Shown in pieces: positions 1 through 64,000 of a DNA stretch of 64,000 nucleotides (position 1 is the first letter of the stretch; the number at the start of each line of letters is the position of its first letter). This DNA is from Dehalococcoidia bacterium (lineage in GTDB: Bacteria; Chloroflexota; Dehalococcoidia; UBA6926). The stretch covers positions 96,001 through 160,000 of the forward strand of contig CAXXET010000004.1 in assembly GCA_963666115.2 (NCBI GenBank), read 5' to 3'. The notes beneath the pieces were generated by a model. The model did no database searches. It had not been told where the DNA came from and saw nothing but the letters and a program-made list of their open reading frames with translations. The position numbers were made by a program, and so were the translations under genes.

Positions 1-1469
1 TCATCTTCCTCAAGTACATCTCCGATGCCTTCGAGGAAATGCACACCTGGTTGGAGTCGATGACGGCTGAGGGATACGACCCGGAGGACATGGATGAGTA
101 CCGGGGCGAGAATATCTTTTGGGTTCCGCCAGAAGCGCGCTGGTCGCGCTTGAAAGAGCAGGCGCGGCAGTCGACTATCGGCCGACTGGTGGACGACGCT
201 ATGGCCGCTGTGGAGCGCGACAACCCGGGGCTCAAGGACGTGCTGCCCAAAGATTACGCCCGACCTGCCCTGGACAAGGCGCGTCTTGGCCAGCTGATTG
301 ACATGATCAGCAACATCCGGGTAGGAGACGCAGAAGCGCGTTCCAGGGATGTCTTGGGCCGAGTGTACGAGTATTTCCTGTCCCAGTTCGCCAGCGCCGA
401 AGGCAAAAAAGGCGGCGAGTTCTACACCCCGCGCTCAGTCGTACGCCTCCTGGTGGAGATGCTGGAGCCATACAGGGGCCGCGTCTATGATCCCTGCTGC
501 GGCTCCGCCGGCATGTTCGTCCAGTCGCTGGAGTTCATCGACGCCCATGCCACCGGGAACGGCAACGGCGGCAAGGCCCGAAGCCGCGTTTCCATCTGGG
601 GCCAGGAGTTCAACTACACAACCTGGAAGCTGGCAAAGATGAACCTGGCTATCCGGGCCATCGACCATGACAATATCGCCCATGGCAACAGCTTTCTCAA
701 CGACCGCCATCCCGACCTCAAGGCCGACTACATCCTGGCCAACCCGCCCTTCAACGTCTCAGATTGGAACGGGGAACACTTGCGGGATGACAGGCGGTGG
801 AAGTACGGCCTCCCGCCCGCCGGCAACGCAAACTTCGCGTGGGTGCAGCACTTCATCCATCACCTGTCCCCGCGCGGCACGGCAGGTTTCGTCCTCGCCA
901 ACGGCTCCATGTCGTCCAACCAATCCAACGAAGGTGAGATCCGCAAGAACATCATCGAGGCGGACCTGGTGGACTGCATGGTGGCTCTGCCCGGCCAGCT
1001 CTTCTACTCCACCCAGATACCCGTCTGCCTCTGGTTCCTCTCCAAAGATCGCAGAGGCGGCAACTACCGGGATCGGCGGGGCGAAGTACTGTTCATCGAC
1101 GCCCGCGCGCTGGGGCGCATGGTGGACCGCGTCCACCGGGAACTGACTGACGACGACATCGCCCGCATCGTCGGCGCCTACCACGCATGGCGTGGCCACT
1201 CCCCTCTCCCCCAGGGAGAGGGTCAGGGTGAGGGCTACGCCGACGTCCCCGGATTCTGCAAAAGCGCCTCGCTCGAAGAGATTCAGCGGCACGGCTGCGT
1301 CCTCACCCCCGGCCGCTACGTCGGCGCAGCCCCGCAAGAAGACGATGGGGAACCCTTCACGGACAAGATGGCCGCCCTCTCAACCCAATGGCGAGAGCAG
1401 CAAGCGCAAGCCGCCAAACTGGACGCCGCCATAGAAGACAACCTGCGTAAACTGGGGTTTGGAGGATAA
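1..1469 (+). CDS. hsdM: Type I R-M methyltransferase subunit M (5' end lies before the window)
   Basis: [16 protein letters not shown] (motif I), NPPF (motif IV), PGQLFYST and LTPGRYVG motifs; the frame is open from the window start. Confidence 0.96.
1201..1234 (+). repeat. Palindromic repeat family C, in-frame inside hsdM
   Basis: cccctctcccccagggagagggtcagggtgaggg encodes the [11 protein letters not shown] segment; near-identical copy at 31347-31380. Confidence 0.85.
1440..1468 (+). repeat. 29-bp direct repeat, copy 1 (hsdM 3' end)
   Basis: aacctgcgtaaactggggtttggaggata, identical at 1901-1929. Confidence 0.95.
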
Positions 1470-1558
1470 GCAGACGCATAGATCGAAGTCGTAGAATAGA
1501 CACGATGACAATCACACCAGGTCGCAATGGCCTGGCCTACTGGGCAATGGAGAGATAG

Positions 1559-1843
1559 ATGATTCGGCCAACTAAGGTTGAGGCGCGAGAGGGATACCGG
1601 ATATGGATTCGCTATTCCGACGGTGCGGAGGGAGAAGTTGACCTCTCGGCCCTTGCCGGCAAGGGCGTCTTTGCCGCCTGGAATGAGCCGGGCTATTTCG
1701 ACAGGGTTCACATCAACGAGGCCGGCGACGTCGCATGGAGTGATGAGATCGACCTCTGCCCCGAATCCCTCTACATGGACCTCACCGGCAAATCCGCCGA
1801 AGAAGTAATGCCCGGCCTGCTGCCCAGGACCCAGGATGCCTGA
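1559..1843 (+). CDS. DUF2442 family protein (putative antitoxin)
   Basis: 94 aa, YRIWIRYSDGAEGEVDLS...VAWSDEIDLCPESLY pattern; RBS ggaga. Confidence 0.8.
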   Translation: MIRPTKVEAREGYRIWIRYSDGAEGEVDLSALAGKGVFAAWNEPGYFDRVHINEAGDVAWSDEIDLCPESLYMDLTGKSAEEVMPGLLPRTQDA

Positions 1844-1894
1844 GATCGGGCGCAGCGCCATGAGCCGCCCGGCAAGATAGACCCGCTCCCGTAG
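1836..1894 (+). pseudogene. Internally deleted DUF4160-like remnant
   Basis: ATG CCT GAG ATC (MPEI) overlaps the DUF2442 stop and is joined out of frame to ...HEPPGKIDPLP-stop; these resemble the two termini of DUF4160 partners. Confidence 0.5.
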
Positions 1895-1900
1895 GAACAG

Positions 1901-1929
1901 AACCTGCGTAAACTGGGGTTTGGAGGATA
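1901..1929 (+). repeat. 29-bp direct repeat, copy 2
   Basis: Identical to 1440-1468. Confidence 0.95.
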
Positions 1930-1932
1930 GCG

Positions 1933-2178
1933 ATGACTGTCAATGAACTGGCCCAATTGCTGGCGGCATATCCACCCGACCTGCGCGTGGTGGTGGACGG
2001 CTACGAGGACGGCTACGACGACCTATCGCCGGAACAGCTCGCTATGGCTAAGGTTGCCTTGGATGTGGGAGACCAGGATTGGGTCGGCAAGCATGGAGAT
2101 GCCAACTATCTGCCTCAAGAGAAGCTGGTCGGCCTCAAGGTTGAAGAGGCTTTGGTTCTGCGTCGGACGTCGCACTAA
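1933..2178 (+). CDS. Small acidic hypothetical protein
   Basis: 81 aa, MTVNELAQLLAAYPPDLRVVVDGYEDGYDDL; the RBS ggagg is supplied by the duplicated hsdM end. Confidence 0.7.
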   Translation: MTVNELAQLLAAYPPDLRVVVDGYEDGYDDLSPEQLAMAKVALDVGDQDWVGKHGDANYLPQEKLVGLKVEEALVLRRTSH

Positions 2179-2219
2179 GGAGTGTGGAAGGGCTAGGCGA
2201 CCTGCGAACAGATTCAGTC

Positions 2220-3092
2220 ATGACCGAGACAACTAATCCCGACCCAAGGACGCTCAGCTTCTCCCAGGCCAACGGCTACGAAGACTTGCCTCAGCCACTG
2301 GCCTTAGAAGAAGTCAGCTATGACGCGCGCCGCAAACTTTGGGACCTTTTGTGGCTATCCGCTTGGGAACATGATTGGGATGACTGGGCCACGGACTATT
2401 GGCCTAATGTCTTTCAGACTCTCCATCTAGAGTTCATGAAGGAGCCTCTGGATGAGTTTGACGCTGATGCGGATGTAATACGGAAAATTTACAGGCCCCT
2501 GATCCTGTCGGATCTTTCATTTCACATCTTGTTTGATTTGTGGCAGATGATTATGCGGCATCGTCGGTGCCCAAAAACGTTTGTTAGTACCACTGCGGCG
2601 ATCTTTGAGGAATGCCGCCTCGCTTACGTTGTGGATACGACCGGCCCGCCAACGATACTCCCTGCCGCGACTCCCCAGGAGGGCGAGGCATTGATCGCCG
2701 CTCTGCGAAATCTAAAGGATGGTGGCTATCTGGGGGCAGAGACTCACCTGCGGGAAGCGGGAACCCAGATCAACGCCGGAGAGTGGGCGGAGTCGGTTCG
2801 CGAGAGCATTCATGCGGTGGAATCCGTCGCCCGCGTGCTTGACCCCCAAGACACCAACACCCTGGATGACGCGCTCAAATCGTTGGAGAAGCAGATTCGA
2901 ATTCATCCCGCTCTCAAAGGTGCCTTCAGCAGGCTGTACGGCTACACGTCTGACGAGACGGGAATCAGGCACTCCCTGCTGGAAGACGACACCTCGCCTG
3001 TCGGTCGTGACGAAGCTGTCTTCATGCTCGGGGCCTGCGCCTCTTTCGTCACCTATCTCCTAAGCAAGCGCCGCGCAGGAGTATCCCCATGA
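2220..3092 (+). CDS. AbiJ-NTD4-like protein with C-terminal HEPN/Abi_C-like domain
   Basis: N-terminal SFSQANGYEDLPQPLALEEVS..RRKLWD; C-terminal ESIHAVES..LYGYTSDETGIRHSL; ATGA overlap with hsdS. Confidence 0.72.
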   Translation: MTETTNPDPRTLSFSQANGYEDLPQPLALEEVSYDARRKLWDLLWLSAWEHDWDDWATDYWPNVFQTLHLEFMKEPLDEFDADADVIRKIYRPLILSDLSFHILFDLWQMIMRHRRCPKTFVSTTAAIFEECRLAYVVDTTGPPTILPAATPQEGEALIAALRNLKDGGYLGAETHLREAGTQINAGEWAESVRESIHAVESVARVLDPQDTNTLDDALKSLEKQIRIHPALKGAFSRLYGYTSDETGIRHSLLEDDTSPVGRDEAVFMLGACASFVTYLLSKRRAGVSP

Positions 3093-4282
3093 CCTCCCCA
3101 CCATCCCTTCCCAACGGCTGGCGCGAGGTGACGCTTGGCGACGTCATGACTTTTCAGCGTGGCTTTGACTTGGCGCAAACTAAGCGCATACATGGACCAT
3201 ATCCCGTGATTGCATCCACAGGCGAGGTCGGAAATCACAACGAGGCAGCGGTCAAAGGGCCTGGAGTAGTAATAGGTCGTTCCGGCAGTTTGGGCGGCGG
3301 TCAATACATCCGCGGCGACTACTGGCCCCTGAATACTGCCCTCTGGGTCAAAGATTTTCACGAGAATGACGTGAGGTACTGCTACTACCTTCTCGGCTCT
3401 CTTGACCTGGCTCAATTCAACGCTGGAAGTGGTGTCCCCACCTTGAATCGGAATCACATACACCCGCTTCCAGTCAAGGTCCCCCCGCTGCAAGAACAAC
3501 GCGCCATAGCCCACGTCCTCGGCACGCTGGACGACAAGATCGAGTTGAACCGCCAGATGAATGAGACGCTGGAGTCCATGGCGAGAGCCCTGTTCAAATC
3601 GTGGTTCGTCGATTTCGAGCCGGTGCGGGCCAAGATGGAGGGCCGGTGGCATCGAGGAGAATCCCTCCCCGGCCTCCCCGCCGAGTTGTTCGATCTCTTC
3701 CCAAACCGCCTAACCCCCTCCCAACTAGGCGAGATTCCAGAGGGCTGGCAGATAAAGCCGCTGGGAGAGGCGATTGAGTTGGCGTATGGTAAGGCTTTGA
3801 AAGCCGACAGCCGAAGGCCCGGCGATATTCCTGTCTATGGCTCAAATGGTCAAGTTGGCTGGCATGATGAGGCTCTGGTCAAGGGCCCCGGCATTGTAGT
3901 TGGAAGGAAAGGGAACCCGGGTATCGTTACGTGGTCTCAAACCGACTTCTTTCCCATTGACACCACCTTCTACGTAGAACCTGCCGATGGTGAACTCAGC
4001 ATGGCGTTCTTGTTCTATTCGCTCTGTCGGCAGGATTTGCCGTCAGTGGCCGCCGACTCTGCCGTACCTGGGCTAAATCGCAACCTCGCCTATTCGAACG
4101 CACAATTGCTTCCTGCGTCGGATGTGCTGCGCGAATTCGATCATACTGTTGAGACGATGTTCGCACAGCGCAACCAACTTGAAACTGAATCCCGCGCACT
4201 GGCCGCACAACGGGATGCCCTGTTGCCGCGGCTGGTGAGCGGAGAGGTGAGGGTGGATGGGGGGAGTAGAATAACAGCATGA
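3089..4282 (+). CDS. hsdS: Type I R-M specificity subunit S
   Basis: Two TRDs separated by the conserved EQRAIAHVLGTLDDKIELN..LFKSWFVDF..LGEIPEGW; ends RDALLPRLVSGEVRV. Confidence 0.95.
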   Translation: MTSPPSLPNGWREVTLGDVMTFQRGFDLAQTKRIHGPYPVIASTGEVGNHNEAAVKGPGVVIGRSGSLGGGQYIRGDYWPLNTALWVKDFHENDVRYCYYLLGSLDLAQFNAGSGVPTLNRNHIHPLPVKVPPLQEQRAIAHVLGTLDDKIELNRQMNETLESMARALFKSWFVDFEPVRAKMEGRWHRGESLPGLPAELFDLFPNRLTPSQLGEIPEGWQIKPLGEAIELAYGKALKADSRRPGDIPVYGSNGQVGWHDEALVKGPGIVVGRKGNPGIVTWSQTDFFPIDTTFYVEPADGELSMAFLFYSLCRQDLPSVAADSAVPGLNRNLAYSNAQLLPASDVLREFDHTVETMFAQRNQLETESRALAAQRDALLPRLVSGEVRVDGGSRITA

Positions 4283-4767
4283 TGATGAGCGAAAACATGC
4301 GGAAGTCCCGCTTCTCCCTGTCGTATATCGAGGCAGTTGCATCGCATGCTGGCTTTCAGGTCGTCGAGCCTAAGGTGGACGAAGACAGCGTCGACGGAAT
4401 CTTGATGGGCGATTTCGGCAAGAGACCTCGAATCGAGTTTCAAGCCAAAGCGACTAGTCAGAACATTCTGCGTCCTGACGGCGTCCATTTTGACCTGCCA
4501 GTAAAAAACTACGAGGAATTGCGTCTGGAGACCATCGTTCCGCGGATATTGATAGTGATGCTGATGCCTGATTCACCGGAGGATTGGCTAAACCAGTCAG
4601 CGGATGAGCTTTGCTTGCGTCGCTGCGCATATTGGAGGTCGCTCAGGGACGAGCCCGCCACATCGAACAGTGACAGCGTCATGGTTCGATTGCCAACAGA
4701 GTATATTTTTGACAGTGATCGCCTCAGATGGATGATGGAACAGACCGAAAGGACAGGTGCGCTGTGA
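4279..4767 (+). CDS. DUF4365 family PD-(D/E)xK-like nuclease
   Basis: DEDSVDG..IEFQAKAT..PRILIVM..AYWRSL; overlaps the hsdS stop. Confidence 0.78.
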   Translation: MMMSENMRKSRFSLSYIEAVASHAGFQVVEPKVDEDSVDGILMGDFGKRPRIEFQAKATSQNILRPDGVHFDLPVKNYEELRLETIVPRILIVMLMPDSPEDWLNQSADELCLRRCAYWRSLRDEPATSNSDSVMVRLPTEYIFDSDRLRWMMEQTERTGAL

Positions 4768-5906
4768 ACATTGACATTCGCGACCGTCCCGCGCTGGGAT
4801 CCATTCCGATTATCAATCTTCGCTCTTACCTCGCATCTCGCGGCTGGACTGATTCAGGTAAGTGGGGAGAACGGCCAGTCGCGTTGTTTGCAGCCGAGCG
4901 GCACGGGAGAACGTGGGAGGTCTTGGTGCCGCTCCGCGACACCCTGGGCGGATACGCGGAAAACATGGCTGATGCGATTTCAGTCTTGGCAGCCGTAGAG
5001 GAACGGTCACAACTTGATATCTATAACGATCTGGTGGCTACGGGGGCCGATGTCGTTTATCTGCGTTCTCCGGTCGGCTCCAGCATGGAGACGCCTTCTA
5101 TACGACAGAGCTCCGAGATGTTGAGCGACGCCTACAAGATGCTTGAAGCTGGGGCCAGGGCGGTTGAAAAACCACGAGCCATTTACAGAGGCAAACTAAG
5201 TGCAGATGTTGCAGAGTATCTGGACAATGTGAAGCCGATGCCGGGATTCTCGGCATCCTTCGATCTAATGCTGCGCTCCCCTGTTCCAATGAGCTTTGAC
5301 ACCCAACAAGACTTGGGAGATGACTTTCAAGCCCCCTTCCCGCGTCTCGTTACACACAAGCTGGCCGAAGGCTTGAAGCATACTTCCGAAGCCGTTGAAA
5401 GTGTTCTGGCCCAAGACAACCTCGACTCATTCAAACAGGGCATCAATCGCGGCATAAGCGCGAATCTCTGCGACTCAATAGCCGATTTGGCGCATCGAGC
5501 CGAGGGGATCACAATCGGGCTTTCTTGGGCAGGAGTACGCCCTGCGAACATTGAAGACTCAACCTTCCGATTTTCATCTGCTTCAGCGGATATATTGACC
5601 GAAGCAGCAAAGTCCCTGCGAACCAAGGAAACGTCGTTCGACGAGACGATCATGGGACTTGTCGTCCGGCTAGAGAAGGAGCCAGGAGAATTTGACGGCA
5701 GGGCTACGATCGCATCCATCTGGGATGGACGGCTGACGCGAATGAATGCGGAGTTCGAAAAACCACTCTACGAAGAGGTCATTCGCGCCTTTAGAGACCA
5801 AGTTGACGTCTCTCTTGAAGCAGACGTTCATCCGTCCGGCAACGCGTTTCAGCTGCGCAACATCCGTAATCTCGTAGTCCATGCAAACGCTGCTCAGCCT
5901 GTATGA
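4764..5906 (+). CDS. Hypothetical protein, partner of DUF4365
   Basis: GTGA overlap with DUF4365 and ATGA overlap with hsdR; about 380 aa open frame; no catalytic motif recognised. Confidence 0.8.
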
Positions 5907-7369
5907 CCACGCTCACCGAAGCCGTCGTTGAAGAGGCCGCCCTTCACTGGCTGACCGCCCTCGGCTGGAACGTCGCGCACGGGCCGGACATCGCGCCGGG
6001 CGCCCCAAACGCGGAACGTGACGATTTCCGTCAGGTCATGCTGGAGCAGCGGCTGAGAGACGCCCTCGAGGAATTGAACCCCGCCCTGCCCGCCTCGGCA
6101 ATCGACGACGCCTTTCGCAAGCTCACGCGGCCCGACGGCGCGACCACGGAAACGCGCAACCGCGCATTCCACCGGATGCTCGTCAATGGCGTCACGGTGG
6201 AGTACCCGGAAGGCGAGGGACGCATTCGGGGGGCGCAGGTTCGGGTCATTGACTTTGATGACCCCGGAAACAATGGCTTCCTCGCCGTCAACCAGTTCAC
6301 TGTCAACGAGAACCGCAGCGCCCGCCGGCCGGACGTCATCCTTTTCGTCAATGGCCTGCCCCTGGGCATCATGGAGTTGAAGAATCCGGCGGATGAGGAC
6401 GCCACCATCTGGACGGCATGGCAGCAGCTCCAGACCTACAAGGCAGAGCTGCCCACCCTGTTTTCCATGAACGAGGCGCTGGTGGTCTCGGACGGCATGA
6501 CCGCCCGCCTCGGCGCGCTGACCTCCGGCCGCGAGTGGTTCAAACCCTGGCGCACGACCACCGGCGAGGCTCTCGCAGATTCCCGCATGACCGAGCTGCA
6601 GGTGATGCTGCAGGGCGTATTCGAGCCGCGCCGGTTCCTTGCCATGATCCGTGACTTCATCGTGTTTGAGGACGACGGGGGCGGCGCGCTTGCCAAGAAA
6701 ATGGCAGGCTACCACCAGTTCCACGCCGTCAGGGTTGCCGTCGATGAGACCCTGCGGGCGGCGGAACTACAGCGCGATGAAGCCGGGGTCGTGGAAGCGG
6801 GCGGCAGGTATGAATCCGGCAGCATGGCGGGCGGGCAACCCGGCGACCGTCGCATCGGCGTCGTGTGGCACACGCAAGGCTCCGGCAAAAGCCTGACGAT
6901 GGCTTTCTACGCGGGCGCGATTGTGCGTGAGCCTGCCATGGAGAATCCGACTATTGTCGTCCTCACGGACCGCAACGATTTGGACGACCAGCTATTCGGC
7001 ACGTTCTCCCGCTGCCAAGACCTGCTGAGGCAGCCGCCGACGCAGGCGGATAGCAGGGCGGACCTCCGGAAAAAGCTGTCCGTCAACGCAGGCGGCATCG
7101 TCTTCACTACCATCCAAAAATTCTTCCCGGAGGAAAAGGGGGATACGCACCCCACGCTTTCGGACAGGCGCAACATCGTCGTGATAGCGGATGAGGCGCA
7201 CCGCAGCCTCGCAGGCTACACGGCTACACGTCTGACGAGACCTGCAAAGACTAATGCGCTCTTGTCGTGGCTGATGCATAGAGAAGTTATGGTGGCAGGC
7301 ACTCTTGACGCAACCTCCATAGAATGGCACCTAAAGCGCGGTCAGGGGCACGCATGCTCTGGTGTATAA
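5903..7369 (+). pseudogene. hsdR: Type I restriction subunit R, truncated after helicase motif II
   Basis: [18 protein letters not shown] nuclease, WHTQGSGKS Walker A, then DEAHRS; homology ends at about 7208 and the remaining helicase motifs are absent. Confidence 0.9.
7211..7241 (+). repeat. 31-bp copy of an AbiJ gene segment (2929-2959) at the hsdR breakpoint
   Basis: gcaggctacacggctacacgtctgacgagac vs gcaggctgtacggctacacgtctgacgagac (2 mismatches). Confidence 0.85.
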
Positions 7370-7404
7370 TGAGTGAGCAACCTAATGTGTCAGGAGCCTC
7401 AGGA

Positions 7405-8517
7405 ATGTCCAGTGAAATTGAGCAGACAGACGATTTAGAGGTGGTGGACGAAGCCGAAGAGTCCGACGAGGCTTCTCCCTTCCGGTACCAGATAACAGCA
7501 TATGGCGCAGATTACCCCGTAGACGCCTTAGTGAAGAGGATTGCTTCAAAGGATATTGTAGTGCCGCGGTTCGATCCAGAAACGCCGGCGGAGGGCATCA
7601 GGGGCTTCCAGAGGCAATTCGTCTGGAATAAGGGCCAAAGCGATAGGTTTATCGAGTCGCTTCTGCTTGGCCTGCCGGTCCCCGGCATATTCCTTGTAAG
7701 CCAAGAAGATGGCCGCCTTCTTGTGCTGGATGGCCAGCAGCGGTTGCTGACTCTATACTCGTTTTGCTCAGGTGACACTCAGGCGAGAAAGCACAAATTA
7801 GAGCGAGTTCAGGATAGCTTTGCTGGGAAGACATACCAGACGCTTGATTTGGCAGACAGGCGGCGGCTTGATGATAGTATAATTCACGCCACAATCGTTA
7901 GGCAGGATGAACCATCGGATGATCAAAGTAGCATCTACATGATATTCGAAAGGCTTAACACGGGAGGTACGGCACTGCAGCCGCAAGAGATTCGCGTAGC
8001 TCTCTATGGTGGACCGTTTATGAACTTGCTGCGCGATTTGAATGAGTTCACGGCATGGCGAGATTTTTTTGGTACGAAGTCTACGCGCCTCAAAGATCAA
8101 GAGCTCATATTGAGGTTCTTCAGCCTGCTCTATAGGGAGCAGGATTATAAGCCACCTATGAAGGACTTCCTGAATCTCTATGCTAGCGAAAATCGTAAGT
8201 TGAATATTCAAAATGAAAGTGAACTTCGAGAGATTTTTGAATCCACAGTGAAAGCTCTCCGTCAGAGCTTGGGGAATCGTGCCTTTCGATTGGCTAACCC
8301 CCTTAATGTGGCAGTCATGGAGGCCGTGATGGTTGGGGTTGCTGCGCGCATACGTGAGCACGGCTTAATCACTGATTTGTCGGGGATTAATCAAGCTTAT
8401 AGAAACTTGCTTCTAAACAGTGCCTTTTTGGATTCTGTGACCAGCGGCACCACTCAAGAGGGAAACGTGAAGACCAGGCTGAGTCTCGCGAAGACGGCAA
8501 TGAAAGAACTAGTGTAG
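7405..8517 (+). CDS. DUF262 (ParB-like/GmrSD N-terminal) domain protein
   Basis: FQRQFVW, FIESLLLGLPVP, DGQQRL and IFERLNTGG motifs; RBS aggag at about 7392; alternative ATG at 7369. Confidence 0.9.
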   Translation: MSSEIEQTDDLEVVDEAEESDEASPFRYQITAYGADYPVDALVKRIASKDIVVPRFDPETPAEGIRGFQRQFVWNKGQSDRFIESLLLGLPVPGIFLVSQEDGRLLVLDGQQRLLTLYSFCSGDTQARKHKLERVQDSFAGKTYQTLDLADRRRLDDSIIHATIVRQDEPSDDQSSIYMIFERLNTGGTALQPQEIRVALYGGPFMNLLRDLNEFTAWRDFFGTKSTRLKDQELILRFFSLLYREQDYKPPMKDFLNLYASENRKLNIQNESELREIFESTVKALRQSLGNRAFRLANPLNVAVMEAVMVGVAARIREHGLITDLSGINQAYRNLLLNSAFLDSVTSGTTQEGNVKTRLSLAKTAMKELV

Positions 8518-8525
8518 GAAGTTCG

Positions 8526-8990
8526 GTGAAGACGCGCGCTGTTGTCGACAGAAAAAACAGGCTCGATGCTGTCTTTTCCCGGATTTCGAATCTCCCGGAA
8601 GAATCGTTGCAAGTCAGGGCAGATTTCGCAGCTTATCTCTGCGTATTGACATGTGGTTTCCTTGAGGCAGCCGCTTCTGAAATTGCGTTGGAATATTGCA
8701 GAGACAAGTCATCTCCAAGAATCCAAAATTTTGTGGAGAATCGTTTGCAACGTCCCAGCAACATGAATGCTGAGCAACTGAGACAATTGGTCGGCTCTTT
8801 TGATTCTGGATGGGGTGAAAGAATTGCCGAGTACTTGCAAGGCGCCCGGAAAGAGGCAGTGGATTCCTTGTACGCAAACCGGAATCGCATTGCTCATGGT
8901 GATCCTGTTAGCCTGACTTTTTCAAGAGTGCAGGAGTATTATGGAAAGGTCAGCGAAGTTGTTGAATATCTTGAAGAGATATTCAGTTGA
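8526..8990 (+). CDS. HEPN RNase (MAE_28990/RiboL-PSP-like)
   Basis: CGFLE helix and RNRIAHG (Rx4H) motif; 8 bp downstream of DUF262. Confidence 0.85.
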   Translation: MKTRAVVDRKNRLDAVFSRISNLPEESLQVRADFAAYLCVLTCGFLEAAASEIALEYCRDKSSPRIQNFVENRLQRPSNMNAEQLRQLVGSFDSGWGERIAEYLQGARKEAVDSLYANRNRIAHGDPVSLTFSRVQEYYGKVSEVVEYLEEIFS

Positions 8991-9190
8991 ACTTTGCGAC
9001 AATCCCTTCTTGTGACCACCTCGCCAGTTCTGGAATTCAAGATGCTTCCCTTGCTTGCCTGAGCGGCCCTAACTGGCAAGCGGAGCACAGGCCGAAGGTT
9101 ACGTTCCAACTCTGCGATCAGACGCCATCCAACACCTCAACCCCCTCCCAAGTCAACCCTCCCCATCCCCAGCCGCCTCCATCGTCATTC

Positions 9191-10852
9191 CTACCTCCCA
9201 TTCAGCTCCCCCGCCAGCGCGCACCCCGTGTCGTAGTCCCCTGTCGAGGAAAACCACAGCTTGTAGCACCACCGCGTGAACGGCGCAATTCGCCCACCGC
9301 GGACGGCAATCTCATAACTCCCGTCCGCGTTCTCCGACACCCCCACCGTCACCCCGCCCCCAATCTCGCGGGATTCCCCGTCATGGAGCACCGAATAATC
9401 GTCCCTGCCCCACCCGACAGCCTCATTCACGTCAGGATTGCGGATGTCATACAGCGCCGGCCCCAGCCGCGTCTGCGTGCCGGTTCCGGCGGACTGGTCA
9501 TACCGACTGATCAGCGCCCCGCTGTAGCGGAACGGTCTCAGCCCGTCGGGCGCGTCCGGGTCATAGACGATCGGGCTGTCGTCGATATAGATGTCGTCGC
9601 GTTCGTCCAGTACCTCCACCGTCGTGAACGCGTGGGGCCGGCCGGACGAAATGACGAGGAGTTGGTAGCCGTCCTGGAGAGGCGGCTGTAGCGTGTAGAC
9701 GCCCTCGTAGGCCAAATGCAGCGCAACGTCCGACGGATCGATCCACCCCGCGCTGTACCTGTTGATTGCCATCGTCGCCGGCATCTTGTCGCTCCAGCCC
9801 TTAACCGGCGGCAGCGTGAGCGCCGACATCACGTCCAGGTGGTTGCTGTATGGGTTCGGCGGCTCCAGACCATCGTCCACGCCCTTCGGCTTCCAGCCAA
9901 TCTCAGTGAATGAGTGCGGCCAGTTCATCCAGCCGTGCCCAATCTCATGCACCAGTACCTGCATGCTTGCCTGTGAGACGCTGACCAGCCCAAAGTCCGC
10001 GCTGCCGGCGAAGCCCTGCCCGGCCGAATAGGCCGTGACGTCGACCAGCAAAATGCGGTGGATGCCGGCCGGCTCCGAAAGTGTACACAGCGCCCGCGTA
10101 TCCCCCTCGGCGCAATCCCGTATGCCGGCCAGCCGCAGTTGCTGCTTCTTCGCGGTATCGTGGGAACCGTCGCCCTCCACGACGAAATCGCTTCCAGGCG
10201 CAAAGGAGAACCGCAGCTTGCCGCTGGAGATGCGCCGGTAATAGGCCGCAACATACTCATTGAGCGTAGCGACGGCCTCCTCCATGCTCATTGATTCGCG
10301 CGCGCCGTCGTCGTTGAACCACCCGCCCTTCCCCACCGGCACGCGGGCAATGTCAACACTGATAACCAGGTCGCCGAGCGAGTAATAGGTGGGGTCTATC
10401 GGCGCATCGAGGTAGGTCTTCTCCGGGTCTGACGTCGTCCGCGTGCAGCCGTTGTAGGTCATGAACGTCCAGGGAATATGGCTGTCGTTGCCGTGCCAGC
10501 GCACCAGCGACAGCGCATCCGCCCCGCCCAGGTCCGCCATGCCCGCCTCGATCCACGGGGACGTTTCCTTTTCAGGCGTGATGCACGTGTATGGGGCGCG
10601 CGGCCTGAACCAGTGCGGCGTGCCCATTCCAAGATCGATGTCCGCGACAAGGTTTTCTTGGCCGCTGCCGGGCGCCGGCTCCGGCGATTCGACCGGAGGC
10701 GGAATGGGCGACGGCTCAGGCGTGTCCACGTCCTCTGAGTCGCCCACGCACGCCGCTCCCACCACAAGCGCGAACGCCAGCAACGCCAGAATCGCGAACG
10801 CCCTGCCAATCGCCATCCAGCCCTCCCCGCCCATTATCCGCCGCATCATCAT
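9191..10852 (-). CDS. Putative lipoprotein zinc metallopeptidase (M6/M11-like)
   Basis: Signal peptide with lipobox GAAC, HEIGH zinc motif, NPYS..DVMS Met-turn, RYSAGWI. Confidence 0.7.
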   Translation of the reverse strand: MMMRRIMGGEGWMAIGRAFAILALLAFALVVGAACVGDSEDVDTPEPSPIPPPVESPEPAPGSGQENLVADIDLGMGTPHWFRPRAPYTCITPEKETSPWIEAGMADLGGADALSLVRWHGNDSHIPWTFMTYNGCTRTTSDPEKTYLDAPIDPTYYSLGDLVISVDIARVPVGKGGWFNDDGARESMSMEEAVATLNEYVAAYYRRISSGKLRFSFAPGSDFVVEGDGSHDTAKKQQLRLAGIRDCAEGDTRALCTLSEPAGIHRILLVDVTAYSAGQGFAGSADFGLVSVSQASMQVLVHEIGHGWMNWPHSFTEIGWKPKGVDDGLEPPNPYSNHLDVMSALTLPPVKGWSDKMPATMAINRYSAGWIDPSDVALHLAYEGVYTLQPPLQDGYQLLVISSGRPHAFTTVEVLDERDDIYIDDSPIVYDPDAPDGLRPFRYSGALISRYDQSAGTGTQTRLGPALYDIRNPDVNEAVGWGRDDYSVLHDGESREIGGGVTVGVSENADGSYEIAVRGGRIAPFTRWCYKLWFSSTGDYDTGCALAGELNGR

Positions 10853-13800
10853 GCCGGGGAAATCAGCGCCTCGTCGGCAAACTCGCCGTTCTCATCGCTC
10901 TCCCCAACCGAGACGTCCCCCGCATCAATCCTGCCCCGCGTCTCGCGCAGCGCATCCTCGATCTCCGCGCCCGTCGCCCACCAGAGTTTTCCCGTCCGCA
11001 GGAACAGCAGCCCCGCAGCAGGCCGCCGTCCCGTCGCCGCCTCGATTGCGCCCGCATACACGCCAAGCTGCGTCAGGTACGCGGCGGCACGCTCAGCTTC
11101 CCCGCCCTCCTCCACGCGGTCCGTCTTGAAATCCACCACCCGCCATTCGCCCCCCGCCTCATACGCAAGGTCGATGCTGCCGTGAACGGCGACCCCGTCC
11201 CACGCCCACGAAAACGGCAGCTCGAAGTGTTTCCGCGTGGCCGAGTCGCGCAGCGTCGCCGCCAACTCGGATGTATCGAAATCGTCGAGCATCCCGTCCA
11301 CGTCCGCCGCGATGTTCGCCAAATCCTCGTCGCTTAGCCGCGCCCCCAGCCGGTCGGCCAACGCCGCCGCGTCGGGCCGCGCACCCACCTTAAACCACTC
11401 CTCGATAGCCGCGTGCGCCACCGTGCCGCGAATGAGCGCCAACGGATCGGACGCCCCGCCCCCGAATCGCTGCTCGTGGCGCTCCAGCGCCGTCGCGGGC
11501 GTGCTCGACCGTATCGGAATCGCGCCCCGCCGCCCAATCAACGGCGCGTCGGCCTCCTGCTCCGACTCCGCAGGCGGCACGGTGAACGGCGAACGCGGCG
11601 CGCGGCTGCGTATCGATGCCATGTCCACGCCCACCGGCGCATGGACGTGGGTGTGCCCGGCGTGCGCCGGGTTGCTGAAATCATTGAGCCACGTGGCCCT
11701 GGTCTCGTTCGCCGCAAGGGAGCCACTCACGGTGAGCAGGTCTGCCGCGCGTGTGGCGGCGACGTACAGCAGCCGCTTGTTCTCCGCTTCCTCTTCGCGC
11801 TGTTCAAGCGCCCTCAGATAGTTGTGAAAGGCCGGCTGCCTGCGCCCCGTTTCGTCGTCCCCCACCTCGCGTTCCAGCGTCAGGGAGATGCCTTCTTCCG
11901 CCCGCCACAGCACGGCGGAGGAGCGTGGCCCGCCCTGCGTCGGTCCGGCATCCGCAAGGAAGACGATGGGAAACTCCAGCCCCTTGGCGGAGTGGATGGT
12001 CAGCAGCCGCGCGGCGTCCCCGGCGTCCGGCGCGGCTTGCGGCGCGCGTATGTCGAGGTCGTCCCGCAGCGCCCGGATGTGCTCGACGAACTCATCCACT
12101 GTCTTGTCCGCCGCCGCCCGCGCCATCCCCGCGAACTGCCGGATGTTGGCCAAAACCTGCTCCCCGCCCCGCAGCGGCGCCCACGATGCCTCGTAGTTCG
12201 TCAGGACCAGCGCCCGTTCAACCAACTGCTCAGGCGAAGCCAACCGCGATTCCTCCCGCAGTTGCTCCAGCACGCGGGCGGCATGGACGCAGAGCGGGCG
12301 CGTCTGCGGCAGGACGCCGTCCGACGGGTTCCCCAGCGCATCGAGCAGCGTGCCGTCCGCCTGCGTCAGTGCGACCAGCGATTCGTCGTCGATGGCAAAG
12401 AACAGCGACCGCAGCAAGCCGACGAGCGCAATATCATTCGCAGGCTCCGCAAGCCACTCCAGCAGGTTCGCCAGGTCGATGATCTCGGCGCGGTTGTAGA
12501 AGCCGCCGCCGGACGCCGTGCGGTACGGAACGCCCTGGCTCTCCAGCGCCCGCTCGTACTCATCAACGTGGGACATGCGGCGTATGAGAATGACAATATC
12601 GCCGGGCGCGGCAGGGCGATAGTCGTTCATGTCTTTGTCCCAGACCCTGTACCCGCCGTCCACCAGTTCCCTGATGCGGCCGGCGATCATGTGCGCCTCC
12701 ATGCGCCGTTTCTCGGAGTCGCTGGGACGTCCGTCCTGGCCGGAATCGGCGTACTCCCGCGCGATGGGCATAACCTCAACGAACGGCGCGCCTGGGCGCG
12801 AAGGGCGGGCGGACGACATCGCCTCCATCCGCGCCTCATACTCCTCAAGACCCTGCCCCAGCACGTCCTCCATGACGGCATTAAGCGCGCCCACCAGGTC
12901 GGGATGCGACCGGAACGACGTGTCGAGCGAGATTATCTCCCCCTCGTCCCGCCCAACGTCCGCCGTCAGCCTGTTGAGGTTCCGCACGTCGCTGCGGCGG
13001 AAACGGAAGATGGATTGCTTGACGTCGCCAACGAAGAACTGCTCAGGTGGCCTGCCCCCCGACTCCGCGTCGCCGTCCGTCAACAGTTTCAGGAACTCGA
13101 ACTGTGTGGGGTTGAGGTCCTGCGCCTCATCCACCAGGACGTGGCGGAAGCGCGAGCGATAGCCCGCCGCCGTCCCCGGCGACGCGCGCAGCAGCTCAAT
13201 GGCCTTCAGTTCGAGGTCGAGGAAATCCAGCGCCGAGAGTTCCCGCTTGCGCGCCTCATACCGGTCGCGCGCCCCGCGAAACAGCCCCCGCAGGGATTCC
13301 AGCACAGGCAGCGCATCCGTGTCCGCGTCGTTCCAAATGAACGGCGCAACCTCTCCGTACATGTTCTTGATGGCGCTAAGAGCGCCCCTGACTGCCTGCG
13401 TGCTGGCCGACCACGCCTTGGCTGACCCGCCGCGCACCGTCCCCATGAACGAGGCGTTGAGCAGGCGATGCAGCAAGTCCTCCGAATCCCCCTCCAGGGG
13501 ATCGCCGATGGTTTCAGCGACCCAATCCGCCAACGGCGTGAGCGCGTCGGTCTCGTCGGGATTGCGAACCTTATCAAGCCACGACAGCCGCTCAACAAGT
13601 TCCCGCCGCAACACCGCGAGCTTCTGGTCCACGTAGTTCGCAAGCAGCAGCCGCAGGTGAACGCCCCACTCCGCCGCCGTGTCCCCGTCCAGCGCGGCAT
13701 ACGCCTGCTCCACCTCGTCGCGCCGCTCCACCATGCGCGGCAGGGCGCTCTGCGCGGAAAAGACGCCGAGGCCCAGCAGGGCGTCCACGCCCGGCCCCTC

Positions 13801-14211
13801 ACCTGCCGCCGCAGCCTCCACGGCGTCGCGGCAGGCGCCGAGCAGCTCCATCTGCGCCTCATCCTCGCCCAGCACTGCCGCCGCCGGGTCGATGCCCGCC
13901 TCAACCGGGTTCTCTCTCAGCATCTGGAGACAGAGCGAATGGATGGTGCCGATGACGGCGGTGTCAAGATGCTGCTTGTGCCGCGCCAACTCCGGGCGCG
14001 ACATGACCGCCTCCCGCACGCGCCCGCGCATCTCAGCCGCCGCCGCGTCCGTAAACGTCACAGCAACAAGCTGATCGATGTCGTGGTCCTCCAGCAGCGA
14101 GACGTAGCGTTCCACGAGCACCCGCGTCTTGCCGCTGCCCGCCCCTGCGGTGACAACAACATCACGCCCGCGCGTCTCAACCGCCCGCCGCTGGTTCTCG
14201 GTCAGATTCAC
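10849..14211 (-). CDS. addA: AddA-like UvrD helicase/nuclease
   Basis: AGAGSGKT, VDEAQD, VGDVKQSIFRFR, TIHSAKGLEF, YVAATRA; C-terminal GSIDL..DFKT nuclease; GTG start overlaps the addB stop. Confidence 0.9.
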   Translation of the reverse strand: MNLTENQRRAVETRGRDVVVTAGAGSGKTRVLVERYVSLLEDHDIDQLVAVTFTDAAAAEMRGRVREAVMSRPELARHKQHLDTAVIGTIHSLCLQMLRENPVEAGIDPAAAVLGEDEAQMELLGACRDAVEAAAAGEGPGVDALLGLGVFSAQSALPRMVERRDEVEQAYAALDGDTAAEWGVHLRLLLANYVDQKLAVLRRELVERLSWLDKVRNPDETDALTPLADWVAETIGDPLEGDSEDLLHRLLNASFMGTVRGGSAKAWSASTQAVRGALSAIKNMYGEVAPFIWNDADTDALPVLESLRGLFRGARDRYEARKRELSALDFLDLELKAIELLRASPGTAAGYRSRFRHVLVDEAQDLNPTQFEFLKLLTDGDAESGGRPPEQFFVGDVKQSIFRFRRSDVRNLNRLTADVGRDEGEIISLDTSFRSHPDLVGALNAVMEDVLGQGLEEYEARMEAMSSARPSRPGAPFVEVMPIAREYADSGQDGRPSDSEKRRMEAHMIAGRIRELVDGGYRVWDKDMNDYRPAAPGDIVILIRRMSHVDEYERALESQGVPYRTASGGGFYNRAEIIDLANLLEWLAEPANDIALVGLLRSLFFAIDDESLVALTQADGTLLDALGNPSDGVLPQTRPLCVHAARVLEQLREESRLASPEQLVERALVLTNYEASWAPLRGGEQVLANIRQFAGMARAAADKTVDEFVEHIRALRDDLDIRAPQAAPDAGDAARLLTIHSAKGLEFPIVFLADAGPTQGGPRSSAVLWRAEEGISLTLEREVGDDETGRRQPAFHNYLRALEQREEEAENKRLLYVAATRAADLLTVSGSLAANETRATWLNDFSNPAHAGHTHVHAPVGVDMASIRSRAPRSPFTVPPAESEQEADAPLIGRRGAIPIRSSTPATALERHEQRFGGGASDPLALIRGTVAHAAIEEWFKVGARPDAAALADRLGARLSDEDLANIAADVDGMLDDFDTSELAATLRDSATRKHFELPFSWAWDGVAVHGSIDLAYEAGGEWRVVDFKTDRVEEGGEAERAAAYLTQLGVYAGAIEAATGRRPAAGLLFLRTGKLWWATGAEIEDALRETRGRIDAGDVSVGESDENGEFADEALISPA

Positions 14212-17084
14212 GGCCTGCGTTCCTTGTACCTGCTGAATGCGTTGACGCGGCAAACGTGCTTCATCGCGCAGTACGCGGGGCACGTGGGAACCTGCGGATT
14301 GACGCGAAAATCCCCGCGCTCCACAAGGTCGCGCTTGTCCTGCAAGACGTCCGCTATCCCGTCCAGAACCGCCGCATCGTCGTCGTTGAGGCTGTCCAGC
14401 GCCCAGGGCTTTAGGTCGCGCGGCGACGGCAGCTTGGCGTACGCGACCTGGATGTTCGCGTCTCTGCCGCGCGGATGTTGCCGCATGGCGTAGGCGTACA
14501 GCGGAAGCTGCGCGCTCTTTCCCTCCCGCACGTCCTTCTGCGACGGAATGCGCCCCGTCTTGTAGTCATAGATGAACAGCCCGGGCTCCGCCGATTCGTC
14601 CACGCGGTCGATCTTTCCATGGATTCGCAGCGGCGGATTCGTCGAGATTTCCTCGTCGAACTCAAGCTCCGTGCCGAGAACGCGAAAGTCGCTGTCAGTC
14701 CCGTTCAGCCCGTCCTGCGCCTCCAGCATCCGCGCAATCCGGTCGCGGTAGCGGTCCCATTCCAGCCGCCACAGCGCCGCCCTGCCGAACCCCCGCTCCT
14801 CCGGCGCGCGCATCCACGTCTCCCGCCCCGCCGTATCGACATACGCCATCACGCGCTCCAACGCCGTGGCAGACAGCGGCTCATCCCGCACGAACGGCTG
14901 CTCAAATGCCTTTTCCAGGATGTCATGAATGATCGTGCCGCGTATCGCCGCGTCCCCTTCGTCGGATTCGTCATCCAGCTCTTTGAGGCCGAGGACGTAC
15001 CTGCCAAAGAACTGGAATGAGCACGTGATATAGGAGTCCAACGACGACGCGCTCCACCGCGCGCCCGCCTCCGTCATCCGGGGCGCAAGCCCGCCCGCAA
15101 CCTGCCCCTCGTATTTGCCCGCAAAGCTGAACGACCGCCGCATGTGCTCAATGTGGGCGGCGATGCGAACCACGTCCCACGAATTGCTTTCCCCTGACCG
15201 ATCCTTGGGCGGACGCAAGGCGAGACCATCCCGCCACCCAAGCGCGGAGGCGATGGCAAGTTCACGCCGCGAGGCGGTTTCCTGCGGGTTGGAGTCACCG
15301 GCCGGCGGCACGGGTTCAGCCTCAGCCGCGTCGAACGCCCACGCCGCCGTGACGGGCTTGCCGCCCTCATTGATCCGGTACCGCCACAGGGCCGTTGACT
15401 CGTCTGCCCGTGACGTCACGGACTGCCAGAGTTCGTCCTCCGTTGAGCGCGGCGCGGGCGGGAGCGACAGGCCGGCCCGTCGCAGGGATTCCCGCATCGC
15501 CTCATTCAGCAGTTCCCCGGAGCGGCGGCCCGCCGGAAACTCTCCCTCCGACAAGCCCCCCACCACGACGTGCCGGAAGCGCAGGCCGTGCATCGTGTGC
15601 ATCGGCGCAAGCAGCACGCCGCCCGGCGTCCGCCGCATCAGGACGGGCATGGCTAGACGCCGGTTCAGTCGTTCCTGGAATCTCTCATACGGCTCGGGCT
15701 CATCCGTGTCGGCATCGCCGGGCGCATCGGCCATCTCGGCCAGGTAGGCGCGCAGCCGCTCGATGGACTGCGCCGTTTCCTCATCGAAATCGTGGGAATC
15801 ACGGAGCCAGCCGTTCTCGCCGAACAGCGCGTCGGCCAGACGCCGTTCCCGCCCAACGGCATCCGATTCAAGCCCGTCGAGCAGTTCGCCCATCCCCTCC
15901 GCCAACCGTTCGGCCTGCTCGCGGCCGGACCACACGCCGTTTTCCCGGGCTGCCGCCATGAAGCTCTCCACGTCATCGGCGGAAAGGCCCCACCGGCCCA
16001 GGTTGACGATGCCGCTCCGCAGTACTGCCGCGATGTCCTTGACACGCCACCCGTTCTCCGCAATGCCGAGCAGACGCCGCAGCCACGCGCCGACGGGCGT
16101 ATCGCTCAACCGCGCCCCGCCCGCCGGATCGAGCGGAATCTCATACTCCGCAAAGATGCGGCGCATCATTCCCAAATACGGCGTCACTTGCCGGAACGTC
16201 ACCGCGCAGTCGGACGGCCTCAGCGTCGGATCGTCCGCCATCAGCCGCTTGATCTGCCGCGCAATCTCCCGCGCGTGCTGCTCGCGGCTCCCCGCCTCCC
16301 CCCTCGTCATGCGCGGCGCTGCTGCGTTGTCCGCAGGCGGCAATCCCGTAACGGTCGCGCCGGGCAGCGCTGCTTTCAGCCGCTCAAGGTCGTGCCCAGA
16401 GCGTTCCGATGCCGAGTCGTCTATCGTGACAATCATATCCGCCCGCGCGGCCAACGCCGACAGCAGCCCCAACTCGCCCGCCGTGAACCGCTGAAAACCG
16501 TCCGCCATCACGACGCCCGGCACGTCCGCGCCCGACTGGACGGCCCGCGCGGCTGCGCCATTAATCTGCATCGGGTGAATCAGCCGCGACTGCTCCAACT
16601 CATCGAGGTAGGCGGCGTAGATCTCCGCAAGGGCGCGGGCGGGTTGAGAGTCGGACTGCCCTGCTGCGCGGCTCAGCGCGCCCGCGTCCGTCTCCTCCTC
16701 CATCAGGCTGCCGGCAGCCGCCGAGATCATCGTCACGAAGCCCGCCGATCTGACTATCGGCGCGAAATACGACGCTGCCCCGCCCCCGTTCACCATTCGC
16801 CGCGCCACCCGGGCCAGTTCGTCGATAGCGCGTGCGCTGCTGAGAACCGGCGCGCCGGACGTCAAGCTGTGGCTGAGCATCGGCAGCGTCTCGACGCGCA
16901 GATTCATCGCAACCGGATATTCCTGCACCAGCCGGCGACGCAGTTGGTCCGCGTGGCGAATCGTCGGCACGAGGACGAGCGCGTCCGCGAACGGCTCGTC
17001 GCGATACCGCGCGGCCAGCCGCTCAACGATGCGCCGCGTCTTGCCGCTGCCAACCCCGCCCGTGATGATCTCCGCGTTAGGCAT
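14208..17084 (-). CDS. addB: AddB-like PD-(D/E)xK nuclease with Fe-S staple
   Basis: SASSLDSYITC, GKIDRVD..DYKTG, QLPLY, CPAYCAMKHVC. Confidence 0.88.
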   Translation of the reverse strand: MPNAEIITGGVGSGKTRRIVERLAARYRDEPFADALVLVPTIRHADQLRRRLVQEYPVAMNLRVETLPMLSHSLTSGAPVLSSARAIDELARVARRMVNGGGAASYFAPIVRSAGFVTMISAAAGSLMEEETDAGALSRAAGQSDSQPARALAEIYAAYLDELEQSRLIHPMQINGAAARAVQSGADVPGVVMADGFQRFTAGELGLLSALAARADMIVTIDDSASERSGHDLERLKAALPGATVTGLPPADNAAAPRMTRGEAGSREQHAREIARQIKRLMADDPTLRPSDCAVTFRQVTPYLGMMRRIFAEYEIPLDPAGGARLSDTPVGAWLRRLLGIAENGWRVKDIAAVLRSGIVNLGRWGLSADDVESFMAAARENGVWSGREQAERLAEGMGELLDGLESDAVGRERRLADALFGENGWLRDSHDFDEETAQSIERLRAYLAEMADAPGDADTDEPEPYERFQERLNRRLAMPVLMRRTPGGVLLAPMHTMHGLRFRHVVVGGLSEGEFPAGRRSGELLNEAMRESLRRAGLSLPPAPRSTEDELWQSVTSRADESTALWRYRINEGGKPVTAAWAFDAAEAEPVPPAGDSNPQETASRRELAIASALGWRDGLALRPPKDRSGESNSWDVVRIAAHIEHMRRSFSFAGKYEGQVAGGLAPRMTEAGARWSASSLDSYITCSFQFFGRYVLGLKELDDESDEGDAAIRGTIIHDILEKAFEQPFVRDEPLSATALERVMAYVDTAGRETWMRAPEERGFGRAALWRLEWDRYRDRIARMLEAQDGLNGTDSDFRVLGTELEFDEEISTNPPLRIHGKIDRVDESAEPGLFIYDYKTGRIPSQKDVREGKSAQLPLYAYAMRQHPRGRDANIQVAYAKLPSPRDLKPWALDSLNDDDAAVLDGIADVLQDKRDLVERGDFRVNPQVPTCPAYCAMKHVCRVNAFSRYKERRP

Positions 17085-17146
17085 ACCGCAATTGTAGGAA
17101 AGAATGGGCGCGCGCGTCCCCCCAAGCCGCCCCGTACACTATCCCT

Positions 17147-17572
17147 ATGACCTTTCTCGAAGTCACAGTCCTGGTAACGCGATGGGCGCACGTCATCGCC
17201 ACCGTCGCGTGGGTAGGCGGCAACATCTTCTACCTTGCCGCCCTCCGCCCCGCCATGCGAAACCACCCTCCCGGCTCGACGGACCTCCCCCGCGTCATCG
17301 GCGAGCGATTCAAGCGCATCGTCGACCTCTCCATGTGGGTGCTCATCATCACCGGCGCGCTCCTCATCTACGACCGCCTAACCCAGCAAATCGCCCTTGA
17401 TTACGCCGTCATCCTGGGAATCAAACTAGCCCTCTCAGCCGCCATGTTCCTAATAGCTTTCTCCATAGGCCGCCGAGCCTCCCGCCGCCTGGTCTCCCCC
17501 ACCAACACCCTCCTAATCCTCGGCCCCATAGTCATCCTCCTGGGCCTCCTCCTCCGCTTCATAGGCGGCTAA
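17147..17572 (+). CDS. CopD-like four-TM membrane protein
   Basis: WAHVIATVAWVGG, hydrophobic helices, GIKLAL. Confidence 0.65.
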   Translation: MTFLEVTVLVTRWAHVIATVAWVGGNIFYLAALRPAMRNHPPGSTDLPRVIGERFKRIVDLSMWVLIITGALLIYDRLTQQIALDYAVILGIKLALSAAMFLIAFSIGRRASRRLVSPTNTLLILGPIVILLGLLLRFIGG

Positions 17573-17579
17573 ACGCCCA

Positions 17580-17605
17580 TGTCATTCTGAGCGCAGCGAA
17601 GAATC
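17580..17605 (+). repeat. Palindromic repeat family B
   Basis: tgtcattctgagcgcagcgaagaatc; related copies at 22420 and 53756. Confidence 0.85.
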
Positions 17606-17685
17606 CAAAAACTAGACAGATTATCCCCATCGCGGGATGATACCCCCACAATCGGCGGGTGTGGCAGAACAGGGGGAGGACTGTC

Positions 17686-20148
17686 ATGACTGACCAGAAC
17701 GGAAACGAAAGCCCATCGGCGCTTGCCCACCTCCGCGTCCTCGACCTCGGCGGCCCAACGCCGCAATTCGCAACCCGCCTCCTCGGCGACCTCGGCGCGG
17801 ACGTAATTAAAGTAGAGCCGCCCGGCGGCGACCCCCTCCGAATGCAGGCCCCGTTCGCCGGCGGCGCGCCCCATCCTGAGCGCAGCATCCCGTTCATTTT
17901 CGATAACCACAACAAGCGCAGCGTCGTCCTGGACATCGAGACCGATGAGGGTCGCAGCGCGCTAAAGCGTCTCGCCGCCACCGCCGATGTCATCGTCGAG
18001 TGCTTTGACCGGACCTACCTGGATGACTGCGGCATCGGCTACGAAGACCTCTCCCAAACCAACCCGCGCCTCATTCTCGCCTCCGTCTCCCCATACGGAC
18101 GAACCGGCCAGCGCAAGGACTACGCCGGCACGGAGCTAACCGTGCAGGCCATGACGGGCGTCATGTACATCCACGGCGATAGCGAGGAGCGCCCGTGCCT
18201 CGTTCCCGCCGAGCAGCTCTACCGCGTAACGGGATTCCACACGGTTCTCGGCATCATGGCCGCCGTCCGCGCCCGCCGCCTCACAGGCCGTGGCCAGCAG
18301 GTGGACGTGTCCATGCAGGACGTCGGCCTGTGGCAGTTGATGGTCGTTCTCGGCGAATACTCCTACTCCCAGTACATCAGGCGCCGCGCCGGCTCCGCCC
18401 CCAGCAACCCCGGCGTCTCCATCTTTGAGTCCAGCGACGGCGGCTTCGTCCAGACCTCCACCTACATGGATCGCCATTACACCCGCCTCGCGGAATGGCT
18501 CGGTTCGGACGCCGTGACCCCGGAAAACATGCTTGATCCCGTCTGGCGGCGCGACAACATCGACCTCATCGACGCCGTCATGGTGGATTTCATTGCCCAC
18601 ATTGACCGTGACGACTTTGTCGACGAAGGGCAGAAACGCGGCATCCCCTCTACTGCCATCCACACCGTGTCCGAATTCGTCAACCATCCCCACCCAAACG
18701 CGCGCGACTGGTTCGAGAACCTGGAGCACCCCGTAATCGGCCCATACAAAACAGCCGGCGCCCCATTCCGCATGAGCAAGACCCCCTGGCGCGTCACCAA
18801 ACCCGCCCCCCAACTAGGCCAACACACCGACGAGATTCTCTCTGAAACTGTATCCGAATCCCCCGCGAAGGCGGGGGGCCACGCCGCCCCCGCCGTCATT
18901 CCCAGCGCCCCCGCCCGTCATTCCGGCGAAAGCCGGAATCCATCCGGCCTCCCCCCCACCCCCAAACCCCTCGAAGGAATCCGCGTCGTTGACTTCACCC
19001 AGGCCGTCGCAGGCCCCGTCGCCACCGGCTTCCTCGCATTCCTCGGCGCGGACGTCATCAAGGTGGAAACGGACGCCCACCCGATCGCCCGCAGGCCGGA
19101 CGCCCCCGCCTTCGCCGAACTCAACCGCGGCAAGCGCAGCGTGAACATCAATGCCCAGAACCCCGAGGGCTATGAGGTCGCCCTGCGCCTCGTCGCCGAA
19201 TCCGACGTTGTCATCGACAACTGGCGCGCAGGCGTCATGGACCGCATGGGACTCGGCTATGACAAGCTCGTGGAGGTCAAGCCGGACATCATCGCCGTCC
19301 AGATGCCAGGCCTCGGCCTCACCGGCCCCTCCCACCACTTCACCACCTACGGCCAGATGATCTTCGGCTTCTGCGGGCTCGGCTACGTCTGGGGGCATGA
19401 GGGCAGCCAGATGACCACCCGCCCCAAGCTCGGCTACACCGACTACGTCGCAGGCTCTGCCACCGTCGGCGCGATCCTGACCGCCCTCGAACACCGCGCC
19501 CAGACCGGCGAGGGCCAGTTCATCGAAGTGGCGCAGTTGGAGGGCTTGGCAGCAACGCTCGGCGCCCTCTACATGGACTATTCCATTAATGGCGTCGATG
19601 CCCAGCCGCGCGGCAACCGCTCCGAGCGCATGGCCCCGCATGAGGTCTACGCTTGCCTCGGCCATGATGCCTGGTGCGCCGTCGCCTGCCGTGACGACGA
19701 TGATTGGCGGCGGCTGGTCACAGCCATGGAATCCCCCGAGTGGGCGCAGGACGCCAGGTGGGACACGCTGGAAGGCCGCGTAACTAACAAGGAAGAACTC
19801 GACCGCCGCATCGGCGAATGGACGGCCACGCTGTACCCGCAGCAGGTCTTCGACCGCCTCCAGCGCAGCGGCGTCCCCGCCGGCATGGACCAGGGCCCGG
19901 ACAAGCTCGTCTGGGATCCCCACCTGCGGGAGCGCGGCGCAGTCGTCACCGTCCCGCCGCCCGCCCCCTGGAACGTCGGCCCTCCGCTCACCCACCCCGC
20001 CCTAACCGCCCGCCTCTCCGAAACCCCCGGCCAATCAGACACCCCAGCCCCAACCTCCGGCCAACACAACGACGACATCTACCGCAACATCCTCCACCTA
20101 ACAGAGGACGAAATCACCCGCCTAACGGAAAGCGGAGCGTTGGTATGA
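17686..20148 (+). CDS. Fused two-domain class III CoA transferase (CaiB/BaiF; BbsEF-like)
   Basis: Two LRVLDL/IRVVDF..LGADVIKVE..NKRS repeats; APQLGQHT; RBS ggagga. Confidence 0.92.
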   Translation: MTDQNGNESPSALAHLRVLDLGGPTPQFATRLLGDLGADVIKVEPPGGDPLRMQAPFAGGAPHPERSIPFIFDNHNKRSVVLDIETDEGRSALKRLAATADVIVECFDRTYLDDCGIGYEDLSQTNPRLILASVSPYGRTGQRKDYAGTELTVQAMTGVMYIHGDSEERPCLVPAEQLYRVTGFHTVLGIMAAVRARRLTGRGQQVDVSMQDVGLWQLMVVLGEYSYSQYIRRRAGSAPSNPGVSIFESSDGGFVQTSTYMDRHYTRLAEWLGSDAVTPENMLDPVWRRDNIDLIDAVMVDFIAHIDRDDFVDEGQKRGIPSTAIHTVSEFVNHPHPNARDWFENLEHPVIGPYKTAGAPFRMSKTPWRVTKPAPQLGQHTDEILSETVSESPAKAGGHAAPAVIPSAPARHSGESRNPSGLPPTPKPLEGIRVVDFTQAVAGPVATGFLAFLGADVIKVETDAHPIARRPDAPAFAELNRGKRSVNINAQNPEGYEVALRLVAESDVVIDNWRAGVMDRMGLGYDKLVEVKPDIIAVQMPGLGLTGPSHHFTTYGQMIFGFCGLGYVWGHEGSQMTTRPKLGYTDYVAGSATVGAILTALEHRAQTGEGQFIEVAQLEGLAATLGALYMDYSINGVDAQPRGNRSERMAPHEVYACLGHDAWCAVACRDDDDWRRLVTAMESPEWAQDARWDTLEGRVTNKEELDRRIGEWTATLYPQQVFDRLQRSGVPAGMDQGPDKLVWDPHLRERGAVVTVPPPAPWNVGPPLTHPALTARLSETPGQSDTPAPTSGQHNDDIYRNILHLTEDEITRLTESGALV
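18893..18941 (+). repeat. Palindromic repeat family A, in-frame in the CoA transferase linker
   Basis: Partial ccgtcattccc plus full ccgtcattccggcgaaagccggaatcc; encodes VIPS..RHSGESRNP. Confidence 0.88.
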
Positions 20149-20155
20149 AAACCCT

Positions 20156-20257
20156 CCGTCATTCCGGCGAAAGCCGGAATCCATCCCCGCCCGTCATTCC
20201 CGCCGCCCCACCGTCATTCCCGCCACCCCGCCCGTCATTCCCGCGAAAGCGGGAATC
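20156..20257 (+). repeat. Cluster of four family A units (two full, two partial)
   Basis: ccgtcattcc at 20156, 20191, 20211 and 20232; full hairpins ccggcgaaagccgg and cccgcgaaagcggg. Confidence 0.9.
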
Positions 20258-20300
20258 TATGACTCATTAGTCGCCTGACATCAAAGTAGGAGGAACAAGA

Positions 20301-21050
20301 ATGGCTATCAAATGGGTTGGTGTGGACGGGTATAGCGGAGGCTGGGTCATCGTCAGCTTTGATGAGGACAGCAATTTCTTCCATGGGGTGTCGGATACTT
20401 TTGACGAAATCGTTGCGGAATTTTCAGATGCCGAGTTGATCCTGGTTGACATACCGATTGGATTGTCTGAGGGCGCTGAGCCGCGAACCTGTGATGTTGA
20501 AGCGCGACAGCTTCTCGGTAGGCCGCGCGGTTCGTCAGTTTTTCGCACCCCTTCCCGCAAGACCGTAGAGCAGATCGACGAGAATCCGGGTGACTACGAA
20601 GCTGCCAATCAGATTGAACAGGCGACGGCGAACGTTGGTCTTACCCGGCAAGCCTTCGGAATCGGCGGCAAGATTTATGAGGTGGATGCAATCGTAAGGG
20701 ACCCAATCCGCTCTTCTCACCCCATACGCGAAGTTCATCCTGAGCTATTGTTCTGGGCGCTGAACGGCTGTAAGTCGATGCGCCATAGGAAGCGCACACG
20801 TGAGGGTGTTGCGGAGAGATTGACAGTGCTAGGAGAAATCGAAGATCGCGCTGAGGAAATCTTTAAGGATGCATTGGAACACTTAGCCCAGGTTGGTGTC
20901 AGAGCAGACGACATTCTTGACGCGCTGGCCGCCGCACTTACTGCGTGGCACTGTCACGATAACTTGAGGTCAATCCCGGAGGAACCCGAATTCGATAAGC
21001 AAGGGCTGCGCATGGAGATGGTGTTCTGTCCTTGCGCCGATGGAGAATAG
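20301..21050 (+). CDS. DUF429 family (RNase H-like) protein
   Basis: VGVDG..GGW, VDIPIGL, REVHPE, DDILDA; AT-richer than its flanks. Confidence 0.85.
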   Translation: MAIKWVGVDGYSGGWVIVSFDEDSNFFHGVSDTFDEIVAEFSDAELILVDIPIGLSEGAEPRTCDVEARQLLGRPRGSSVFRTPSRKTVEQIDENPGDYEAANQIEQATANVGLTRQAFGIGGKIYEVDAIVRDPIRSSHPIREVHPELLFWALNGCKSMRHRKRTREGVAERLTVLGEIEDRAEEIFKDALEHLAQVGVRADDILDALAAALTAWHCHDNLRSIPEEPEFDKQGLRMEMVFCPCADGE

Positions 21051-21070
21051 AGAAAAAAGGAGGCACCCCA

Positions 21071-21961
21071 ATGACCACCACATACGAAAACATCCTGTAT
21101 GAGCCGCAGAGGAACGGCGTCCTCATCACGCTCAACCGCCCTGAGGCCATGAACTCCCTCAGCGTCGAACTCCGCGCCGACTTGAACACCGCCCTCGATG
21201 AGGCCGAGCAGGACGATGCGGTCCGCTACATCGTGCTCACCGGCGCGGGCCGTGCCTTCTCCGCCGGCGCCAACATGCGCGGCTCACGCGACGGCTCCCT
21301 CCCGCCCGTCGTCTGGCCTTACGGCCTCCGCGAAGGCCAGTCCGTCGCCGAATTCCTGGACTCCTGGCGCACGGGCGACCACAACGGCATCCGCGACCAG
21401 ATGCGGCGCTGGGAGTATCCCAAGCCCATCATCGGCGCCATCAACGGCTGGGCGCTCGGCGCGGCCTCCTGGCTCGCCCTCACAACCCACATCACCATCG
21501 CCTCTGAGAACGCCGTCTTTGGCCAGCCGGAGGTGCGCCACATCTCCAACACCAACTTCATCTGGGTGCTGCTCGCGGGCTACAAGAACGCCCTCCGCTA
21601 CGCCCTCACCGGCGACCACATCGACGCGCAGGAGGCCCTCCGCATCGGCCTCGTCAACAAGGTCGTTCCGCACGACGGTCTGCTCGAAGAGTGCTTCTAC
21701 ATTGGCGAGCGCATCGCGCTGGTCTCCCCCGAAACCGTCAAGATCAACCTGCACGTCGCCACGATGGGCCTCGAAATGATGGGGCTCGACAAGGCGTGGA
21801 AGCTCAACGCCGAGCTTGCCGCCCTCGCCCACACCTCCCAGCGCGAGGATTTTAAGCGCCATCTGGACGATGCCAACGAGAAGGGCGGCCTCCGCAGCTA
21901 CATTGAAACCCGCGACGCCCCGTTCCAGCCGGAGCCCTTCGGCCCCCGCGCCCGCCGTTAA
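21071..21961 (+). CDS. Enoyl-CoA hydratase/isomerase family protein
   Basis: ITLNRPEAMN, GRAFSAG, KPIIGAING, FGQPEV. Confidence 0.92.
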   Translation: MTTTYENILYEPQRNGVLITLNRPEAMNSLSVELRADLNTALDEAEQDDAVRYIVLTGAGRAFSAGANMRGSRDGSLPPVVWPYGLREGQSVAEFLDSWRTGDHNGIRDQMRRWEYPKPIIGAINGWALGAASWLALTTHITIASENAVFGQPEVRHISNTNFIWVLLAGYKNALRYALTGDHIDAQEALRIGLVNKVVPHDGLLEECFYIGERIALVSPETVKINLHVATMGLEMMGLDKAWKLNAELAALAHTSQREDFKRHLDDANEKGGLRSYIETRDAPFQPEPFGPRARR

Positions 21962-23816
21962 CCCCGGCCGTCGAAAGCTGCCCCAGCAAGCGGTCTAGCA
22001 GGCAGAGAGGAAGCCCCACGACGTTGAGATAGCACCCGTCAAGTTCCGCGACGGGGCGGAACTCCGGGTGCTGGATTCCGTACGCGCCCGCCTTGTCGAA
22101 CGGGTCTCCGCTGGCGATATAGCCCTCTATTTCGTCGTCCGTGTAGTCGCGCATCCGCCCCGCCGTGACCTCATGCCCAACGATTGGGGCTGCATCATTG
22201 CCGGGCGGAACGACGGCAATCGCCGTGATGACGTGGTGCTCTCCTTCCCTTAACGCGCGAAGCATCTCGCGCGCCTCATCCGAATCCCGGGGCTTGTTCA
22301 GGATTCGGCCATCCGGGGCGACGACCACCGTATCCGCGCCAACGACGGGAACTATTGCCCCTTCACCCGCCACGGATTGCGCCTTTCTCAAGGCAAGGTT
22401 CTCGGCGTACGCGGCTGGAGATTCTTCGCTTTCGCTCAGAATGACAGAATCGGCATCAGAGCTTTCGATGTTGCGCGCCGGCGCAAGCGCCACGAATGGC
22501 GCGCCGTGCTCGCTGAGAATCTCGCGCCGCCGCGATGACGTGGAGGCCAAGATGAAGCCGCCCGCCCCCATCCTCTCCAGCGTCGAAACGCTTTCAATAT
22601 GATACGTGTGCGGAAACATATCGACGGGTGTGACATCGGTCAGCGCGTAGCCGCCCGGAATCAGGCCGTTCAGGTCGCGGGCAAGAGTCGCAGGGTCGCA
22701 GGAAACATACACGACGCGGCGCGGCTGCATCCGAACAATCGCGTCGATGACCTCCGGATAGCACCCCGCGCGCGGCGGATCGAGAATCACGGCGTCCACC
22801 CGCTCATTGAGCTCCGGCAGCGCCTCCTCCGTCTTGGCCATGACCATCTCAACGTTGGGAAACGGCGAAAGATTAACCTCCGCGTCGCGCACCGCTGCGG
22901 CGGACTCCTCGATGGCAATGACGCGCCCCACCATCGGCGCGATGAGCGCGGCAATCGTCCCAACTCCGGCGTAGGCGTCAACAATCGTGTCTGAAGACGT
23001 GGGTTGGAGCCGGTCCCGAACCAGGGCCGTCATGCGCTCGGCCTGCGCCGTGTTCACCTGGAAAAACGACGCAGCAGACACCCTGAACGGCACGTTGAAA
23101 AGCCGCTCCTCATAGGATTCCTGCCCAGTCTCCACACCCCGCTCATTCCCGCGCCCGTCAAGCGCCGGGTGTATGAGAATCTCCCCCGTGTTGCGTCCAA
23201 TCCGCACGGCAAGCTGCCGCTCGCGCTTGGTCAGCGCGCCGTCCAGCGCGCGCTTGATGTCGTTGATGCGCGCGTCCATGATCAGGCACTCGTCGATAGG
23301 CTCGAACCGATGCGTATGCCAATGCGTGAACCCGGCAGTGCCCTCGCGCCGTACGGTAAATCGGGCATTGTTGCGGTAATTCCACGGATTCTCGGCGGAC
23401 AGCATAGGACGAACCGACGGCTCAACGATATGCCCGATACGGCGGAGTTGATCCGCCACAACACCCGCCTTGATCCTGCCCTGCTCGTCATAGGAGATAT
23501 GTTGGAGTTGGCAGCCGCCGCACGCGCCAAAGTGCGGACATCGCGGCTCGACGCGCTCCGGTGATGCCCGCAAGACCTCAACCACTTCCGCCACGATATA
23601 AGTCGGATGCTCCTCCCGCACCTCGACAACCACCCGCTCGCCCGCGATGCCGTAGGACGCCAGCACAATCTTGCCGTCGTCGCGCCGCCCCACCGCCTCG
23701 CCCTGGTGTCCGGCGCGCTCAAGCTCAACCGTGAGCCGCTGCGCCGGGCCGTCCGGGGCGGGAGTCCTGCCGCCTCGCGGCGGAAAGCGTCGGTGTTTCT
23801 TTCTGCTGGCCTTCAT
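21852..23816 (-). CDS. rlmD: Fusion: TRAM + 23S rRNA m5U methyltransferase (RlmD/RumA) + Maf NTP pyrophosphatase
   Basis: CPHFGACGGC, SFFQVN, DPPRAG, YVSCDP, DMFPHT, then in frame ILASTSSRR, GADTVV, DKAGAYGIQ, NVVGLP. Confidence 0.88.
   Translation of the reverse strand: MKASRKKHRRFPPRGGRTPAPDGPAQRLTVELERAGHQGEAVGRRDDGKIVLASYGIAGERVVVEVREEHPTYIVAEVVEVLRASPERVEPRCPHFGACGGCQLQHISYDEQGRIKAGVVADQLRRIGHIVEPSVRPMLSAENPWNYRNNARFTVRREGTAGFTHWHTHRFEPIDECLIMDARINDIKRALDGALTKRERQLAVRIGRNTGEILIHPALDGRGNERGVETGQESYEERLFNVPFRVSAASFFQVNTAQAERMTALVRDRLQPTSSDTIVDAYAGVGTIAALIAPMVGRVIAIEESAAAVRDAEVNLSPFPNVEMVMAKTEEALPELNERVDAVILDPPRAGCYPEVIDAIVRMQPRRVVYVSCDPATLARDLNGLIPGGYALTDVTPVDMFPHTYHIESVSTLERMGAGGFILASTSSRRREILSEHGAPFVALAPARNIESSDADSVILSESEESPAAYAENLALRKAQSVAGEGAIVPVVGADTVVVAPDGRILNKPRDSDEAREMLRALREGEHHVITAIAVVPPGNDAAPIVGHEVTAGRMRDYTDDEIEGYIASGDPFDKAGAYGIQHPEFRPVAELDGCYLNVVGLPLCLLDRLLGQLSTAGVNGGRGGRRAPAGTGRRGFQCSCGGRPSRWHRPDGA
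22420..22446 (-). repeat. Family B repeat, in-frame in the Maf domain
   Basis: Reverse complement tgtcattctgagcgaaagcgaagaatc encodes VILSESEES. Confidence 0.85.
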
Positions 23817-23899
23817 GGTCGTGACGATTAGCGTAGCACGGCATGTGCTAAAATTTACGAAGCACAAAGCGGCGGATTTGGGTGGGGGGACAGCGATCC

Positions 23900-25141
23900 G
23901 TGGCAAATATCATATTTGGGGTGGGGGACCGCCGCGACCTTGATCGCGCGGCGGAAGAAGGCAACACGCCGTTCGACGGCATGTACGCGGCGACGGAAGA
24001 CGGCTTCTGGGCTCTGCGCCAGCGGCTCATCGAGGAAAAGGAGCCCTCCGGAGTAGCAGTGATGATCTCGCCGGGGGATCGTATTCCCCGCGTCCGGCTC
24101 ATTGAAGAGCTGCTGCGCCTGGAGGCGATGGGCGTGGAACTGGTCTCCGTGGAAAAGGCGGGGCATCCGCTGGAAATCGCCCTTGTGCCGGAGAATGGCG
24201 CGGAGCCGTCAGACCGGGGGCAGGTCATCCGGCAGAGCATGGCGCGCAAGGCGCTGCGCGGCGTCGTCCTGGGACGGATTCCGTATGGCTACAAGACGGG
24301 CGACCGCGGCCAGTTGGAAGAACACCCGGAGGAAGCGACCGTCGTCAAGATCATCTTTGGGCTTGCGGCGCAAAGCAAGGGCATTCGCGCCATCGCGGCG
24401 GAACTCAATTCGCGCGGGCTGCGAACGCGCCGGGGCGGAGCCTGGAGCATCGTCACCATCCGCGACATGCTGCGCAACCGCGTCTACACCGGCGCCTACA
24501 ACCGGTTTGGCGCGCGCGTCGCCGGCAACCACCCTGCCCTCGTCGAAGCCACGCTGTTCAGGGAAATCCAGGACCGGCTGGATGAGCGGGCAAAGCGCGC
24601 CGGCTACGGAGTCGGCAGACCATACCTCTTGTCCGGCGCCGCAACCTGCGGCGCATGCGGCAGCAACATGGTGGGCGTCACGCGCCGCCAATCATGGACG
24701 CGAAACGACGGCTCCTCGGGTTCCAACACGTATCGCTATTACCAGTGCGAGGCCGCGACGAACCAGGGGCGCTGCTCGTACCACACCCGGCGCGCGCGGG
24801 AGCTGGACGCAGCGATCCTGGCGCGGATCGGCCTGGACGGGATTGCCTCCCGGATCGAGGCGGCAGTCGATTTGCGAATAAGCAATCTCGCCAGGGAAGC
24901 GGCAAAGGGGCGCACCCCGGCAGAGGATATTCGATCGACGGCGCAGCTCCTGTTCCACGAGGCGGGCAGGCTGCGAGACGCCACCCGCACCCATGGCAGC
25001 GCGACAACCGCAATCGAATCGCTCCTGCAACTAACGGACGAGGACATGGCCCTCCACTCCCTCCTGCGAGACGTAGTCCTCCTGGGCGTATCCCGCATAG
25101 TAGTAGGAGAAAAAGACGCCCGCGTAACCCTGCGGAAGTGA
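23900..25141 (+). CDS. Large serine recombinase-like protein with degenerate catalytic domain
   Basis: GRIPYGY, IAAELNSRG, MLRNRVYTG, HPALV, LLSG..CGACG..YYQC..C zinc ribbon; no N-terminal YxRxS. Confidence 0.8.
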   Translation: MANIIFGVGDRRDLDRAAEEGNTPFDGMYAATEDGFWALRQRLIEEKEPSGVAVMISPGDRIPRVRLIEELLRLEAMGVELVSVEKAGHPLEIALVPENGAEPSDRGQVIRQSMARKALRGVVLGRIPYGYKTGDRGQLEEHPEEATVVKIIFGLAAQSKGIRAIAAELNSRGLRTRRGGAWSIVTIRDMLRNRVYTGAYNRFGARVAGNHPALVEATLFREIQDRLDERAKRAGYGVGRPYLLSGAATCGACGSNMVGVTRRQSWTRNDGSSGSNTYRYYQCEAATNQGRCSYHTRRARELDAAILARIGLDGIASRIEAAVDLRISNLAREAAKGRTPAEDIRSTAQLLFHEAGRLRDATRTHGSATTAIESLLQLTDEDMALHSLLRDVVLLGVSRIVVGEKDARVTLRK

Positions 25142-25145
25142 TGGC

Positions 25146-25652
25146 ATGAGCGGAACAATTCAAAGCGAGAGAATTGGCGCAAGCGAGACAGCGCCGCCCT
25201 CCCGGATGTCCGACGAGGAACGCGAGGAGCACGTCCGAAAGCTGCGCGCAATTCTAGACAAGGAGCGCCTAACCCGCGAGGACGGGCTGGTCGGCATGCG
25301 TCACTGTGCATTGTTGACCCATGACGATTTCTATAGCCTGCCGATGGATGTCGGGCTGGAACCGTTGTCCCGGCTCTTCAAGGCTGCCATCGGGAAAGCC
25401 CCGGGATCGTACAAGTCGAATACGACCATAGAGGTTGCCGATGAGCCGCTGCCCGCCACCGCTTACGAGGTTTGGTATCTTCGCGGCGTGCTAATCCGAC
25501 TGAGCGTTGACGGGGAGATCGTGTCGCTGACCGTATATCCGCAGAAGATGCGGAGAATCAAGGAAATGATGAAGTACGTCGGCAGCATCAAGGGCGGCCC
25601 GACGGACATGTCGATCAACCACGACTCCTATTGGGACGCGGAGTGGGACTAG
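25146..25652 (+). CDS. Putative VapB-like antitoxin with long N-terminal region
   Basis: C-terminal GGPTDMSINHDSY resembles VapB tails; directly upstream of a PIN gene. Confidence 0.55.
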   Translation: MSGTIQSERIGASETAPPSRMSDEEREEHVRKLRAILDKERLTREDGLVGMRHCALLTHDDFYSLPMDVGLEPLSRLFKAAIGKAPGSYKSNTTIEVADEPLPATAYEVWYLRGVLIRLSVDGEIVSLTVYPQKMRRIKEMMKYVGSIKGGPTDMSINHDSYWDAEWD

Positions 25653-25671
25653 AACGGGTCGCCAATCGGAC

Positions 25672-26085
25672 ATGGAAACAATCGTCATCGATACGTCGGC
25701 CCTCTTTGCCCTGTTGCGAGAGGATGACTTGTTCCACGAGGCAGCGCGCGACCTCTTTGACCCCTACTCCGCAAGGGGAGCCCAGATCGTCACAACGTCA
25801 TATGCGCTTGTAGAAGCTATTGCCCTGGCGCATAGGAGGCGTGGGTTCGATGAAGCGCGCCGACTGATCAACTTCGCGGAGCAGGAGATCACCGTCGTCG
25901 CGATGAATGAGGACTCCCACACAGCCGCTGTGGAACGCTACATCGACGCGCAAGGACAATCACTGAGCCTCGTTGACTGGACGCTTGTACTGCTCGCGCG
26001 AAACGTGGGCGCGCGAGTGTTTACCTTTGATCGAAACATATCTGGACACGGCGTCACCGTCATGCCGGAATCCACTAACAGGTAG
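25672..26085 (+). CDS. vapC: PIN domain toxin VapC
   Basis: IDTSALFAL..D..H, LVE, SLVD, FTFD. Confidence 0.88.
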   Translation: METIVIDTSALFALLREDDLFHEAARDLFDPYSARGAQIVTTSYALVEAIALAHRRRGFDEARRLINFAEQEITVVAMNEDSHTAAVERYIDAQGQSLSLVDWTLVLLARNVGARVFTFDRNISGHGVTVMPESTNR

Positions 26086-26123
26086 TCAGCTATGGCTGAG
26101 CAATCGTCACACAGGGGTAGCCC

Positions 26124-26699
26124 ATGATCATAGGCCTAATCTCAGACACCCACGTCCCGGAAGCCCCCCTCCCCCTCCCCGACACCGCCCTGGAAATCTT
26201 CACCGGCGCGGGAGCCGAGTTCATCCTCCACGCCGGAGACATCTACAGCCCCTCCTGCCTCGATGACCTCGAACGCGCCGCCCCCGTCTACGCCTGCGAA
26301 GGGAACGGCGATTTCTTCCGTAAAATCACAGACCCGCGCATTGAACGAACCCGCGTGATGGAGGTCGAGGGCTTCTCCATCGGCCTCACGCACGGCCTCG
26401 CCATCCCGGAGTTCCCGCCGCATCGCACAATCGAGACCGTGATGGATCACGAATTCAGCCGCGCCGTAGACATCATCGTCTTTGGAGACACGCACACGGA
26501 GGAGGTCGTCACGGTCAGGGACGTGTTGTGCGTGAACCCCGGCAGCCCAACCCTGCCCCACAACCTCGACCACCTGGTCGGCACCGTAGGGCTGCTTGAA
26601 CTGAATCACGGGCAAGAGCCGAAGGTCCGCATCATCCGCCTGGAAACCCTGGAAGAGCTGGACATGGACAATCCCGTCAAATGGTGGAGCGTCAGATAG
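26124..26699 (+). CDS. YfcE/MJ0936 family metallophosphoesterase
   Basis: SDTH, HAGD, GNGD, THG, GDTH, NPGS. Confidence 0.9.
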   Translation: MIIGLISDTHVPEAPLPLPDTALEIFTGAGAEFILHAGDIYSPSCLDDLERAAPVYACEGNGDFFRKITDPRIERTRVMEVEGFSIGLTHGLAIPEFPPHRTIETVMDHEFSRAVDIIVFGDTHTEEVVTVRDVLCVNPGSPTLPHNLDHLVGTVGLLELNHGQEPKVRIIRLETLEELDMDNPVKWWSVR

Positions 26700-26718
26700 G
26701 GATGCTCGGGCCGTCAGC

Positions 26719-26748
26719 TTGACCGACGGCGGGCGCGCCGCGTATCAT
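26719..26748 (+). promoter_or_regulatory. Sigma70-type promoter for rplU-rpmA-rpmE
   Basis: TTGACC-18 bp-TATCAT. Confidence 0.55.
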
Positions 26749-26786
26749 TGATGCCACTTTCGCCACACGATCCACGAGGTGTTTCC

Positions 26787-27104
26787 ATCAACTACGCAAT
26801 CGTCCAGACGGGCGGCAAGCAATACCGCGTGTCCCCCGGCCAGAGGGTTTCTGTGGAGAAGCTCGACGCCGAGGAGGGGGAGATCATTGAGCTTGACCAG
26901 GTTCTGATGATCACCAACGACGGCGACATCGCCGTTGGAACCCCCACAATCGACGGGGCGAAGGTAATCGCGGAGGTCGAAAAGCAGGGCAAGGACAAGA
27001 AGATCGTCGTCTTCAAGTACAAGTCCAAGGTGCGGTATCGACGCAAGCGCGGCCACCGGCAGCGCATCACGGAACTGCTCGTGCGGGAGATCGTGCCGTC
27101 ATAG
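26787..27104 (+). CDS. rplU: 50S ribosomal protein L21 (probable ATC start)
   Basis: [19 protein letters not shown]; RBS GAGGT 6 nt before ATC. Confidence 0.95.
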
Positions 27105-27147
27105 GCCGCGCAAGCCGGAACGTCAGGCAGCAAAGGACACAGAAACA

Positions 27148-27408
27148 ATGGCGCATAAGAAGGGCGGCGGAACCACTCGGAACGGTCGCGACAGCCAGGG
27201 GCAGCGGCTCGGCGTGAAGCGCTACGACGGCGAGGCCGTCCGCGCGGGAACAATCATCCTGCGGCAGCGCGGAACCAGGATATTTGAGGGGACGAACGTC
27301 GGGCGTGGTCGTGATTTCACCCTCTATTCCCTGATCGACGGCACGGTCAAGTTTGAGCATCAGACCCGCGCCAAGAAGCGCGTCAGCGTCTATCCGGTCG
27401 AAGCGTAG
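27148..27408 (+). CDS. rpmA: 50S ribosomal protein L27
   Basis: [21 protein letters not shown]. Confidence 0.98.
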
Positions 27409-27438
27409 CAGCGCCGTTCAAGTGCGGAGAACATCACC

Positions 27439-27666
27439 ATGAAGCCGGGAATCCACCCTGAGTACCACCGGACAAGCGTAACCTGCGCGTGCGGAACCTC
27501 GTGGACCACGGGCGGCACAACGCCTGAGATTCGCATAGACGTGTGCAACACGTGCCATCCGTTCTTCACCGGCCAGCAGCGCATCGTCGATACCCTGGGC
27601 CGCGTGGAGCGCCTGCGCCGCCGCTACGCCCAGGCCACCCAGCAGCAGGGGCGTCCCAACGACTAG
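27439..27666 (+). CDS. rpmE: 50S ribosomal protein L31 (Zn-binding form)
   Basis: MKPGIHPEY..CACG..CNTCHPFFTG. Confidence 0.98.
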   Translation: MKPGIHPEYHRTSVTCACGTSWTTGGTTPEIRIDVCNTCHPFFTGQQRIVDTLGRVERLRRRYAQATQQQGRPND

Positions 27667-28558
27667 CACCTACGGCGGCCAGGCCCTCATCGAGGGCGTG
27701 ATGATCCGCGGCCAAACCTGCGTCAGCATGGCCGTGCGCCGCCCGAACGGCGAGATCCTTGTCGAAACGCAGCCCATCGGCTGGCGCTGGGCGCGAACGA
27801 TCCGCCGCATTCCGTTCGTCCGGGGCGTGATCGTCCTGAGCGAAATGCTCGTCGTCGGCACGCGCGCCCTCATCTTCTCCGCCAACGTCGCCTCCGAGGA
27901 AGAGAGTGATGCCACTGCGGAAAAAGGCCCGGGCGGCCTATCATCGTGGGCCGTCGCCGGTTCGATCGGCGTCAGCCTGCTCCTCGCCATCGCAATCTTC
28001 TTCGCAACGCCCGTCTTTGCAACGCGCCTCGTTGATTCGCTGATCGAAACGTCCAACCTCTGGAGCAACATCATCGAGGGCATAATTCGCCTCCTCATGT
28101 TCGTCGCATATATCGTGCTGATCGGCCTCATGCCGGACATCCGCCGCGTCTTCGCCTACCACGGCGCAGAGCACATGACCATCCACGCGCGGGAGCACGG
28201 CCAGCCGCTCGACACCCAGTCAATTCGCCAATACGGCACCGCGCATCCGCGCTGCGGCACGGCGTTCATTCTGGTCGTCCTCGTCGTGGCAATCATCGTC
28301 CACGTCTTTTGGACGCCCCCCGGGCTGATCGACAGAGTCATCTCGCGGGTCGTCGTGCTGCCCCTCATTGCGGGCCTGAGCTACGAAATCATCCGGTTCA
28401 GCGGGTTCCACGCCAACAACATCCTCGTCAAGGCAATCATCTGGCCAAACCTCCTCCTGCAGGCGCTAACAACCCGCCAGCCGGACGACGACCAGATCGA
28501 AGTGGCCGTCAGGGCATTGGAGGGCGCGTTGGCAGAGGATCAGCGCGTCGCGGCGTAG
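27659..28558 (+). CDS. DUF1385 (YqhQ-like) membrane protein
   Basis: YGGQALIEGVMIRG, YHGAEH, HPRCGTAF, TTRQPDD; the conserved N-terminus lies upstream of the first GTG, so the start is probably ACG at 27659. Confidence 0.9.
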   Translation, partial: TTSTYGGQALIEGVMIRGQTCVSMAVRRPNGEILVETQPIGWRWARTIRRIPFVRGVIVLSEMLVVGTRALIFSANVASEEESDATAEKGPGGLSSWAVAGSIGVSLLLAIAIFFATPVFATRLVDSLIETSNLWSNIIEGIIRLLMFVAYIVLIGLMPDIRRVFAYHGAEHMTIHAREHGQPLDTQSIRQYGTAHPRCGTAFILVVLVVAIIVHVFWTPPGLIDRVISRVVVLPLIAGLSYEIIRFSGFHANNILVKAIIWPNLLLQALTTRQPDDDQIEVAVRALEGALAEDQRVAA

Positions 28559-28593
28559 GCGTGTATTGTTGGGGTGAGGCGTAGGAGTGAGTG

Positions 28594-30282
28594 ATGCCCT
28601 GGTCACGGATAGTCGGCGGTGCGGCGGCGGGAGCGATGGTGACGGCGCCATTGATGGCGCTGTTCTACCTGGCGAACAAGCTCTTTGAACTGCCCTTCCC
28701 GCCCTATGACCTCTTCGACTGGATAACGCGCGTCCTGCCCGGGCCGCTTGTCACGTTCGGCCTGGACCTCTTCATTGACGGCATGATCCTCGTCGGGCTG
28801 GACGTGGCGGACACGGCCAAGACGGCGGAGTTGGCCATCGCCCTGCTCCAGTTCTTTGCCATGGACGTGGCCCTGATCACTCTGGTCGCGGTCGTCGCCC
28901 CCGCCCTCACCCTTAACCTGCGCCGGACCGCCTTCTACGCCGGCGTCGCCAACGGCCTCGCATTGTCAGCCGTGTCCCTTGCCATCGGCGGCTCCACCCT
29001 GCCCGCGCTCGCCAGCGTCGTCTGGATAACGGGCGCCTACGCCCTGTGGGGCTATGCCGCCGGCCACGTTCTGGAGGGGATCCTGCCGCAGCCCGTCCCT
29101 GAAGAGGAACCGCCCGTCGTTGAAACCCGGCAATACCAGGAGGAGTCCGCGCAGCCGACCTGGGGCAAGGACGGCGGCATGAATCGCCGCGAGTTTATCG
29201 TCCGCGTGGGCGGCGCCGCAGCCGTCATCACGGTCGCGGGATCGGTGACGGGCAATCTGATTGGCAATGCGGGCAGTGGCGGTTCAAAGATCACGATGCC
29301 CGAAGGAATGGATGAGGAGTTGATGGCAGGAGGCGTCACGTCGTTCCCAAACGACGGCGATCCCGTCCTGCCCGCCCCCGGCACGCGCGCCGAGTACACC
29401 CCCGTCGAAGACCACTACCGCATCTTCATCCGCACCACACATACGGTAATCGACGGCGCATCATGGACGCTGCCAATCTCCGGCCTCGTCGCAAATCCCG
29501 TTGACCTGTCCATCGAGGACATCCGCGACAACTACGAGCCCCGCAGCCAATTCATCACGCTCTCCTGCATCTCCAACCGCGTCGGCGGCCCGCTCATCAG
29601 CACAACGCAATGGACGGGCGCGAGCTTCAAGGACATCCTGGCGGACGTCCAGCCGCTGCCCGGCGCGCGCTACGTCAACATCGAATGCGGCGACGGCTTC
29701 CATGAGATCGTCGATTTGGAGATGATCAACGCGGATGAGCGCATCATGCTCGCGTATTCATGGGATGAAAGGCCGATACCAGTCGAGCACGGTTTCCCGC
29801 TCCGCATCTGGCTCCCGGACCGCTACGGGATGAAACAGCCGAAGTGGATTACCAACATGACCGTCCAGGAGGAATACACGCCCGGCTACTGGGTCGCGCG
29901 CCAGTGGGACGAGGTCGCCCGCGTGCGCGCCACCTCCGTCGTTGACACAATATCCGACGAAGCAGTTTTCGAGCGTGACGGCCAGACGCTCGTTCCGGTT
30001 GGCGGCATCGCCTACGCCGGCGCGCGCGGCATCTCGCGCGTTGAGGTCAGCGTGGACAACGGCGCATGGCAGCCTGCCCAGCTGCGGGCGCCGCTTTCAG
30101 ACACGACCTGGGTGATCTGGCGCTACGACTGGCCGTTTGAGGCGGGCAACCACAGGATGCGCGTCCGCTGCTACGAGGCCGACGGCACTCCCCAGATCGA
30201 GGCCCAGATGGGCAATCGTCCGAGCGGCGCGACGGGCATTCACCAACAGTCCAAAGTCGTGCGGGAGCAGAACGCTGGATGA
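28594..30282 (+). CDS. Membrane-bound sulfite oxidase-family molybdopterin oxidoreductase
   Basis: TLSCISN, HGFPLR..YGMKQPKW, GIAYAG; N-terminal TM helices and internal NRREFI. Confidence 0.88.
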   Translation: MPWSRIVGGAAAGAMVTAPLMALFYLANKLFELPFPPYDLFDWITRVLPGPLVTFGLDLFIDGMILVGLDVADTAKTAELAIALLQFFAMDVALITLVAVVAPALTLNLRRTAFYAGVANGLALSAVSLAIGGSTLPALASVVWITGAYALWGYAAGHVLEGILPQPVPEEEPPVVETRQYQEESAQPTWGKDGGMNRREFIVRVGGAAAVITVAGSVTGNLIGNAGSGGSKITMPEGMDEELMAGGVTSFPNDGDPVLPAPGTRAEYTPVEDHYRIFIRTTHTVIDGASWTLPISGLVANPVDLSIEDIRDNYEPRSQFITLSCISNRVGGPLISTTQWTGASFKDILADVQPLPGARYVNIECGDGFHEIVDLEMINADERIMLAYSWDERPIPVEHGFPLRIWLPDRYGMKQPKWITNMTVQEEYTPGYWVARQWDEVARVRATSVVDTISDEAVFERDGQTLVPVGGIAYAGARGISRVEVSVDNGAWQPAQLRAPLSDTTWVIWRYDWPFEAGNHRMRVRCYEADGTPQIEAQMGNRPSGATGIHQQSKVVREQNAG

Positions 30283-30464
30283 GCGCCACCGAAGATCAGA
30301 TAACTCACGTGGTCCAGGCCATGAGCAGCGCAACCATCTCCTGTCCGGACTGCAAAACGCGCATCCGCTACGGCGACTACGAATGTCCCCGCTGCGGCAA
30401 TGACATCGAGGAACAACTCCGGGCGTGGGCGGCATGGATGCTTGAGCCGCTGGACGATCTCTAA
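30279..30464 (+). CDS. Small zinc-ribbon protein
   Basis: CPDC..CPRC; ATGA overlap. Confidence 0.7.
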   Translation: MSATEDQITHVVQAMSSATISCPDCKTRIRYGDYECPRCGNDIEEQLRAWAAWMLEPLDDL

Positions 30465-30490
30465 CTGGCCGAACGACGCCGCAGCGTCCA

Positions 30491-30506
30491 ATACGCATAT
30501 GCGTAT
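30491..30506. promoter_or_regulatory. Perfect 16-bp palindrome, candidate operator
   Basis: atacgcatatgcgtat, intergenic, AT-rich. Confidence 0.45.
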
Positions 30507-30602
30507 GTATAGATTTGCTTTCCCGTTTCGCAATTGTGGGATACAGTAAACGGCAAGTATTGTCGATTCGCTAAGGGGTTTCTCCCGGGGAGGACGGTTC
30601 AG

Positions 30603-31331
30603 GTGAGCAACAACGTTCCACTTTCTATCGCGGCGGCTGCGGCATTGGTTCTCGCCATCATCGCGGGCGGCGCGGGGTATCTCTCGCAGCAGGGAACCAT
30701 CAGCGGCCTTGAGGACGACAAGGCAGCGCTTGAAAGCGACAAGTCGGCGCTTGAGGGTCAGGTGGGCGATCTTGCCGCCATCACCGCGTTCGGCGGCGGT
30801 GTCAATCAGAAGTCGATGCCCACCATGACCGGCGGCGTAGCCCACGTGATGGACGAGTCCTTCGCGTTCAGCACGGAGTTCGCCATGTGCCGCGTCGATA
30901 CCAACTTCGCCGACTTCCTGATGCCCACAAACCAGTTGGGTGAGATTCCCATCGATGCCAACACCTTCTTCATGGCCATGTCGTCCACAACCGTCGACTC
31001 CTACGAGATTTCCACCAATGCGGACGGCTCGACGCAGGTTGTCCTCACGGGAACGCTGGACTGCTTCACGGAAGTCGACCTCACCGAAAACGCCCTGGTG
31101 CCCGACGAGTTCAAGGCCGTCCACGGCAGCCGCGTGAACCCGGAGCCCGCCGACTACCGCGTGACCGCCGTTGATCGCGGCGAAGGCGGCGGCGCGGCAG
31201 GCGACACGTTCGAGTTCACGACGTACTTCGACCCGAACGACGCGCCGTTCAATCACGCAGTCTTCGGGCCGGAGTTCACCTTCACCGGCAACATGTCGGT
31301 CGGTGAAATCACCGTCCTGGACGTAGACTAA
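30603..31331 (+). CDS. Hypothetical membrane-anchored/secreted protein
   Basis: N-terminal TM helix, short coiled coil (LEDDKAALESDKSALE), typical codon usage, RBS ggagga. Confidence 0.75.
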   Translation: MSNNVPLSIAAAAALVLAIIAGGAGYLSQQGTISGLEDDKAALESDKSALEGQVGDLAAITAFGGGVNQKSMPTMTGGVAHVMDESFAFSTEFAMCRVDTNFADFLMPTNQLGEIPIDANTFFMAMSSTTVDSYEISTNADGSTQVVLTGTLDCFTEVDLTENALVPDEFKAVHGSRVNPEPADYRVTAVDRGEGGGAAGDTFEFTTYFDPNDAPFNHAVFGPEFTFTGNMSVGEITVLDVD

Positions 31332-31346
31332 ACCGCTCCCAGAAGT

Positions 31347-31380
31347 CCCCTCTCCCTGGGGGAGAGGGTTAGGGTGAGGG
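31347..31380 (+). repeat. Family C repeat; supplies the miaB stop codon
   Basis: cccctctccctgggggagagggttagggtgaggg. Confidence 0.85.
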
Positions 31381-32658
31381 GGCCGTCACGCCCCCCAGCG
31401 ACCACGGCCCCGCGCGCGTAACCTCAACGTCCACCACGCGCCCCTCGAGCTCGGCGTTCTCCGCGCCCTGCACGTGAACGATCTTGTTCGTCCGCGTCCT
31501 GCCCGTCCACGACTCCTTGACGCGCCGCTCGATCAACACTTCCTGCCACGTTCCGGCAAGGGGCGCGTTCAGAGAAGTGGCGATGCCCTCCTGCAGCTCC
31601 TCAACGGCCTTGCGCCGCTGGATCTTCACCGCCGGCGGAACATCATCCACCAGCTTGCGGTCGGCGATCGTGCCCGGCCGTGTCGAGTACGGCGCGACGT
31701 GTACGACGTCGAACTTCACCTGCTCCAGCACGTCCATCGTCTGCCGGAACTCCTCGTCCGTCTCGCCGCAGAACCCGACAATGACATCGGTGCTGATCGC
31801 CACCCCCGGGATGGTCTCCCGCGCCCGCTCGATAAGCCTCAAATAGTCCGCGATGATGTACGGCCGCCGCATCCGCTCCAGCACCTCGTCTGACCCCGCC
31901 TGGAACGGCAGATTGAGATGCTCGCACGCCTTCGGGAGGTCCGCCACGGCATCGAGTATCCGTTGCGTCATGTCGCGCGGGTGGGACGTCAGGAATCGGA
32001 TGCGCTCCAAACCGTCCGTCGGATTGATGGCGTGGAGCAAATCGGCAAGGTCCGGCTTGTCCGGCAAATCATGGCCGTAGCGGTCGACGATTTGCCCCAA
32101 CAGCGTGATTTCCTTCACGCCCCGCGCCGCCAGCATCTCCGCCTCTCGCACAAGCTCCTCCACCGGCCGGCTCGTCTCCCGTCCCCGCCGGTACGGCACA
32201 ATGCAGTACGTGCAAAACTCATCGCACCCCTGGATGACGGGCACGAACGTGCTCACCGCCGGCTGCGAAGGAACCAGGAACGCCTGGTCCGTGTCGCAGG
32301 ACAGCCCTTGCCTATCCGCCGCAAACTCAACGAGCGCCGTAAAATCCTGCGGGCGCAGGAAGAAATCAACGTGCGGAAACCGCTCGCGCAGCGCGTCCGT
32401 CCGCGGCCCAACCATGCACCCCATCAACGCAATCGTCGCGTCCGGGTTCTTCTTCTTGTGCGACTTCAAAGAATCCAGCCTGCCAACGACCTTGTCCTCC
32501 GCCCCCTGGCGCACAACGCAGCTATTCAGGACAACGATGTCGGCATCTTCCGCCTTGTCAACCGCGTTGTAGCCCAACTGGTCAAGGGAAAGGCCGAGTC
32601 GTTCGGAGTCGGCCGCGTTCATCTGGCAGCCAACCGTCCAGACGTGATAGCTGGTCAT
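31369..32658 (-). CDS. miaB: tRNA methylthiotransferase MiaB
   Basis: GCQMNAADSE, CDEFCTYC radical SAM motif, C-terminal TRAM. Confidence 0.95.
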   Translation of the reverse strand: MTSYHVWTVGCQMNAADSERLGLSLDQLGYNAVDKAEDADIVVLNSCVVRQGAEDKVVGRLDSLKSHKKKNPDATIALMGCMVGPRTDALRERFPHVDFFLRPQDFTALVEFAADRQGLSCDTDQAFLVPSQPAVSTFVPVIQGCDEFCTYCIVPYRRGRETSRPVEELVREAEMLAARGVKEITLLGQIVDRYGHDLPDKPDLADLLHAINPTDGLERIRFLTSHPRDMTQRILDAVADLPKACEHLNLPFQAGSDEVLERMRRPYIIADYLRLIERARETIPGVAISTDVIVGFCGETDEEFRQTMDVLEQVKFDVVHVAPYSTRPGTIADRKLVDDVPPAVKIQRRKAVEELQEGIATSLNAPLAGTWQEVLIERRVKESWTGRTRTNKIVHVQGAENAELEGRVVDVEVTRAGPWSLGGVTAPSP

Positions 32659-32691
32659 TCCACGCTCCTCCGCATCCCCGTTAATGCGTAA

Positions 32692-32785
32692 TGGCGGAGG
32701 GAATGGGATTCGAACCCATGTGTCCCGATTAAAGGACAAACCGCTTAGCAGGCGGCCGCACTAGACCTGGCTATGCGATCCCTCC
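32692..32785 (-). tRNA. tRNA-Ser(GCT)
   Basis: GGAGGGA/TCCCTCC acceptor stem, CT-GCT-AA loop, long variable arm, GGTTCGAATCC T loop, G-CCA end. Confidence 0.96.
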
Positions 32786-32896
32786 GCGAAATGCCGTGCG
32801 CTGAGACCGTCGGCCTCGTTTACACTGCGTTCACCATGATACAACGGTTAACGCAAACACCAAAGAATCAGCCGCAGGAACTCGCGTGAGACCACA

Positions 32897-33433
32897 ATGA
32901 CCGGCAACGACGAGAACGAACTGAGCCGCCGCGCCTTCCTCACAATGGCATGGCGGCGTGACAGCGAGGCTGCTCTGGCGGAACAGTCTCCGTCCGCGCA
33001 GCAAGCCGCGAATCTCGTCTTGCTCGGCGCCATTCCTGCCCTGCGCGATCTGGCCGTCGGCGAGGTTCTCGCGTCCCCCCGCCGCGCAGACATCCACGCC
33101 GTCCGAACGCCTACCGGCATCCTGGCGCTGCGCGCTCGCTGCCCAAACGACGGCGCCCTCGTTCCATGGCGCGGCGATGACCGCTCCGAAGACGAAATAG
33201 CCCCGATCGGACGATTCTACTGTTCGAGAGACGCCTCGATATTCAACCGGCTTGGTGAACTAGTGGCCGGCCCGGCGGACGCCCCCCTCCCCGCCCTAAT
33301 CATCATCGAGCGCAACGGCAGCCTCTACGCAGACGAAGCAAAACCGGAACCCTCGCAAACCGAACCCCGCCTCCACCGCGAGTTCCCTCTCCCTCATCCT
33401 CCGTCATTCCCGCGAAAGCGGGAATCAGGGTGA
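32897..33433 (+). CDS. Rieske-like protein lacking His ligands
   Basis: SRRAFL Tat-like motif; CPNDGA and CSRDAS in the CxH/CxxH boxes; GPA..PLP. Confidence 0.65.
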   Translation: MTGNDENELSRRAFLTMAWRRDSEAALAEQSPSAQQAANLVLLGAIPALRDLAVGEVLASPRRADIHAVRTPTGILALRARCPNDGALVPWRGDDRSEDEIAPIGRFYCSRDASIFNRLGELVAGPADAPLPALIIIERNGSLYADEAKPEPSQTEPRLHREFPLPHPPSFPRKRESG

Positions 33434-33436
33434 GGG
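33401..33436 (+). repeat. Family A repeat abutting a family C fragment
   Basis: ccgtcattcccgcgaaagcgggaatc + agggtgaggg, between convergent genes. Confidence 0.85.
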
Positions 33437-34270
33437 CTCCAACAGCACATACCCCCGCCGCCTTAACCGTGAAAACGCCCGCCGCGGGTCCAACGCCAAC
33501 AGCGCCGCGTACTTCCTCAACTCCTCCATCCGTTGCGGATCCCCCGTCCGCCGCCACGCGTTGTAGCTGTCCAGCATGAGATTCGTCACGCGCTGAACGT
33601 CCACGCCGTGGATGAACGTCTGCGCCACCTCGGACAGGACCTCCGCGTAGATGTCGAAGTTGTTGGACAGCCGGCTCAGGACGCGGTCCAGGCCCGTCCA
33701 GCGCGCCAGTTCATGTTCCGACGCAAGCGCGTAATGGCTCCGCCCCAACCGCGTGTAGTAGCTGATGTCCAGGCGCGGAATCGCCTGCATTGCGGGGTTG
33801 CGGCGCCGTCGCCACCTGCTGCGGCGTCCCGTCAGGCTCGCGGGAAAGATGCCGATGAGGAAGAGCGTGCTGTCCGCGATGTTGCGGTTCGCCTCGAAGA
33901 GGTTCTGCGCCTCCCGCGCCGCGCCGTGCTCCGCCTCCTCCATCAGGCTTTCCAGCAGGTTGCCAAAGTGCGCGGCGAGATCGGGAATCGGAAATATCTC
34001 CCGCATCCGAACGTGCCGCGCAAGCAATCCCCCAAGATAGTCAAGCGTAGCGATGCTGGTGCTGTGGCGGTTCGATGTAGAGCGCCTTGAGCAGGAAACA
34101 GGTCGAACAGGCTCTGCAGCTCAATCCGTTTGAGCTGCGTGATGTCCGTGTAGAAAGCCGTCAAGAAGCGTCTCGACCTCACGCGCGAAAGCGCGGTCGA
34201 CGATATTCCGCCCCTCATGCGCCGACGCCGTTTCCTTGAGAGCCTGTACGGCAGTCTCTACGTCCGCCAT
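33425..34270 (-). pseudogene. Hypothetical protein with three apparent +1 frameshifts (possible sequencing errors)
   Basis: RBS ggagagg plus ATG at 34270; removing one base in the runs at about 34155, 34097 and 34071 gives a continuous GC3-rich frame into NRNIADSTLFLIGIFP..YYTRLGRSHY. Confidence 0.6.
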
Positions 34271-34316
34271 GTCCTCTCCCCGCGCTATTCCGCCTCAATT
34301 GTACTCTCTCCGGCAA

Positions 34317-35472
34317 TTACGACACTGTCTGCCACCTCACCAGGGGCGATCCCTCATCACGTATGCGCCGCGGCCGTTCCCCTGCGGCTCAGGTGCTCGA
34401 GATGCGAAAGCGTCTCCCCGACAGCCGCCCGCCGCAGAAACTCGTCCATCTCCTCCCATGACCCAACGTCCCACGGCACGCCTGCCGCAACCTCATACGC
34501 CGTGCGCGGCCCGCCGTCCGCCGCCGCAAGCACGGCATCCAGTCGCGCCGCGTGATGCTCGTGCAGTTCCGCGACGCGCCCCTTGAGATCGGTGAAGTGG
34601 TGCTCGTGCGCCGGCAGGACGAGATCAACGTCCAGTTCGCCCATCTTTGCCACCGAGTCAAGATAATCCCCCAGCGGATCCCCGTCGGACGTCATCCGCA
34701 CGGAGACGTTGGACGTGATGATCGGCAGGATGTGGTCGCCCGTAAACACGATTCGAGCTTCCTCATCCACCCAGCACAGGTGCCCCGGGGTGTGGCCGGG
34801 CGTCCAGAATGCGCGCAAATTGTGATTGCCCGTCTTGTAGACTTCCGAGCCATCGAGAAGAATGTCAGGCGGCTCGAACTCGCGGAACAGCGCCCACTGC
34901 CGCGCCTCCCGCTCTTCCCCCGCGCCTCTTTCCGCCGAATCGCCGTGCGAGGGAATCCCTTCCGGATGCTTTTGCCTCCGCTCTTCCTCCTCCGCTGCAC
35001 GCCGCGCCCGTCCGCTGCGCCCGCCGAAAAGCTCCCCTTGCAGCTCCTCCTCCGGCACGCCGTGTCGCCGGTACCAGTCCTTCATGCGGTCGGAGCCGCC
35101 TGCCCGCGCCGCCTTGGGATCGCGCTTGATGGCCTCCATCGCCTCGCGGAACGGGCTTTGCTCCCAGTCGATGCGGTGCATGGCCGTGCGCGCGCCGGTG
35201 AGCTTCTTGGCATCGATGGCAAGCCCGTAGTGATCCGGGTGGTTGTGCGTGATGAGGATGAAGTCGATCTGCCCCGGCTTGATGCCCAGCTGTCCCGCCA
35301 ACTGATCCTCCAGCGCCTCGATCCCTTCCTCTGTGCGAAGCCCGGTATCGATCAGGATGGGCTTGTCCGGGCCGGTAACCAGGTACGGCAGCGTGTAGCC
35401 GAGCGGGTTGTCGGGCATTGGAATACGCATCTGGAAGATGCCGGGGGCGACTTCGGTGACAGACTCAGCCAT
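34317..35472 (-). CDS. MBL-fold metallo-hydrolase (probable +1 frameshift near the 3' end)
   Basis: THNHPDH, TPGHTPGH, GDH, PAH; the ORF stops at 34357 but the shifted frame continues RDEGSPLVRWQTVS-stop. Confidence 0.88.
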
Positions 35473-35527
35473 TTCGCGCGTGCCTCTCATGCCATGTTGC
35501 CGCCGATTATATCAGCCGCGCGTCCGG

Positions 35528-35572
35528 ATGCCCCATTCACATGCCCCATTCAGCCCAATCGTTTGCTATACT
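35528..35572 (+). promoter_or_regulatory. Tandem 12-bp direct repeat plus extended -10 upstream of korA
   Basis: atgccccattca at 35528 and 35541; TGCTATACT at 35564. Confidence 0.5.
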
Positions 35573-35611
35573 CACAAGTACGCGGGAGTTGGTATCGCAA
35601 GGGGGATTGTA

Positions 35612-37342
35612 GTGGCAGCAACACGAGATTTTGTCATCCGCTTCGCGGGTGAGGGCGGACAGGGCATGGTGACGGCATCCGAGGCCCTCGCCGCCGCAGC
35701 CGCCCAGGTCGGATACCACGTGATGACGTTCGTAACCTTCCCGTCCCAGATCATGGGCGGGCCCACGTGGAGCCAGTGTCGAATTTCCGTGACGCCGGCG
35801 CTCAGCAACGGCGACACCCTGGACGTGCTCGTCGCATTCAATGAGGAAGCCTACCAGGTTCACAAGGAAGAGCTTCGTGACGGCGGCATCCTCGTCTATG
35901 ACTCCGCCGTCTTTGAGGTGCCGGAGGAAGACAAGGGCGCGATGAACATCGTCGCCCTTCCCTACGAGGAGCTTGGAAAGTCCACCGGCAACCCCCGCGC
36001 CGCCAACATGGTCATCCTTGGCGCGGTTGCCCAGTTCGTCCAGTGGCCTGAACAGTACCTTGAGGACTTCAACGTCAAGCGCTTCACGCGCGGACGCCCG
36101 AACGACGCCGAGGTTGTCGCGGCCAACAGCATGGGCCTCGGTCTTGGGCGCGACGCGGCGAAGGCCAGCGGGTTCTCGCTCGGCGAGTTGGCGGCGCCCG
36201 ATCCGCCCGACTATGAGCAGATCATCATCAAGGGCAACGAGAGCTTTGGGCTGGGCGCGCTCGCCGGCGGCGTCAACTTCTTCGTCGGCTACCCCATCTC
36301 CCCGGCAACGTCCATCCTCGTCTTCATGGAGCAAAATCTCCGCGGCGAGGGCACGTTCGTCTACCAGGCAAGCTCTGAAATCGAATCCATCAGCACCATC
36401 GTCGGCGCAGGTTTCGTCGGCAAGAAGGCCATGACATCCACCGCCGGCCCCGGTTTCTCCCTGATGAGCGAGGGGCTCGGCATGGCGTGGATGATGGAGG
36501 TTCCCTGCGTCGTCGTCGACGTTCAGCGCGGCGGCCCCGCCACCGGACTCCCCACCAAGTCGGAGCAGTCCGACCTCTACATGGCGATGCACCCGGCGCA
36601 CGGCGACTCGCAGCTCCCGGTCATTGCCCCCGGCACCATCGAAGAGTGCTTCTACGCGGCCATGCACGCCCTCAACTGGGCGGAGCGCTACCAGGGCCCC
36701 GTCATCGTGCTCTCCGAGCACATGCTCTCCGAGCGCGTGCAGAACATCCGCAAGCCCGATCCCTCCCTCGTCGAAGTGGAGGCGCGCCAGATTTACACCG
36801 GCACGAACGGCTACAAGCGCTACGAAGGAGACACCGTGACCCCCATGCCCCTCCCTGGCGGCCCCGGCGCCTACGTCGCCAACGCGAGCGAGCACGATAC
36901 CATCGGCGACACCACACACCTCCCAATCCACCACGTCCGCGGCACGGATCGCCGGTTCGGCAAGTTGAAGCTCCTCGAGGACACGCCCTACGAGGCGCGC
37001 AACACGGACAATGACGTGGTCATCCTGCCCTGGGGCGGCTCCAAGGGCCCGGCCCATGAGGCCTATGAGCAGATGATGGAGAACGGCGTGCCGCTGGGCT
37101 GGTACTACACCATGTTCATCTCCCCGCTCAATCCCGCGCTGCTCGATGAGTTGCGCTCGAAGAAGCTCGTGCTGGTGCCGGAGCTCAACTACCTTGGGCA
37201 GTTGTCCTCCATCCTCCGCCAGCACGGCGTCAACGCGAAGTCCCTTACCCAGTACACGGGCCTGCCCTTCAAGGTGGCAGACCTGGTTGAGAGAGTCACC
37301 GCCGAGGTCGAGGCCATGGCGGGCAGCAAGGTCGGAGTCTAA
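35612..37342 (+). CDS. korA: 2-oxoacid:ferredoxin oxidoreductase alpha subunit (gamma-alpha fusion)
   Basis: GEGGQG, GYPISPAT, TAGPGFSLM, QRGGPATGLPT. Confidence 0.92.
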   Translation: MAATRDFVIRFAGEGGQGMVTASEALAAAAAQVGYHVMTFVTFPSQIMGGPTWSQCRISVTPALSNGDTLDVLVAFNEEAYQVHKEELRDGGILVYDSAVFEVPEEDKGAMNIVALPYEELGKSTGNPRAANMVILGAVAQFVQWPEQYLEDFNVKRFTRGRPNDAEVVAANSMGLGLGRDAAKASGFSLGELAAPDPPDYEQIIIKGNESFGLGALAGGVNFFVGYPISPATSILVFMEQNLRGEGTFVYQASSEIESISTIVGAGFVGKKAMTSTAGPGFSLMSEGLGMAWMMEVPCVVVDVQRGGPATGLPTKSEQSDLYMAMHPAHGDSQLPVIAPGTIEECFYAAMHALNWAERYQGPVIVLSEHMLSERVQNIRKPDPSLVEVEARQIYTGTNGYKRYEGDTVTPMPLPGGPGAYVANASEHDTIGDTTHLPIHHVRGTDRRFGKLKLLEDTPYEARNTDNDVVILPWGGSKGPAHEAYEQMMENGVPLGWYYTMFISPLNPALLDELRSKKLVLVPELNYLGQLSSILRQHGVNAKSLTQYTGLPFKVADLVERVTAEVEAMAGSKVGV

Positions 37343-37386
37343 GCGCCCCGCGCGCGGGCACAGTCGAAGGAGAGAGGTAGCAGACA

Positions 37387-38256
37387 ATGACGAAGCGGAA
37401 CCCCGAGTACGATTTCAAGTGGTGCCCCGGCTGCGGCGACTTTGGCGTCAAGCGCGCCATCGAGTTGACCATCGCAGCGCGCACCACCGAAATGGACATC
37501 CCGTTCGAGAACAACGTGATCATCGCCGGAATCGGTTGCTCGGGCAACCTGGTTCACCTGACGGACGGCCCCCAGCCGTTCGGTTTCCACGGCATCCACG
37601 GGCGCACCCTGCCCGTCGCGTTCGGCATCAAGAGCGGCAACCCCGATCTTGAAGTCATGGTTGTCGCCGGCGACGGCGATTTCCTCAGCATCGGCGCGGA
37701 GCACATCGGCCCCGCCGCCCAGCGCAACCTGAACGTCACCTGCGTGATCATGGACAACGGCGTCTACGGCCTCACCAAGGGGCAGAGTTCACCCACCACC
37801 CAGTTCGGCGTCGTCACCAGCACCACCCCCGGCGGCAAGATTGAGGGCGAGGTCAAGCCGTTCCAGTACTACCTGTCGCTGGGCGCATCCTTCGTCGCCT
37901 CCGCGTTCTCCAGCAAGCCGCGTGAGATGGCGCAGATGATCCGCGACGGCATGGACTATCCCGGCTTCTCTATCGTCCACGTCCAGTCGCCATGCACCAC
38001 CTACAACGACAACTACGATGTCCTCCGCGGCAACGCCAAGAAGGGCATTGATCCCCTGACCTATGACATCCCGGACAGCCACGACCCGACCAACTACGGC
38101 GAGGCCCTCAGGATCGCGCAGGACCCCGGCGTGCCGCTCGGCGTCCTGTACGCGGCGGACAACTCCGAGCCGCTCGACGTTCGCTACACCAACCTCAACG
38201 CCCGCCTGCGCTCCCGGGACATCGACCAGATGATTGAGTCGTTCGCAATCCAGTAG
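37387..38256 (+). CDS. korB: 2-oxoacid:ferredoxin oxidoreductase beta subunit
   Basis: WCPGCGD, GIGCS, HGR, GDGD, YGLTKGQ. Confidence 0.94.
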   Translation: MTKRNPEYDFKWCPGCGDFGVKRAIELTIAARTTEMDIPFENNVIIAGIGCSGNLVHLTDGPQPFGFHGIHGRTLPVAFGIKSGNPDLEVMVVAGDGDFLSIGAEHIGPAAQRNLNVTCVIMDNGVYGLTKGQSSPTTQFGVVTSTTPGGKIEGEVKPFQYYLSLGASFVASAFSSKPREMAQMIRDGMDYPGFSIVHVQSPCTTYNDNYDVLRGNAKKGIDPLTYDIPDSHDPTNYGEALRIAQDPGVPLGVLYAADNSEPLDVRYTNLNARLRSRDIDQMIESFAIQ

Positions 38257-38277
38257 ACGCGAACGAAACGGTCGCCA

Positions 38278-39513
38278 ATGGCCCGGCACACGCTGGAGGC
38301 CCGGCTCAGAGACGAAATACGGCGAAGGGGTCCAATCCCCTTCGCCGATTTCATGCGCGTCGCTCTCTATGACCCGGACGGCGGCTACTACAGCACCCTT
38401 GAAGACCGCATCGGCCCAACGGGTGATTTCTACACCTCCCCCGCCACCCACCCGGCCTTTGGCGCGCTGCTCGCCCTCCAACTCGAACGCTGCTGGGAAC
38501 TACTCGACAAGCCAGCGCAATTCACGATCATCGAAGAGGGCGGCGGCAAGGGCCGTCTCGCAGCCGACATTCTCGCCTACTCCCGCCACCTGGCCGCCGG
38601 TTTCAGCAACGCTGTCGATTACCACGTCGTGGAGCGTGGGCAAAACGGGCGCGTGACGCCGGACGAGATCCAAGCCGGCGCAATCATCTCCAATGAGCTG
38701 TACGACGCCATGCCGCGCCACCGTGTCATCCAACAAGGCCAAACGCTGTACGAACTGCTGGTGGACGCGACGGACGCCGGATTCATCGAGCTAATCGCAG
38801 AGCCGTCAACCCCGGAACTGGCTGAACGTATGCGGCGGCTGGACGTCACGCTGCCAAACGGCAGCAAGGCGGAGATCGACCTTGAAGGCGCCGCGCATCT
38901 GAAACAGAGCGCATCCCGCCTGCGGCGCGGGTTCGTCTTCACCATCGATTACGGCTATCCCGCCGCCACCCTCTACGACGGCTCGCGGCGGGAGGGCACC
39001 CTGCTCTGCTACCACCGCCACACGTCCTCCACCAACCCCTACATCCGGCTGGGCAAGCAGGACATCACGGCGCACGTGGATTTCACCTCGCTTGCATGGG
39101 CCGCGGAGGAGGCGGGGCTGCTGACAGAGGGGCTGCTCACCCAGCAGCGCTACTTGAAGAAGCTCGGTTCGCAGGCGTTTATCGACGCGCTGCGTGAGCG
39201 TGATCTCCCGCCGCAGGATGTCCTCGCGAACCGCATGGCGATTCTTGAACTCACCAGGCCAAACGGGTTCGGCGGATTCGGCGTCCTGGTTCACAGCACG
39301 GGCGCGGAGAACGGCGAACCGTTTGGCATCGACGACGTCGTCATAAGCCGCGCGCGTGGCGGTCTGGACGGCCTGCCCCCCGTCCTGCTCTCCCCGGACC
39401 ACATGCCCCTGCTCGCCGGACGCTATCCACAGTATTCTGAACTGGACAACATTTGGCCCGACACGCAGCGCCCCGACACGCAGAGAATCACAACAGGAGG
39501 CACACAGCCATGA
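38278..39513 (+). CDS. MidA/NDUFAF7-family SAM-dependent methyltransferase
   Basis: GGYY..GDFYTSP, EEGGGKG, SNELYDAMP, IDYG, QDITAHVDF. Confidence 0.9.
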   Translation: MARHTLEARLRDEIRRRGPIPFADFMRVALYDPDGGYYSTLEDRIGPTGDFYTSPATHPAFGALLALQLERCWELLDKPAQFTIIEEGGGKGRLAADILAYSRHLAAGFSNAVDYHVVERGQNGRVTPDEIQAGAIISNELYDAMPRHRVIQQGQTLYELLVDATDAGFIELIAEPSTPELAERMRRLDVTLPNGSKAEIDLEGAAHLKQSASRLRRGFVFTIDYGYPAATLYDGSRREGTLLCYHRHTSSTNPYIRLGKQDITAHVDFTSLAWAAEEAGLLTEGLLTQQRYLKKLGSQAFIDALRERDLPPQDVLANRMAILELTRPNGFGGFGVLVHSTGAENGEPFGIDDVVISRARGGLDGLPPVLLSPDHMPLLAGRYPQYSELDNIWPDTQRPDTQRITTGGTQP

Positions 39514-39995
39514 CAGTAGCAGACAGGCTAAAGGAACTCGGCATCACCCTCCCCCCGCCCGCCACCCCCGGCGGCAACTACACCCCCGCCAACCTGGTAG
39601 GCCACACCCTCTACGTAGCAGGCCAACTCCCGACGGTTGACGGCGAGTTGGTCGCGACGGGCAAGGTCGGCGCGGACGTGACCATCGAGCAGGCGGCGGA
39701 GGCGGCTCGCATCTGCGCGCTAAACGCGCTGTCCGCCGCGGAAAACGTCCTTGACGGCGGGCTGGACGCGGTGGAATCCCTGACGCGCATCACGGTATTC
39801 GTCAATGCCGTGCCGGACTTCGCCCAGCAATCCATCGTGGCCAACGGCGCGTCAGATTTCCTCGTCGAAGTCCTCGGCGAAGCGGGCCGCCACGCCAGAA
39901 ACGCCATCGGAGTAGGCTCCCTCCCCCGCAACGCCCCAGTAGAAGTAGAAACCACCTTCAAAGTAAAGAGCAACGACAAACGATATTCGGGGTGA
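39510..39995 (+). CDS. RidA/YjgF family protein
   Basis: LKELGITLP, VANGASD, GRHARNAIGVGSLP. Confidence 0.9.
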   Translation: MTVADRLKELGITLPPPATPGGNYTPANLVGHTLYVAGQLPTVDGELVATGKVGADVTIEQAAEAARICALNALSAAENVLDGGLDAVESLTRITVFVNAVPDFAQQSIVANGASDFLVEVLGEAGRHARNAIGVGSLPRNAPVEVETTFKVKSNDKRYSG

Positions 39996-40019
39996 CAGGT
40001 TTGGCTGCGCGGTTAGCCC

Positions 40020-40388
40020 TCAGGGGCGCGCCTCGATAACCACGCGGCCACCCTCGACGATTTCCACGTGGAGGTCATGGCCGTAGAGAAACTCCATGCC
40101 GACGATAGGTATCTCGCCAACCACGTTGGCTTCGGCTAGCCGCGGGGCGTTGCTCCACACAACGACGACCTGGCAAATATCGAAATCCACCGGCCGACCG
40201 TCCACCAGGGCTGCCCGGCCGGTTCGCAGCCGCGGCGCTTGCAGTTCGGCTATGAGTCCGGGCGGCAGCGCCAACGATCCGTCAAAGCCTGTGTCGATGA
40301 TTGCGTCAACGTCACGTCTTTCGCCCGCCGGAGTCAGCAAGGCAAGCCTGATGACAGGCACGTATGAGGTGAAATGCCCCAGGGTCAC
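40020..40388 (-). CDS. Clan AA (retropepsin-like) aspartic protease
   Basis: IDTGF active site, IVGMEFL; GTGA overlap with the upstream gene. Confidence 0.85.
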   Translation of the reverse strand: MTLGHFTSYVPVIRLALLTPAGERRDVDAIIDTGFDGSLALPPGLIAELQAPRLRTGRAALVDGRPVDFDICQVVVVWSNAPRLAEANVVGEIPIVGMEFLYGHDLHVEIVEGGRVVIEARP

Positions 40389-41056
40389 TGAGGACCCCGG
40401 CCCATGACTCCCCAGCCGAACTTCTGCATCTGCCCATGACCGACGCGCACGGACCAGACTTGACGTGCGCCTGAATGCCGCCAGCGCAGGAGTCCGACCG
40501 CAACGTCGCCCTCCTCACCTAGAGCCCACTCCCCGGTCTCAACATCAATAACGCAGATCTCACCGACGTGATCTTTCTCCACGAGATGGCGAATGTTCTC
40601 TTCGTAGATTTCGTCACCGAGCCGGGCGATCTCCTCGGTTGGGCGAGAGGGAGAGCGATTCGATCCTGCCAACAGGGTCACTCTCAGCGCCTCCCGTTCC
40701 TCATCGCTCATTCGCACATCTCCGGCGAGACCGGAAGAGTCACGATGAACCGACGTGGGCGTTCGTGGCGAAGCGGCAATTTTGTACGAGGCCCAGGGTC
40801 CAATTCGCAGCGACCAGACATTGTGAGCGTCACGGCTCTTCTCGCGTAGGCGCGCGCTCGCCTCCAGGCTATCCTCGCCAATCGCCCACGCGCCGCTGTC
40901 CACGTCAATCGCACAAACCTCGCCGGTGTGATCGTCGTCAACCAGAACCTCGATGCTGCTAACGTATATTTCTTCGCCCATTCGGCGGATTTCCGCTATA
41001 GGTCGGGATGGCGGCGCGGGTTCCGCCGGCGGGGGTTCCCTTTCTTCGGTTCTCAT
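40385..41056 (-). CDS. Protein with two tandem DUF5678-like domains
   Basis: Internal repeat EIRRMGEEIY..HTGEVCAIDVDSGAWAIG / EIARLGDEIY..HVGEICVIDVETGEWALG. Confidence 0.7.
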   Translation of the reverse strand: MRTEEREPPPAEPAPPSRPIAEIRRMGEEIYVSSIEVLVDDDHTGEVCAIDVDSGAWAIGEDSLEASARLREKSRDAHNVWSLRIGPWASYKIAASPRTPTSVHRDSSGLAGDVRMSDEEREALRVTLLAGSNRSPSRPTEEIARLGDEIYEENIRHLVEKDHVGEICVIDVETGEWALGEEGDVAVGLLRWRHSGARQVWSVRVGHGQMQKFGWGVMGRGPQ

Positions 41057-41113
41057 ATGTCCGCCCTCATTGAGTATCCGTCGTTTTGCGACCAGTCTAA
41101 CACCACGAGCGCC

Positions 41114-42430
41114 CTATCCTGTCTCTGCCATCATCATCCCCGCCACCTCCACCCCCTGCCGGATGCTGTAATTCGTCCCCCGGTCCTCCGGGTAGATCTG
41201 GCTCATTGCCGCGAGCCACAGGCCGTCCACGGGCGTCTTGTTGGGCGGTATCTTGTCGCTGAAATGCGTCGTCATGATGGGCTGCGCCGCCCCCTCACGG
41301 TGGACATGCGTCGACTCCACCCACGACAGGTCAAACTCCGGATTGATCTTCCGAAGGTGCTCGACGTAGCTGTCGATCAACTCGTCATCGGACAGCCCCC
41401 ACCGCGGATCATCGGACGTCACGTAGTCTGCCGTATAGAGGATGTGCTTTCCCCCGTAAACGGACGGCGGCACGAGGTTCGTCTGCTCAAGCGCCAGCAG
41501 GAACGGGATGTCCGCGTCCGCGATGTTCAGCCAATAGATCGGCGACAGGCTGCGGCTCATCACCCAGATCACGGCGATTGCGCCCTCATAGTCGATACCG
41601 CTCACCTTGCCGAGGTAATCCTGCGGCAAATCCACCAGGCGCGGCAGCAAAAAGCTGGGAACGGTGGCCAGAACGGCATCATACTCCCGCCGCTCCTCCT
41701 CGCCGTCCGCCCCCGCAATCGTCAGCCCCGTCACGCGGTTGTCCGCAGTCTCGATGCGCGACACCCCCACGCCCGTCCGCACCTCCCCGCCCATCTCCGT
41801 GACCCGCCGCTCCAGCGCGTCGATGAGAACCTGCCAGCTGCCCTCGATATAGCCAAGCTGCTCCCGCCCAAGCAGCCCCTTGCGCGACGCCACCCGCGTC
41901 GCGAACTTGCTCCACATCCACGGCATGGCGATCTGCTCCGCATAGCGTCCAAACTTGCCGCGCAGCAGCGGCTCCCAGATCTCCTCGTAGTTGCGCCGCC
42001 CCGCCCACTTCCGCATGAACGCCGCCGCCGTCGTGTCCTCCAGCCTCTTCCAATTCTTGATGCGCTGGATGTACAGCGTCACCAGCCCCATTCGGATGCG
42101 ATCCAAAAACCCGACGGGGCTGAACTTCAACAGGTCCGTCGCCGTCGCGAACGGGAAGATGCGCCCGTGTGTGAAATACCCAACCTTCGAGTCCTCCCAG
42201 ATGAGCCGGTCCTTCAACCCAAGCTCATCCAGCAGCCCGATGATCGTCGTGTCGGACAGGAAGAGGTGGTGGTAGAACCGCTCCAACTGCCCGCCGCCCA
42301 CGTCGAACGTGGACGCCAGCCCGCCCAGGAACGGCGCCCGTTCGAACAGCTCAACGGAATGTCCGGCCTTGGCAAGCTCATAGCCCGCCGCAAGCCCACC
42401 CACGCCGCCGCCGATGATTCCAACCCTCAT
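41114..42430 (-). CDS. FAD-dependent oxidoreductase (protoporphyrinogen/amine oxidase-like)
   Basis: GGGVGGL, ERFYHH, IYPEDRGTNYS. Confidence 0.85.
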   Translation of the reverse strand: MRVGIIGGGVGGLAAGYELAKAGHSVELFERAPFLGGLASTFDVGGGQLERFYHHLFLSDTTIIGLLDELGLKDRLIWEDSKVGYFTHGRIFPFATATDLLKFSPVGFLDRIRMGLVTLYIQRIKNWKRLEDTTAAAFMRKWAGRRNYEEIWEPLLRGKFGRYAEQIAMPWMWSKFATRVASRKGLLGREQLGYIEGSWQVLIDALERRVTEMGGEVRTGVGVSRIETADNRVTGLTIAGADGEEERREYDAVLATVPSFLLPRLVDLPQDYLGKVSGIDYEGAIAVIWVMSRSLSPIYWLNIADADIPFLLALEQTNLVPPSVYGGKHILYTADYVTSDDPRWGLSDDELIDSYVEHLRKINPEFDLSWVESTHVHREGAAQPIMTTHFSDKIPPNKTPVDGLWLAAMSQIYPEDRGTNYSIRQGVEVAGMMMAETG

Positions 42431-43470
42431 TCCGCTTTCGTCCCCTGTATCTCCGGCTTTCGCGTTTCCGTCTCGCCCATCGCGCCCGTCGGACGCAGCA
42501 CTTCACGCAGCGGCGCGCCCTCTAGGATGAGCAGTATCGCTCCGACTATCGTAACGGGAACCCACAACGTGGCGTGAATGACGATGGCGTACGCAGTCGC
42601 AAGCCCCGCCCCCACCCCCGCCCGCACCAGCGTCTCCTTTGCCAGCAGTTCAAACGGGCCGATCCCGCCGGACGACGACGGCACCGCAGTGGCCAGGTTG
42701 GACGCCGCGACCGCCACGCACAGCACCACCATATCGGCTTCCACCCCCATCGCGACGGCCACGAAGAGGTACACCAGCGCCTCCCCCGCCCACACCGCGT
42801 TGGAAATCACGAACCAGAACGGTATCTTGCGCGCGTCCCTGAGCGCGGCGAATCCGTGCAGTAGCGATTCCACAATGCCCATCACCCGTGCGGCGTATCG
42901 CTCCGGCACAGGCCGCGTGACAACACGCGCCGCCCGCATGGCCGCATCCGGAAACAGGACGGCCAGCATCACGCCAACACCCGCCCCGATGAAAAAGACC
43001 GCCGCAAGCTGCGCCGCAAGCGTCAACAGCGGCGAGAGCGTCCACGTTGAGGCAAAGAACAGCAGCCCGATGCCCAGCCACAACAGGAGTGTCAGTCCGT
43101 CGAGGATTCGCTCGACCGCAATCGTCGCCAGGCTGGCCGTCATGTCCAGGCCGGGGTTGCGCCGCAGGAGATATGCCCTGACAAACTCGCCTAATCGAAG
43201 CGGTAAGACGTTGTTCGCCGCGTACCCGATTGTCGCCACGAAATACGACCGTCCCAGCGTCACCCCGCCCAGGTGCGCCAGCAGGCTCTGCCACCGCCAC
43301 GCCCGCAGCGTGAACGCGAGAAAGTAGACGACTACCGCCGGAATCAGCCATAGGTAATTCGCCTCCGCGAACGCGGACAGGAACTCGTCGAAGTCGATGC
43401 TCCAAAAGACCACGCCCAGGAACCCCACGCTTATCGCAAGCGCGACCAGCGTCCGCCTGTTGACGATCAT
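42427..43470 (-). CDS. Lysylphosphatidylglycerol synthase TM / flippase-like (UPF0104) protein
   Basis: RAWRW, NNVLPLRLGEFVR, ERILD, PSSSGGIGPFE. Confidence 0.88.
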   Translation of the reverse strand: MIVNRRTLVALAISVGFLGVVFWSIDFDEFLSAFAEANYLWLIPAVVVYFLAFTLRAWRWQSLLAHLGGVTLGRSYFVATIGYAANNVLPLRLGEFVRAYLLRRNPGLDMTASLATIAVERILDGLTLLLWLGIGLLFFASTWTLSPLLTLAAQLAAVFFIGAGVGVMLAVLFPDAAMRAARVVTRPVPERYAARVMGIVESLLHGFAALRDARKIPFWFVISNAVWAGEALVYLFVAVAMGVEADMVVLCVAVAASNLATAVPSSSGGIGPFELLAKETLVRAGVGAGLATAYAIVIHATLWVPVTIVGAILLILEGAPLREVLRPTGAMGETETRKPEIQGTKAE

Positions 43471-43482
43471 CTGCCCGCCGGC

Positions 43483-45777
43483 CTACGCAGGCCCGTAGAC
43501 GGGATCGGGCGGCGTGCTTATCTCCGGCTCATAGTCGTATGGGAAGTACACGTAGATGTCGGAACTGCCCAGACGCCGCGGCGGCTCCCGCAGCGTCCAG
43601 TACGTCCAGATGGTCGACCACGCGCCCGGATCGATCGCGCCCCGCGCAATGTCTCCAATGCCCAGCCCCGCGTAGTAGTCCTCCCCGCGGTACACGCCCT
43701 CCGGGAACCACCACCGGAGCGGTATGAGCACGCGATTGGCCTCACTGGAACCCCACTCAACAGTCTGGATATTCGGCGCGCTCCCTGCGTTGAGAACCAT
43801 GAAAACGCCGCGCGGCGGGTTGTCGTCCGTCACCACCGCCGCCCCCGCCCCGCACACGCTCTCACCGCCCATGCAGCGGTACTCCACGTTGTCATACTCG
43901 CGCAAGTACCAGTGCCACGGCCACGAGTACCCCTGCGCCGTATCAACCGTAATTGGCAGCGTCGAACCTTGCTCAGACGTGACGGCGTAGCGGTCGATCT
44001 CATCAACGGCCAGCTCCAGCGCGGGCGACGTCTGCGTGTAGACGAGCATCTCCACGGGGATGTCGCCGTTCTCAAAACTGGCCGTGACTGCGGAACGCGC
44101 CGTGACGATCAGGAGCACGACCAGCGCGCCGGCAGCAACGGCGTGCCCAACACGCCGCGCGTCGGCCTCCTGCCCAAGCTCGCGGACCCGGTCATAGGCG
44201 CGCGGCAGATACTCCCCCAGCCCCCGTCCGGCAATCATGATGAGCGGCAGCGTCAGGTGAATGGACAGCCACGGCATCTTCTCGCCCGCCATCAGCAGCA
44301 GCACAAGCACGAGCAGGAACCAATAGATGAGAAACACGTCAAAGGAGAAGAACGCGGGGCGCCGCCTCAGGATGAAGAAGCCCGTCACCAGCGCAACCAC
44401 AAGCGGCAGCAGTTCGTACACGGACAAGACCATGAAGTAGTAGTACCAGGGCTGGCTCCCCCGCCCGACCTCCTGCTGCGCCACCCAGTAGCCCAGTGAT
44501 TGCCATACGCCGCTGCCAAAGCCGATGCCGTTCGTGAAAAGCGTCGTGAACAGCGCGGCGATCAGGACCCAGAACACCCCGGAGATGATCAGCCAATGGC
44601 GCGGGTTCCACAGGATGCCCAGCGCCGCGCCAACGCAAAACAGCGCCAGCAGCACGAAAACGGCAATGTCCAACGACTGCATCCCGAACAGCGTGCCCGC
44701 CGCCGGATTCTGGATTTCCTGCAGGTTTGCCAGGTCGAACCCGACCCAGGGCAAGCCGGAGAGTCTCTCGATGATCCATGTCGTCGTCCCCGGTCCCTGC
44801 GAGATCGGCGCGCCGACAGGGCCCGAAAGATTCGCCAACGCGCCTTCCCCAACAGTCGCCCCCGAATCCGGGTTCGCCAGGTGAATGCCGAGCGCGTTCT
44901 GGAAGAGCGCCACGCCCGCTGCCCCCATCGGCAGCACAAGCGTCGTCAGGATCAGCCCGAACACAGCCGCCGGCGGCCATTCCTGGAACGGCGTGCGCAT
45001 GAGACGCCGGACGTCGCCCAGGTGGGCAATGATTAGGAACGTGAGCGGCACGAGTACGAGCAGGTACGTGATCTCCTTGGTCGCGAACCCAATCGCCAGC
45101 GTCGCCGAGGCAATCACCAGGTAGCGCAGCTTGCGCGTGTCCGTGTACGCCCACATTGTCCAGAACAAAACGAGTGTGATGAGGACGATGTAGATGTCGT
45201 TGCGCGCAAAGCGGCTGAAGTACAGCACGCCGGGCGATATGGCCAGCAGCCCCGACGCCGCCAGCGCGCCCAACGTGCCCATCCGGTCGCGGAACAGGAG
45301 ATACGGCAGTGCCACAACGATGACGCCCAGCAGGGCCGGCAGGACGCGCAGCGTCGCATCGGATGCGCCAAAAATCTCGAACACGAAGCTCGTCGCGATG
45401 AACTGAACCGTCCCGTGCAGAAGCGGGTTGTGGACGAATCCCCCGTTCTCCGCCATGAACCACGAATAATACCCGTGCAAACTTTCGTCATGGTGGACGG
45501 CCCGTTCGCCCAGGTCCCAGAAGCGCAGCGCCGCCGCCGCAAGCACGATGGCGATGAGGGCAATCCCCTCCGGCCTCCGCGCCCACGCCACAAGGTCGTC
45601 GGTGAGTTGACGCCACGGCACGCGCGAAAGCCCCCCCGGAAGTTGGCGGGACTCATCGCCGGAATCGGCGTCGTCCAAAACCGGAGATTCGTCGACGGCG
45701 CGCGGCTCAACGGCGCCCGCCTCCGGGTTCCTCCTCTGCCGGCGCTGCCGGTTGCGTCTGCGTTGGGATTTGCTCAT
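43483..45777 (-). CDS. TIGR03663-family GT-C membrane glycosyltransferase
   Basis: HHDESLH, HNPLLHG, YFSRFARND, TKE, EKMPW, LVYTQTS, WPWHWYLR. Confidence 0.85.
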   Translation of the reverse strand: MSKSQRRRNRQRRQRRNPEAGAVEPRAVDESPVLDDADSGDESRQLPGGLSRVPWRQLTDDLVAWARRPEGIALIAIVLAAAALRFWDLGERAVHHDESLHGYYSWFMAENGGFVHNPLLHGTVQFIATSFVFEIFGASDATLRVLPALLGVIVVALPYLLFRDRMGTLGALAASGLLAISPGVLYFSRFARNDIYIVLITLVLFWTMWAYTDTRKLRYLVIASATLAIGFATKEITYLLVLVPLTFLIIAHLGDVRRLMRTPFQEWPPAAVFGLILTTLVLPMGAAGVALFQNALGIHLANPDSGATVGEGALANLSGPVGAPISQGPGTTTWIIERLSGLPWVGFDLANLQEIQNPAAGTLFGMQSLDIAVFVLLALFCVGAALGILWNPRHWLIISGVFWVLIAALFTTLFTNGIGFGSGVWQSLGYWVAQQEVGRGSQPWYYYFMVLSVYELLPLVVALVTGFFILRRRPAFFSFDVFLIYWFLLVLVLLLMAGEKMPWLSIHLTLPLIMIAGRGLGEYLPRAYDRVRELGQEADARRVGHAVAAGALVVLLIVTARSAVTASFENGDIPVEMLVYTQTSPALELAVDEIDRYAVTSEQGSTLPITVDTAQGYSWPWHWYLREYDNVEYRCMGGESVCGAGAAVVTDDNPPRGVFMVLNAGSAPNIQTVEWGSSEANRVLIPLRWWFPEGVYRGEDYYAGLGIGDIARGAIDPGAWSTIWTYWTLREPPRRLGSSDIYVYFPYDYEPEISTPPDPVYGPA

Positions 45778-45805
45778 CGTCTAATCTAACTATACGAGAC
45801 TGCCG

Positions 45806-48197
45806 TCACACGATGGGAACGTACTCCAAAACCGCAGTATCCCCTGACCCAAAGGCAACCACGAGGCGGTCCGGCATGGAAGCCATTAGCCGCGCCGTCG
45901 TGTCCTCCCCGTACGTCGCCCGCTCCAGCGAGCCCACGAAGATATAGTCGATCCCGTAGAACTCAAGCCTGAGCTTCAACTGGTCCTCCGTGAGCGCCCC
46001 GCCTCCCGACACAGCCTCTCCCCGGTAGATTTCCTCCGTGTACTCGATTCGCGGCCCAATCAGTTCCGTCCCGCCGCGCCACTGCAACTCATGCCCCGCC
46101 CACCCGATGGTCGTCGGCATTCCAGTAATCGCGGAAACACGCCCGTAATCCGTATAGTCGTTGCCATGCGCCTCCAAAACGTGGTCGCCGCGCTCCGCGT
46201 TGTCCAGCAGCCAGTCAATCGCCGCCGCGTCGTCAGGAAAGCGCTCGCGGTACGTCGCAAGCCCGTCCAGCCCAATGCTCCTGGATGGCGACGCCTCGAC
46301 ACGTTCCATAGCGGCAAGCGGCCCATAAGCCGCCCCCACAACCAGCAGCGCAAGCCCCCCCGCTCCCGCCGCAATGAGTCCGCCCTGCCCCGGCGACAAC
46401 CGCTTTGGCCGTCGCGCAATCGCCCACGCCACGCCGATCCCCGTCGCGACGGCCAGCAGCGTCCACACCTGGTAATGCACCTTGAACACGGTGTTCATGC
46501 GAACCCCAAAGGAGTCCCAGACGAAGAAGACTTCCGTGATGACGATGCCCATCGCCGCGGCGACCAGCAGGAGCGACGCGAACAGCAGCCCCTGCCGTTC
46601 CGGCCTCTCTTCGTCGTGCAGCGGCACGATGGCGATGAGTCCAATAGCCGCAAGCACGATGGCGGGAATAGCCACCAGCCACCGCAGGCTGATCTCGCCA
46701 AGATCGGGCGCGAAGCCCGCCACCGGCGAATCGGGCGGCAAGAGATTCCACCCCGCCGCGACCAGCGACCACAGGATCAGCGGGCTCGCGGCAAGCAGCA
46801 CGACGACGCCAACCACGCTCAGCCGCACCTCCTGGCCGTCCAGCCGCGCCCATGCGTAGGCGGCGGCAGGCAGTATGGCCAGCGCCATCGGCCCCCAGAT
46901 GCGCGCGTAGTGGCTGACCTCCGTGCCGGAGGCGGGAACGGGCAGCACGCCGCGCACGCCGCTGCTAACGGTCAGGTAGTACGGCGCAAAGAGCAGTAGC
47001 GCCAGCGCGGCGATTGCCGCTGTCGGCACAACGATGTCGAGAATCACTTCCTGCCGGAAGACGCGCTCGCCGATTCCCTCGTCCCAAAGTCTCCGCGCGG
47101 CGATTGCCAGCAGCAGCACGGCCATGTACGCCAGGATGTCCCACGTGTTGATGAAGCCAAGAGCGCCAATGATCAGCGCGGTCAGGAATAGCTCTCCGGC
47201 TCGCCGCCGCGGCCACGTCGAATCCGGCGACTCCGGCTTGCACAACCACCCAAGCGTCACCGTGAGCGCAAGCAGCACGAACGGCAGCGACATCACGTGC
47301 GGGTGGAGGTCTCCCAGCAGGAAGCTGAACGCGGGAAACTCGTCGATGGGCGAAAGCGCGCCTGGGTCGTCGATGATGCGCGTCGAATCCCACCACCACG
47401 AACTGAATCCCGTCGCCCCCTCCAGCGACAACGCCTCCGACACTGCCCGCATCCCCCCGCTCAGGTTCCCCGCGATCAGCAGCGCAACAACCGCCCCGAC
47501 TCCCCCGATAACCACCGCAACATCCAGTCTTGGCAACTGGACACGCGCGATGCCCGCCCGCAGCGCCGCATTCATCGTCAGCGAAAAGGCTGAGACCGCC
47601 GCGAGCGCGAACAGCGTGACAAACGCCAGGTTGTACCCCACCGTCGCCGCCGCGCCCGTCAAGTACGCGGGAATGCTGAAAATCAGGTAGCCGAAATAGT
47701 AGTAGCTGATGGAATGGCCCGCCAGCCACGGGTCCGCCGCCGGAAACGTCGGGCTCCGCAGCGCGCTCGCAAGGGAAGGCAAGGTCCATCGGCTGCTCGG
47801 TCGTCAGCCCCGTAACCGCCGTCGTAATCGTGATGTCCGGCGCGAGGATGCGAAAGACCGCGAACAGCACGAATGCCGCCATGAACACGACTTCGCTCGC
47901 TACAAGCAGACGCCACCGGCTGTGGATGAAGTCGACCATCTCCTCCCGGTTCTGCCGCGCCAGTACGACACTCGCGCCGAGAAGCAGCGCAAACACGGCC
48001 AGCAGCGAAAGCAGCCCGTTCTCCAGGACGCGCGCGGTCACAAGCGCCCAGTACGCGTACGCCAGCACGAGAATGCCCAGGACCTTGGACACGCCGTATC
48101 CGCGGTCCGGCAGGTCGCGGAAGAACGGGAACGCCCACGCGAACCCCGCTGCCCCGATAACTTGCAGCAGGACGAGCCAGAGAATCAGGTTGAACAT
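45806..48197 (-). CDS. DUF2298 (Chlor_Arch_YYY) membrane protein, split by one frameshift at about 47774
   Basis: EQPMDLAF then shifted SPTFPAADPWLAG..SYYYFG, EFPAFSFLLGDLHPH, NTWD, RMNTVFK. Confidence 0.85.
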
Positions 48198-48224
48198 CAG
48201 GAGAAAGCGGGGCCGTCCGCGCCC

Positions 48225-49136
48225 CTACGCGAGCAGCGCCGAGACGAACGCGCGGGCGTCGAACGGCTCAAGGTCGTCGATGCCCTCGCCTGTGCCGATA
48301 TACGTCACCGGCACGCCGAACTCGCGGCGTATCGCAATCGCGATGCCGCCCTTGGACGTGCCGTCCACCTTGCTCAAAACCACCCCGTCCACGCCCACCG
48401 CCCCCATGAACTCGCGCGCCTGCGACAGCCCGTTCTGCCCCGTCGTCGCGTCCAGCACCAGCAAGACAGTGATGTCCGATGCGTCAACCGACCGTTCCAC
48501 AACCCGCCGCACCTTGCGGAGTTCATCCATCAGCGAGGTCCGCGTCTGCAGGCGTCCTGCCGTGTCGATGATCACCGTGTCCGCGCCCCGCGACTTTGCC
48601 GCCGCGATGCCGTCGAACGCCACCGCCCCGGGGTCCGCCCCGTGCTGCTGCGCGACGACCGTCACGCCCAGCCGCTCCCCCCACACTTGCAGCTGCTCAA
48701 TGGCAGCCGCGCGGAACGTGTCCCCCGCAACCAGCAGCACGCCCCGGTCCTCCGCAATCTCACGCCGTGCCAGCTTGGCGATGGTCGTCGTCTTGCCGCT
48801 CCCATTGACGCCCACCACGAGAATGACGTGCGGCGAACCCGTTGCCGCGCCCGCCGGATTGGGCGACGCCCCGTTGGCGCTGGCCGCGTCCACAAGCTCC
48901 GCCGCAAGCGCGTCCCGCAGGTCGTTTGGCTGCGCCCCGCGCATCCCCTCGATCCGTTCCCGCGTCCGAGAAATCATCTCCTCGCTCAGGTCCAGACCAA
49001 CGTCCGCGCCGATAAGGGCCTCCTCCAGCTCGTCCCACGCCTCGGGCGGGATCGAACTGCGCCCAAAGATGCTTGTAACGCGCCCGAACCACGCCTTCTT
49101 GGTCTTGCCGACGCTCTTGTCCATCGAAGAAGTCAT
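48225..49136 (-). CDS. ftsY: SRP receptor FtsY
   Basis: GVNGSGKTTT, DTFRAAA, DTAGR, DGTSKGG. Confidence 0.96.
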   Translation of the reverse strand: MTSSMDKSVGKTKKAWFGRVTSIFGRSSIPPEAWDELEEALIGADVGLDLSEEMISRTRERIEGMRGAQPNDLRDALAAELVDAASANGASPNPAGAATGSPHVILVVGVNGSGKTTTIAKLARREIAEDRGVLLVAGDTFRAAAIEQLQVWGERLGVTVVAQQHGADPGAVAFDGIAAAKSRGADTVIIDTAGRLQTRTSLMDELRKVRRVVERSVDASDITVLLVLDATTGQNGLSQAREFMGAVGVDGVVLSKVDGTSKGGIAIAIRREFGVPVTYIGTGEGIDDLEPFDARAFVSALLA

Positions 49137-49153
49137 AAAATGCGCTCGCCCGG

Positions 49154-50491
49154 CTAGTCCGGCGTATCGGCGGATTCCGCGTCCATCCGCATCTCAAGCG
49201 CGTTCGCGTGCGCCACGAGCCCCTCCGCGCGGGCAATGGCGATTCCGCTCGGCCCCAGGTCTTGCAGCCGTTCGCGCGGCGCGGCCACGATGCTCGTCAC
49301 CTTGAGGAATTCGAAGACATTGACGGGAGAGCTGTACCGCGCCGCCCCGCCCGTCGGCATTGAGTGGCTTGGCCCCGCGATGTAGTCTGCCAGCACCTCC
49401 GGCGAGTGCTCTCCCACGAAGATGCCCCCCGCGTTCCGCAGTCGTGGAATCAGCGCGTGCGGGTCCTGCGTCATCACGCACAGGTGCTCCGGCGCGAACG
49501 CATTGCAGAAATCCACAATCTCGTCGTCGGACTCCACGATCACGTACCCCCCCGTCTGCGTGGACAGGTGCGCCGCCGAATCCTCCGGCAGATCGCGCAG
49601 TTGACGTTGCAGCTCCCTGTCAGTCCGCGTCGCCATGCGTTCCGACGTCGTGACCATCACGACGCGCGCCTCGGGGTCGTGCTCCGCTTGCGCCAGCAAA
49701 TCCGCCGCGCACAGCGCCGGGTCAGACCTGTCGTCAGAAATAACCAGTGTCTCCGTTGCGCCCTGTAAAGAATCAATGCCGACGACGCCGTAAACAGCCT
49801 TCTTGGCAAGCTGGACCAGCAGGTTGCCCGGCCCAAATATCTTGTCGGCCTGCGGGACGGACTCCGTGCCGATTGCGAACGCGGCAACCCCCTGCGGCCC
49901 CCCCACGCGGAATACGCGGTTGATCCGCGCAATGCTGCACGCAACGAGCACGACCGGCGCGACGACCCCGTTCGCCCGCGCCGGCGTTGTGACGAATATC
50001 TCGGGCACGTTGGCCGTCCGCGCCGGAATGCCGATCATCAGCACCGTGGACGGATACGCCGCGCGCCCGCCCGGCACGTAGATGCCCGCCCGCTCCACCG
50101 GCCGCACCAGCTGCCCCACGCCGCGTTCGAAGTCCATCCAGCCCTGGCGCGACTGCTGGACGTGGAACGCCTCGATCTCCTCCGCGGCCCGGTGCAAGGC
50201 GTCTATCACGTGCGTATCAACGCTGTCGTACGCCCGCGCGATCTCCTCCTGCGTCACCTCCAGCGCCGAAAGCTCCACGCCGTCGAACTTTCGCGCCAGG
50301 TCGCGGATGCCCTCGTCCCCCTCCGTCCGCACGGTTTCGATCACGCGCCGCACGGCCTCCTCCGGCGAAATCCGTTCGCCAAAGGCCCGTTCCAGGAAGG
50401 AGAGCGTCGATTCCGACGCCTGCGGATTCAACCACAGGTTGGCGGGGATCAGTTCCGCCTTTGCCTCCTCTATCCCGTGGAATGCCCTCAC
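49154..50491 (-). CDS. hisD: Histidinol dehydrogenase
   Basis: YVPGGRAAYPST, GPGN, QAEHD, APEHL, GPSHSMPT. Confidence 0.95.
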   Translation of the reverse strand: MRAFHGIEEAKAELIPANLWLNPQASESTLSFLERAFGERISPEEAVRRVIETVRTEGDEGIRDLARKFDGVELSALEVTQEEIARAYDSVDTHVIDALHRAAEEIEAFHVQQSRQGWMDFERGVGQLVRPVERAGIYVPGGRAAYPSTVLMIGIPARTANVPEIFVTTPARANGVVAPVVLVACSIARINRVFRVGGPQGVAAFAIGTESVPQADKIFGPGNLLVQLAKKAVYGVVGIDSLQGATETLVISDDRSDPALCAADLLAQAEHDPEARVVMVTTSERMATRTDRELQRQLRDLPEDSAAHLSTQTGGYVIVESDDEIVDFCNAFAPEHLCVMTQDPHALIPRLRNAGGIFVGEHSPEVLADYIAGPSHSMPTGGAARYSSPVNVFEFLKVTSIVAAPRERLQDLGPSGIAIARAEGLVAHANALEMRMDAESADTPD

Positions 50492-51252
50492 GACAGTATC
50501 TCCACGGCGTGCTCCAGCGACTGCTTAACCGCGATTGCCCGGTATCCCTCGATCACCTCGCGCGGCACCGTCTCGTACACCCGCCCGAGCATCGACTCAG
50601 GCTCCGCGACCAGCTCCTGCACCGCCGCCTCGTCCAGGCCCGGACCATCCAGATACCGCCCGATGAAACGCGGAAACGCCGCCCAATCAGCCGCCATCGT
50701 CAACACCCGTTCCCCAACGTACTCCGCCCAGCCCCGCATGATCCCATACGGGATGAACGTGGTGGGCACGGACGCAATGATGCTGTCCGAAGCGGAAACC
50801 AGTTTCTGCCATTCACGCAGTTGGGCCGCGTCCGTCCGAACGTCCAGTTCCATCTCGAACTGCACCGCGCGGTCGAGGATATTGCGTGCCGGTTCGCCGC
50901 CGAGATACTTCTCGTCGCCGAAATACGGACGGTACACGTCGACGACCCACGCCTCATCCGCCGCCAAATGGCTGGCGTAGCCGATCAGGAACGCGGTCAG
51001 CGTCCAGTCGCTGTCGGGCGCGCGAGACGACATCTCCGGGAGCGCCTCCTTCATCCCCCGGAACCCGTCCCCGACCTTGCCGTCGGCAAGACTGAAATAA
51101 TGCGTTTCCTCTCGCGATTCCCGTGTCATCACGCGGCGGTCCGGCGTCGTGGACCCCAGCAGCGCCGCGCCCATGTTCTCGCGCAACTCGTCAACGCCCA
51201 GCGTGTCCACCACTTCCTGGACGAGGCTCAGATGAACCGCCAGCATCGGCAT
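50488..51252 (-). CDS. Zinc-dependent phospholipase C-like family protein
   Basis: N-terminal H, GSTTPD, THYF, GYASHLAAD. Confidence 0.65.
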   Translation of the reverse strand: MPMLAVHLSLVQEVVDTLGVDELRENMGAALLGSTTPDRRVMTRESREETHYFSLADGKVGDGFRGMKEALPEMSSRAPDSDWTLTAFLIGYASHLAADEAWVVDVYRPYFGDEKYLGGEPARNILDRAVQFEMELDVRTDAAQLREWQKLVSASDSIIASVPTTFIPYGIMRGWAEYVGERVLTMAADWAAFPRFIGRYLDGPGLDEAAVQELVAEPESMLGRVYETVPREVIEGYRAIAVKQSLEHAVEILS

Positions 51253-51267
51253 AACGTCAGTCCCGCC

Positions 51268-52341
51268 TCAGCGGAGCGGCAATTCCGGCGGCTCGCCGAA
51301 ATGCTGTGTCAGCGGGAACGCAATCACGTCCGCCGCCCCGATCGTCCGCAGTGATTCGGTCGCGACGAGTTGCTCCGTCTGCTGGTGATTGATGACGAAC
51401 GACACGGAAAACCACTGGTTCCCGTCGTCGCCGTCGAGGTTCTCCCGCGTGACCACGGGGGCTATCGTGGGCCCCTTCAACCCCACGCTGCCCAAAGACG
51501 GCAGGGCGAACAGCTTGCGCGCAACGTCCTGGGGAGAATCCCCGGGAATGTTGGCCATGACAACGTACCGCCCCTCTGCGTTGAGATTGGCGTGAATGTA
51601 CTCCAGCACGAGCCACGCGGACTGCACGGCCTGGTCGTCATACACTGCCTTGTTCACGCAGGCGATTAGCGCCGCGCTCGAATTCAAAATCGGCTTGGGA
51701 GGATTCCCCAGCCGCAGTCCGGTCAACGAGTGCGCCGCGAGCGTCGAACCCGTGACCACCACGTCCGCGACCAGGTCCGCCGCCCCAAGTCGCGGCAGCA
51801 GCTCATGCGAACCCTGGAAGAGTCGAACGCCTTTCCCGGACAGTCCCTGACGCTCCATGTATTGCCGCGTCAGTTCCGGGTACTTGGTGGCAACGCGCAG
51901 GTCACGCCCCAGTTGCCTCGCCCACCCCGTCAGGTCGCCCACGGGAATATCACCGGAATCGCCGAACCGGCGGCTTGGCGCGGCCAGCATCAATCGACCG
52001 TGCCCGAACCCAAGGTCCGGTATGATGCACGCCACGTTCTCAAGGCCGCTCAGGCTCTTCTCTTCAAACCAGTCGCGCCCGGTAATGCCCAGGTGCGCGC
52101 CGCCCTCCGCGACGATGGACGGGATGTCGTCCGGCCGCAGGAACACCGCCTCGCATTCGGGAATATCGCGAACCTCCTCAACAAGGCCCGTCCCCCGGCG
52201 AGACACGTGGATGCCGCACGCATTGAGCATCGTCAGCGTGTCATTCGCAAGTCGGTTGTTGCTTGGGAGAGCCAGTCGCAGCACGTTGTCCCGCCTCTGT
52301 CCGCCGCCTTGTCGGTCGTTCCTAATTCTATCGTAGGGCAT
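51268..52341 (-). CDS. hisG: ATP phosphoribosyltransferase (long form)
   Basis: LRLALPS, RPDDIP, LGITGRD, RVATKYP, DVVVTGSTL, GPTIAP. Confidence 0.9.
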   Translation of the reverse strand: MPYDRIRNDRQGGGQRRDNVLRLALPSNNRLANDTLTMLNACGIHVSRRGTGLVEEVRDIPECEAVFLRPDDIPSIVAEGGAHLGITGRDWFEEKSLSGLENVACIIPDLGFGHGRLMLAAPSRRFGDSGDIPVGDLTGWARQLGRDLRVATKYPELTRQYMERQGLSGKGVRLFQGSHELLPRLGAADLVADVVVTGSTLAAHSLTGLRLGNPPKPILNSSAALIACVNKAVYDDQAVQSAWLVLEYIHANLNAEGRYVVMANIPGDSPQDVARKLFALPSLGSVGLKGPTIAPVVTRENLDGDDGNQWFSVSFVINHQQTEQLVATESLRTIGAADVIAFPLTQHFGEPPELPLR

Positions 52342-52343
52342 TC

Positions 52344-52952
52344 TCAGAATAAAACGTCGCCCACAAAGGGCAGATTCTGGAGGAAATCGATGCTGTAGTA
52401 GCCCGCCAGCGCGATTGCCGTCACGAGGATGAGCTTGCCGCCAAACACGATCAGCAGGAAGCGCGCCAGCGGATACCGGATCGCCCCCGCCCAGATGCCC
52501 GCGATGTCGAACGGCAGCGGCGTCGCCGCGAAGGCGAAGATCGCCAGCCCCCGCCACCGTTCCCCCACGCCCTCCAGCCGCGCGTGCCACCTGCTCCCCT
52601 CGATCATCGACGACCCGCCCCGTCCCGCCATGTACGCCGTGATCTCCCCCAAAGCAGCGCCCACCGCGCCAAACAGCCCGATCAGCAGCGGGTTCAGCGT
52701 CCCCGACACCGCGAAGATGACCGCGTGGCCCGGCACCGGCAGCAGCACGACCGTCGCGCTGTTGATGAGTTGCAGCAGGAACACCCCTGCGTAGCCCCAC
52801 TCGCCCAGCCCCTCCACGAAGCTCGCGTAGCGAATGAGAAGCACGATGACGATAAGCGAGATGACCAGCGCTGCGCCCACCTGGAGAATCGGTACGACGC
52901 GGTTCCGCCGCTCCCCGCCCCCCGGATCGCCCGCCTGCGCCGCGTTAGCCAA
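52344..52952 (-). CDS. VTT/DedA family membrane protein
   Basis: PVPG, GAALGE..YMAGR, PFDIAGI..G. Confidence 0.8.
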   Translation of the reverse strand: MANAAQAGDPGGGERRNRVVPILQVGAALVISLIVIVLLIRYASFVEGLGEWGYAGVFLLQLINSATVVLLPVPGHAVIFAVSGTLNPLLIGLFGAVGAALGEITAYMAGRGGSSMIEGSRWHARLEGVGERWRGLAIFAFAATPLPFDIAGIWAGAIRYPLARFLLIVFGGKLILVTAIALAGYYSIDFLQNLPFVGDVLF

Positions 52953-53715
52953 GCGTCACGTCCCCCGCGTGAACCACCCTCCGCTGCCCGTCATCCGTCT
53001 GGACGACCAGCCCCCCGCTCGGTTCGACGTCCAGCGCGATGCCCTCAAACGTCGAATCGCTGCCGGACACGCTCACGCGCTTGCCGAGGTTGACGAGAGC
53101 CGCGCGCCATTGGTCGAACACGTCTCCGCCCTCCCGCGCCTCCACGTACAGCGCCTCCATCTCCTCCAAAAGAGCGCACAACAGGTCAAGACGCGAAACC
53201 TCCCCGCCCGTCTCCCTGCTAAGACTCGTGGACGCGTCGGCGATCTCCGGTATGGACGCCGTATCCCAGTTGACGTTGACGCCGATGCCAACAATGGCGA
53301 ACTGGTCCGCCTCCGATTCGTCCCGCACAACCTCAACGAGAATGCCGCAAACCTTGCGCCCGCCAATGAGCACGTCGTTCGGCCACTTGATCTCAGGCGC
53401 AAGCTCCGGGCAGACCCGCCGGATCGCGCGCGGCACGGCAAGCGCGGCAATCATCGACAGCGACGGCAACAGTTCCGGGCTCGGCCTCAACAGGACTGAG
53501 ACCAGCAGCGACGCCCCTGGCGGCGACATCCACGACCGCCGGAATCGCCCCCTGCCCCGCGTCTGCTCGTCCGCGGTGATAACCAGCCCCTCCGCAGCCC
53601 CCGCCCGCCCGGCCGCCGAGACATCGTCCTGCGTGGAATGAGTAAGCGCCAAATGCCGGTACTCCGCCCCAATGATCCTCGTCGAAAGCCGCTCCCGAAC
53701 CGCAGATTCATTCAA
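52945..53715 (-). CDS. birA: Biotin-protein ligase (no HTH)
   Basis: STQD, QTRGRGR..W, KWPND, KVCGIL, GIGVNV. Confidence 0.93.
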   Translation of the reverse strand: MNESAVRERLSTRIIGAEYRHLALTHSTQDDVSAAGRAGAAEGLVITADEQTRGRGRFRRSWMSPPGASLLVSVLLRPSPELLPSLSMIAALAVPRAIRRVCPELAPEIKWPNDVLIGGRKVCGILVEVVRDESEADQFAIVGIGVNVNWDTASIPEIADASTSLSRETGGEVSRLDLLCALLEEMEALYVEAREGGDVFDQWRAALVNLGKRVSVSGSDSTFEGIALDVEPSGGLVVQTDDGQRRVVHAGDVTLG

Positions 53716-53755
53716 AGTACACACCCCCCGTTCCACTCTATAATGATGCATATTC

Positions 53756-53781
53756 TGTCATTCTGAGCGGAGCGAAGAATC
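53756..53781 (+). repeat. Family B repeat upstream of the aldo/keto reductase
   Basis: tgtcattctgagcggagcgaagaatc, between TATAAT (53739) and the RBS ggagga. Confidence 0.85.
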
Positions 53782-53803
53782 TCTCAGGGAGGAACAACAA
53801 CCA

Positions 53804-54751
53804 ATGCAATACCGTCGTCTGGGCAACTCAGGCCTCCAGGTCTCCACCGTCGGGCTCGGCACCAACAACTTCGGCAGGCGGCTCGAATACGAACAGAGCG
53901 AGGCGGTCATCAAGGCGTCGCTCGATAACGGGATCAACTTCATCGACACAGCCAACATCTACAGCATGGGCGAGTCCGAAGAACACATCGGGCGCGCCCT
54001 CAAGGGCAGCCGCGAGGCGGCGGTCATCGCCACCAAGGGCGGCGGTCAAATGAGCCAGGGCCCCCACGGCAGCGGCAACTCCCGCAAGCACATCACAGCC
54101 GAGGTGGAGGCCAGCCTAACACGCCTCCAAACCGACTACATCGACCTCTACCAAATCCACTTCCCGGACAACGACACGCCCATCGAAGAGACGCTCCGCG
54201 CGCTAGACGATCTGATCCACGCCGGCAAGATTCTGTACATCGGCAGCTCCAACTTCGCCGTATGGCAGGAGGCGGAGGCCGCGTGGACAAGCCGCCACCT
54301 CGGCCTCAACAGCTTCATCAGCACGCAGCCGGAATACAGCCTCATCAACCGCGACGTCGAGCGTGAACTGATCCCCTTCGCCGTCAAGTACAACATTGGC
54401 GTCATCCCCTATTTCCCGCTCGCCGGCGGCGTCCTCACCGGCAAGTACACGCAGGGACAGGAGCCGCCGGAGGGCACGCGCATGTCCACCACCCCCGCCA
54501 ACTTCCGCGGCCGCTTCATGAACGACCGCACCTTTGCCATAGCCGACGTCGCCGCGAAATTCGCCGAACAGCGCGGTCACACAACGGTCGAACTCGCCAT
54601 AGCATGGCTGCTAGCCCAGCCGCAGGTGGCAAGCGTCATCGCAGGCGCAACCCGCCCCGAACAAGTACAAGCAAACGCAAAGGCCGCAGACTGGACCCTA
54701 ACCCCCGAAGAAGTAACAGCCCTAAACGAAAAGCTAACCGCCCTCGGCTAG
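53804..54751 (+). CDS. Aldo/keto reductase
   Basis: DTANIY, IATK, YIDLYQIH, PYFPLAGG. Confidence 0.95.
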   Translation: MQYRRLGNSGLQVSTVGLGTNNFGRRLEYEQSEAVIKASLDNGINFIDTANIYSMGESEEHIGRALKGSREAAVIATKGGGQMSQGPHGSGNSRKHITAEVEASLTRLQTDYIDLYQIHFPDNDTPIEETLRALDDLIHAGKILYIGSSNFAVWQEAEAAWTSRHLGLNSFISTQPEYSLINRDVERELIPFAVKYNIGVIPYFPLAGGVLTGKYTQGQEPPEGTRMSTTPANFRGRFMNDRTFAIADVAAKFAEQRGHTTVELAIAWLLAQPQVASVIAGATRPEQVQANAKAADWTLTPEEVTALNEKLTALG

Positions 54752-54774
54752 CCCACCCCCGTCACCCAACCCCT

Positions 54775-54839
54775 CCGTCATTCCCCCCAACCCTCCGTCA
54801 TTCCGGCGAAGGCCGGAATCCATCCCCCCTCACCCTAAC
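54775..54839 (+). repeat. Family A repeats plus a family C fragment
   Basis: Partial ccgtcattcc, full ccgtcattccggcgaaggccggaatcc, then cccctcaccctaac. Confidence 0.85.
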
Positions 54840-55280
54840 AACATAATTCTGCAAATCATCCTGCGTCGAATAATGCCGACCCTCCGCAAACATCTCCGTC
54901 AGACGCTGGAACAGCAGCGGCCCCACCTGCGACACCGCCTCCTCCAAATCGGCTGAAACGATGGACACGTCCGGGAATGCTACGGGCGTCGCGCGGTACT
55001 CCCCCTCCTCCGTCCGCTGGATCATCACGATATACGGCGACGTATCGCCGCGACGCGGATTCCGCACCCACACAGTCCGAACGGGAGGCCACTCCTCACG
55101 CGGCGTCTCGCCGCCCTCCGCGATGATCTCCCCAAGCGCGATCCCCGCATTGTCGGCCACGTCGTCCAACGCCGCCGCCCGCGTCGCCCCCTGCCCCGTC
55201 ACGCCCGCAATCGCAGGCACTACCGCGCTGTAAGACCCGTCCTCATTGGACAGCAGAACCGCCGTGTACGATGGCGCCAT
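54798..55280 (-). CDS. Tandem HicB-like domain protein (no adjacent HicA)
   Basis: YTAVL..EDGSYSAVVPAIAG..QGAT..A and a second YIVMI..EEGEYRA..AFPD; the C-terminus is read from the repeat. Confidence 0.65.
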   Translation of the reverse strand: MAPSYTAVLLSNEDGSYSAVVPAIAGVTGQGATRAAALDDVADNAGIALGEIIAEGGETPREEWPPVRTVWVRNPRRGDTSPYIVMIQRTEEGEYRATPVAFPDVSIVSADLEEAVSQVGPLLFQRLTEMFAEGRHYSTQDDLQNYVVRVRGDGFRPSPE

Positions 55281-55297
55281 ATCCTCCCCCGTTGTAG

Positions 55298-56749
55298 CTA
55301 CTCGCCCCCAAATAGCGACGCCGCCGCAGTCTCCGCCGCCTCCGCCAACGGCCTCACGTACAGCCCGCCCGCCACGATCGCAACGAGCAAGCCCAGTATC
55401 AGCAGCCACATCGTCCTCGATACGCGAATCGGCCCCGCGCCCTCCTCCGGCTGCTCAATGTACATCTGCCTCACGATATTCAGATAGTAGTACAGCGAAA
55501 TCAGGCTGGCGAATATGGCGATGCCCACCGGAACGAGGAATCGCGTCCCCGCCGTCGCCACCACCGTGAACAGGTAGAACTTGGACGCGAACCCGATGAA
55601 GAACGGGAATCCGGCCAGGCTGAACAACGCCCCCGTCAACGCCAGCGCCAGGAACGGGTTGCGCCGCGCCAGCCCCGCCACGTCGCGCACCCCCTCCTTG
55701 CCCGTCTGCTGCCACACCGCAAGCAAAACCATGAACGCCACCATCGTGGACGCCGCGTAGCTCACGCTGTGGATCAGTATCCCCGCAGCCGGTTTCGCGG
55801 GGTCGTCTGCCCCCAGCGCCGCGATCCCCAGCAGCAGGTAGCCCACCTGCCCGATGCTCGAATACGCCATCAGCCGTTTCAGATTCGACTGCAAGATAGC
55901 GACGAGGTTGCCGAGCATCATGCTCAGCACCGCCAGCAGGATGAACACCCAGTCCCAGAAGAGCGCGACCGGCTCCAGCGCGACGGCAACCAGCCGGATC
56001 AACAACGCGAACCCGGCGGCCTTGGACGCCGCCGCAAGGTACGCCGTAATGGGTATCGGCGCGCCCTCGTACACGTCCGGCGTCCACATGTGGAACGGCA
56101 CGGCGGCCACCTTGAACCCCAGCCCCGCCGTCAACATCGCCAGCGCGATGATCAGCCCCGGGCTTGGTGAAAGCGTGCTCAGCCCGCTCGCCACCTCGTC
56201 GTAGCGCGTGTCGCCCGTCAGCCCGTAGATGTACGTGATGCCCAGCAAGAGGAACGCCGACGCAATCGCCCCAAGCAGGATGTACTTCATCCCCGCCTCG
56301 TTCGTCCGCCGCTCCTTCCACGTGTACGACGCCAGGATGTACAGCGAGAAGCTCAACAGCTCCAGCGAGATATACGCCGTGATCAACTCGCCCGCCGCCG
56401 CCATCCCCATCGCGCCCACGGTGGCCATCATCAGGAGAGCCACGAACTCGCCGGGGCTGTCAATCGACGACACGAATTGCGACGAACCGAGAATCGTCAC
56501 CGCCGCGAGGATCACGAACAGCGCGAAGAAGAACGCGGAATACGTATCGAAGATGAGGATGCCGCCTGCGAAGCGGCTCGTCTCGCCGTCGTTCGCAACG
56601 ATGATGAACACGCCAATCGCGGCCATGACCGCCGCGCCCCCGTACACCAGGACGGTCCGCGAGAGGCGCGGCACAATCAGGTCGAGCGTGAACGCCCCGA
56701 ACGCAAGGCCGGTCACGAGATAGCCCGGCAACAGCAGCGCCCAGTTCAT
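55298..56749 (-). CDS. nuoN: Complex I subunit N
   Basis: EAGMKY, FKVAAVPFHMWTPDVYEGAP, AYSSIGQ, YYYL. Confidence 0.95.
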   Translation of the reverse strand: MNWALLLPGYLVTGLAFGAFTLDLIVPRLSRTVLVYGGAAVMAAIGVFIIVANDGETSRFAGGILIFDTYSAFFFALFVILAAVTILGSSQFVSSIDSPGEFVALLMMATVGAMGMAAAGELITAYISLELLSFSLYILASYTWKERRTNEAGMKYILLGAIASAFLLLGITYIYGLTGDTRYDEVASGLSTLSPSPGLIIALAMLTAGLGFKVAAVPFHMWTPDVYEGAPIPITAYLAAASKAAGFALLIRLVAVALEPVALFWDWVFILLAVLSMMLGNLVAILQSNLKRLMAYSSIGQVGYLLLGIAALGADDPAKPAAGILIHSVSYAASTMVAFMVLLAVWQQTGKEGVRDVAGLARRNPFLALALTGALFSLAGFPFFIGFASKFYLFTVVATAGTRFLVPVGIAIFASLISLYYYLNIVRQMYIEQPEEGAGPIRVSRTMWLLILGLLVAIVAGGLYVRPLAEAAETAAASLFGGE

Positions 56750-56761
56750 CGCATCACGCCC

Positions 56762-58705
56762 CTACACCGTCTCCGCCAGCACGGCCACGGCCACGATGAT
56801 CACCGCCGCGATTGTAAAGACAAGCGCGTAGTTGAAGACGAAGCCCGTCTGCATCCCACGAAGAAGTTGCCCCGCGTCCACCGTGCGCGCGGCGGGGCCG
56901 TCCACCCCGGCGTCATTGACCACGCGCCGGTCAACCTCGCGGATGAACCCGGCAAAGACCAGCACAATCCGGTCGATGACCCACTGCGCCGCGGCATCGA
57001 TGTAGAACCGGTTCTGGACAAGCTTCAGCGGCCCCGCCACTGCCTCCAAAACCCCATCGTCAACGCGCTCCCTGTTGTTCCAGTAGTTCAGCCCGACGCC
57101 GATCCCCGCGACGGCGGTCAGCGTGGACGCCAGCGCCAGGAGCATGTCGAAATGGAACTCGCGGTGCCCATGCGTCAGGAACTCGATGAAGTCCCAGCCA
57201 AACGCCAGCACAATGCCAAGGAAAATGGCCAGCGCGCCAAGCGCCACAAGCGGAACGGACATCAACGGCGGCGCGTCATGCAAAACGGCCGCGTGGCTCC
57301 CCTCTCCGTCATGCGATTCCACAGGCGGCGCCGGCCCTCCCTGCGCGACAACCAGCGCGAGCCGCGTCATGTACAGCGCGCTCAGGAATGAGGCGATGAC
57401 GGCTCCAAAGAACAGCAGGTAGCCCGGCAGCGTCTCGATCTCAAGCGCCGGCGCAAGAATCCCCTCCTTGGAGAAGAACCCGCTTAAGGGTGGTATCCCG
57501 GCCAGCGACAGGCTCCCGATGATAAGCGCAGCGGCAGTGAGCGGCGCGCCGATCCGCAGCCCCCGCACCTGGTAAATCGAAGCCGAAGATGCGTGAATCG
57601 CGTGCAGCGCAACCCCCGCCGTCAGGAACAACAGCGCCTTGAAATAGCCGTGCGTCAGCAGGTGGAACATGCCGCCGCTCGGGTCGCGGTGCTCGACGTT
57701 TGCCGAAAGGCCCGCCGCGCCAAGCGCCAGCATCATCAGCCCAAGCTGGCTCACCGTCGAATACGCGAGGATGCGCTTGAAGTCGATCTCGCCCAGCGCG
57801 AGCAGCCCGGCAAGGATGGCCGTCACCAGCCCAATCACCGCCACGAACCAGAGCACCCCGGGCGCCTCCACGAACAGGTCGAACATCCTGGCAACCAGGA
57901 ACACCCCCGCCGCCACCATCGTCGCCGCGTGAATCAGCGCGCTGACCGGTGTCGGCCCCTCCATCGCGTCCGGCAGCCAGATGTGGAACGGGAATTGCGC
58001 GCTCTTGCCCATCGCGCCCAGGAACAGCAGGAACGCCACCAGCGCCGCCTCTCCTCCGCTCAACGACGCGATAACCTCCCGGATGTCGAACGTCCCCGTG
58101 CTCAGGTACGCGACGATGATGCCGATGAGCAGCCCGACGTCCCCGAATCGCGTCGTGATGAACGCCTTTTTCGCCGCCTCCGCCGCCGAGCGCCGCTCCC
58201 AGTAGAAGCCGATGAGCAGGAACGAGCACAGCCCAACCAGTTCCCACGAGATATACAACAGCAGCAGGCTGCCGGTCAGCACAAGCGCCAGCATGGACGC
58301 CGCGAACAGCGAATGTGCCGCGAAATACCACCCGAACCGCTCGTCCCCCTTCATGTACTCCAGCGAATACACCTGCACCGCAAGAGACACGGACGTGACC
58401 AGAATGATCATCATCACCGACAGGCTGTCGACGATATAACTCAGCCCAAACTCGGAGCCTCCCGCTGACAGCCAGACGATTTTCCCAACATATTCCCCGT
58501 TCGCAAGGTAATCGCCCAAAACGCCAAGCGACCCGATGAATGCAATGCCGATGGCGGCAACGCTCACCCAGGACGCGGCCTGCGGCAGAATCTGGAGCCG
58601 CCCGATGGCGAGAATGACGAATGCGGCAAACGGCAGCGCGGCAACCAGCCACGCCTGCTCTGCGCCAATCGGAATCATGTCCAGCAGGGCTGTCACGGGT
58701 GCCAA
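56762..58705 (-). CDS. nuoL: Complex I subunit L
   Basis: AAKKAF..RFGD, GKSAQFP..WLPDAMEGPTPVSALIHAATMV, MQTG. Confidence 0.96.
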   Translation of the reverse strand: MAPVTALLDMIPIGAEQAWLVAALPFAAFVILAIGRLQILPQAASWVSVAAIGIAFIGSLGVLGDYLANGEYVGKIVWLSAGGSEFGLSYIVDSLSVMMIILVTSVSLAVQVYSLEYMKGDERFGWYFAAHSLFAASMLALVLTGSLLLLYISWELVGLCSFLLIGFYWERRSAAEAAKKAFITTRFGDVGLLIGIIVAYLSTGTFDIREVIASLSGGEAALVAFLLFLGAMGKSAQFPFHIWLPDAMEGPTPVSALIHAATMVAAGVFLVARMFDLFVEAPGVLWFVAVIGLVTAILAGLLALGEIDFKRILAYSTVSQLGLMMLALGAAGLSANVEHRDPSGGMFHLLTHGYFKALLFLTAGVALHAIHASSASIYQVRGLRIGAPLTAAALIIGSLSLAGIPPLSGFFSKEGILAPALEIETLPGYLLFFGAVIASFLSALYMTRLALVVAQGGPAPPVESHDGEGSHAAVLHDAPPLMSVPLVALGALAIFLGIVLAFGWDFIEFLTHGHREFHFDMLLALASTLTAVAGIGVGLNYWNNRERVDDGVLEAVAGPLKLVQNRFYIDAAAQWVIDRIVLVFAGFIREVDRRVVNDAGVDGPAARTVDAGQLLRGMQTGFVFNYALVFTIAAVIIVAVAVLAETV

Positions 58706-58708
58706 TCC

Positions 58709-59017
58709 CTACTGCTGCAAGGTGGAGATGCGGTCCAAATTGACCGTCTCCCAGTTTCTGAACATGCGAAGAACGATGGCGAGCGCGAGGCCGACCTCCG
58801 CCGCCGCAATGGTGATCACGAAGATGATCAGCACGTGCGCGATGGCCTCTGTCCCAACCACGTAGCGCGCGAACGCGATGAGATGCACGTTGACCGCGTT
58901 CAACATCAACTCCACGGACATGAGCACAAGCACCGCGTTCCGCCGCGCCAGCACGCCGTACAAGCCAAGGCAGAACAGCGCCGCCCCCAAAATGAGCATG
59001 AACTCCAGGACAGTCAT
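58709..59017 (-). CDS. nuoK: Complex I subunit K
   Basis: ELMLNAVN, AAAEVGLAL. Confidence 0.95.
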   Translation of the reverse strand: MTVLEFMLILGAALFCLGLYGVLARRNAVLVLMSVELMLNAVNVHLIAFARYVVGTEAIAHVLIIFVITIAAAEVGLALAIVLRMFRNWETVNLDRISTLQQ

Positions 59018-59514
59018 GCGCCGTCACGCCCGCTGCGAGTCAGCACAACCGCGCCGACCAACGCCACCAGCAGCACCAGTGACGCAATTTCAAACGGAAT
59101 CAGGAAATCGCTGAAGAGCAGTTCGCTCAGCGCCGTGAACTCGGCCATCGGGTCGGTGCCCGGCTCGCGCGTCCGCCATGGCGTCGACAACGCCGCCGCA
59201 ACAAGCAGCGCGAACAGCCCAAGACAGGCCATCGCGGCAAGCGGGCGCTGTGTATTGTCCTCCACGTTCGCCTGTTCCGGCGCCCGCGTCAGCATGATGC
59301 CGAACAGCAGCACAATCGTTATCGCGCCGCCGTATATCAAGACCTGCGCCAGCGCGATGAACTCTGCCAGCATCATCAGGAAGAGAGCCGCCACCCCCAC
59401 AAGCGAAAGCAAAAGGAAGACAGCGGCGTACACCACGTTCCGCGTCGCGACAACCCCAACGGCCGCCGCAACCGTGATAATCCCAATCGCCCCCAATATC
59501 GCCGTCTCAATCAT
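59014..59514 (-). CDS. nuoJ: Complex I subunit J
   Basis: AEFIALAQVLIYGGAI, PFEIAS. Confidence 0.93.
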   Translation of the reverse strand: MIETAILGAIGIITVAAAVGVVATRNVVYAAVFLLLSLVGVAALFLMMLAEFIALAQVLIYGGAITIVLLFGIMLTRAPEQANVEDNTQRPLAAMACLGLFALLVAAALSTPWRTREPGTDPMAEFTALSELLFSDFLIPFEIASLVLLVALVGAVVLTRSGRDGA

Positions 59515-60146
59515 TCGGCGTCCTTATCTCCCTCTCCCTGCGCCGCTCGCTCAGCCGCCCGTTGCGCCCGCAGTTCCGCCGCCTTGGCCCGCGCCGCCGC
59601 TACCCGATCCTCGCTCGACGCAGGCGCGTCCGCCGCTGCCGCAGTCCCGCCGCCCTGCGCGGCGGCCCGTCGTTGCGACTTCTTCGCCTCCGGCGGCGAC
59701 CACCGCCCCTTCGCCTCCTGCTCTTTGCCGGCCTCAAGCAGTTGCTCCAGGTCAAATACGAGATTCGGACGCGCATACTGGCTCGCATCGAAGTTGTCGG
59801 ACATGATGATCGCGTCGAAGTTGCAGTACTCCACGCACAGCCCGCACATGATGCAGTCCGCCACGTTCAAATCAAAATAATCCACGATCTTGCGGCGCGA
59901 ACTGTCGCCCTCCGCGTGCTTTGGATTGTCCATCATCGCCACGTCGATACAGTCCGTCGGACAAATCCGCATACACACCAGGCAGCCGGTGCAGTACGGC
60001 TCCGGCACGTCCTTGTCCCATGTCAACACGGGATGCGCCATGAAACGCGGCGCAAGCGTCGGTTCGACACTCGGATATTCCGCCGTGACCGGCGGCTTGA
60101 GCGCCAGCTTCACCGTTGTAAGCAGACTCTTGAATGTGCCTAGCAT
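59511..60146 (-). CDS. nuoI: Complex I subunit I
   Basis: CTGCLVCMRICP and CIMCGLCVEYC; Ala-rich C-terminal tail. Confidence 0.95.
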   Translation of the reverse strand: MLGTFKSLLTTVKLALKPPVTAEYPSVEPTLAPRFMAHPVLTWDKDVPEPYCTGCLVCMRICPTDCIDVAMMDNPKHAEGDSSRRKIVDYFDLNVADCIMCGLCVEYCNFDAIIMSDNFDASQYARPNLVFDLEQLLEAGKEQEAKGRWSPPEAKKSQRRAAAQGGGTAAAADAPASSEDRVAAARAKAAELRAQRAAERAAQGEGDKDAE

Positions 60147-60148
60147 GA

Positions 60149-61273
60149 CTATTGCGCCCACCTTTGCCTGAATTGCCGGAGCCTCTGTTCTCTGCGCCGC
60201 TGGATGTAGATGCCGGTCGCCACGGCCAGCACGATGCTCACCGCGCTAATTGTCACACTTGTCAGCCAGGGTTCCCAACCGTTCTGGTGCTGGACCCAGA
60301 CCACCGTCGCCACCAGCAGGAGATTCACGAGCGACGCCGGGATGGCGATTTTCCACGCGAACGCCATGAGCTGGTCGATGCGGAGCCGGGGCAGCGGCGC
60401 GCGAATCCAGAACACGATGAGGATGATGGCGGCAATCTTCACGAACAGGTAGAACGGTTGGAGGAACGTGTATTCGTCCGAGAACGGGCCGCTCCATCCG
60501 CCCAGGAACAGGATTGTTGCCAGGAACGCCATCGTCGCCAGCCCCGCGTACTCGGTCAGGAAGAACACGCCCCAGCGGATGCCGGAGTATTCGACGAACG
60601 CCCCGCCCACAATCTCCTCCTCCGCGTGCGGGATATCAAACGGAATCCGCGCCGTCTCCGCCAACGCCCCCACGATGAAGAGGATGAAGCCCAGCGGCAT
60701 GATCAGCAGGTACGGCACGCTGCCCTGCGCCTCCACGATTCCGGAGAGGCTGAACGGGCGGTCCGTCGCCGTCTGCGCGAGCAGCCCCACGGCCAGCACC
60801 GCGAACACGAGAGGCAGCTCATAGCTGATCAACTGCGCGGCGTTGCGCGCGCTCCCAAGCAATGCGTACTTGTTGTTGGACGCCCAGCCGGCCAGCACGT
60901 GGCCCACCACGGACAGCCCCAGGATAGCGATGATATACAACAGCCCGATGTCCAGGTCGCTCAGCACCCAGTCGGGGCCGAACGGCAGAACCATCCACAA
61001 CATGAAGATCGGCGTGAAAATCAGCAGCGGCGCGACGTAGAAGATGACCAGGTTCACGCTCCCCGGCCGCACGTCCTCCTTGAGCATCAGCTTGATCGCG
61101 TCCGCCGCCGTCTGCAGCAGGCCGAACGGCCCCGTCCGCGACGGCCCCACGCGCTGCTGCAGCCGCGCCAGAGCCTTGCGCTCCGCATAGATCACGCCTA
61201 GCACGGCGGTCAAAATGCCGTTGAACAGCACGAAGACGACAATGGCAATCGTGATGAGATCGAGCAAACTCAT
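60149..61273 (-). CDS. nuoH: Complex I subunit H
   Basis: ERKALAR..GP..GLLQ..DAIK, ISYE, RIPFD, PRLRIDQ. Confidence 0.96.
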
Positions 61274-62415
61274 CGATCCACCTCGCCCAGCACGATGTCC
61301 ATAGAGCCGAGGATCACGGTGGCGTCCGCAAGGTACGAGCCTCGAATCATGGCCGGCAGCGCCATGAGGTTGCAGAAGCTCGGCCCGCGAATCTTGAGGC
61401 GGTACGGCCGCACAGTGCCGCCTGACGAAACGAGATAGACGCCAAGATCGCCGCGCGGGTTCTCCCCGTGAACGTACACGTCGCCCGCCTCCGGGCGCAT
61501 GATGCGCGGCACGCGGCCCATCACCGGGCCCTCCGGCAGCTTGTCCAGCGCCTGGGCAACAATGGAAATCGACTGCTCGATCTCCAGCATCCGCACCATG
61601 TAGCGGTCGTAGCAATCGCCTGTTTGGCCGGTCGGCACGCGAAAGTCCAGTTCCTCGTAGACGGAGTAGGGATCGGCCTTGCGAATGTCATAGTCGATGC
61701 CCGCCGCCCGCAGCAGCGGCCCCGTCACGCCGTAGTCGAGCAGGTCCTCCGCGGGAATCGCGCCGATGCCCGCCGTCCGCTCGATGAATATCTCGCTCTC
61801 TGTAAGCGTGCCGCGCGCCTCTTCATAACCGGACTTGAGTTGATCCAGCAGGGCGCGCACGGCGGGGACAAACCCGTCCGGCAAATCCTCCTTGACCCCG
61901 CCGATGCGGAAGTAGTTGTGCATCATGCGCGCGCCCGTAACGCCCTCGAAAATCTGCTGAATCCGCTCGCGGTCGCGGAACCCGATCATCACGGGGTTCA
62001 TCGCCCCCGTATCCAGCCCGTACGTCCCGTAGAACAGCAGGTGGCTCGCAATGCGGTTCAGCTCGGACAAAATAAGGCGGATGTACTCGGCGCGCTCCGG
62101 CGGCGCCACTCCCATCGCCTTTTCCACCGCCCGCACGTAGACCCACTCATTGTTGAAATTGGCCACGTAGTCCAGGCGGTCGAATAGCGTTGTTATCTGC
62201 TGAAAATTCTCGCCCTCCGCCAGCCGCTCTGACCCCCGGTGCAGGTATCCGATGTGCGGATACACGTCAACAACGCGCTCGCCGTCCAGCGTCAGCACCA
62301 TCCGAAACACGCCGTGCGTCGCCGGATGCTGCGGCCCCATGTTGATGCTCAACTCCGCCTGCTCCGTGACGGGGTCGCGCGCGATGTTCGCCGACAGTCC
62401 GGCATCAGTCGCCAT
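61270..62415 (-). CDS. nuoD: Complex I subunit D
   Basis: GPQHPATHGV, GYLHRG, RLDY, GEVDR. Confidence 0.96.
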   Translation of the reverse strand: MATDAGLSANIARDPVTEQAELSINMGPQHPATHGVFRMVLTLDGERVVDVYPHIGYLHRGSERLAEGENFQQITTLFDRLDYVANFNNEWVYVRAVEKAMGVAPPERAEYIRLILSELNRIASHLLFYGTYGLDTGAMNPVMIGFRDRERIQQIFEGVTGARMMHNYFRIGGVKEDLPDGFVPAVRALLDQLKSGYEEARGTLTESEIFIERTAGIGAIPAEDLLDYGVTGPLLRAAGIDYDIRKADPYSVYEELDFRVPTGQTGDCYDRYMVRMLEIEQSISIVAQALDKLPEGPVMGRVPRIMRPEAGDVYVHGENPRGDLGVYLVSSGGTVRPYRLKIRGPSFCNLMALPAMIRGSYLADATVILGSMDIVLGEVDR

Positions 62416-62926
62416 AGAACGTCACCTGCTCCGGAATCTCATAGTCCTTGCGCCCCGGGAATCCCTCGAACCCCTCATACAGGATCAACGGCGACAGGTC
62501 CGGGTGTCCGCGAAACTCCAGCCCAAACAGGTCGTGCCCCTCCCGCTCATGCCAGTCCGCCCCCATCCAGACGCCGATCACCGTTGGAATCCACGGATCG
62601 TCGATGGGCGCGCGCGTCTTGACCACCACCTTGTGCGGATGGCTGAGCGAAGCGAGATGATACACCGCCTCCAACTCCTCCTGCCAATCCACAACTGAAA
62701 GGCAGCGGAGATACCTGAAGTCCAAATCCGGATCGGACTTCAATGCGGCGCACACGTCAACGACCGCGTCGCGCGGCACACGCAACTCAAGTTCATCGAA
62801 CGAATACTCGATGGACTGCGCGCTGTCCCCGGCAATTTCCCGCGCGCGCGCCTCAATTGGCGAGGACGCGGCGGTCTCCTCTGCGGATTCCTCGGGGCGG
62901 GCGTCAGGCCGGTCGTCGGTCGTCAC
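62405..62926 (-). CDS. nuoC: Complex I subunit C
   Basis: WHERE..DLFG..F.GHPDL, GFPGRKDY. Confidence 0.93.
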   Translation of the reverse strand: MTTDDRPDARPEESAEETAASSPIEARAREIAGDSAQSIEYSFDELELRVPRDAVVDVCAALKSDPDLDFRYLRCLSVVDWQEELEAVYHLASLSHPHKVVVKTRAPIDDPWIPTVIGVWMGADWHEREGHDLFGLEFRGHPDLSPLILYEGFEGFPGRKDYEIPEQVTFYGD

Positions 62927-63502
62927 CTACAGTCCCCTCTTGAGCCGCGGCTCGTCCTGGATTCTGCGTTGAAGTTCGAGGATGCCGTGCTGCAGCGCCT
63001 CCGGGCGCGGCGGGCAACCCGGCACGTACACGTCCACCGGAATGATCTGATCCACTCCCATCACGACCGAATACGAGCGCACATACGGGCCGCCGCACGT
63101 GGCGCACGACCCCATCGCGATGACCCACTTGGGCGCGGGCATCTGCTCGTACAGCAGCTTGATCGGCTCGGCCATCTTCTTGACCACCGTCCCCGCCACG
63201 ATCATGACGTCGGATTGCCGCGGCGACGGCCACGTGACGACGCCGTAGCGGTCGAAATCATGCTTGGGCATGTACGCGGAGATCATCTCGATCGCGCAGC
63301 ACGCCAGGCCGAACGTCAGCGGCCACAACGACGACTTGCGCGCCATCGCGAACAACTCCTCCGTCTTGAGCGTAATCACCCCGGACAGGCCACTCTTCTG
63401 GTGCGCCGCGATGTTCTGCAGCGCCATGCGGGATTCGGGGGTGGAGACGACGGGGCCCTGCTGCCCCAGTCCACCCTGCCCGCCTGCGGGTTCGATATTC
63501 AT
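62927..63502 (-). CDS. nuoB: Complex I subunit B
   Basis: [24 protein letters not shown]. Confidence 0.96.
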
Positions 63503-63867
63503 CGCCAGGACAACACCCCCTTGCGCCATGCATAGACCAAACCGAAGAACAACACAACAAGGAATATCACCATGGAATAGAACGCGGCGGCGGGCAGATC
63601 GAGGAACACGAACGCCCACGGGAACAGGAAAACGGTCTCCACCGCGAAGATCAGGAAGAAGAGCGCGAACAGGTAGTACCGCACGTTGTAGCGCGTGTTG
63701 CCCTCGCCCGTCGGCAGGATGCCGCACTCATACGCGATGCCGCTCAGGCTCGTGGCGCGGCGCGGCGCGAGAATCCATGAGATCACAAAGAACGACGCCA
63801 CGCCGCCGAAGCCGAAGATGGCGGCAATTCCCACAGCGGCCCAGTTGAACGCATACTCAGCCGGCAT
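63499..63867 (-). CDS. nuoA: Complex I subunit A
   Basis: YECG, FLIFAVE..FLFPWA, RKGVLSW. Confidence 0.95.
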
Positions 63868-63933
63868 TCCCCTGCACTCCTATCGGCCAGTCGATGTGCG
63901 GCTCAGACACAGTGTAAACGAACATCACGATGC

Positions 63934-64000
63934 TCACCCGATCCTGCCCAACAGCGCCGTCACGCTGCCATCGATCAACTCGATCCACGGGAACGGCCAG
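63934..64000 (-). CDS. nuoM: 3' end of probable complex I subunit M (rest lies beyond the window)
   Basis: Reads WPFPWIELIDGSVTALLGRIG-stop, resembling the NuoM C-terminal P..P..amphipathic helix; only 21 codons are visible. Confidence 0.55.
   Translation of the reverse strand, partial: WPFPWIELIDGSVTALLGRIG

Follow-up and report, generated by a model that had tools for sequence, protein, structure and literature searches.

Background

The closest described counterparts of the repeats reported here are the CGTC-1 REPs, which the available text of Di Nocera, De Gregorio and Rocco (2013; PMC3733652) equates with the Neisseria dRS3 and Rickettsia RPE-6 elements and reports, as CGTC repeats, from five phyla without naming Chloroflexi among them; nor does that portion of the text mention a strand bias or flanking halos. 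The R1 family of the genome under study (G000) is a CGTC-1-like hairpin of the REP type, accompanied by two companion families, R2 and R3. It shares with the CGTC-1 REPs, as described there, the CGTC tag at one end, the 8-bp stem starting with A-T, the 4-nt loop and, in most copies, a short unpaired tail of the CCA type, and it is likewise mostly intergenic, high in copy number and without a dedicated transposase. The arrangement of the copies differs: CGTC-1 REPs are described as mostly head-to-head dimers, whereas neighbouring repeats less than 150 nt apart in G000 have the same, head-to-tail orientation in 81 of 84 pairs.

REP/BIME-RAYT (REPIN) systems differ from ours in their GTAG rather than CGTC tag, in their inverted rather than direct pairs, and in their RAYT (Y1 HUH transposase) gene, which was not found in G000; a profile search for PF01797 (Y1_Tnp), that family alone, returned no member from G000 or from the congeners G004, G007, G013 and G018. 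Single-stranded DNA transposons (IS200/IS605, and REP/BIME with RAYT) share with our repeats an orientation that follows fork direction, ascribed in the available texts to insertion into the lagging-strand template (PMC3971601, PMC3333891), but the Y1 transposase is absent in G000 and the same four congeners, and those texts describe no flanking mutational footprint for such elements.

Replication-associated strand asymmetry offers a further parallel, in that polarity is the same in genes of both orientations across a large domain, and differs from the present case by the extra local layer centred on repeats that we describe below. RIP leakage in fungi and Okazaki-junction signatures are local, one-strand changes of the C-to-T type beside sites of DNA transactions, eukaryotic and mostly single events. 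Strand-coordinated mutation clusters on exposed single-stranded DNA, namely kataegis, APOBEC clusters and the changes of repair-induced flanking mutagenesis (the last in PMC3999860), are similarly local, confined to one strand, of the C-to-T type and adjacent to a DNA transaction site; they are, however, eukaryotic and mostly single events, whereas the pattern here is bacterial, evolutionary, repeat-centred and filtered by selection. We could not find an earlier description of a repeat-centred, strand-biased halo in the literature.

Regional strand asymmetry

The window, the whole 64,000-nt stretch of DNA analysed here (1..64000), lies entirely within a domain of about 170 kb (C4:40-210 kb) in which, whichever way a gene points, silent sites on the + strand are rich in C and A. 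Skew lies between -0.15 and -0.51 in every 10-kb bin from C4:40 to 210 kb, and 48 of the window's 51 called genes, on both strands, have a negative + strand GC skew at 4-fold sites, in agreement with the claim of an earlier note on this DNA that polarity is set by the DNA strand. Gene calls come from a codon-usage caller of our own, which yielded 1,690 genes covering 82% of the genome and missed some genes in low-GC islands. At 6167 conserved 4-fold sites, C and G make up.592 and.275 in G000 and are nearly equal in five congeners (GC4 skew of -0.37 versus 0 to +0.11). Among the regional substitutions G-to-C prevails (37% of sites), which would be compatible with deamination only via two steps.

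Skew domains extend over 100-300 kb, with one strand holding the G/T excess, and sharp switch points flip their polarity, while the amplitude is graded and sawtooth-like instead of following two steps. At least five sharp minus-to-plus switches occur on the examined G000 contigs (C4, C6, C7 and C8), and G013, a complete genome, has at least two; four complete congeners show collinearity at the switches C6:158,022 and C4:209,132, and no switch is found at dnaA (C8:66 kb). We read this regional layer as probably a strand asymmetry of the replication type, C/A-rich on the + strand and G/T-rich on the - strand irrespective of gene orientation, a reading whose probability is given below jointly with that of the local layer. 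It differs from the classical pattern in lacking exactly two switches (origin and terminus) per chromosome and in an amplitude that varies strongly between congeners at the same loci.

Repeat families and their orientation

The 151 copies of R1 share the core ATTCCSGC-NNNN-GCSGGAAT, with GAAA, GAAG, GTAG or GCAC as loops; most read ccgtc-ATTCC..., and in most, by inspection of the listing, GGAAT is followed by cca or cta. The 8-bp stem of the repeat at 54774..54822 folds at -8.9 kcal/mol on either strand. R2 repeats (GTCATTC...GAATCC type), located by regular expression, are weak palindromes whose predicted fold is no better than that of shuffled sequences, so hairpin formation cannot explain everything that follows. 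All three families are strongly oriented relative to the regional skew, with 121 copies along it and 9 against it for R1, 74 and 4 for R2, and 50 and 11 for R3.

Local halos across the genome

Superimposed on the regional skew is a local effect that is, genome-wide, far beyond chance: within 200-300 nt on either side of a repeat, G and T are additionally depleted on the repeat's C-rich strand, a footprint that speeds change at gene ends. The A/C share of third positions is.693 near and.612 farther from repeat clusters (higher near in 155 of 190; p = 3e-18), and.725 near and.632 farther out when repeats are taken singly (87 of 105; p = 2e-12). In the frame of the repeat, GC skew at 4-fold sites reaches -0.6 to -0.75 within 150 nt and settles at about -0.3 to -0.4 beyond 400 nt, a decay found on either side of the repeat and for either gene orientation, while codon periodicity is retained inside the halos (GC3.77-.79 versus GC2.45). 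Where regional skew is absent, the halo still tracks repeat orientation (n = 30;.631 versus.543; p = 0.002); at 12 clusters that oppose the regional skew, however, it is small and not significant, which counts against our preferred reading.

The earlier note had named gene ends without repeats as controls and a uniform skew as the outcome contrary to its claim. At 582 repeat-free intergenic gaps or gene ends there is no halo (p 0.7-0.8 in three skewed strata), and the skew peaks at repeats instead of being uniform. Nor do 73 loci with an identical 27-mer in other taxa carry a halo (A+C ~0.50). The halo is oriented by the repeat, and it is absent at repeat-free ends, at repeat-less congener sites and around the same repeat in other taxa. 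We therefore reject, and give almost no credence to, the reading of the by-eye peaks as those of a uniform replichore-wide skew: third positions are 59% A/C in the window as a whole and reach 74% in single genes, which would favour it, but it is contradicted by the paired near/far tests, the repeat-free controls and the cross-species differences. The A/C shift that the earlier note took for a local effect accordingly splits in two, a strand-specific halo beside repeats and two lineage-specific inserts being real, and much of the A/C excess belonging to the domain-wide asymmetry.

Halos in the window and in congeners

The aldo/keto reductase gene (53804-54751, +; Pfam domain at residues 16-310 of 315) was singled out in the earlier note. 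Of its last 30 sense codons, 15 end in A, 12 in C, 3 in G and none in T, exactly the count given there; since third positions in the rest of the gene are already 72% A/C, 27 of 30 is modestly unusual (p = 0.016), whereas the A-endings alone (15 of 30 versus 31 of 285 elsewhere in the gene; p = 1e-7) stand out sharply. This halo (54620..54751, +) lies beside a CGTCATTCC half-site plus R1 repeat (54774..54822, +; core 54800-54819, GAAG loop), which is placed between convergent genes and found in G000 only among 12 species. Over the last 40 codons the A/C share is 0.93, against 0.42-0.47 in congeners; all 11 congeners lack both repeat and halo at this gene end, and 15-19 of their last 30 third positions are G. 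Beyond the repeat, the convergent gene (54798-55280; halo in its 3' end at 54831..54960, -) holds the window's top 30-codon run (0.97), with a + strand A/C share over its last 40 codons of 0.90 versus 0.53-0.60 in congeners. An R2 repeat (53759..53780, +) occupies the divergent spacer between birA and the aldo/keto reductase gene.

Ranked against all runs of equal length among the window's 20,125 third positions (mean A/C 0.590), most of the A/C-rich intervals picked out by eye do fall in the upper tail: 17400-17570 (A/C 0.89; share of runs at least as high 0.000), 26125-26300 (0.90; 0.000), 39900-39970 (0.96; 0.003), 54659-54748 (0.90; 0.006), 18780-18970 (0.77; 0.046) and 33290-33400 (0.78; 0.049), followed by the birA 5' end (53560-53652; 0.77; 0.076) and 25020-25140 (0.75; 0.087), while 19980-20140 has 0.91 A/C at third positions. 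Two further intervals, 3660-3740 (0.81; 0.044, n = 27) and 1300-1460 (0.70; 0.153), are weak, lie more than 13 kb from any repeat found and both belong to a restriction-modification island. Conversely, about half of the window's strongest A/C peaks (9 of 18) are more than 600 nt from any recognised repeat, which again counts against our preferred reading.

The remaining repeat-associated halos follow the same pattern. Upstream of an R2 repeat (17583..17604, +), the 3' end of the CopD-like gene 17147-17572 (halo 17400..17572, +; third-position A/C 0.89) reaches 0.95 in its last 20 codons, versus 0.20-0.65 in congeners. Between two CoA-transferase III genes, an R1 repeat with a GAAA loop and a CGTC-tagged 8-bp stem (18915..18942, +) is read through in frame; the halo at the 3' end of the first gene (18741..18900, +) includes a 30-codon run with third-position A/C of 0.90, and its last 40 codons have 0.75 versus 0.40-0.71 in congeners. 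The second gene ends in a halo (19980..20148, +) with 36 C, 13 A, 4 G and 1 T among 54 third positions, adjacent to a two-R1 array (20156..20264, +) whose R1 cores (20161-20180 and 20237-20256) and CGTCATTCC half-sites share one orientation, at a site where G003, G007 and G013 also have a repeat. An R1 repeat unique to G000 (33401..33428, +) separates the convergent genes 32897-33433 (+) and 33425-34006 (-), whose 3' ends both carry halos (33283..33545, spanning the two strands' genes), with + strand A/C shares in the last 40 codons of 0.70 (0.31-0.47 in congeners) and 0.80 (0.47-0.68), respectively.

The halo is a derived substitution pattern: at aligned window sites the A/C share of G000 climbs from.60 to.79 as the repeat is approached, and that of five congeners stays flat at ~.5. 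That repeats simply land in already skewed DNA is very improbable: G013 sites without the repeat are slightly A/C-rich in the innermost 100 nt (.65 versus a baseline of.55), as such a preference would have it, but across the 23 sampled clusters lacking the repeat in G013 the halo amounts to +.110 in G000 and +.020 (not significant) in G013, the difference being positive in 19 of 23 (p = 0.002), and the 11 congeners show no halo at the aldo/keto reductase end. Halos in the congeners themselves are weaker (15 of 21), a further point against our preferred reading. In two other studies, contigs of related strains carry the halo sequence with a 90-95% match, so the halo is not an assembly artefact.

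Lineage-specific inserts

Two halos border inserts found only in G000. The first insert (25142..26123, +) encodes a 148-aa protein of unknown function and a PIN-domain protein (Pfam) in a toxin-antitoxin-like arrangement; it has no match in the five congeners, in which the flanking genes abut, and its right end bears an internally deleted R1 remnant read from the sequence, CCGTCAT-GCCGGAATCCAC (26055..26075, +). At its left junction, the last 60 codons of the recombinase-domain gene (halo 24960..25141, +) have A/C shares of 0.70-0.80 versus 0.20-0.65 in five congeners, with equal values farther in, and to its right the first 60 codons of the metallophosphoesterase gene (halo 26124..26300, +) have 0.85-0.90 versus 0.25-0.65. 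The second insert (39996-41113) adjoins the 3' end of a YjgF/RidA-like gene (halo 39815..39995, +; last 60 codons 0.75-0.95 versus 0.35-0.75 in congeners, equal farther in), and no R1-R3 repeat was found at that junction.

The earlier note took such sites as marks of a cassette-exchange and diversification system. Accessory genes do lie beside repeats or repeat remnants (20301-21050; 25142-26123), but the halos occupy housekeeping genes, are mostly synonymous and pass the same purifying-selection filter as distant sites, and no associated recombinase or transposase was found, Y1_Tnp being absent and the recombinase-domain gene 23900-25141 being conserved in all five congeners; dedicated machinery of this kind can scarcely be credited. 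Targeted diversification, by a diversity-generating retroelement or otherwise, does not fit the changes seen: such elements use a reverse transcriptase and make adenine-specific changes in a variable region templated by a second repeat, whereas here G and T are lost from a single strand to either side of the repeats, in many unrelated housekeeping genes.

Substitution signature and interpretation

On the repeat's C-rich strand G is lost to A and C, and T to C, equivalent to C-to-T and A-to-G on the complementary strand. This is as expected under the earlier note's proposal of one strand exposed to C-to-T change, in which the nicking or recombination would be a putative step. Loss of + strand G at codon positions 1, 2 and 3 is 18, 17 and 56% near repeats versus 10, 8 and 36% far from them, and with the ratio unchanged, position 3 being altered about three times as often as positions 1 and 2 at either distance, the data argue for a persistent local mutation bias instead of one burst and point to gradual accumulation of the halo under ordinary purifying selection. 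A single kataegis-like, strand-coordinated shower in the resected flanks of each inserted repeat or cassette is rather improbable: halos do flank G000-only inserts with polarity coordinated on one strand, but a single burst would escape this filter, and repeats shared with G013 have G000 halos as strong as unshared ones (+.111 versus +.110).

We propose, with a probability of about 0.6, two superposed layers, a regional asymmetry of the replication type and repeat-centred halos of ~200-300 nt produced by recurrent strand exposure or resynthesis. The strand complementary to the repeat's C-rich strand may repeatedly be left single-stranded around repeats or, alternatively, a nick, primer or pause site may repeatedly start new synthesis of the repeat strand; deaminated C and A, or mispairing of A with C, would then leave G-to-A and T-to-C changes fixed in that strand, and strong genomic GC pressure could later convert many of the new A to C. 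On this view the halo would locally amplify the type of asymmetry behind the regional skew. The absence of a Y1/RAYT transposase, the failure of R2 to fold as a hairpin and the prevalence of G-to-C in the regional spectrum count against this reading. UDG, EndoV, MutS, MutL and HhH-GPD glycosylases are all present in G000, as in congeners, and no loss of repair therefore accounts for the halo's strength.

Selection instead of mutation, whereby flanks are kept G-poor so that single-stranded repeat DNA or RNA avoids competing pairing, or for some other sequence need, seems improbable. An A/C-only strand cannot self-pair, and codon positions 1 and 2 are also affected, but the halo reaches 200-300 nt on both sides, genes of both orientations are affected so that their transcripts bear opposite flanks, the G of the stem could find partners in C-rich flanks, R2 lacks a hairpin, and the identical repeat lacks a halo in other taxa.

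A tentative extension of the two-layer reading is that the REP-type repeats of this genus may act as polar sites at which some strand-specific DNA transaction (a nick, a primer or a pause) recurs, and hence be local mutators with a footprint of ~250 nt on either side. If so, each repeat would roughly double G loss at nearby amino-acid-changing positions and, as repeats come and go, their footprints might help to build the domain-scale skew. The sawtooth shape of that skew, with several sharp switches shared between species, would in that case suggest several initiation zones or some other polar process, and not a chromosome of just two replichores. The repeat might instead be a marker, if sites prone to strand-specific exposure, for instance by fork pausing, both attract oriented repeats and deaminate in their flanks. 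In one close strain, a low-depth contig without the repeat at 54754-54829 carries G000-like halo sequence beyond that site, which counts against our preferred reading, so that a halo is possible without a repeat (the repeat having been lost, or the halo having come first); such a common cause would also fit the two insert junctions, where one insert has no more than a repeat remnant and the other no recognised repeat, the half of the window's peaks without a recognised repeat, and the oriented insertion of single-stranded DNA transposons at forks reported in the available texts (PMC3971601, PMC3333891). Since repeat-less orthologous sites in congeners have no halo, however, proneness would have to be lineage-specific site by site, and nothing is seen at repeat-free gaps; we consider a common cause unlikely. 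A weak dose effect, with halos of +.072 for one repeat unit, +.115 for two and +.110 for three or more, is compatible with either a common cause or a repeat-driven halo.

Oriented repeats and their silent-site halos

Three repeat families occur in the genome under study (G000; 2.07 Mb, 63.5% GC, 9 contigs): the palindromic R1 (CCGTC-ATTCCSGC-GAAR-GCSGGAAT-CCA), present 151 times in the genome and 5 times in the window (C4:96,001-160,000); R2, with 90 copies and GTCATTC...GAATCC ends in common with R1; and R3, with 74 copies. As described by Di Nocera et al. (2013, PMC3733652), the CGTC-1 REP family agrees with R1 in tag, stem, loop and tail but is typically arranged in head-to-head dimers, whereas neighbouring units here point in the same direction in 81 of 84 pairs. 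Where the regional skew is appreciable (|skew| ≥0.1), repeat orientation agrees with it far more often than it opposes it (121 vs 9, 74 vs 4 and 50 vs 11 copies for R1, R2 and R3, respectively).

On the C-rich strand of the repeats, A and C are locally raised and G and T lowered. Read in the repeat frame, the 4-fold-site GC skew lies between -0.6 and -0.75 within 150 nt and at about -0.3 to -0.4 past 400 nt, while the AT skew climbs to +0.5 to +0.65 near the repeats from about 0 farther away, a profile that is alike on both repeat sides and in both gene orientations. The third-position A/C fraction per repeat is.725 within 200 nt vs.632 at 400-1500 nt (87 of 105 repeats, p=2e-12); the cluster-level values are.693 vs.612 (155 of 190 clusters, p=3e-18), with similar values on the 5' and 3' sides (.702 and.673) and a somewhat stronger halo where a cluster holds more units. 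Codon structure near the repeats is intact (GC3.77-.79, GC2.45), which places the halo in genuine coding DNA as delimited by our own codon-usage caller (1,690 genes, 82% of the genome, with some low-GC-island genes missed). Furthermore, the halo follows repeat orientation in the 30 clusters that lie in skew-free regions (.631 vs.543, p=0.002); where repeat orientation opposes the regional skew (12 clusters), it is small and not significant. A generic gene-end effect, suggested by the first analysis, vanished when repeat-free gaps were used, as no near/far difference appeared in the three skewed strata of 582 intergenic gaps located more than 1.5 kb from any repeat.

The earlier note had described, largely by eye, a switch to A/C-ending codons beside repeats and inserts, and its count for the aldo/keto reductase gene (53804-54751, + strand) holds exactly, with 15 A, 12 C, 3 G and 0 T at the third positions of the last 30 sense codons. 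Ranked against all same-length third-position runs in the window, intervals 17400-17570, 26125-26300, 39900-39970 and 54659-54748 fall in the top 1%, and 18780-18970, 33290-33400, 25020-25140 and the 5' end of birA (52945-53652, minus strand) in the top 5-9%; interval 19980-20140, considered outside the ranking by its value alone, has a third-position A/C fraction of 0.91. Two further intervals that the note had included, 1300-1460 and 3660-3740, proved weak, and both are distant from any repeat. The observation itself is thereby confirmed and its mutational reading partly supported, and the accompanying idea of a cassette-exchange and diversification system finds no support.

A regional strand asymmetry in one species

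The polarity tracks the DNA strand and not transcription, as had been proposed: the 4-fold-site GC skew on the + strand is negative in 48 of the 51 called window genes, on both gene strands. All 10-kb bins of C4:40-210 kb, the section of the contig that contains the window, are likewise negative (-0.15 to -0.51), so that much of the A/C preference is a property of the whole domain. At 6167 conserved 4-fold sites G000 carries C at.592, G at.275, A at.081 and T at.052, and five same-genus species carry C at.33-.39 and G at.38-.41; the regional skew at these loci is not shared by the five species compared. Over 55 syntenic kb, a GC4 of.87 and a skew of -0.37 in G000 stand against a GC4 of.72-.80 and a skew of about 0 in the same-genus genomes G003, G004, G007, G013 and G018, a contrast that indicates a strong shift of silent-site composition in one species. 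Where at least four relatives agree on a + strand G, G000 has C at 37% and A at 7% of sites, and an agreed + strand C is retained at 87%. The genetic code confounds the sequence context of the G-to-A changes and makes it uninformative.

Derived state of the halo

Downstream of the reductase gene, eleven congeners (92-94% protein identity) lack a repeat; the last 30 third positions of the gene include 15-19 G in these congeners and 3 G in G000. In aligned columns of six genomes, the A/C fraction rises in G000 from.60 far from its three private repeats to.79 beside them and remains near.5 in the five relatives. In G013, a complete genome of which one-fifth was sampled (17 pieces of 20 kb), 23 clusters of G000 have orthologous flanks that lack the repeat; at these sites the G000 halo amounts to +.110 and the G013 halo to +.020, G000 exceeding G013 at 19 of the 23 (p=0.002). 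At seven sites with a repeat in both genomes the values are +.111 and +.061, respectively. The relatives' own repeats display a weaker halo, at 15 of 21 sites, some of which are mutually orthologous (p=0.01). As judged from these alignments, the halo is derived.

Where the relatives agree on a + strand G close to a repeat, G000 has lost it at 18% (codon position 1), 17% (position 2) and 56% (position 3) of sites; far from repeats the corresponding figures are 10%, 8% and 36%. The pressure near repeats is hence about 1.6 to 2 times higher under the same selective filter, which argues for a persistent local mutation bias and not a single burst. The raised loss of G also entails faster amino-acid change at gene ends; in the reductase, 6 of the last 32 residues are unlike those of the congeners.

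Two inserts found only in G000 are flanked by derived halos of ~180 nt: a PIN-containing cassette (25142-26123), whose end is a REP remnant with an internal deletion, and a second insert (39996-41113), at which no repeat was found. Moreover, in a close-strain metagenome contig (depth 3.2), 54753 and 54830 are connected with no repeat between them, 11 other letters taking the place of a 76-nt stretch, and past this join the contig is 95% like the G000 halo sequence. This sequence indicates that the repeat at 54753-54830 is polymorphic for presence/absence among close strains. Related-strain contigs, which occur in runs labelled sponge or marine metagenome, are short and of low depth, and the parts they leave uncovered carry no information. 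Halos at a repeat-free insert junction and on a repeat-free contig imply that halos can outlast or precede repeats, which keeps alive a reading in which halo and repeat have a common cause. Lineage-specific genes, absent at the same places in five congeners, occupy 25142-26123, 39996-41113, 20301-21050 and 9191-10852; among such genes, one encoding DUF429 directly follows a REP array.

Possible origin of the bias

The local signature corresponds to C-to-T and A-to-G changes on the complementary strand, a pattern to be expected if that strand were additionally exposed as single-stranded DNA or if the repeat strand were resynthesised with a bias. We infer that, under strong GC pressure, G changed to A and then to C, a path that fits the regional G-to-C flux as well as the A excess near repeats. 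Searches for UDG, MutS, EndoV, MutL, HhH-GPD and Y1/RAYT yielded no enzyme responsible. Repair-gene loss in G000 is rejected for the first five families, which are present as in the congeners (HhH-GPD in 5 copies); a RAYT partner for the repeats was dropped, with no Y1/RAYT transposase in G000 or the four congeners searched. Mini-hairpins of the GCGAAAGC type have special stability. The predicted folding energy of R1 is equal on both strands, which discards hairpin asymmetry between them, and R2 has no predicted hairpin fold, so that a simple hairpin model is insufficient.

The flanks of the 27-nt R1 core at 73 single-copy loci elsewhere have ~50% A+C, and the halo is therefore neither part of the R1 element nor its general consequence. 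Many phyla have the exact core, the labels of the records being Gamma-, Beta- and Alphaproteobacteria, Dehalococcoidia/Chloroflexota, Acidimicrobiia, Nitrospirae and Terriglobia, and even a Bathyarchaeota MAG; in Dyella it is arranged as inverted pairs. The literature searched outside subscription journals, which included parts of PMC3971601, PMC3333891, PMC8266576 and PMC3733652, gave no description of bacterial halos that are strand-specific and centred on repeats.

If the reading as a local mutation bias is true, small intergenic repeats would act as local strand-specific mutators of adjoining genes, beyond passive or regulatory roles, and some apparent replication skew or gene-end codon bias would be a repeat footprint. 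Skew-based origin prediction, dN/dS and substitution models at gene termini, and the question of what sets REP orientation in families without a transposase would all be affected. With hundreds of oriented sites per genome, whose presence/absence differs among species, these repeats would offer a natural system for bacterial single-strand exposure.

Skew switches and gene content

Along the G000 chromosome the silent-site GC skew forms a sawtooth on contigs C4, C6, C7 and C8, with at least five sharp minus-to-plus switches (C6:158,022, C4:209,132, C8:111,482, C7:182,637 and C6:459,913) and gradual returns through zero, an unusual pattern for a bacterium that has a single dnaA. Their positions are next to rpoD-dnaG, upstream of gyrB and at a glmU-like gene; dnaA itself (C8:66 kb) lies away from any of the switches. 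Two of them are collinear in four complete congeners, which excludes rearrangement or mis-assembly as their cause, and the complete genome G013 follows the same rule of repeat orientation and skew, with at least two sharp switches. An archaeal multi-origin chromosome is ruled out, as G000 is bacterial, with DnaA present and Cdc6 absent.

Pfam matches in the window identify addA, addB, L21, L27, ftsY, hisD, hisG, the nuo operon, two CoA-transferase III genes, a recombinase-domain gene, birA, the aldo/keto reductase, hsdM, hsdS, the N-terminal part of hsdR, and GmrSD and HEPN genes. Positions 1-9700, lower in GC, are a type I restriction-modification island that the syntenic stretches of five congeners lack. 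It contains hsdM, a DUF2442 gene, hsdS, a DUF4365 gene and an hsdR that ends after 488 aa, with GmrSD-like and RiboL-PSP HEPN genes behind them. The tandem CoA-transferase III genes (17659-20148) are one 829-aa open frame that runs through the R1 copy at 18915-18942, whose A/C-rich DNA is free of stop codons. Positions 21852-23906 on the minus strand are one 683-aa open frame with tRNA (uracil-5) methyltransferase and Maf domains, which may be a fusion or read-through of two genes.
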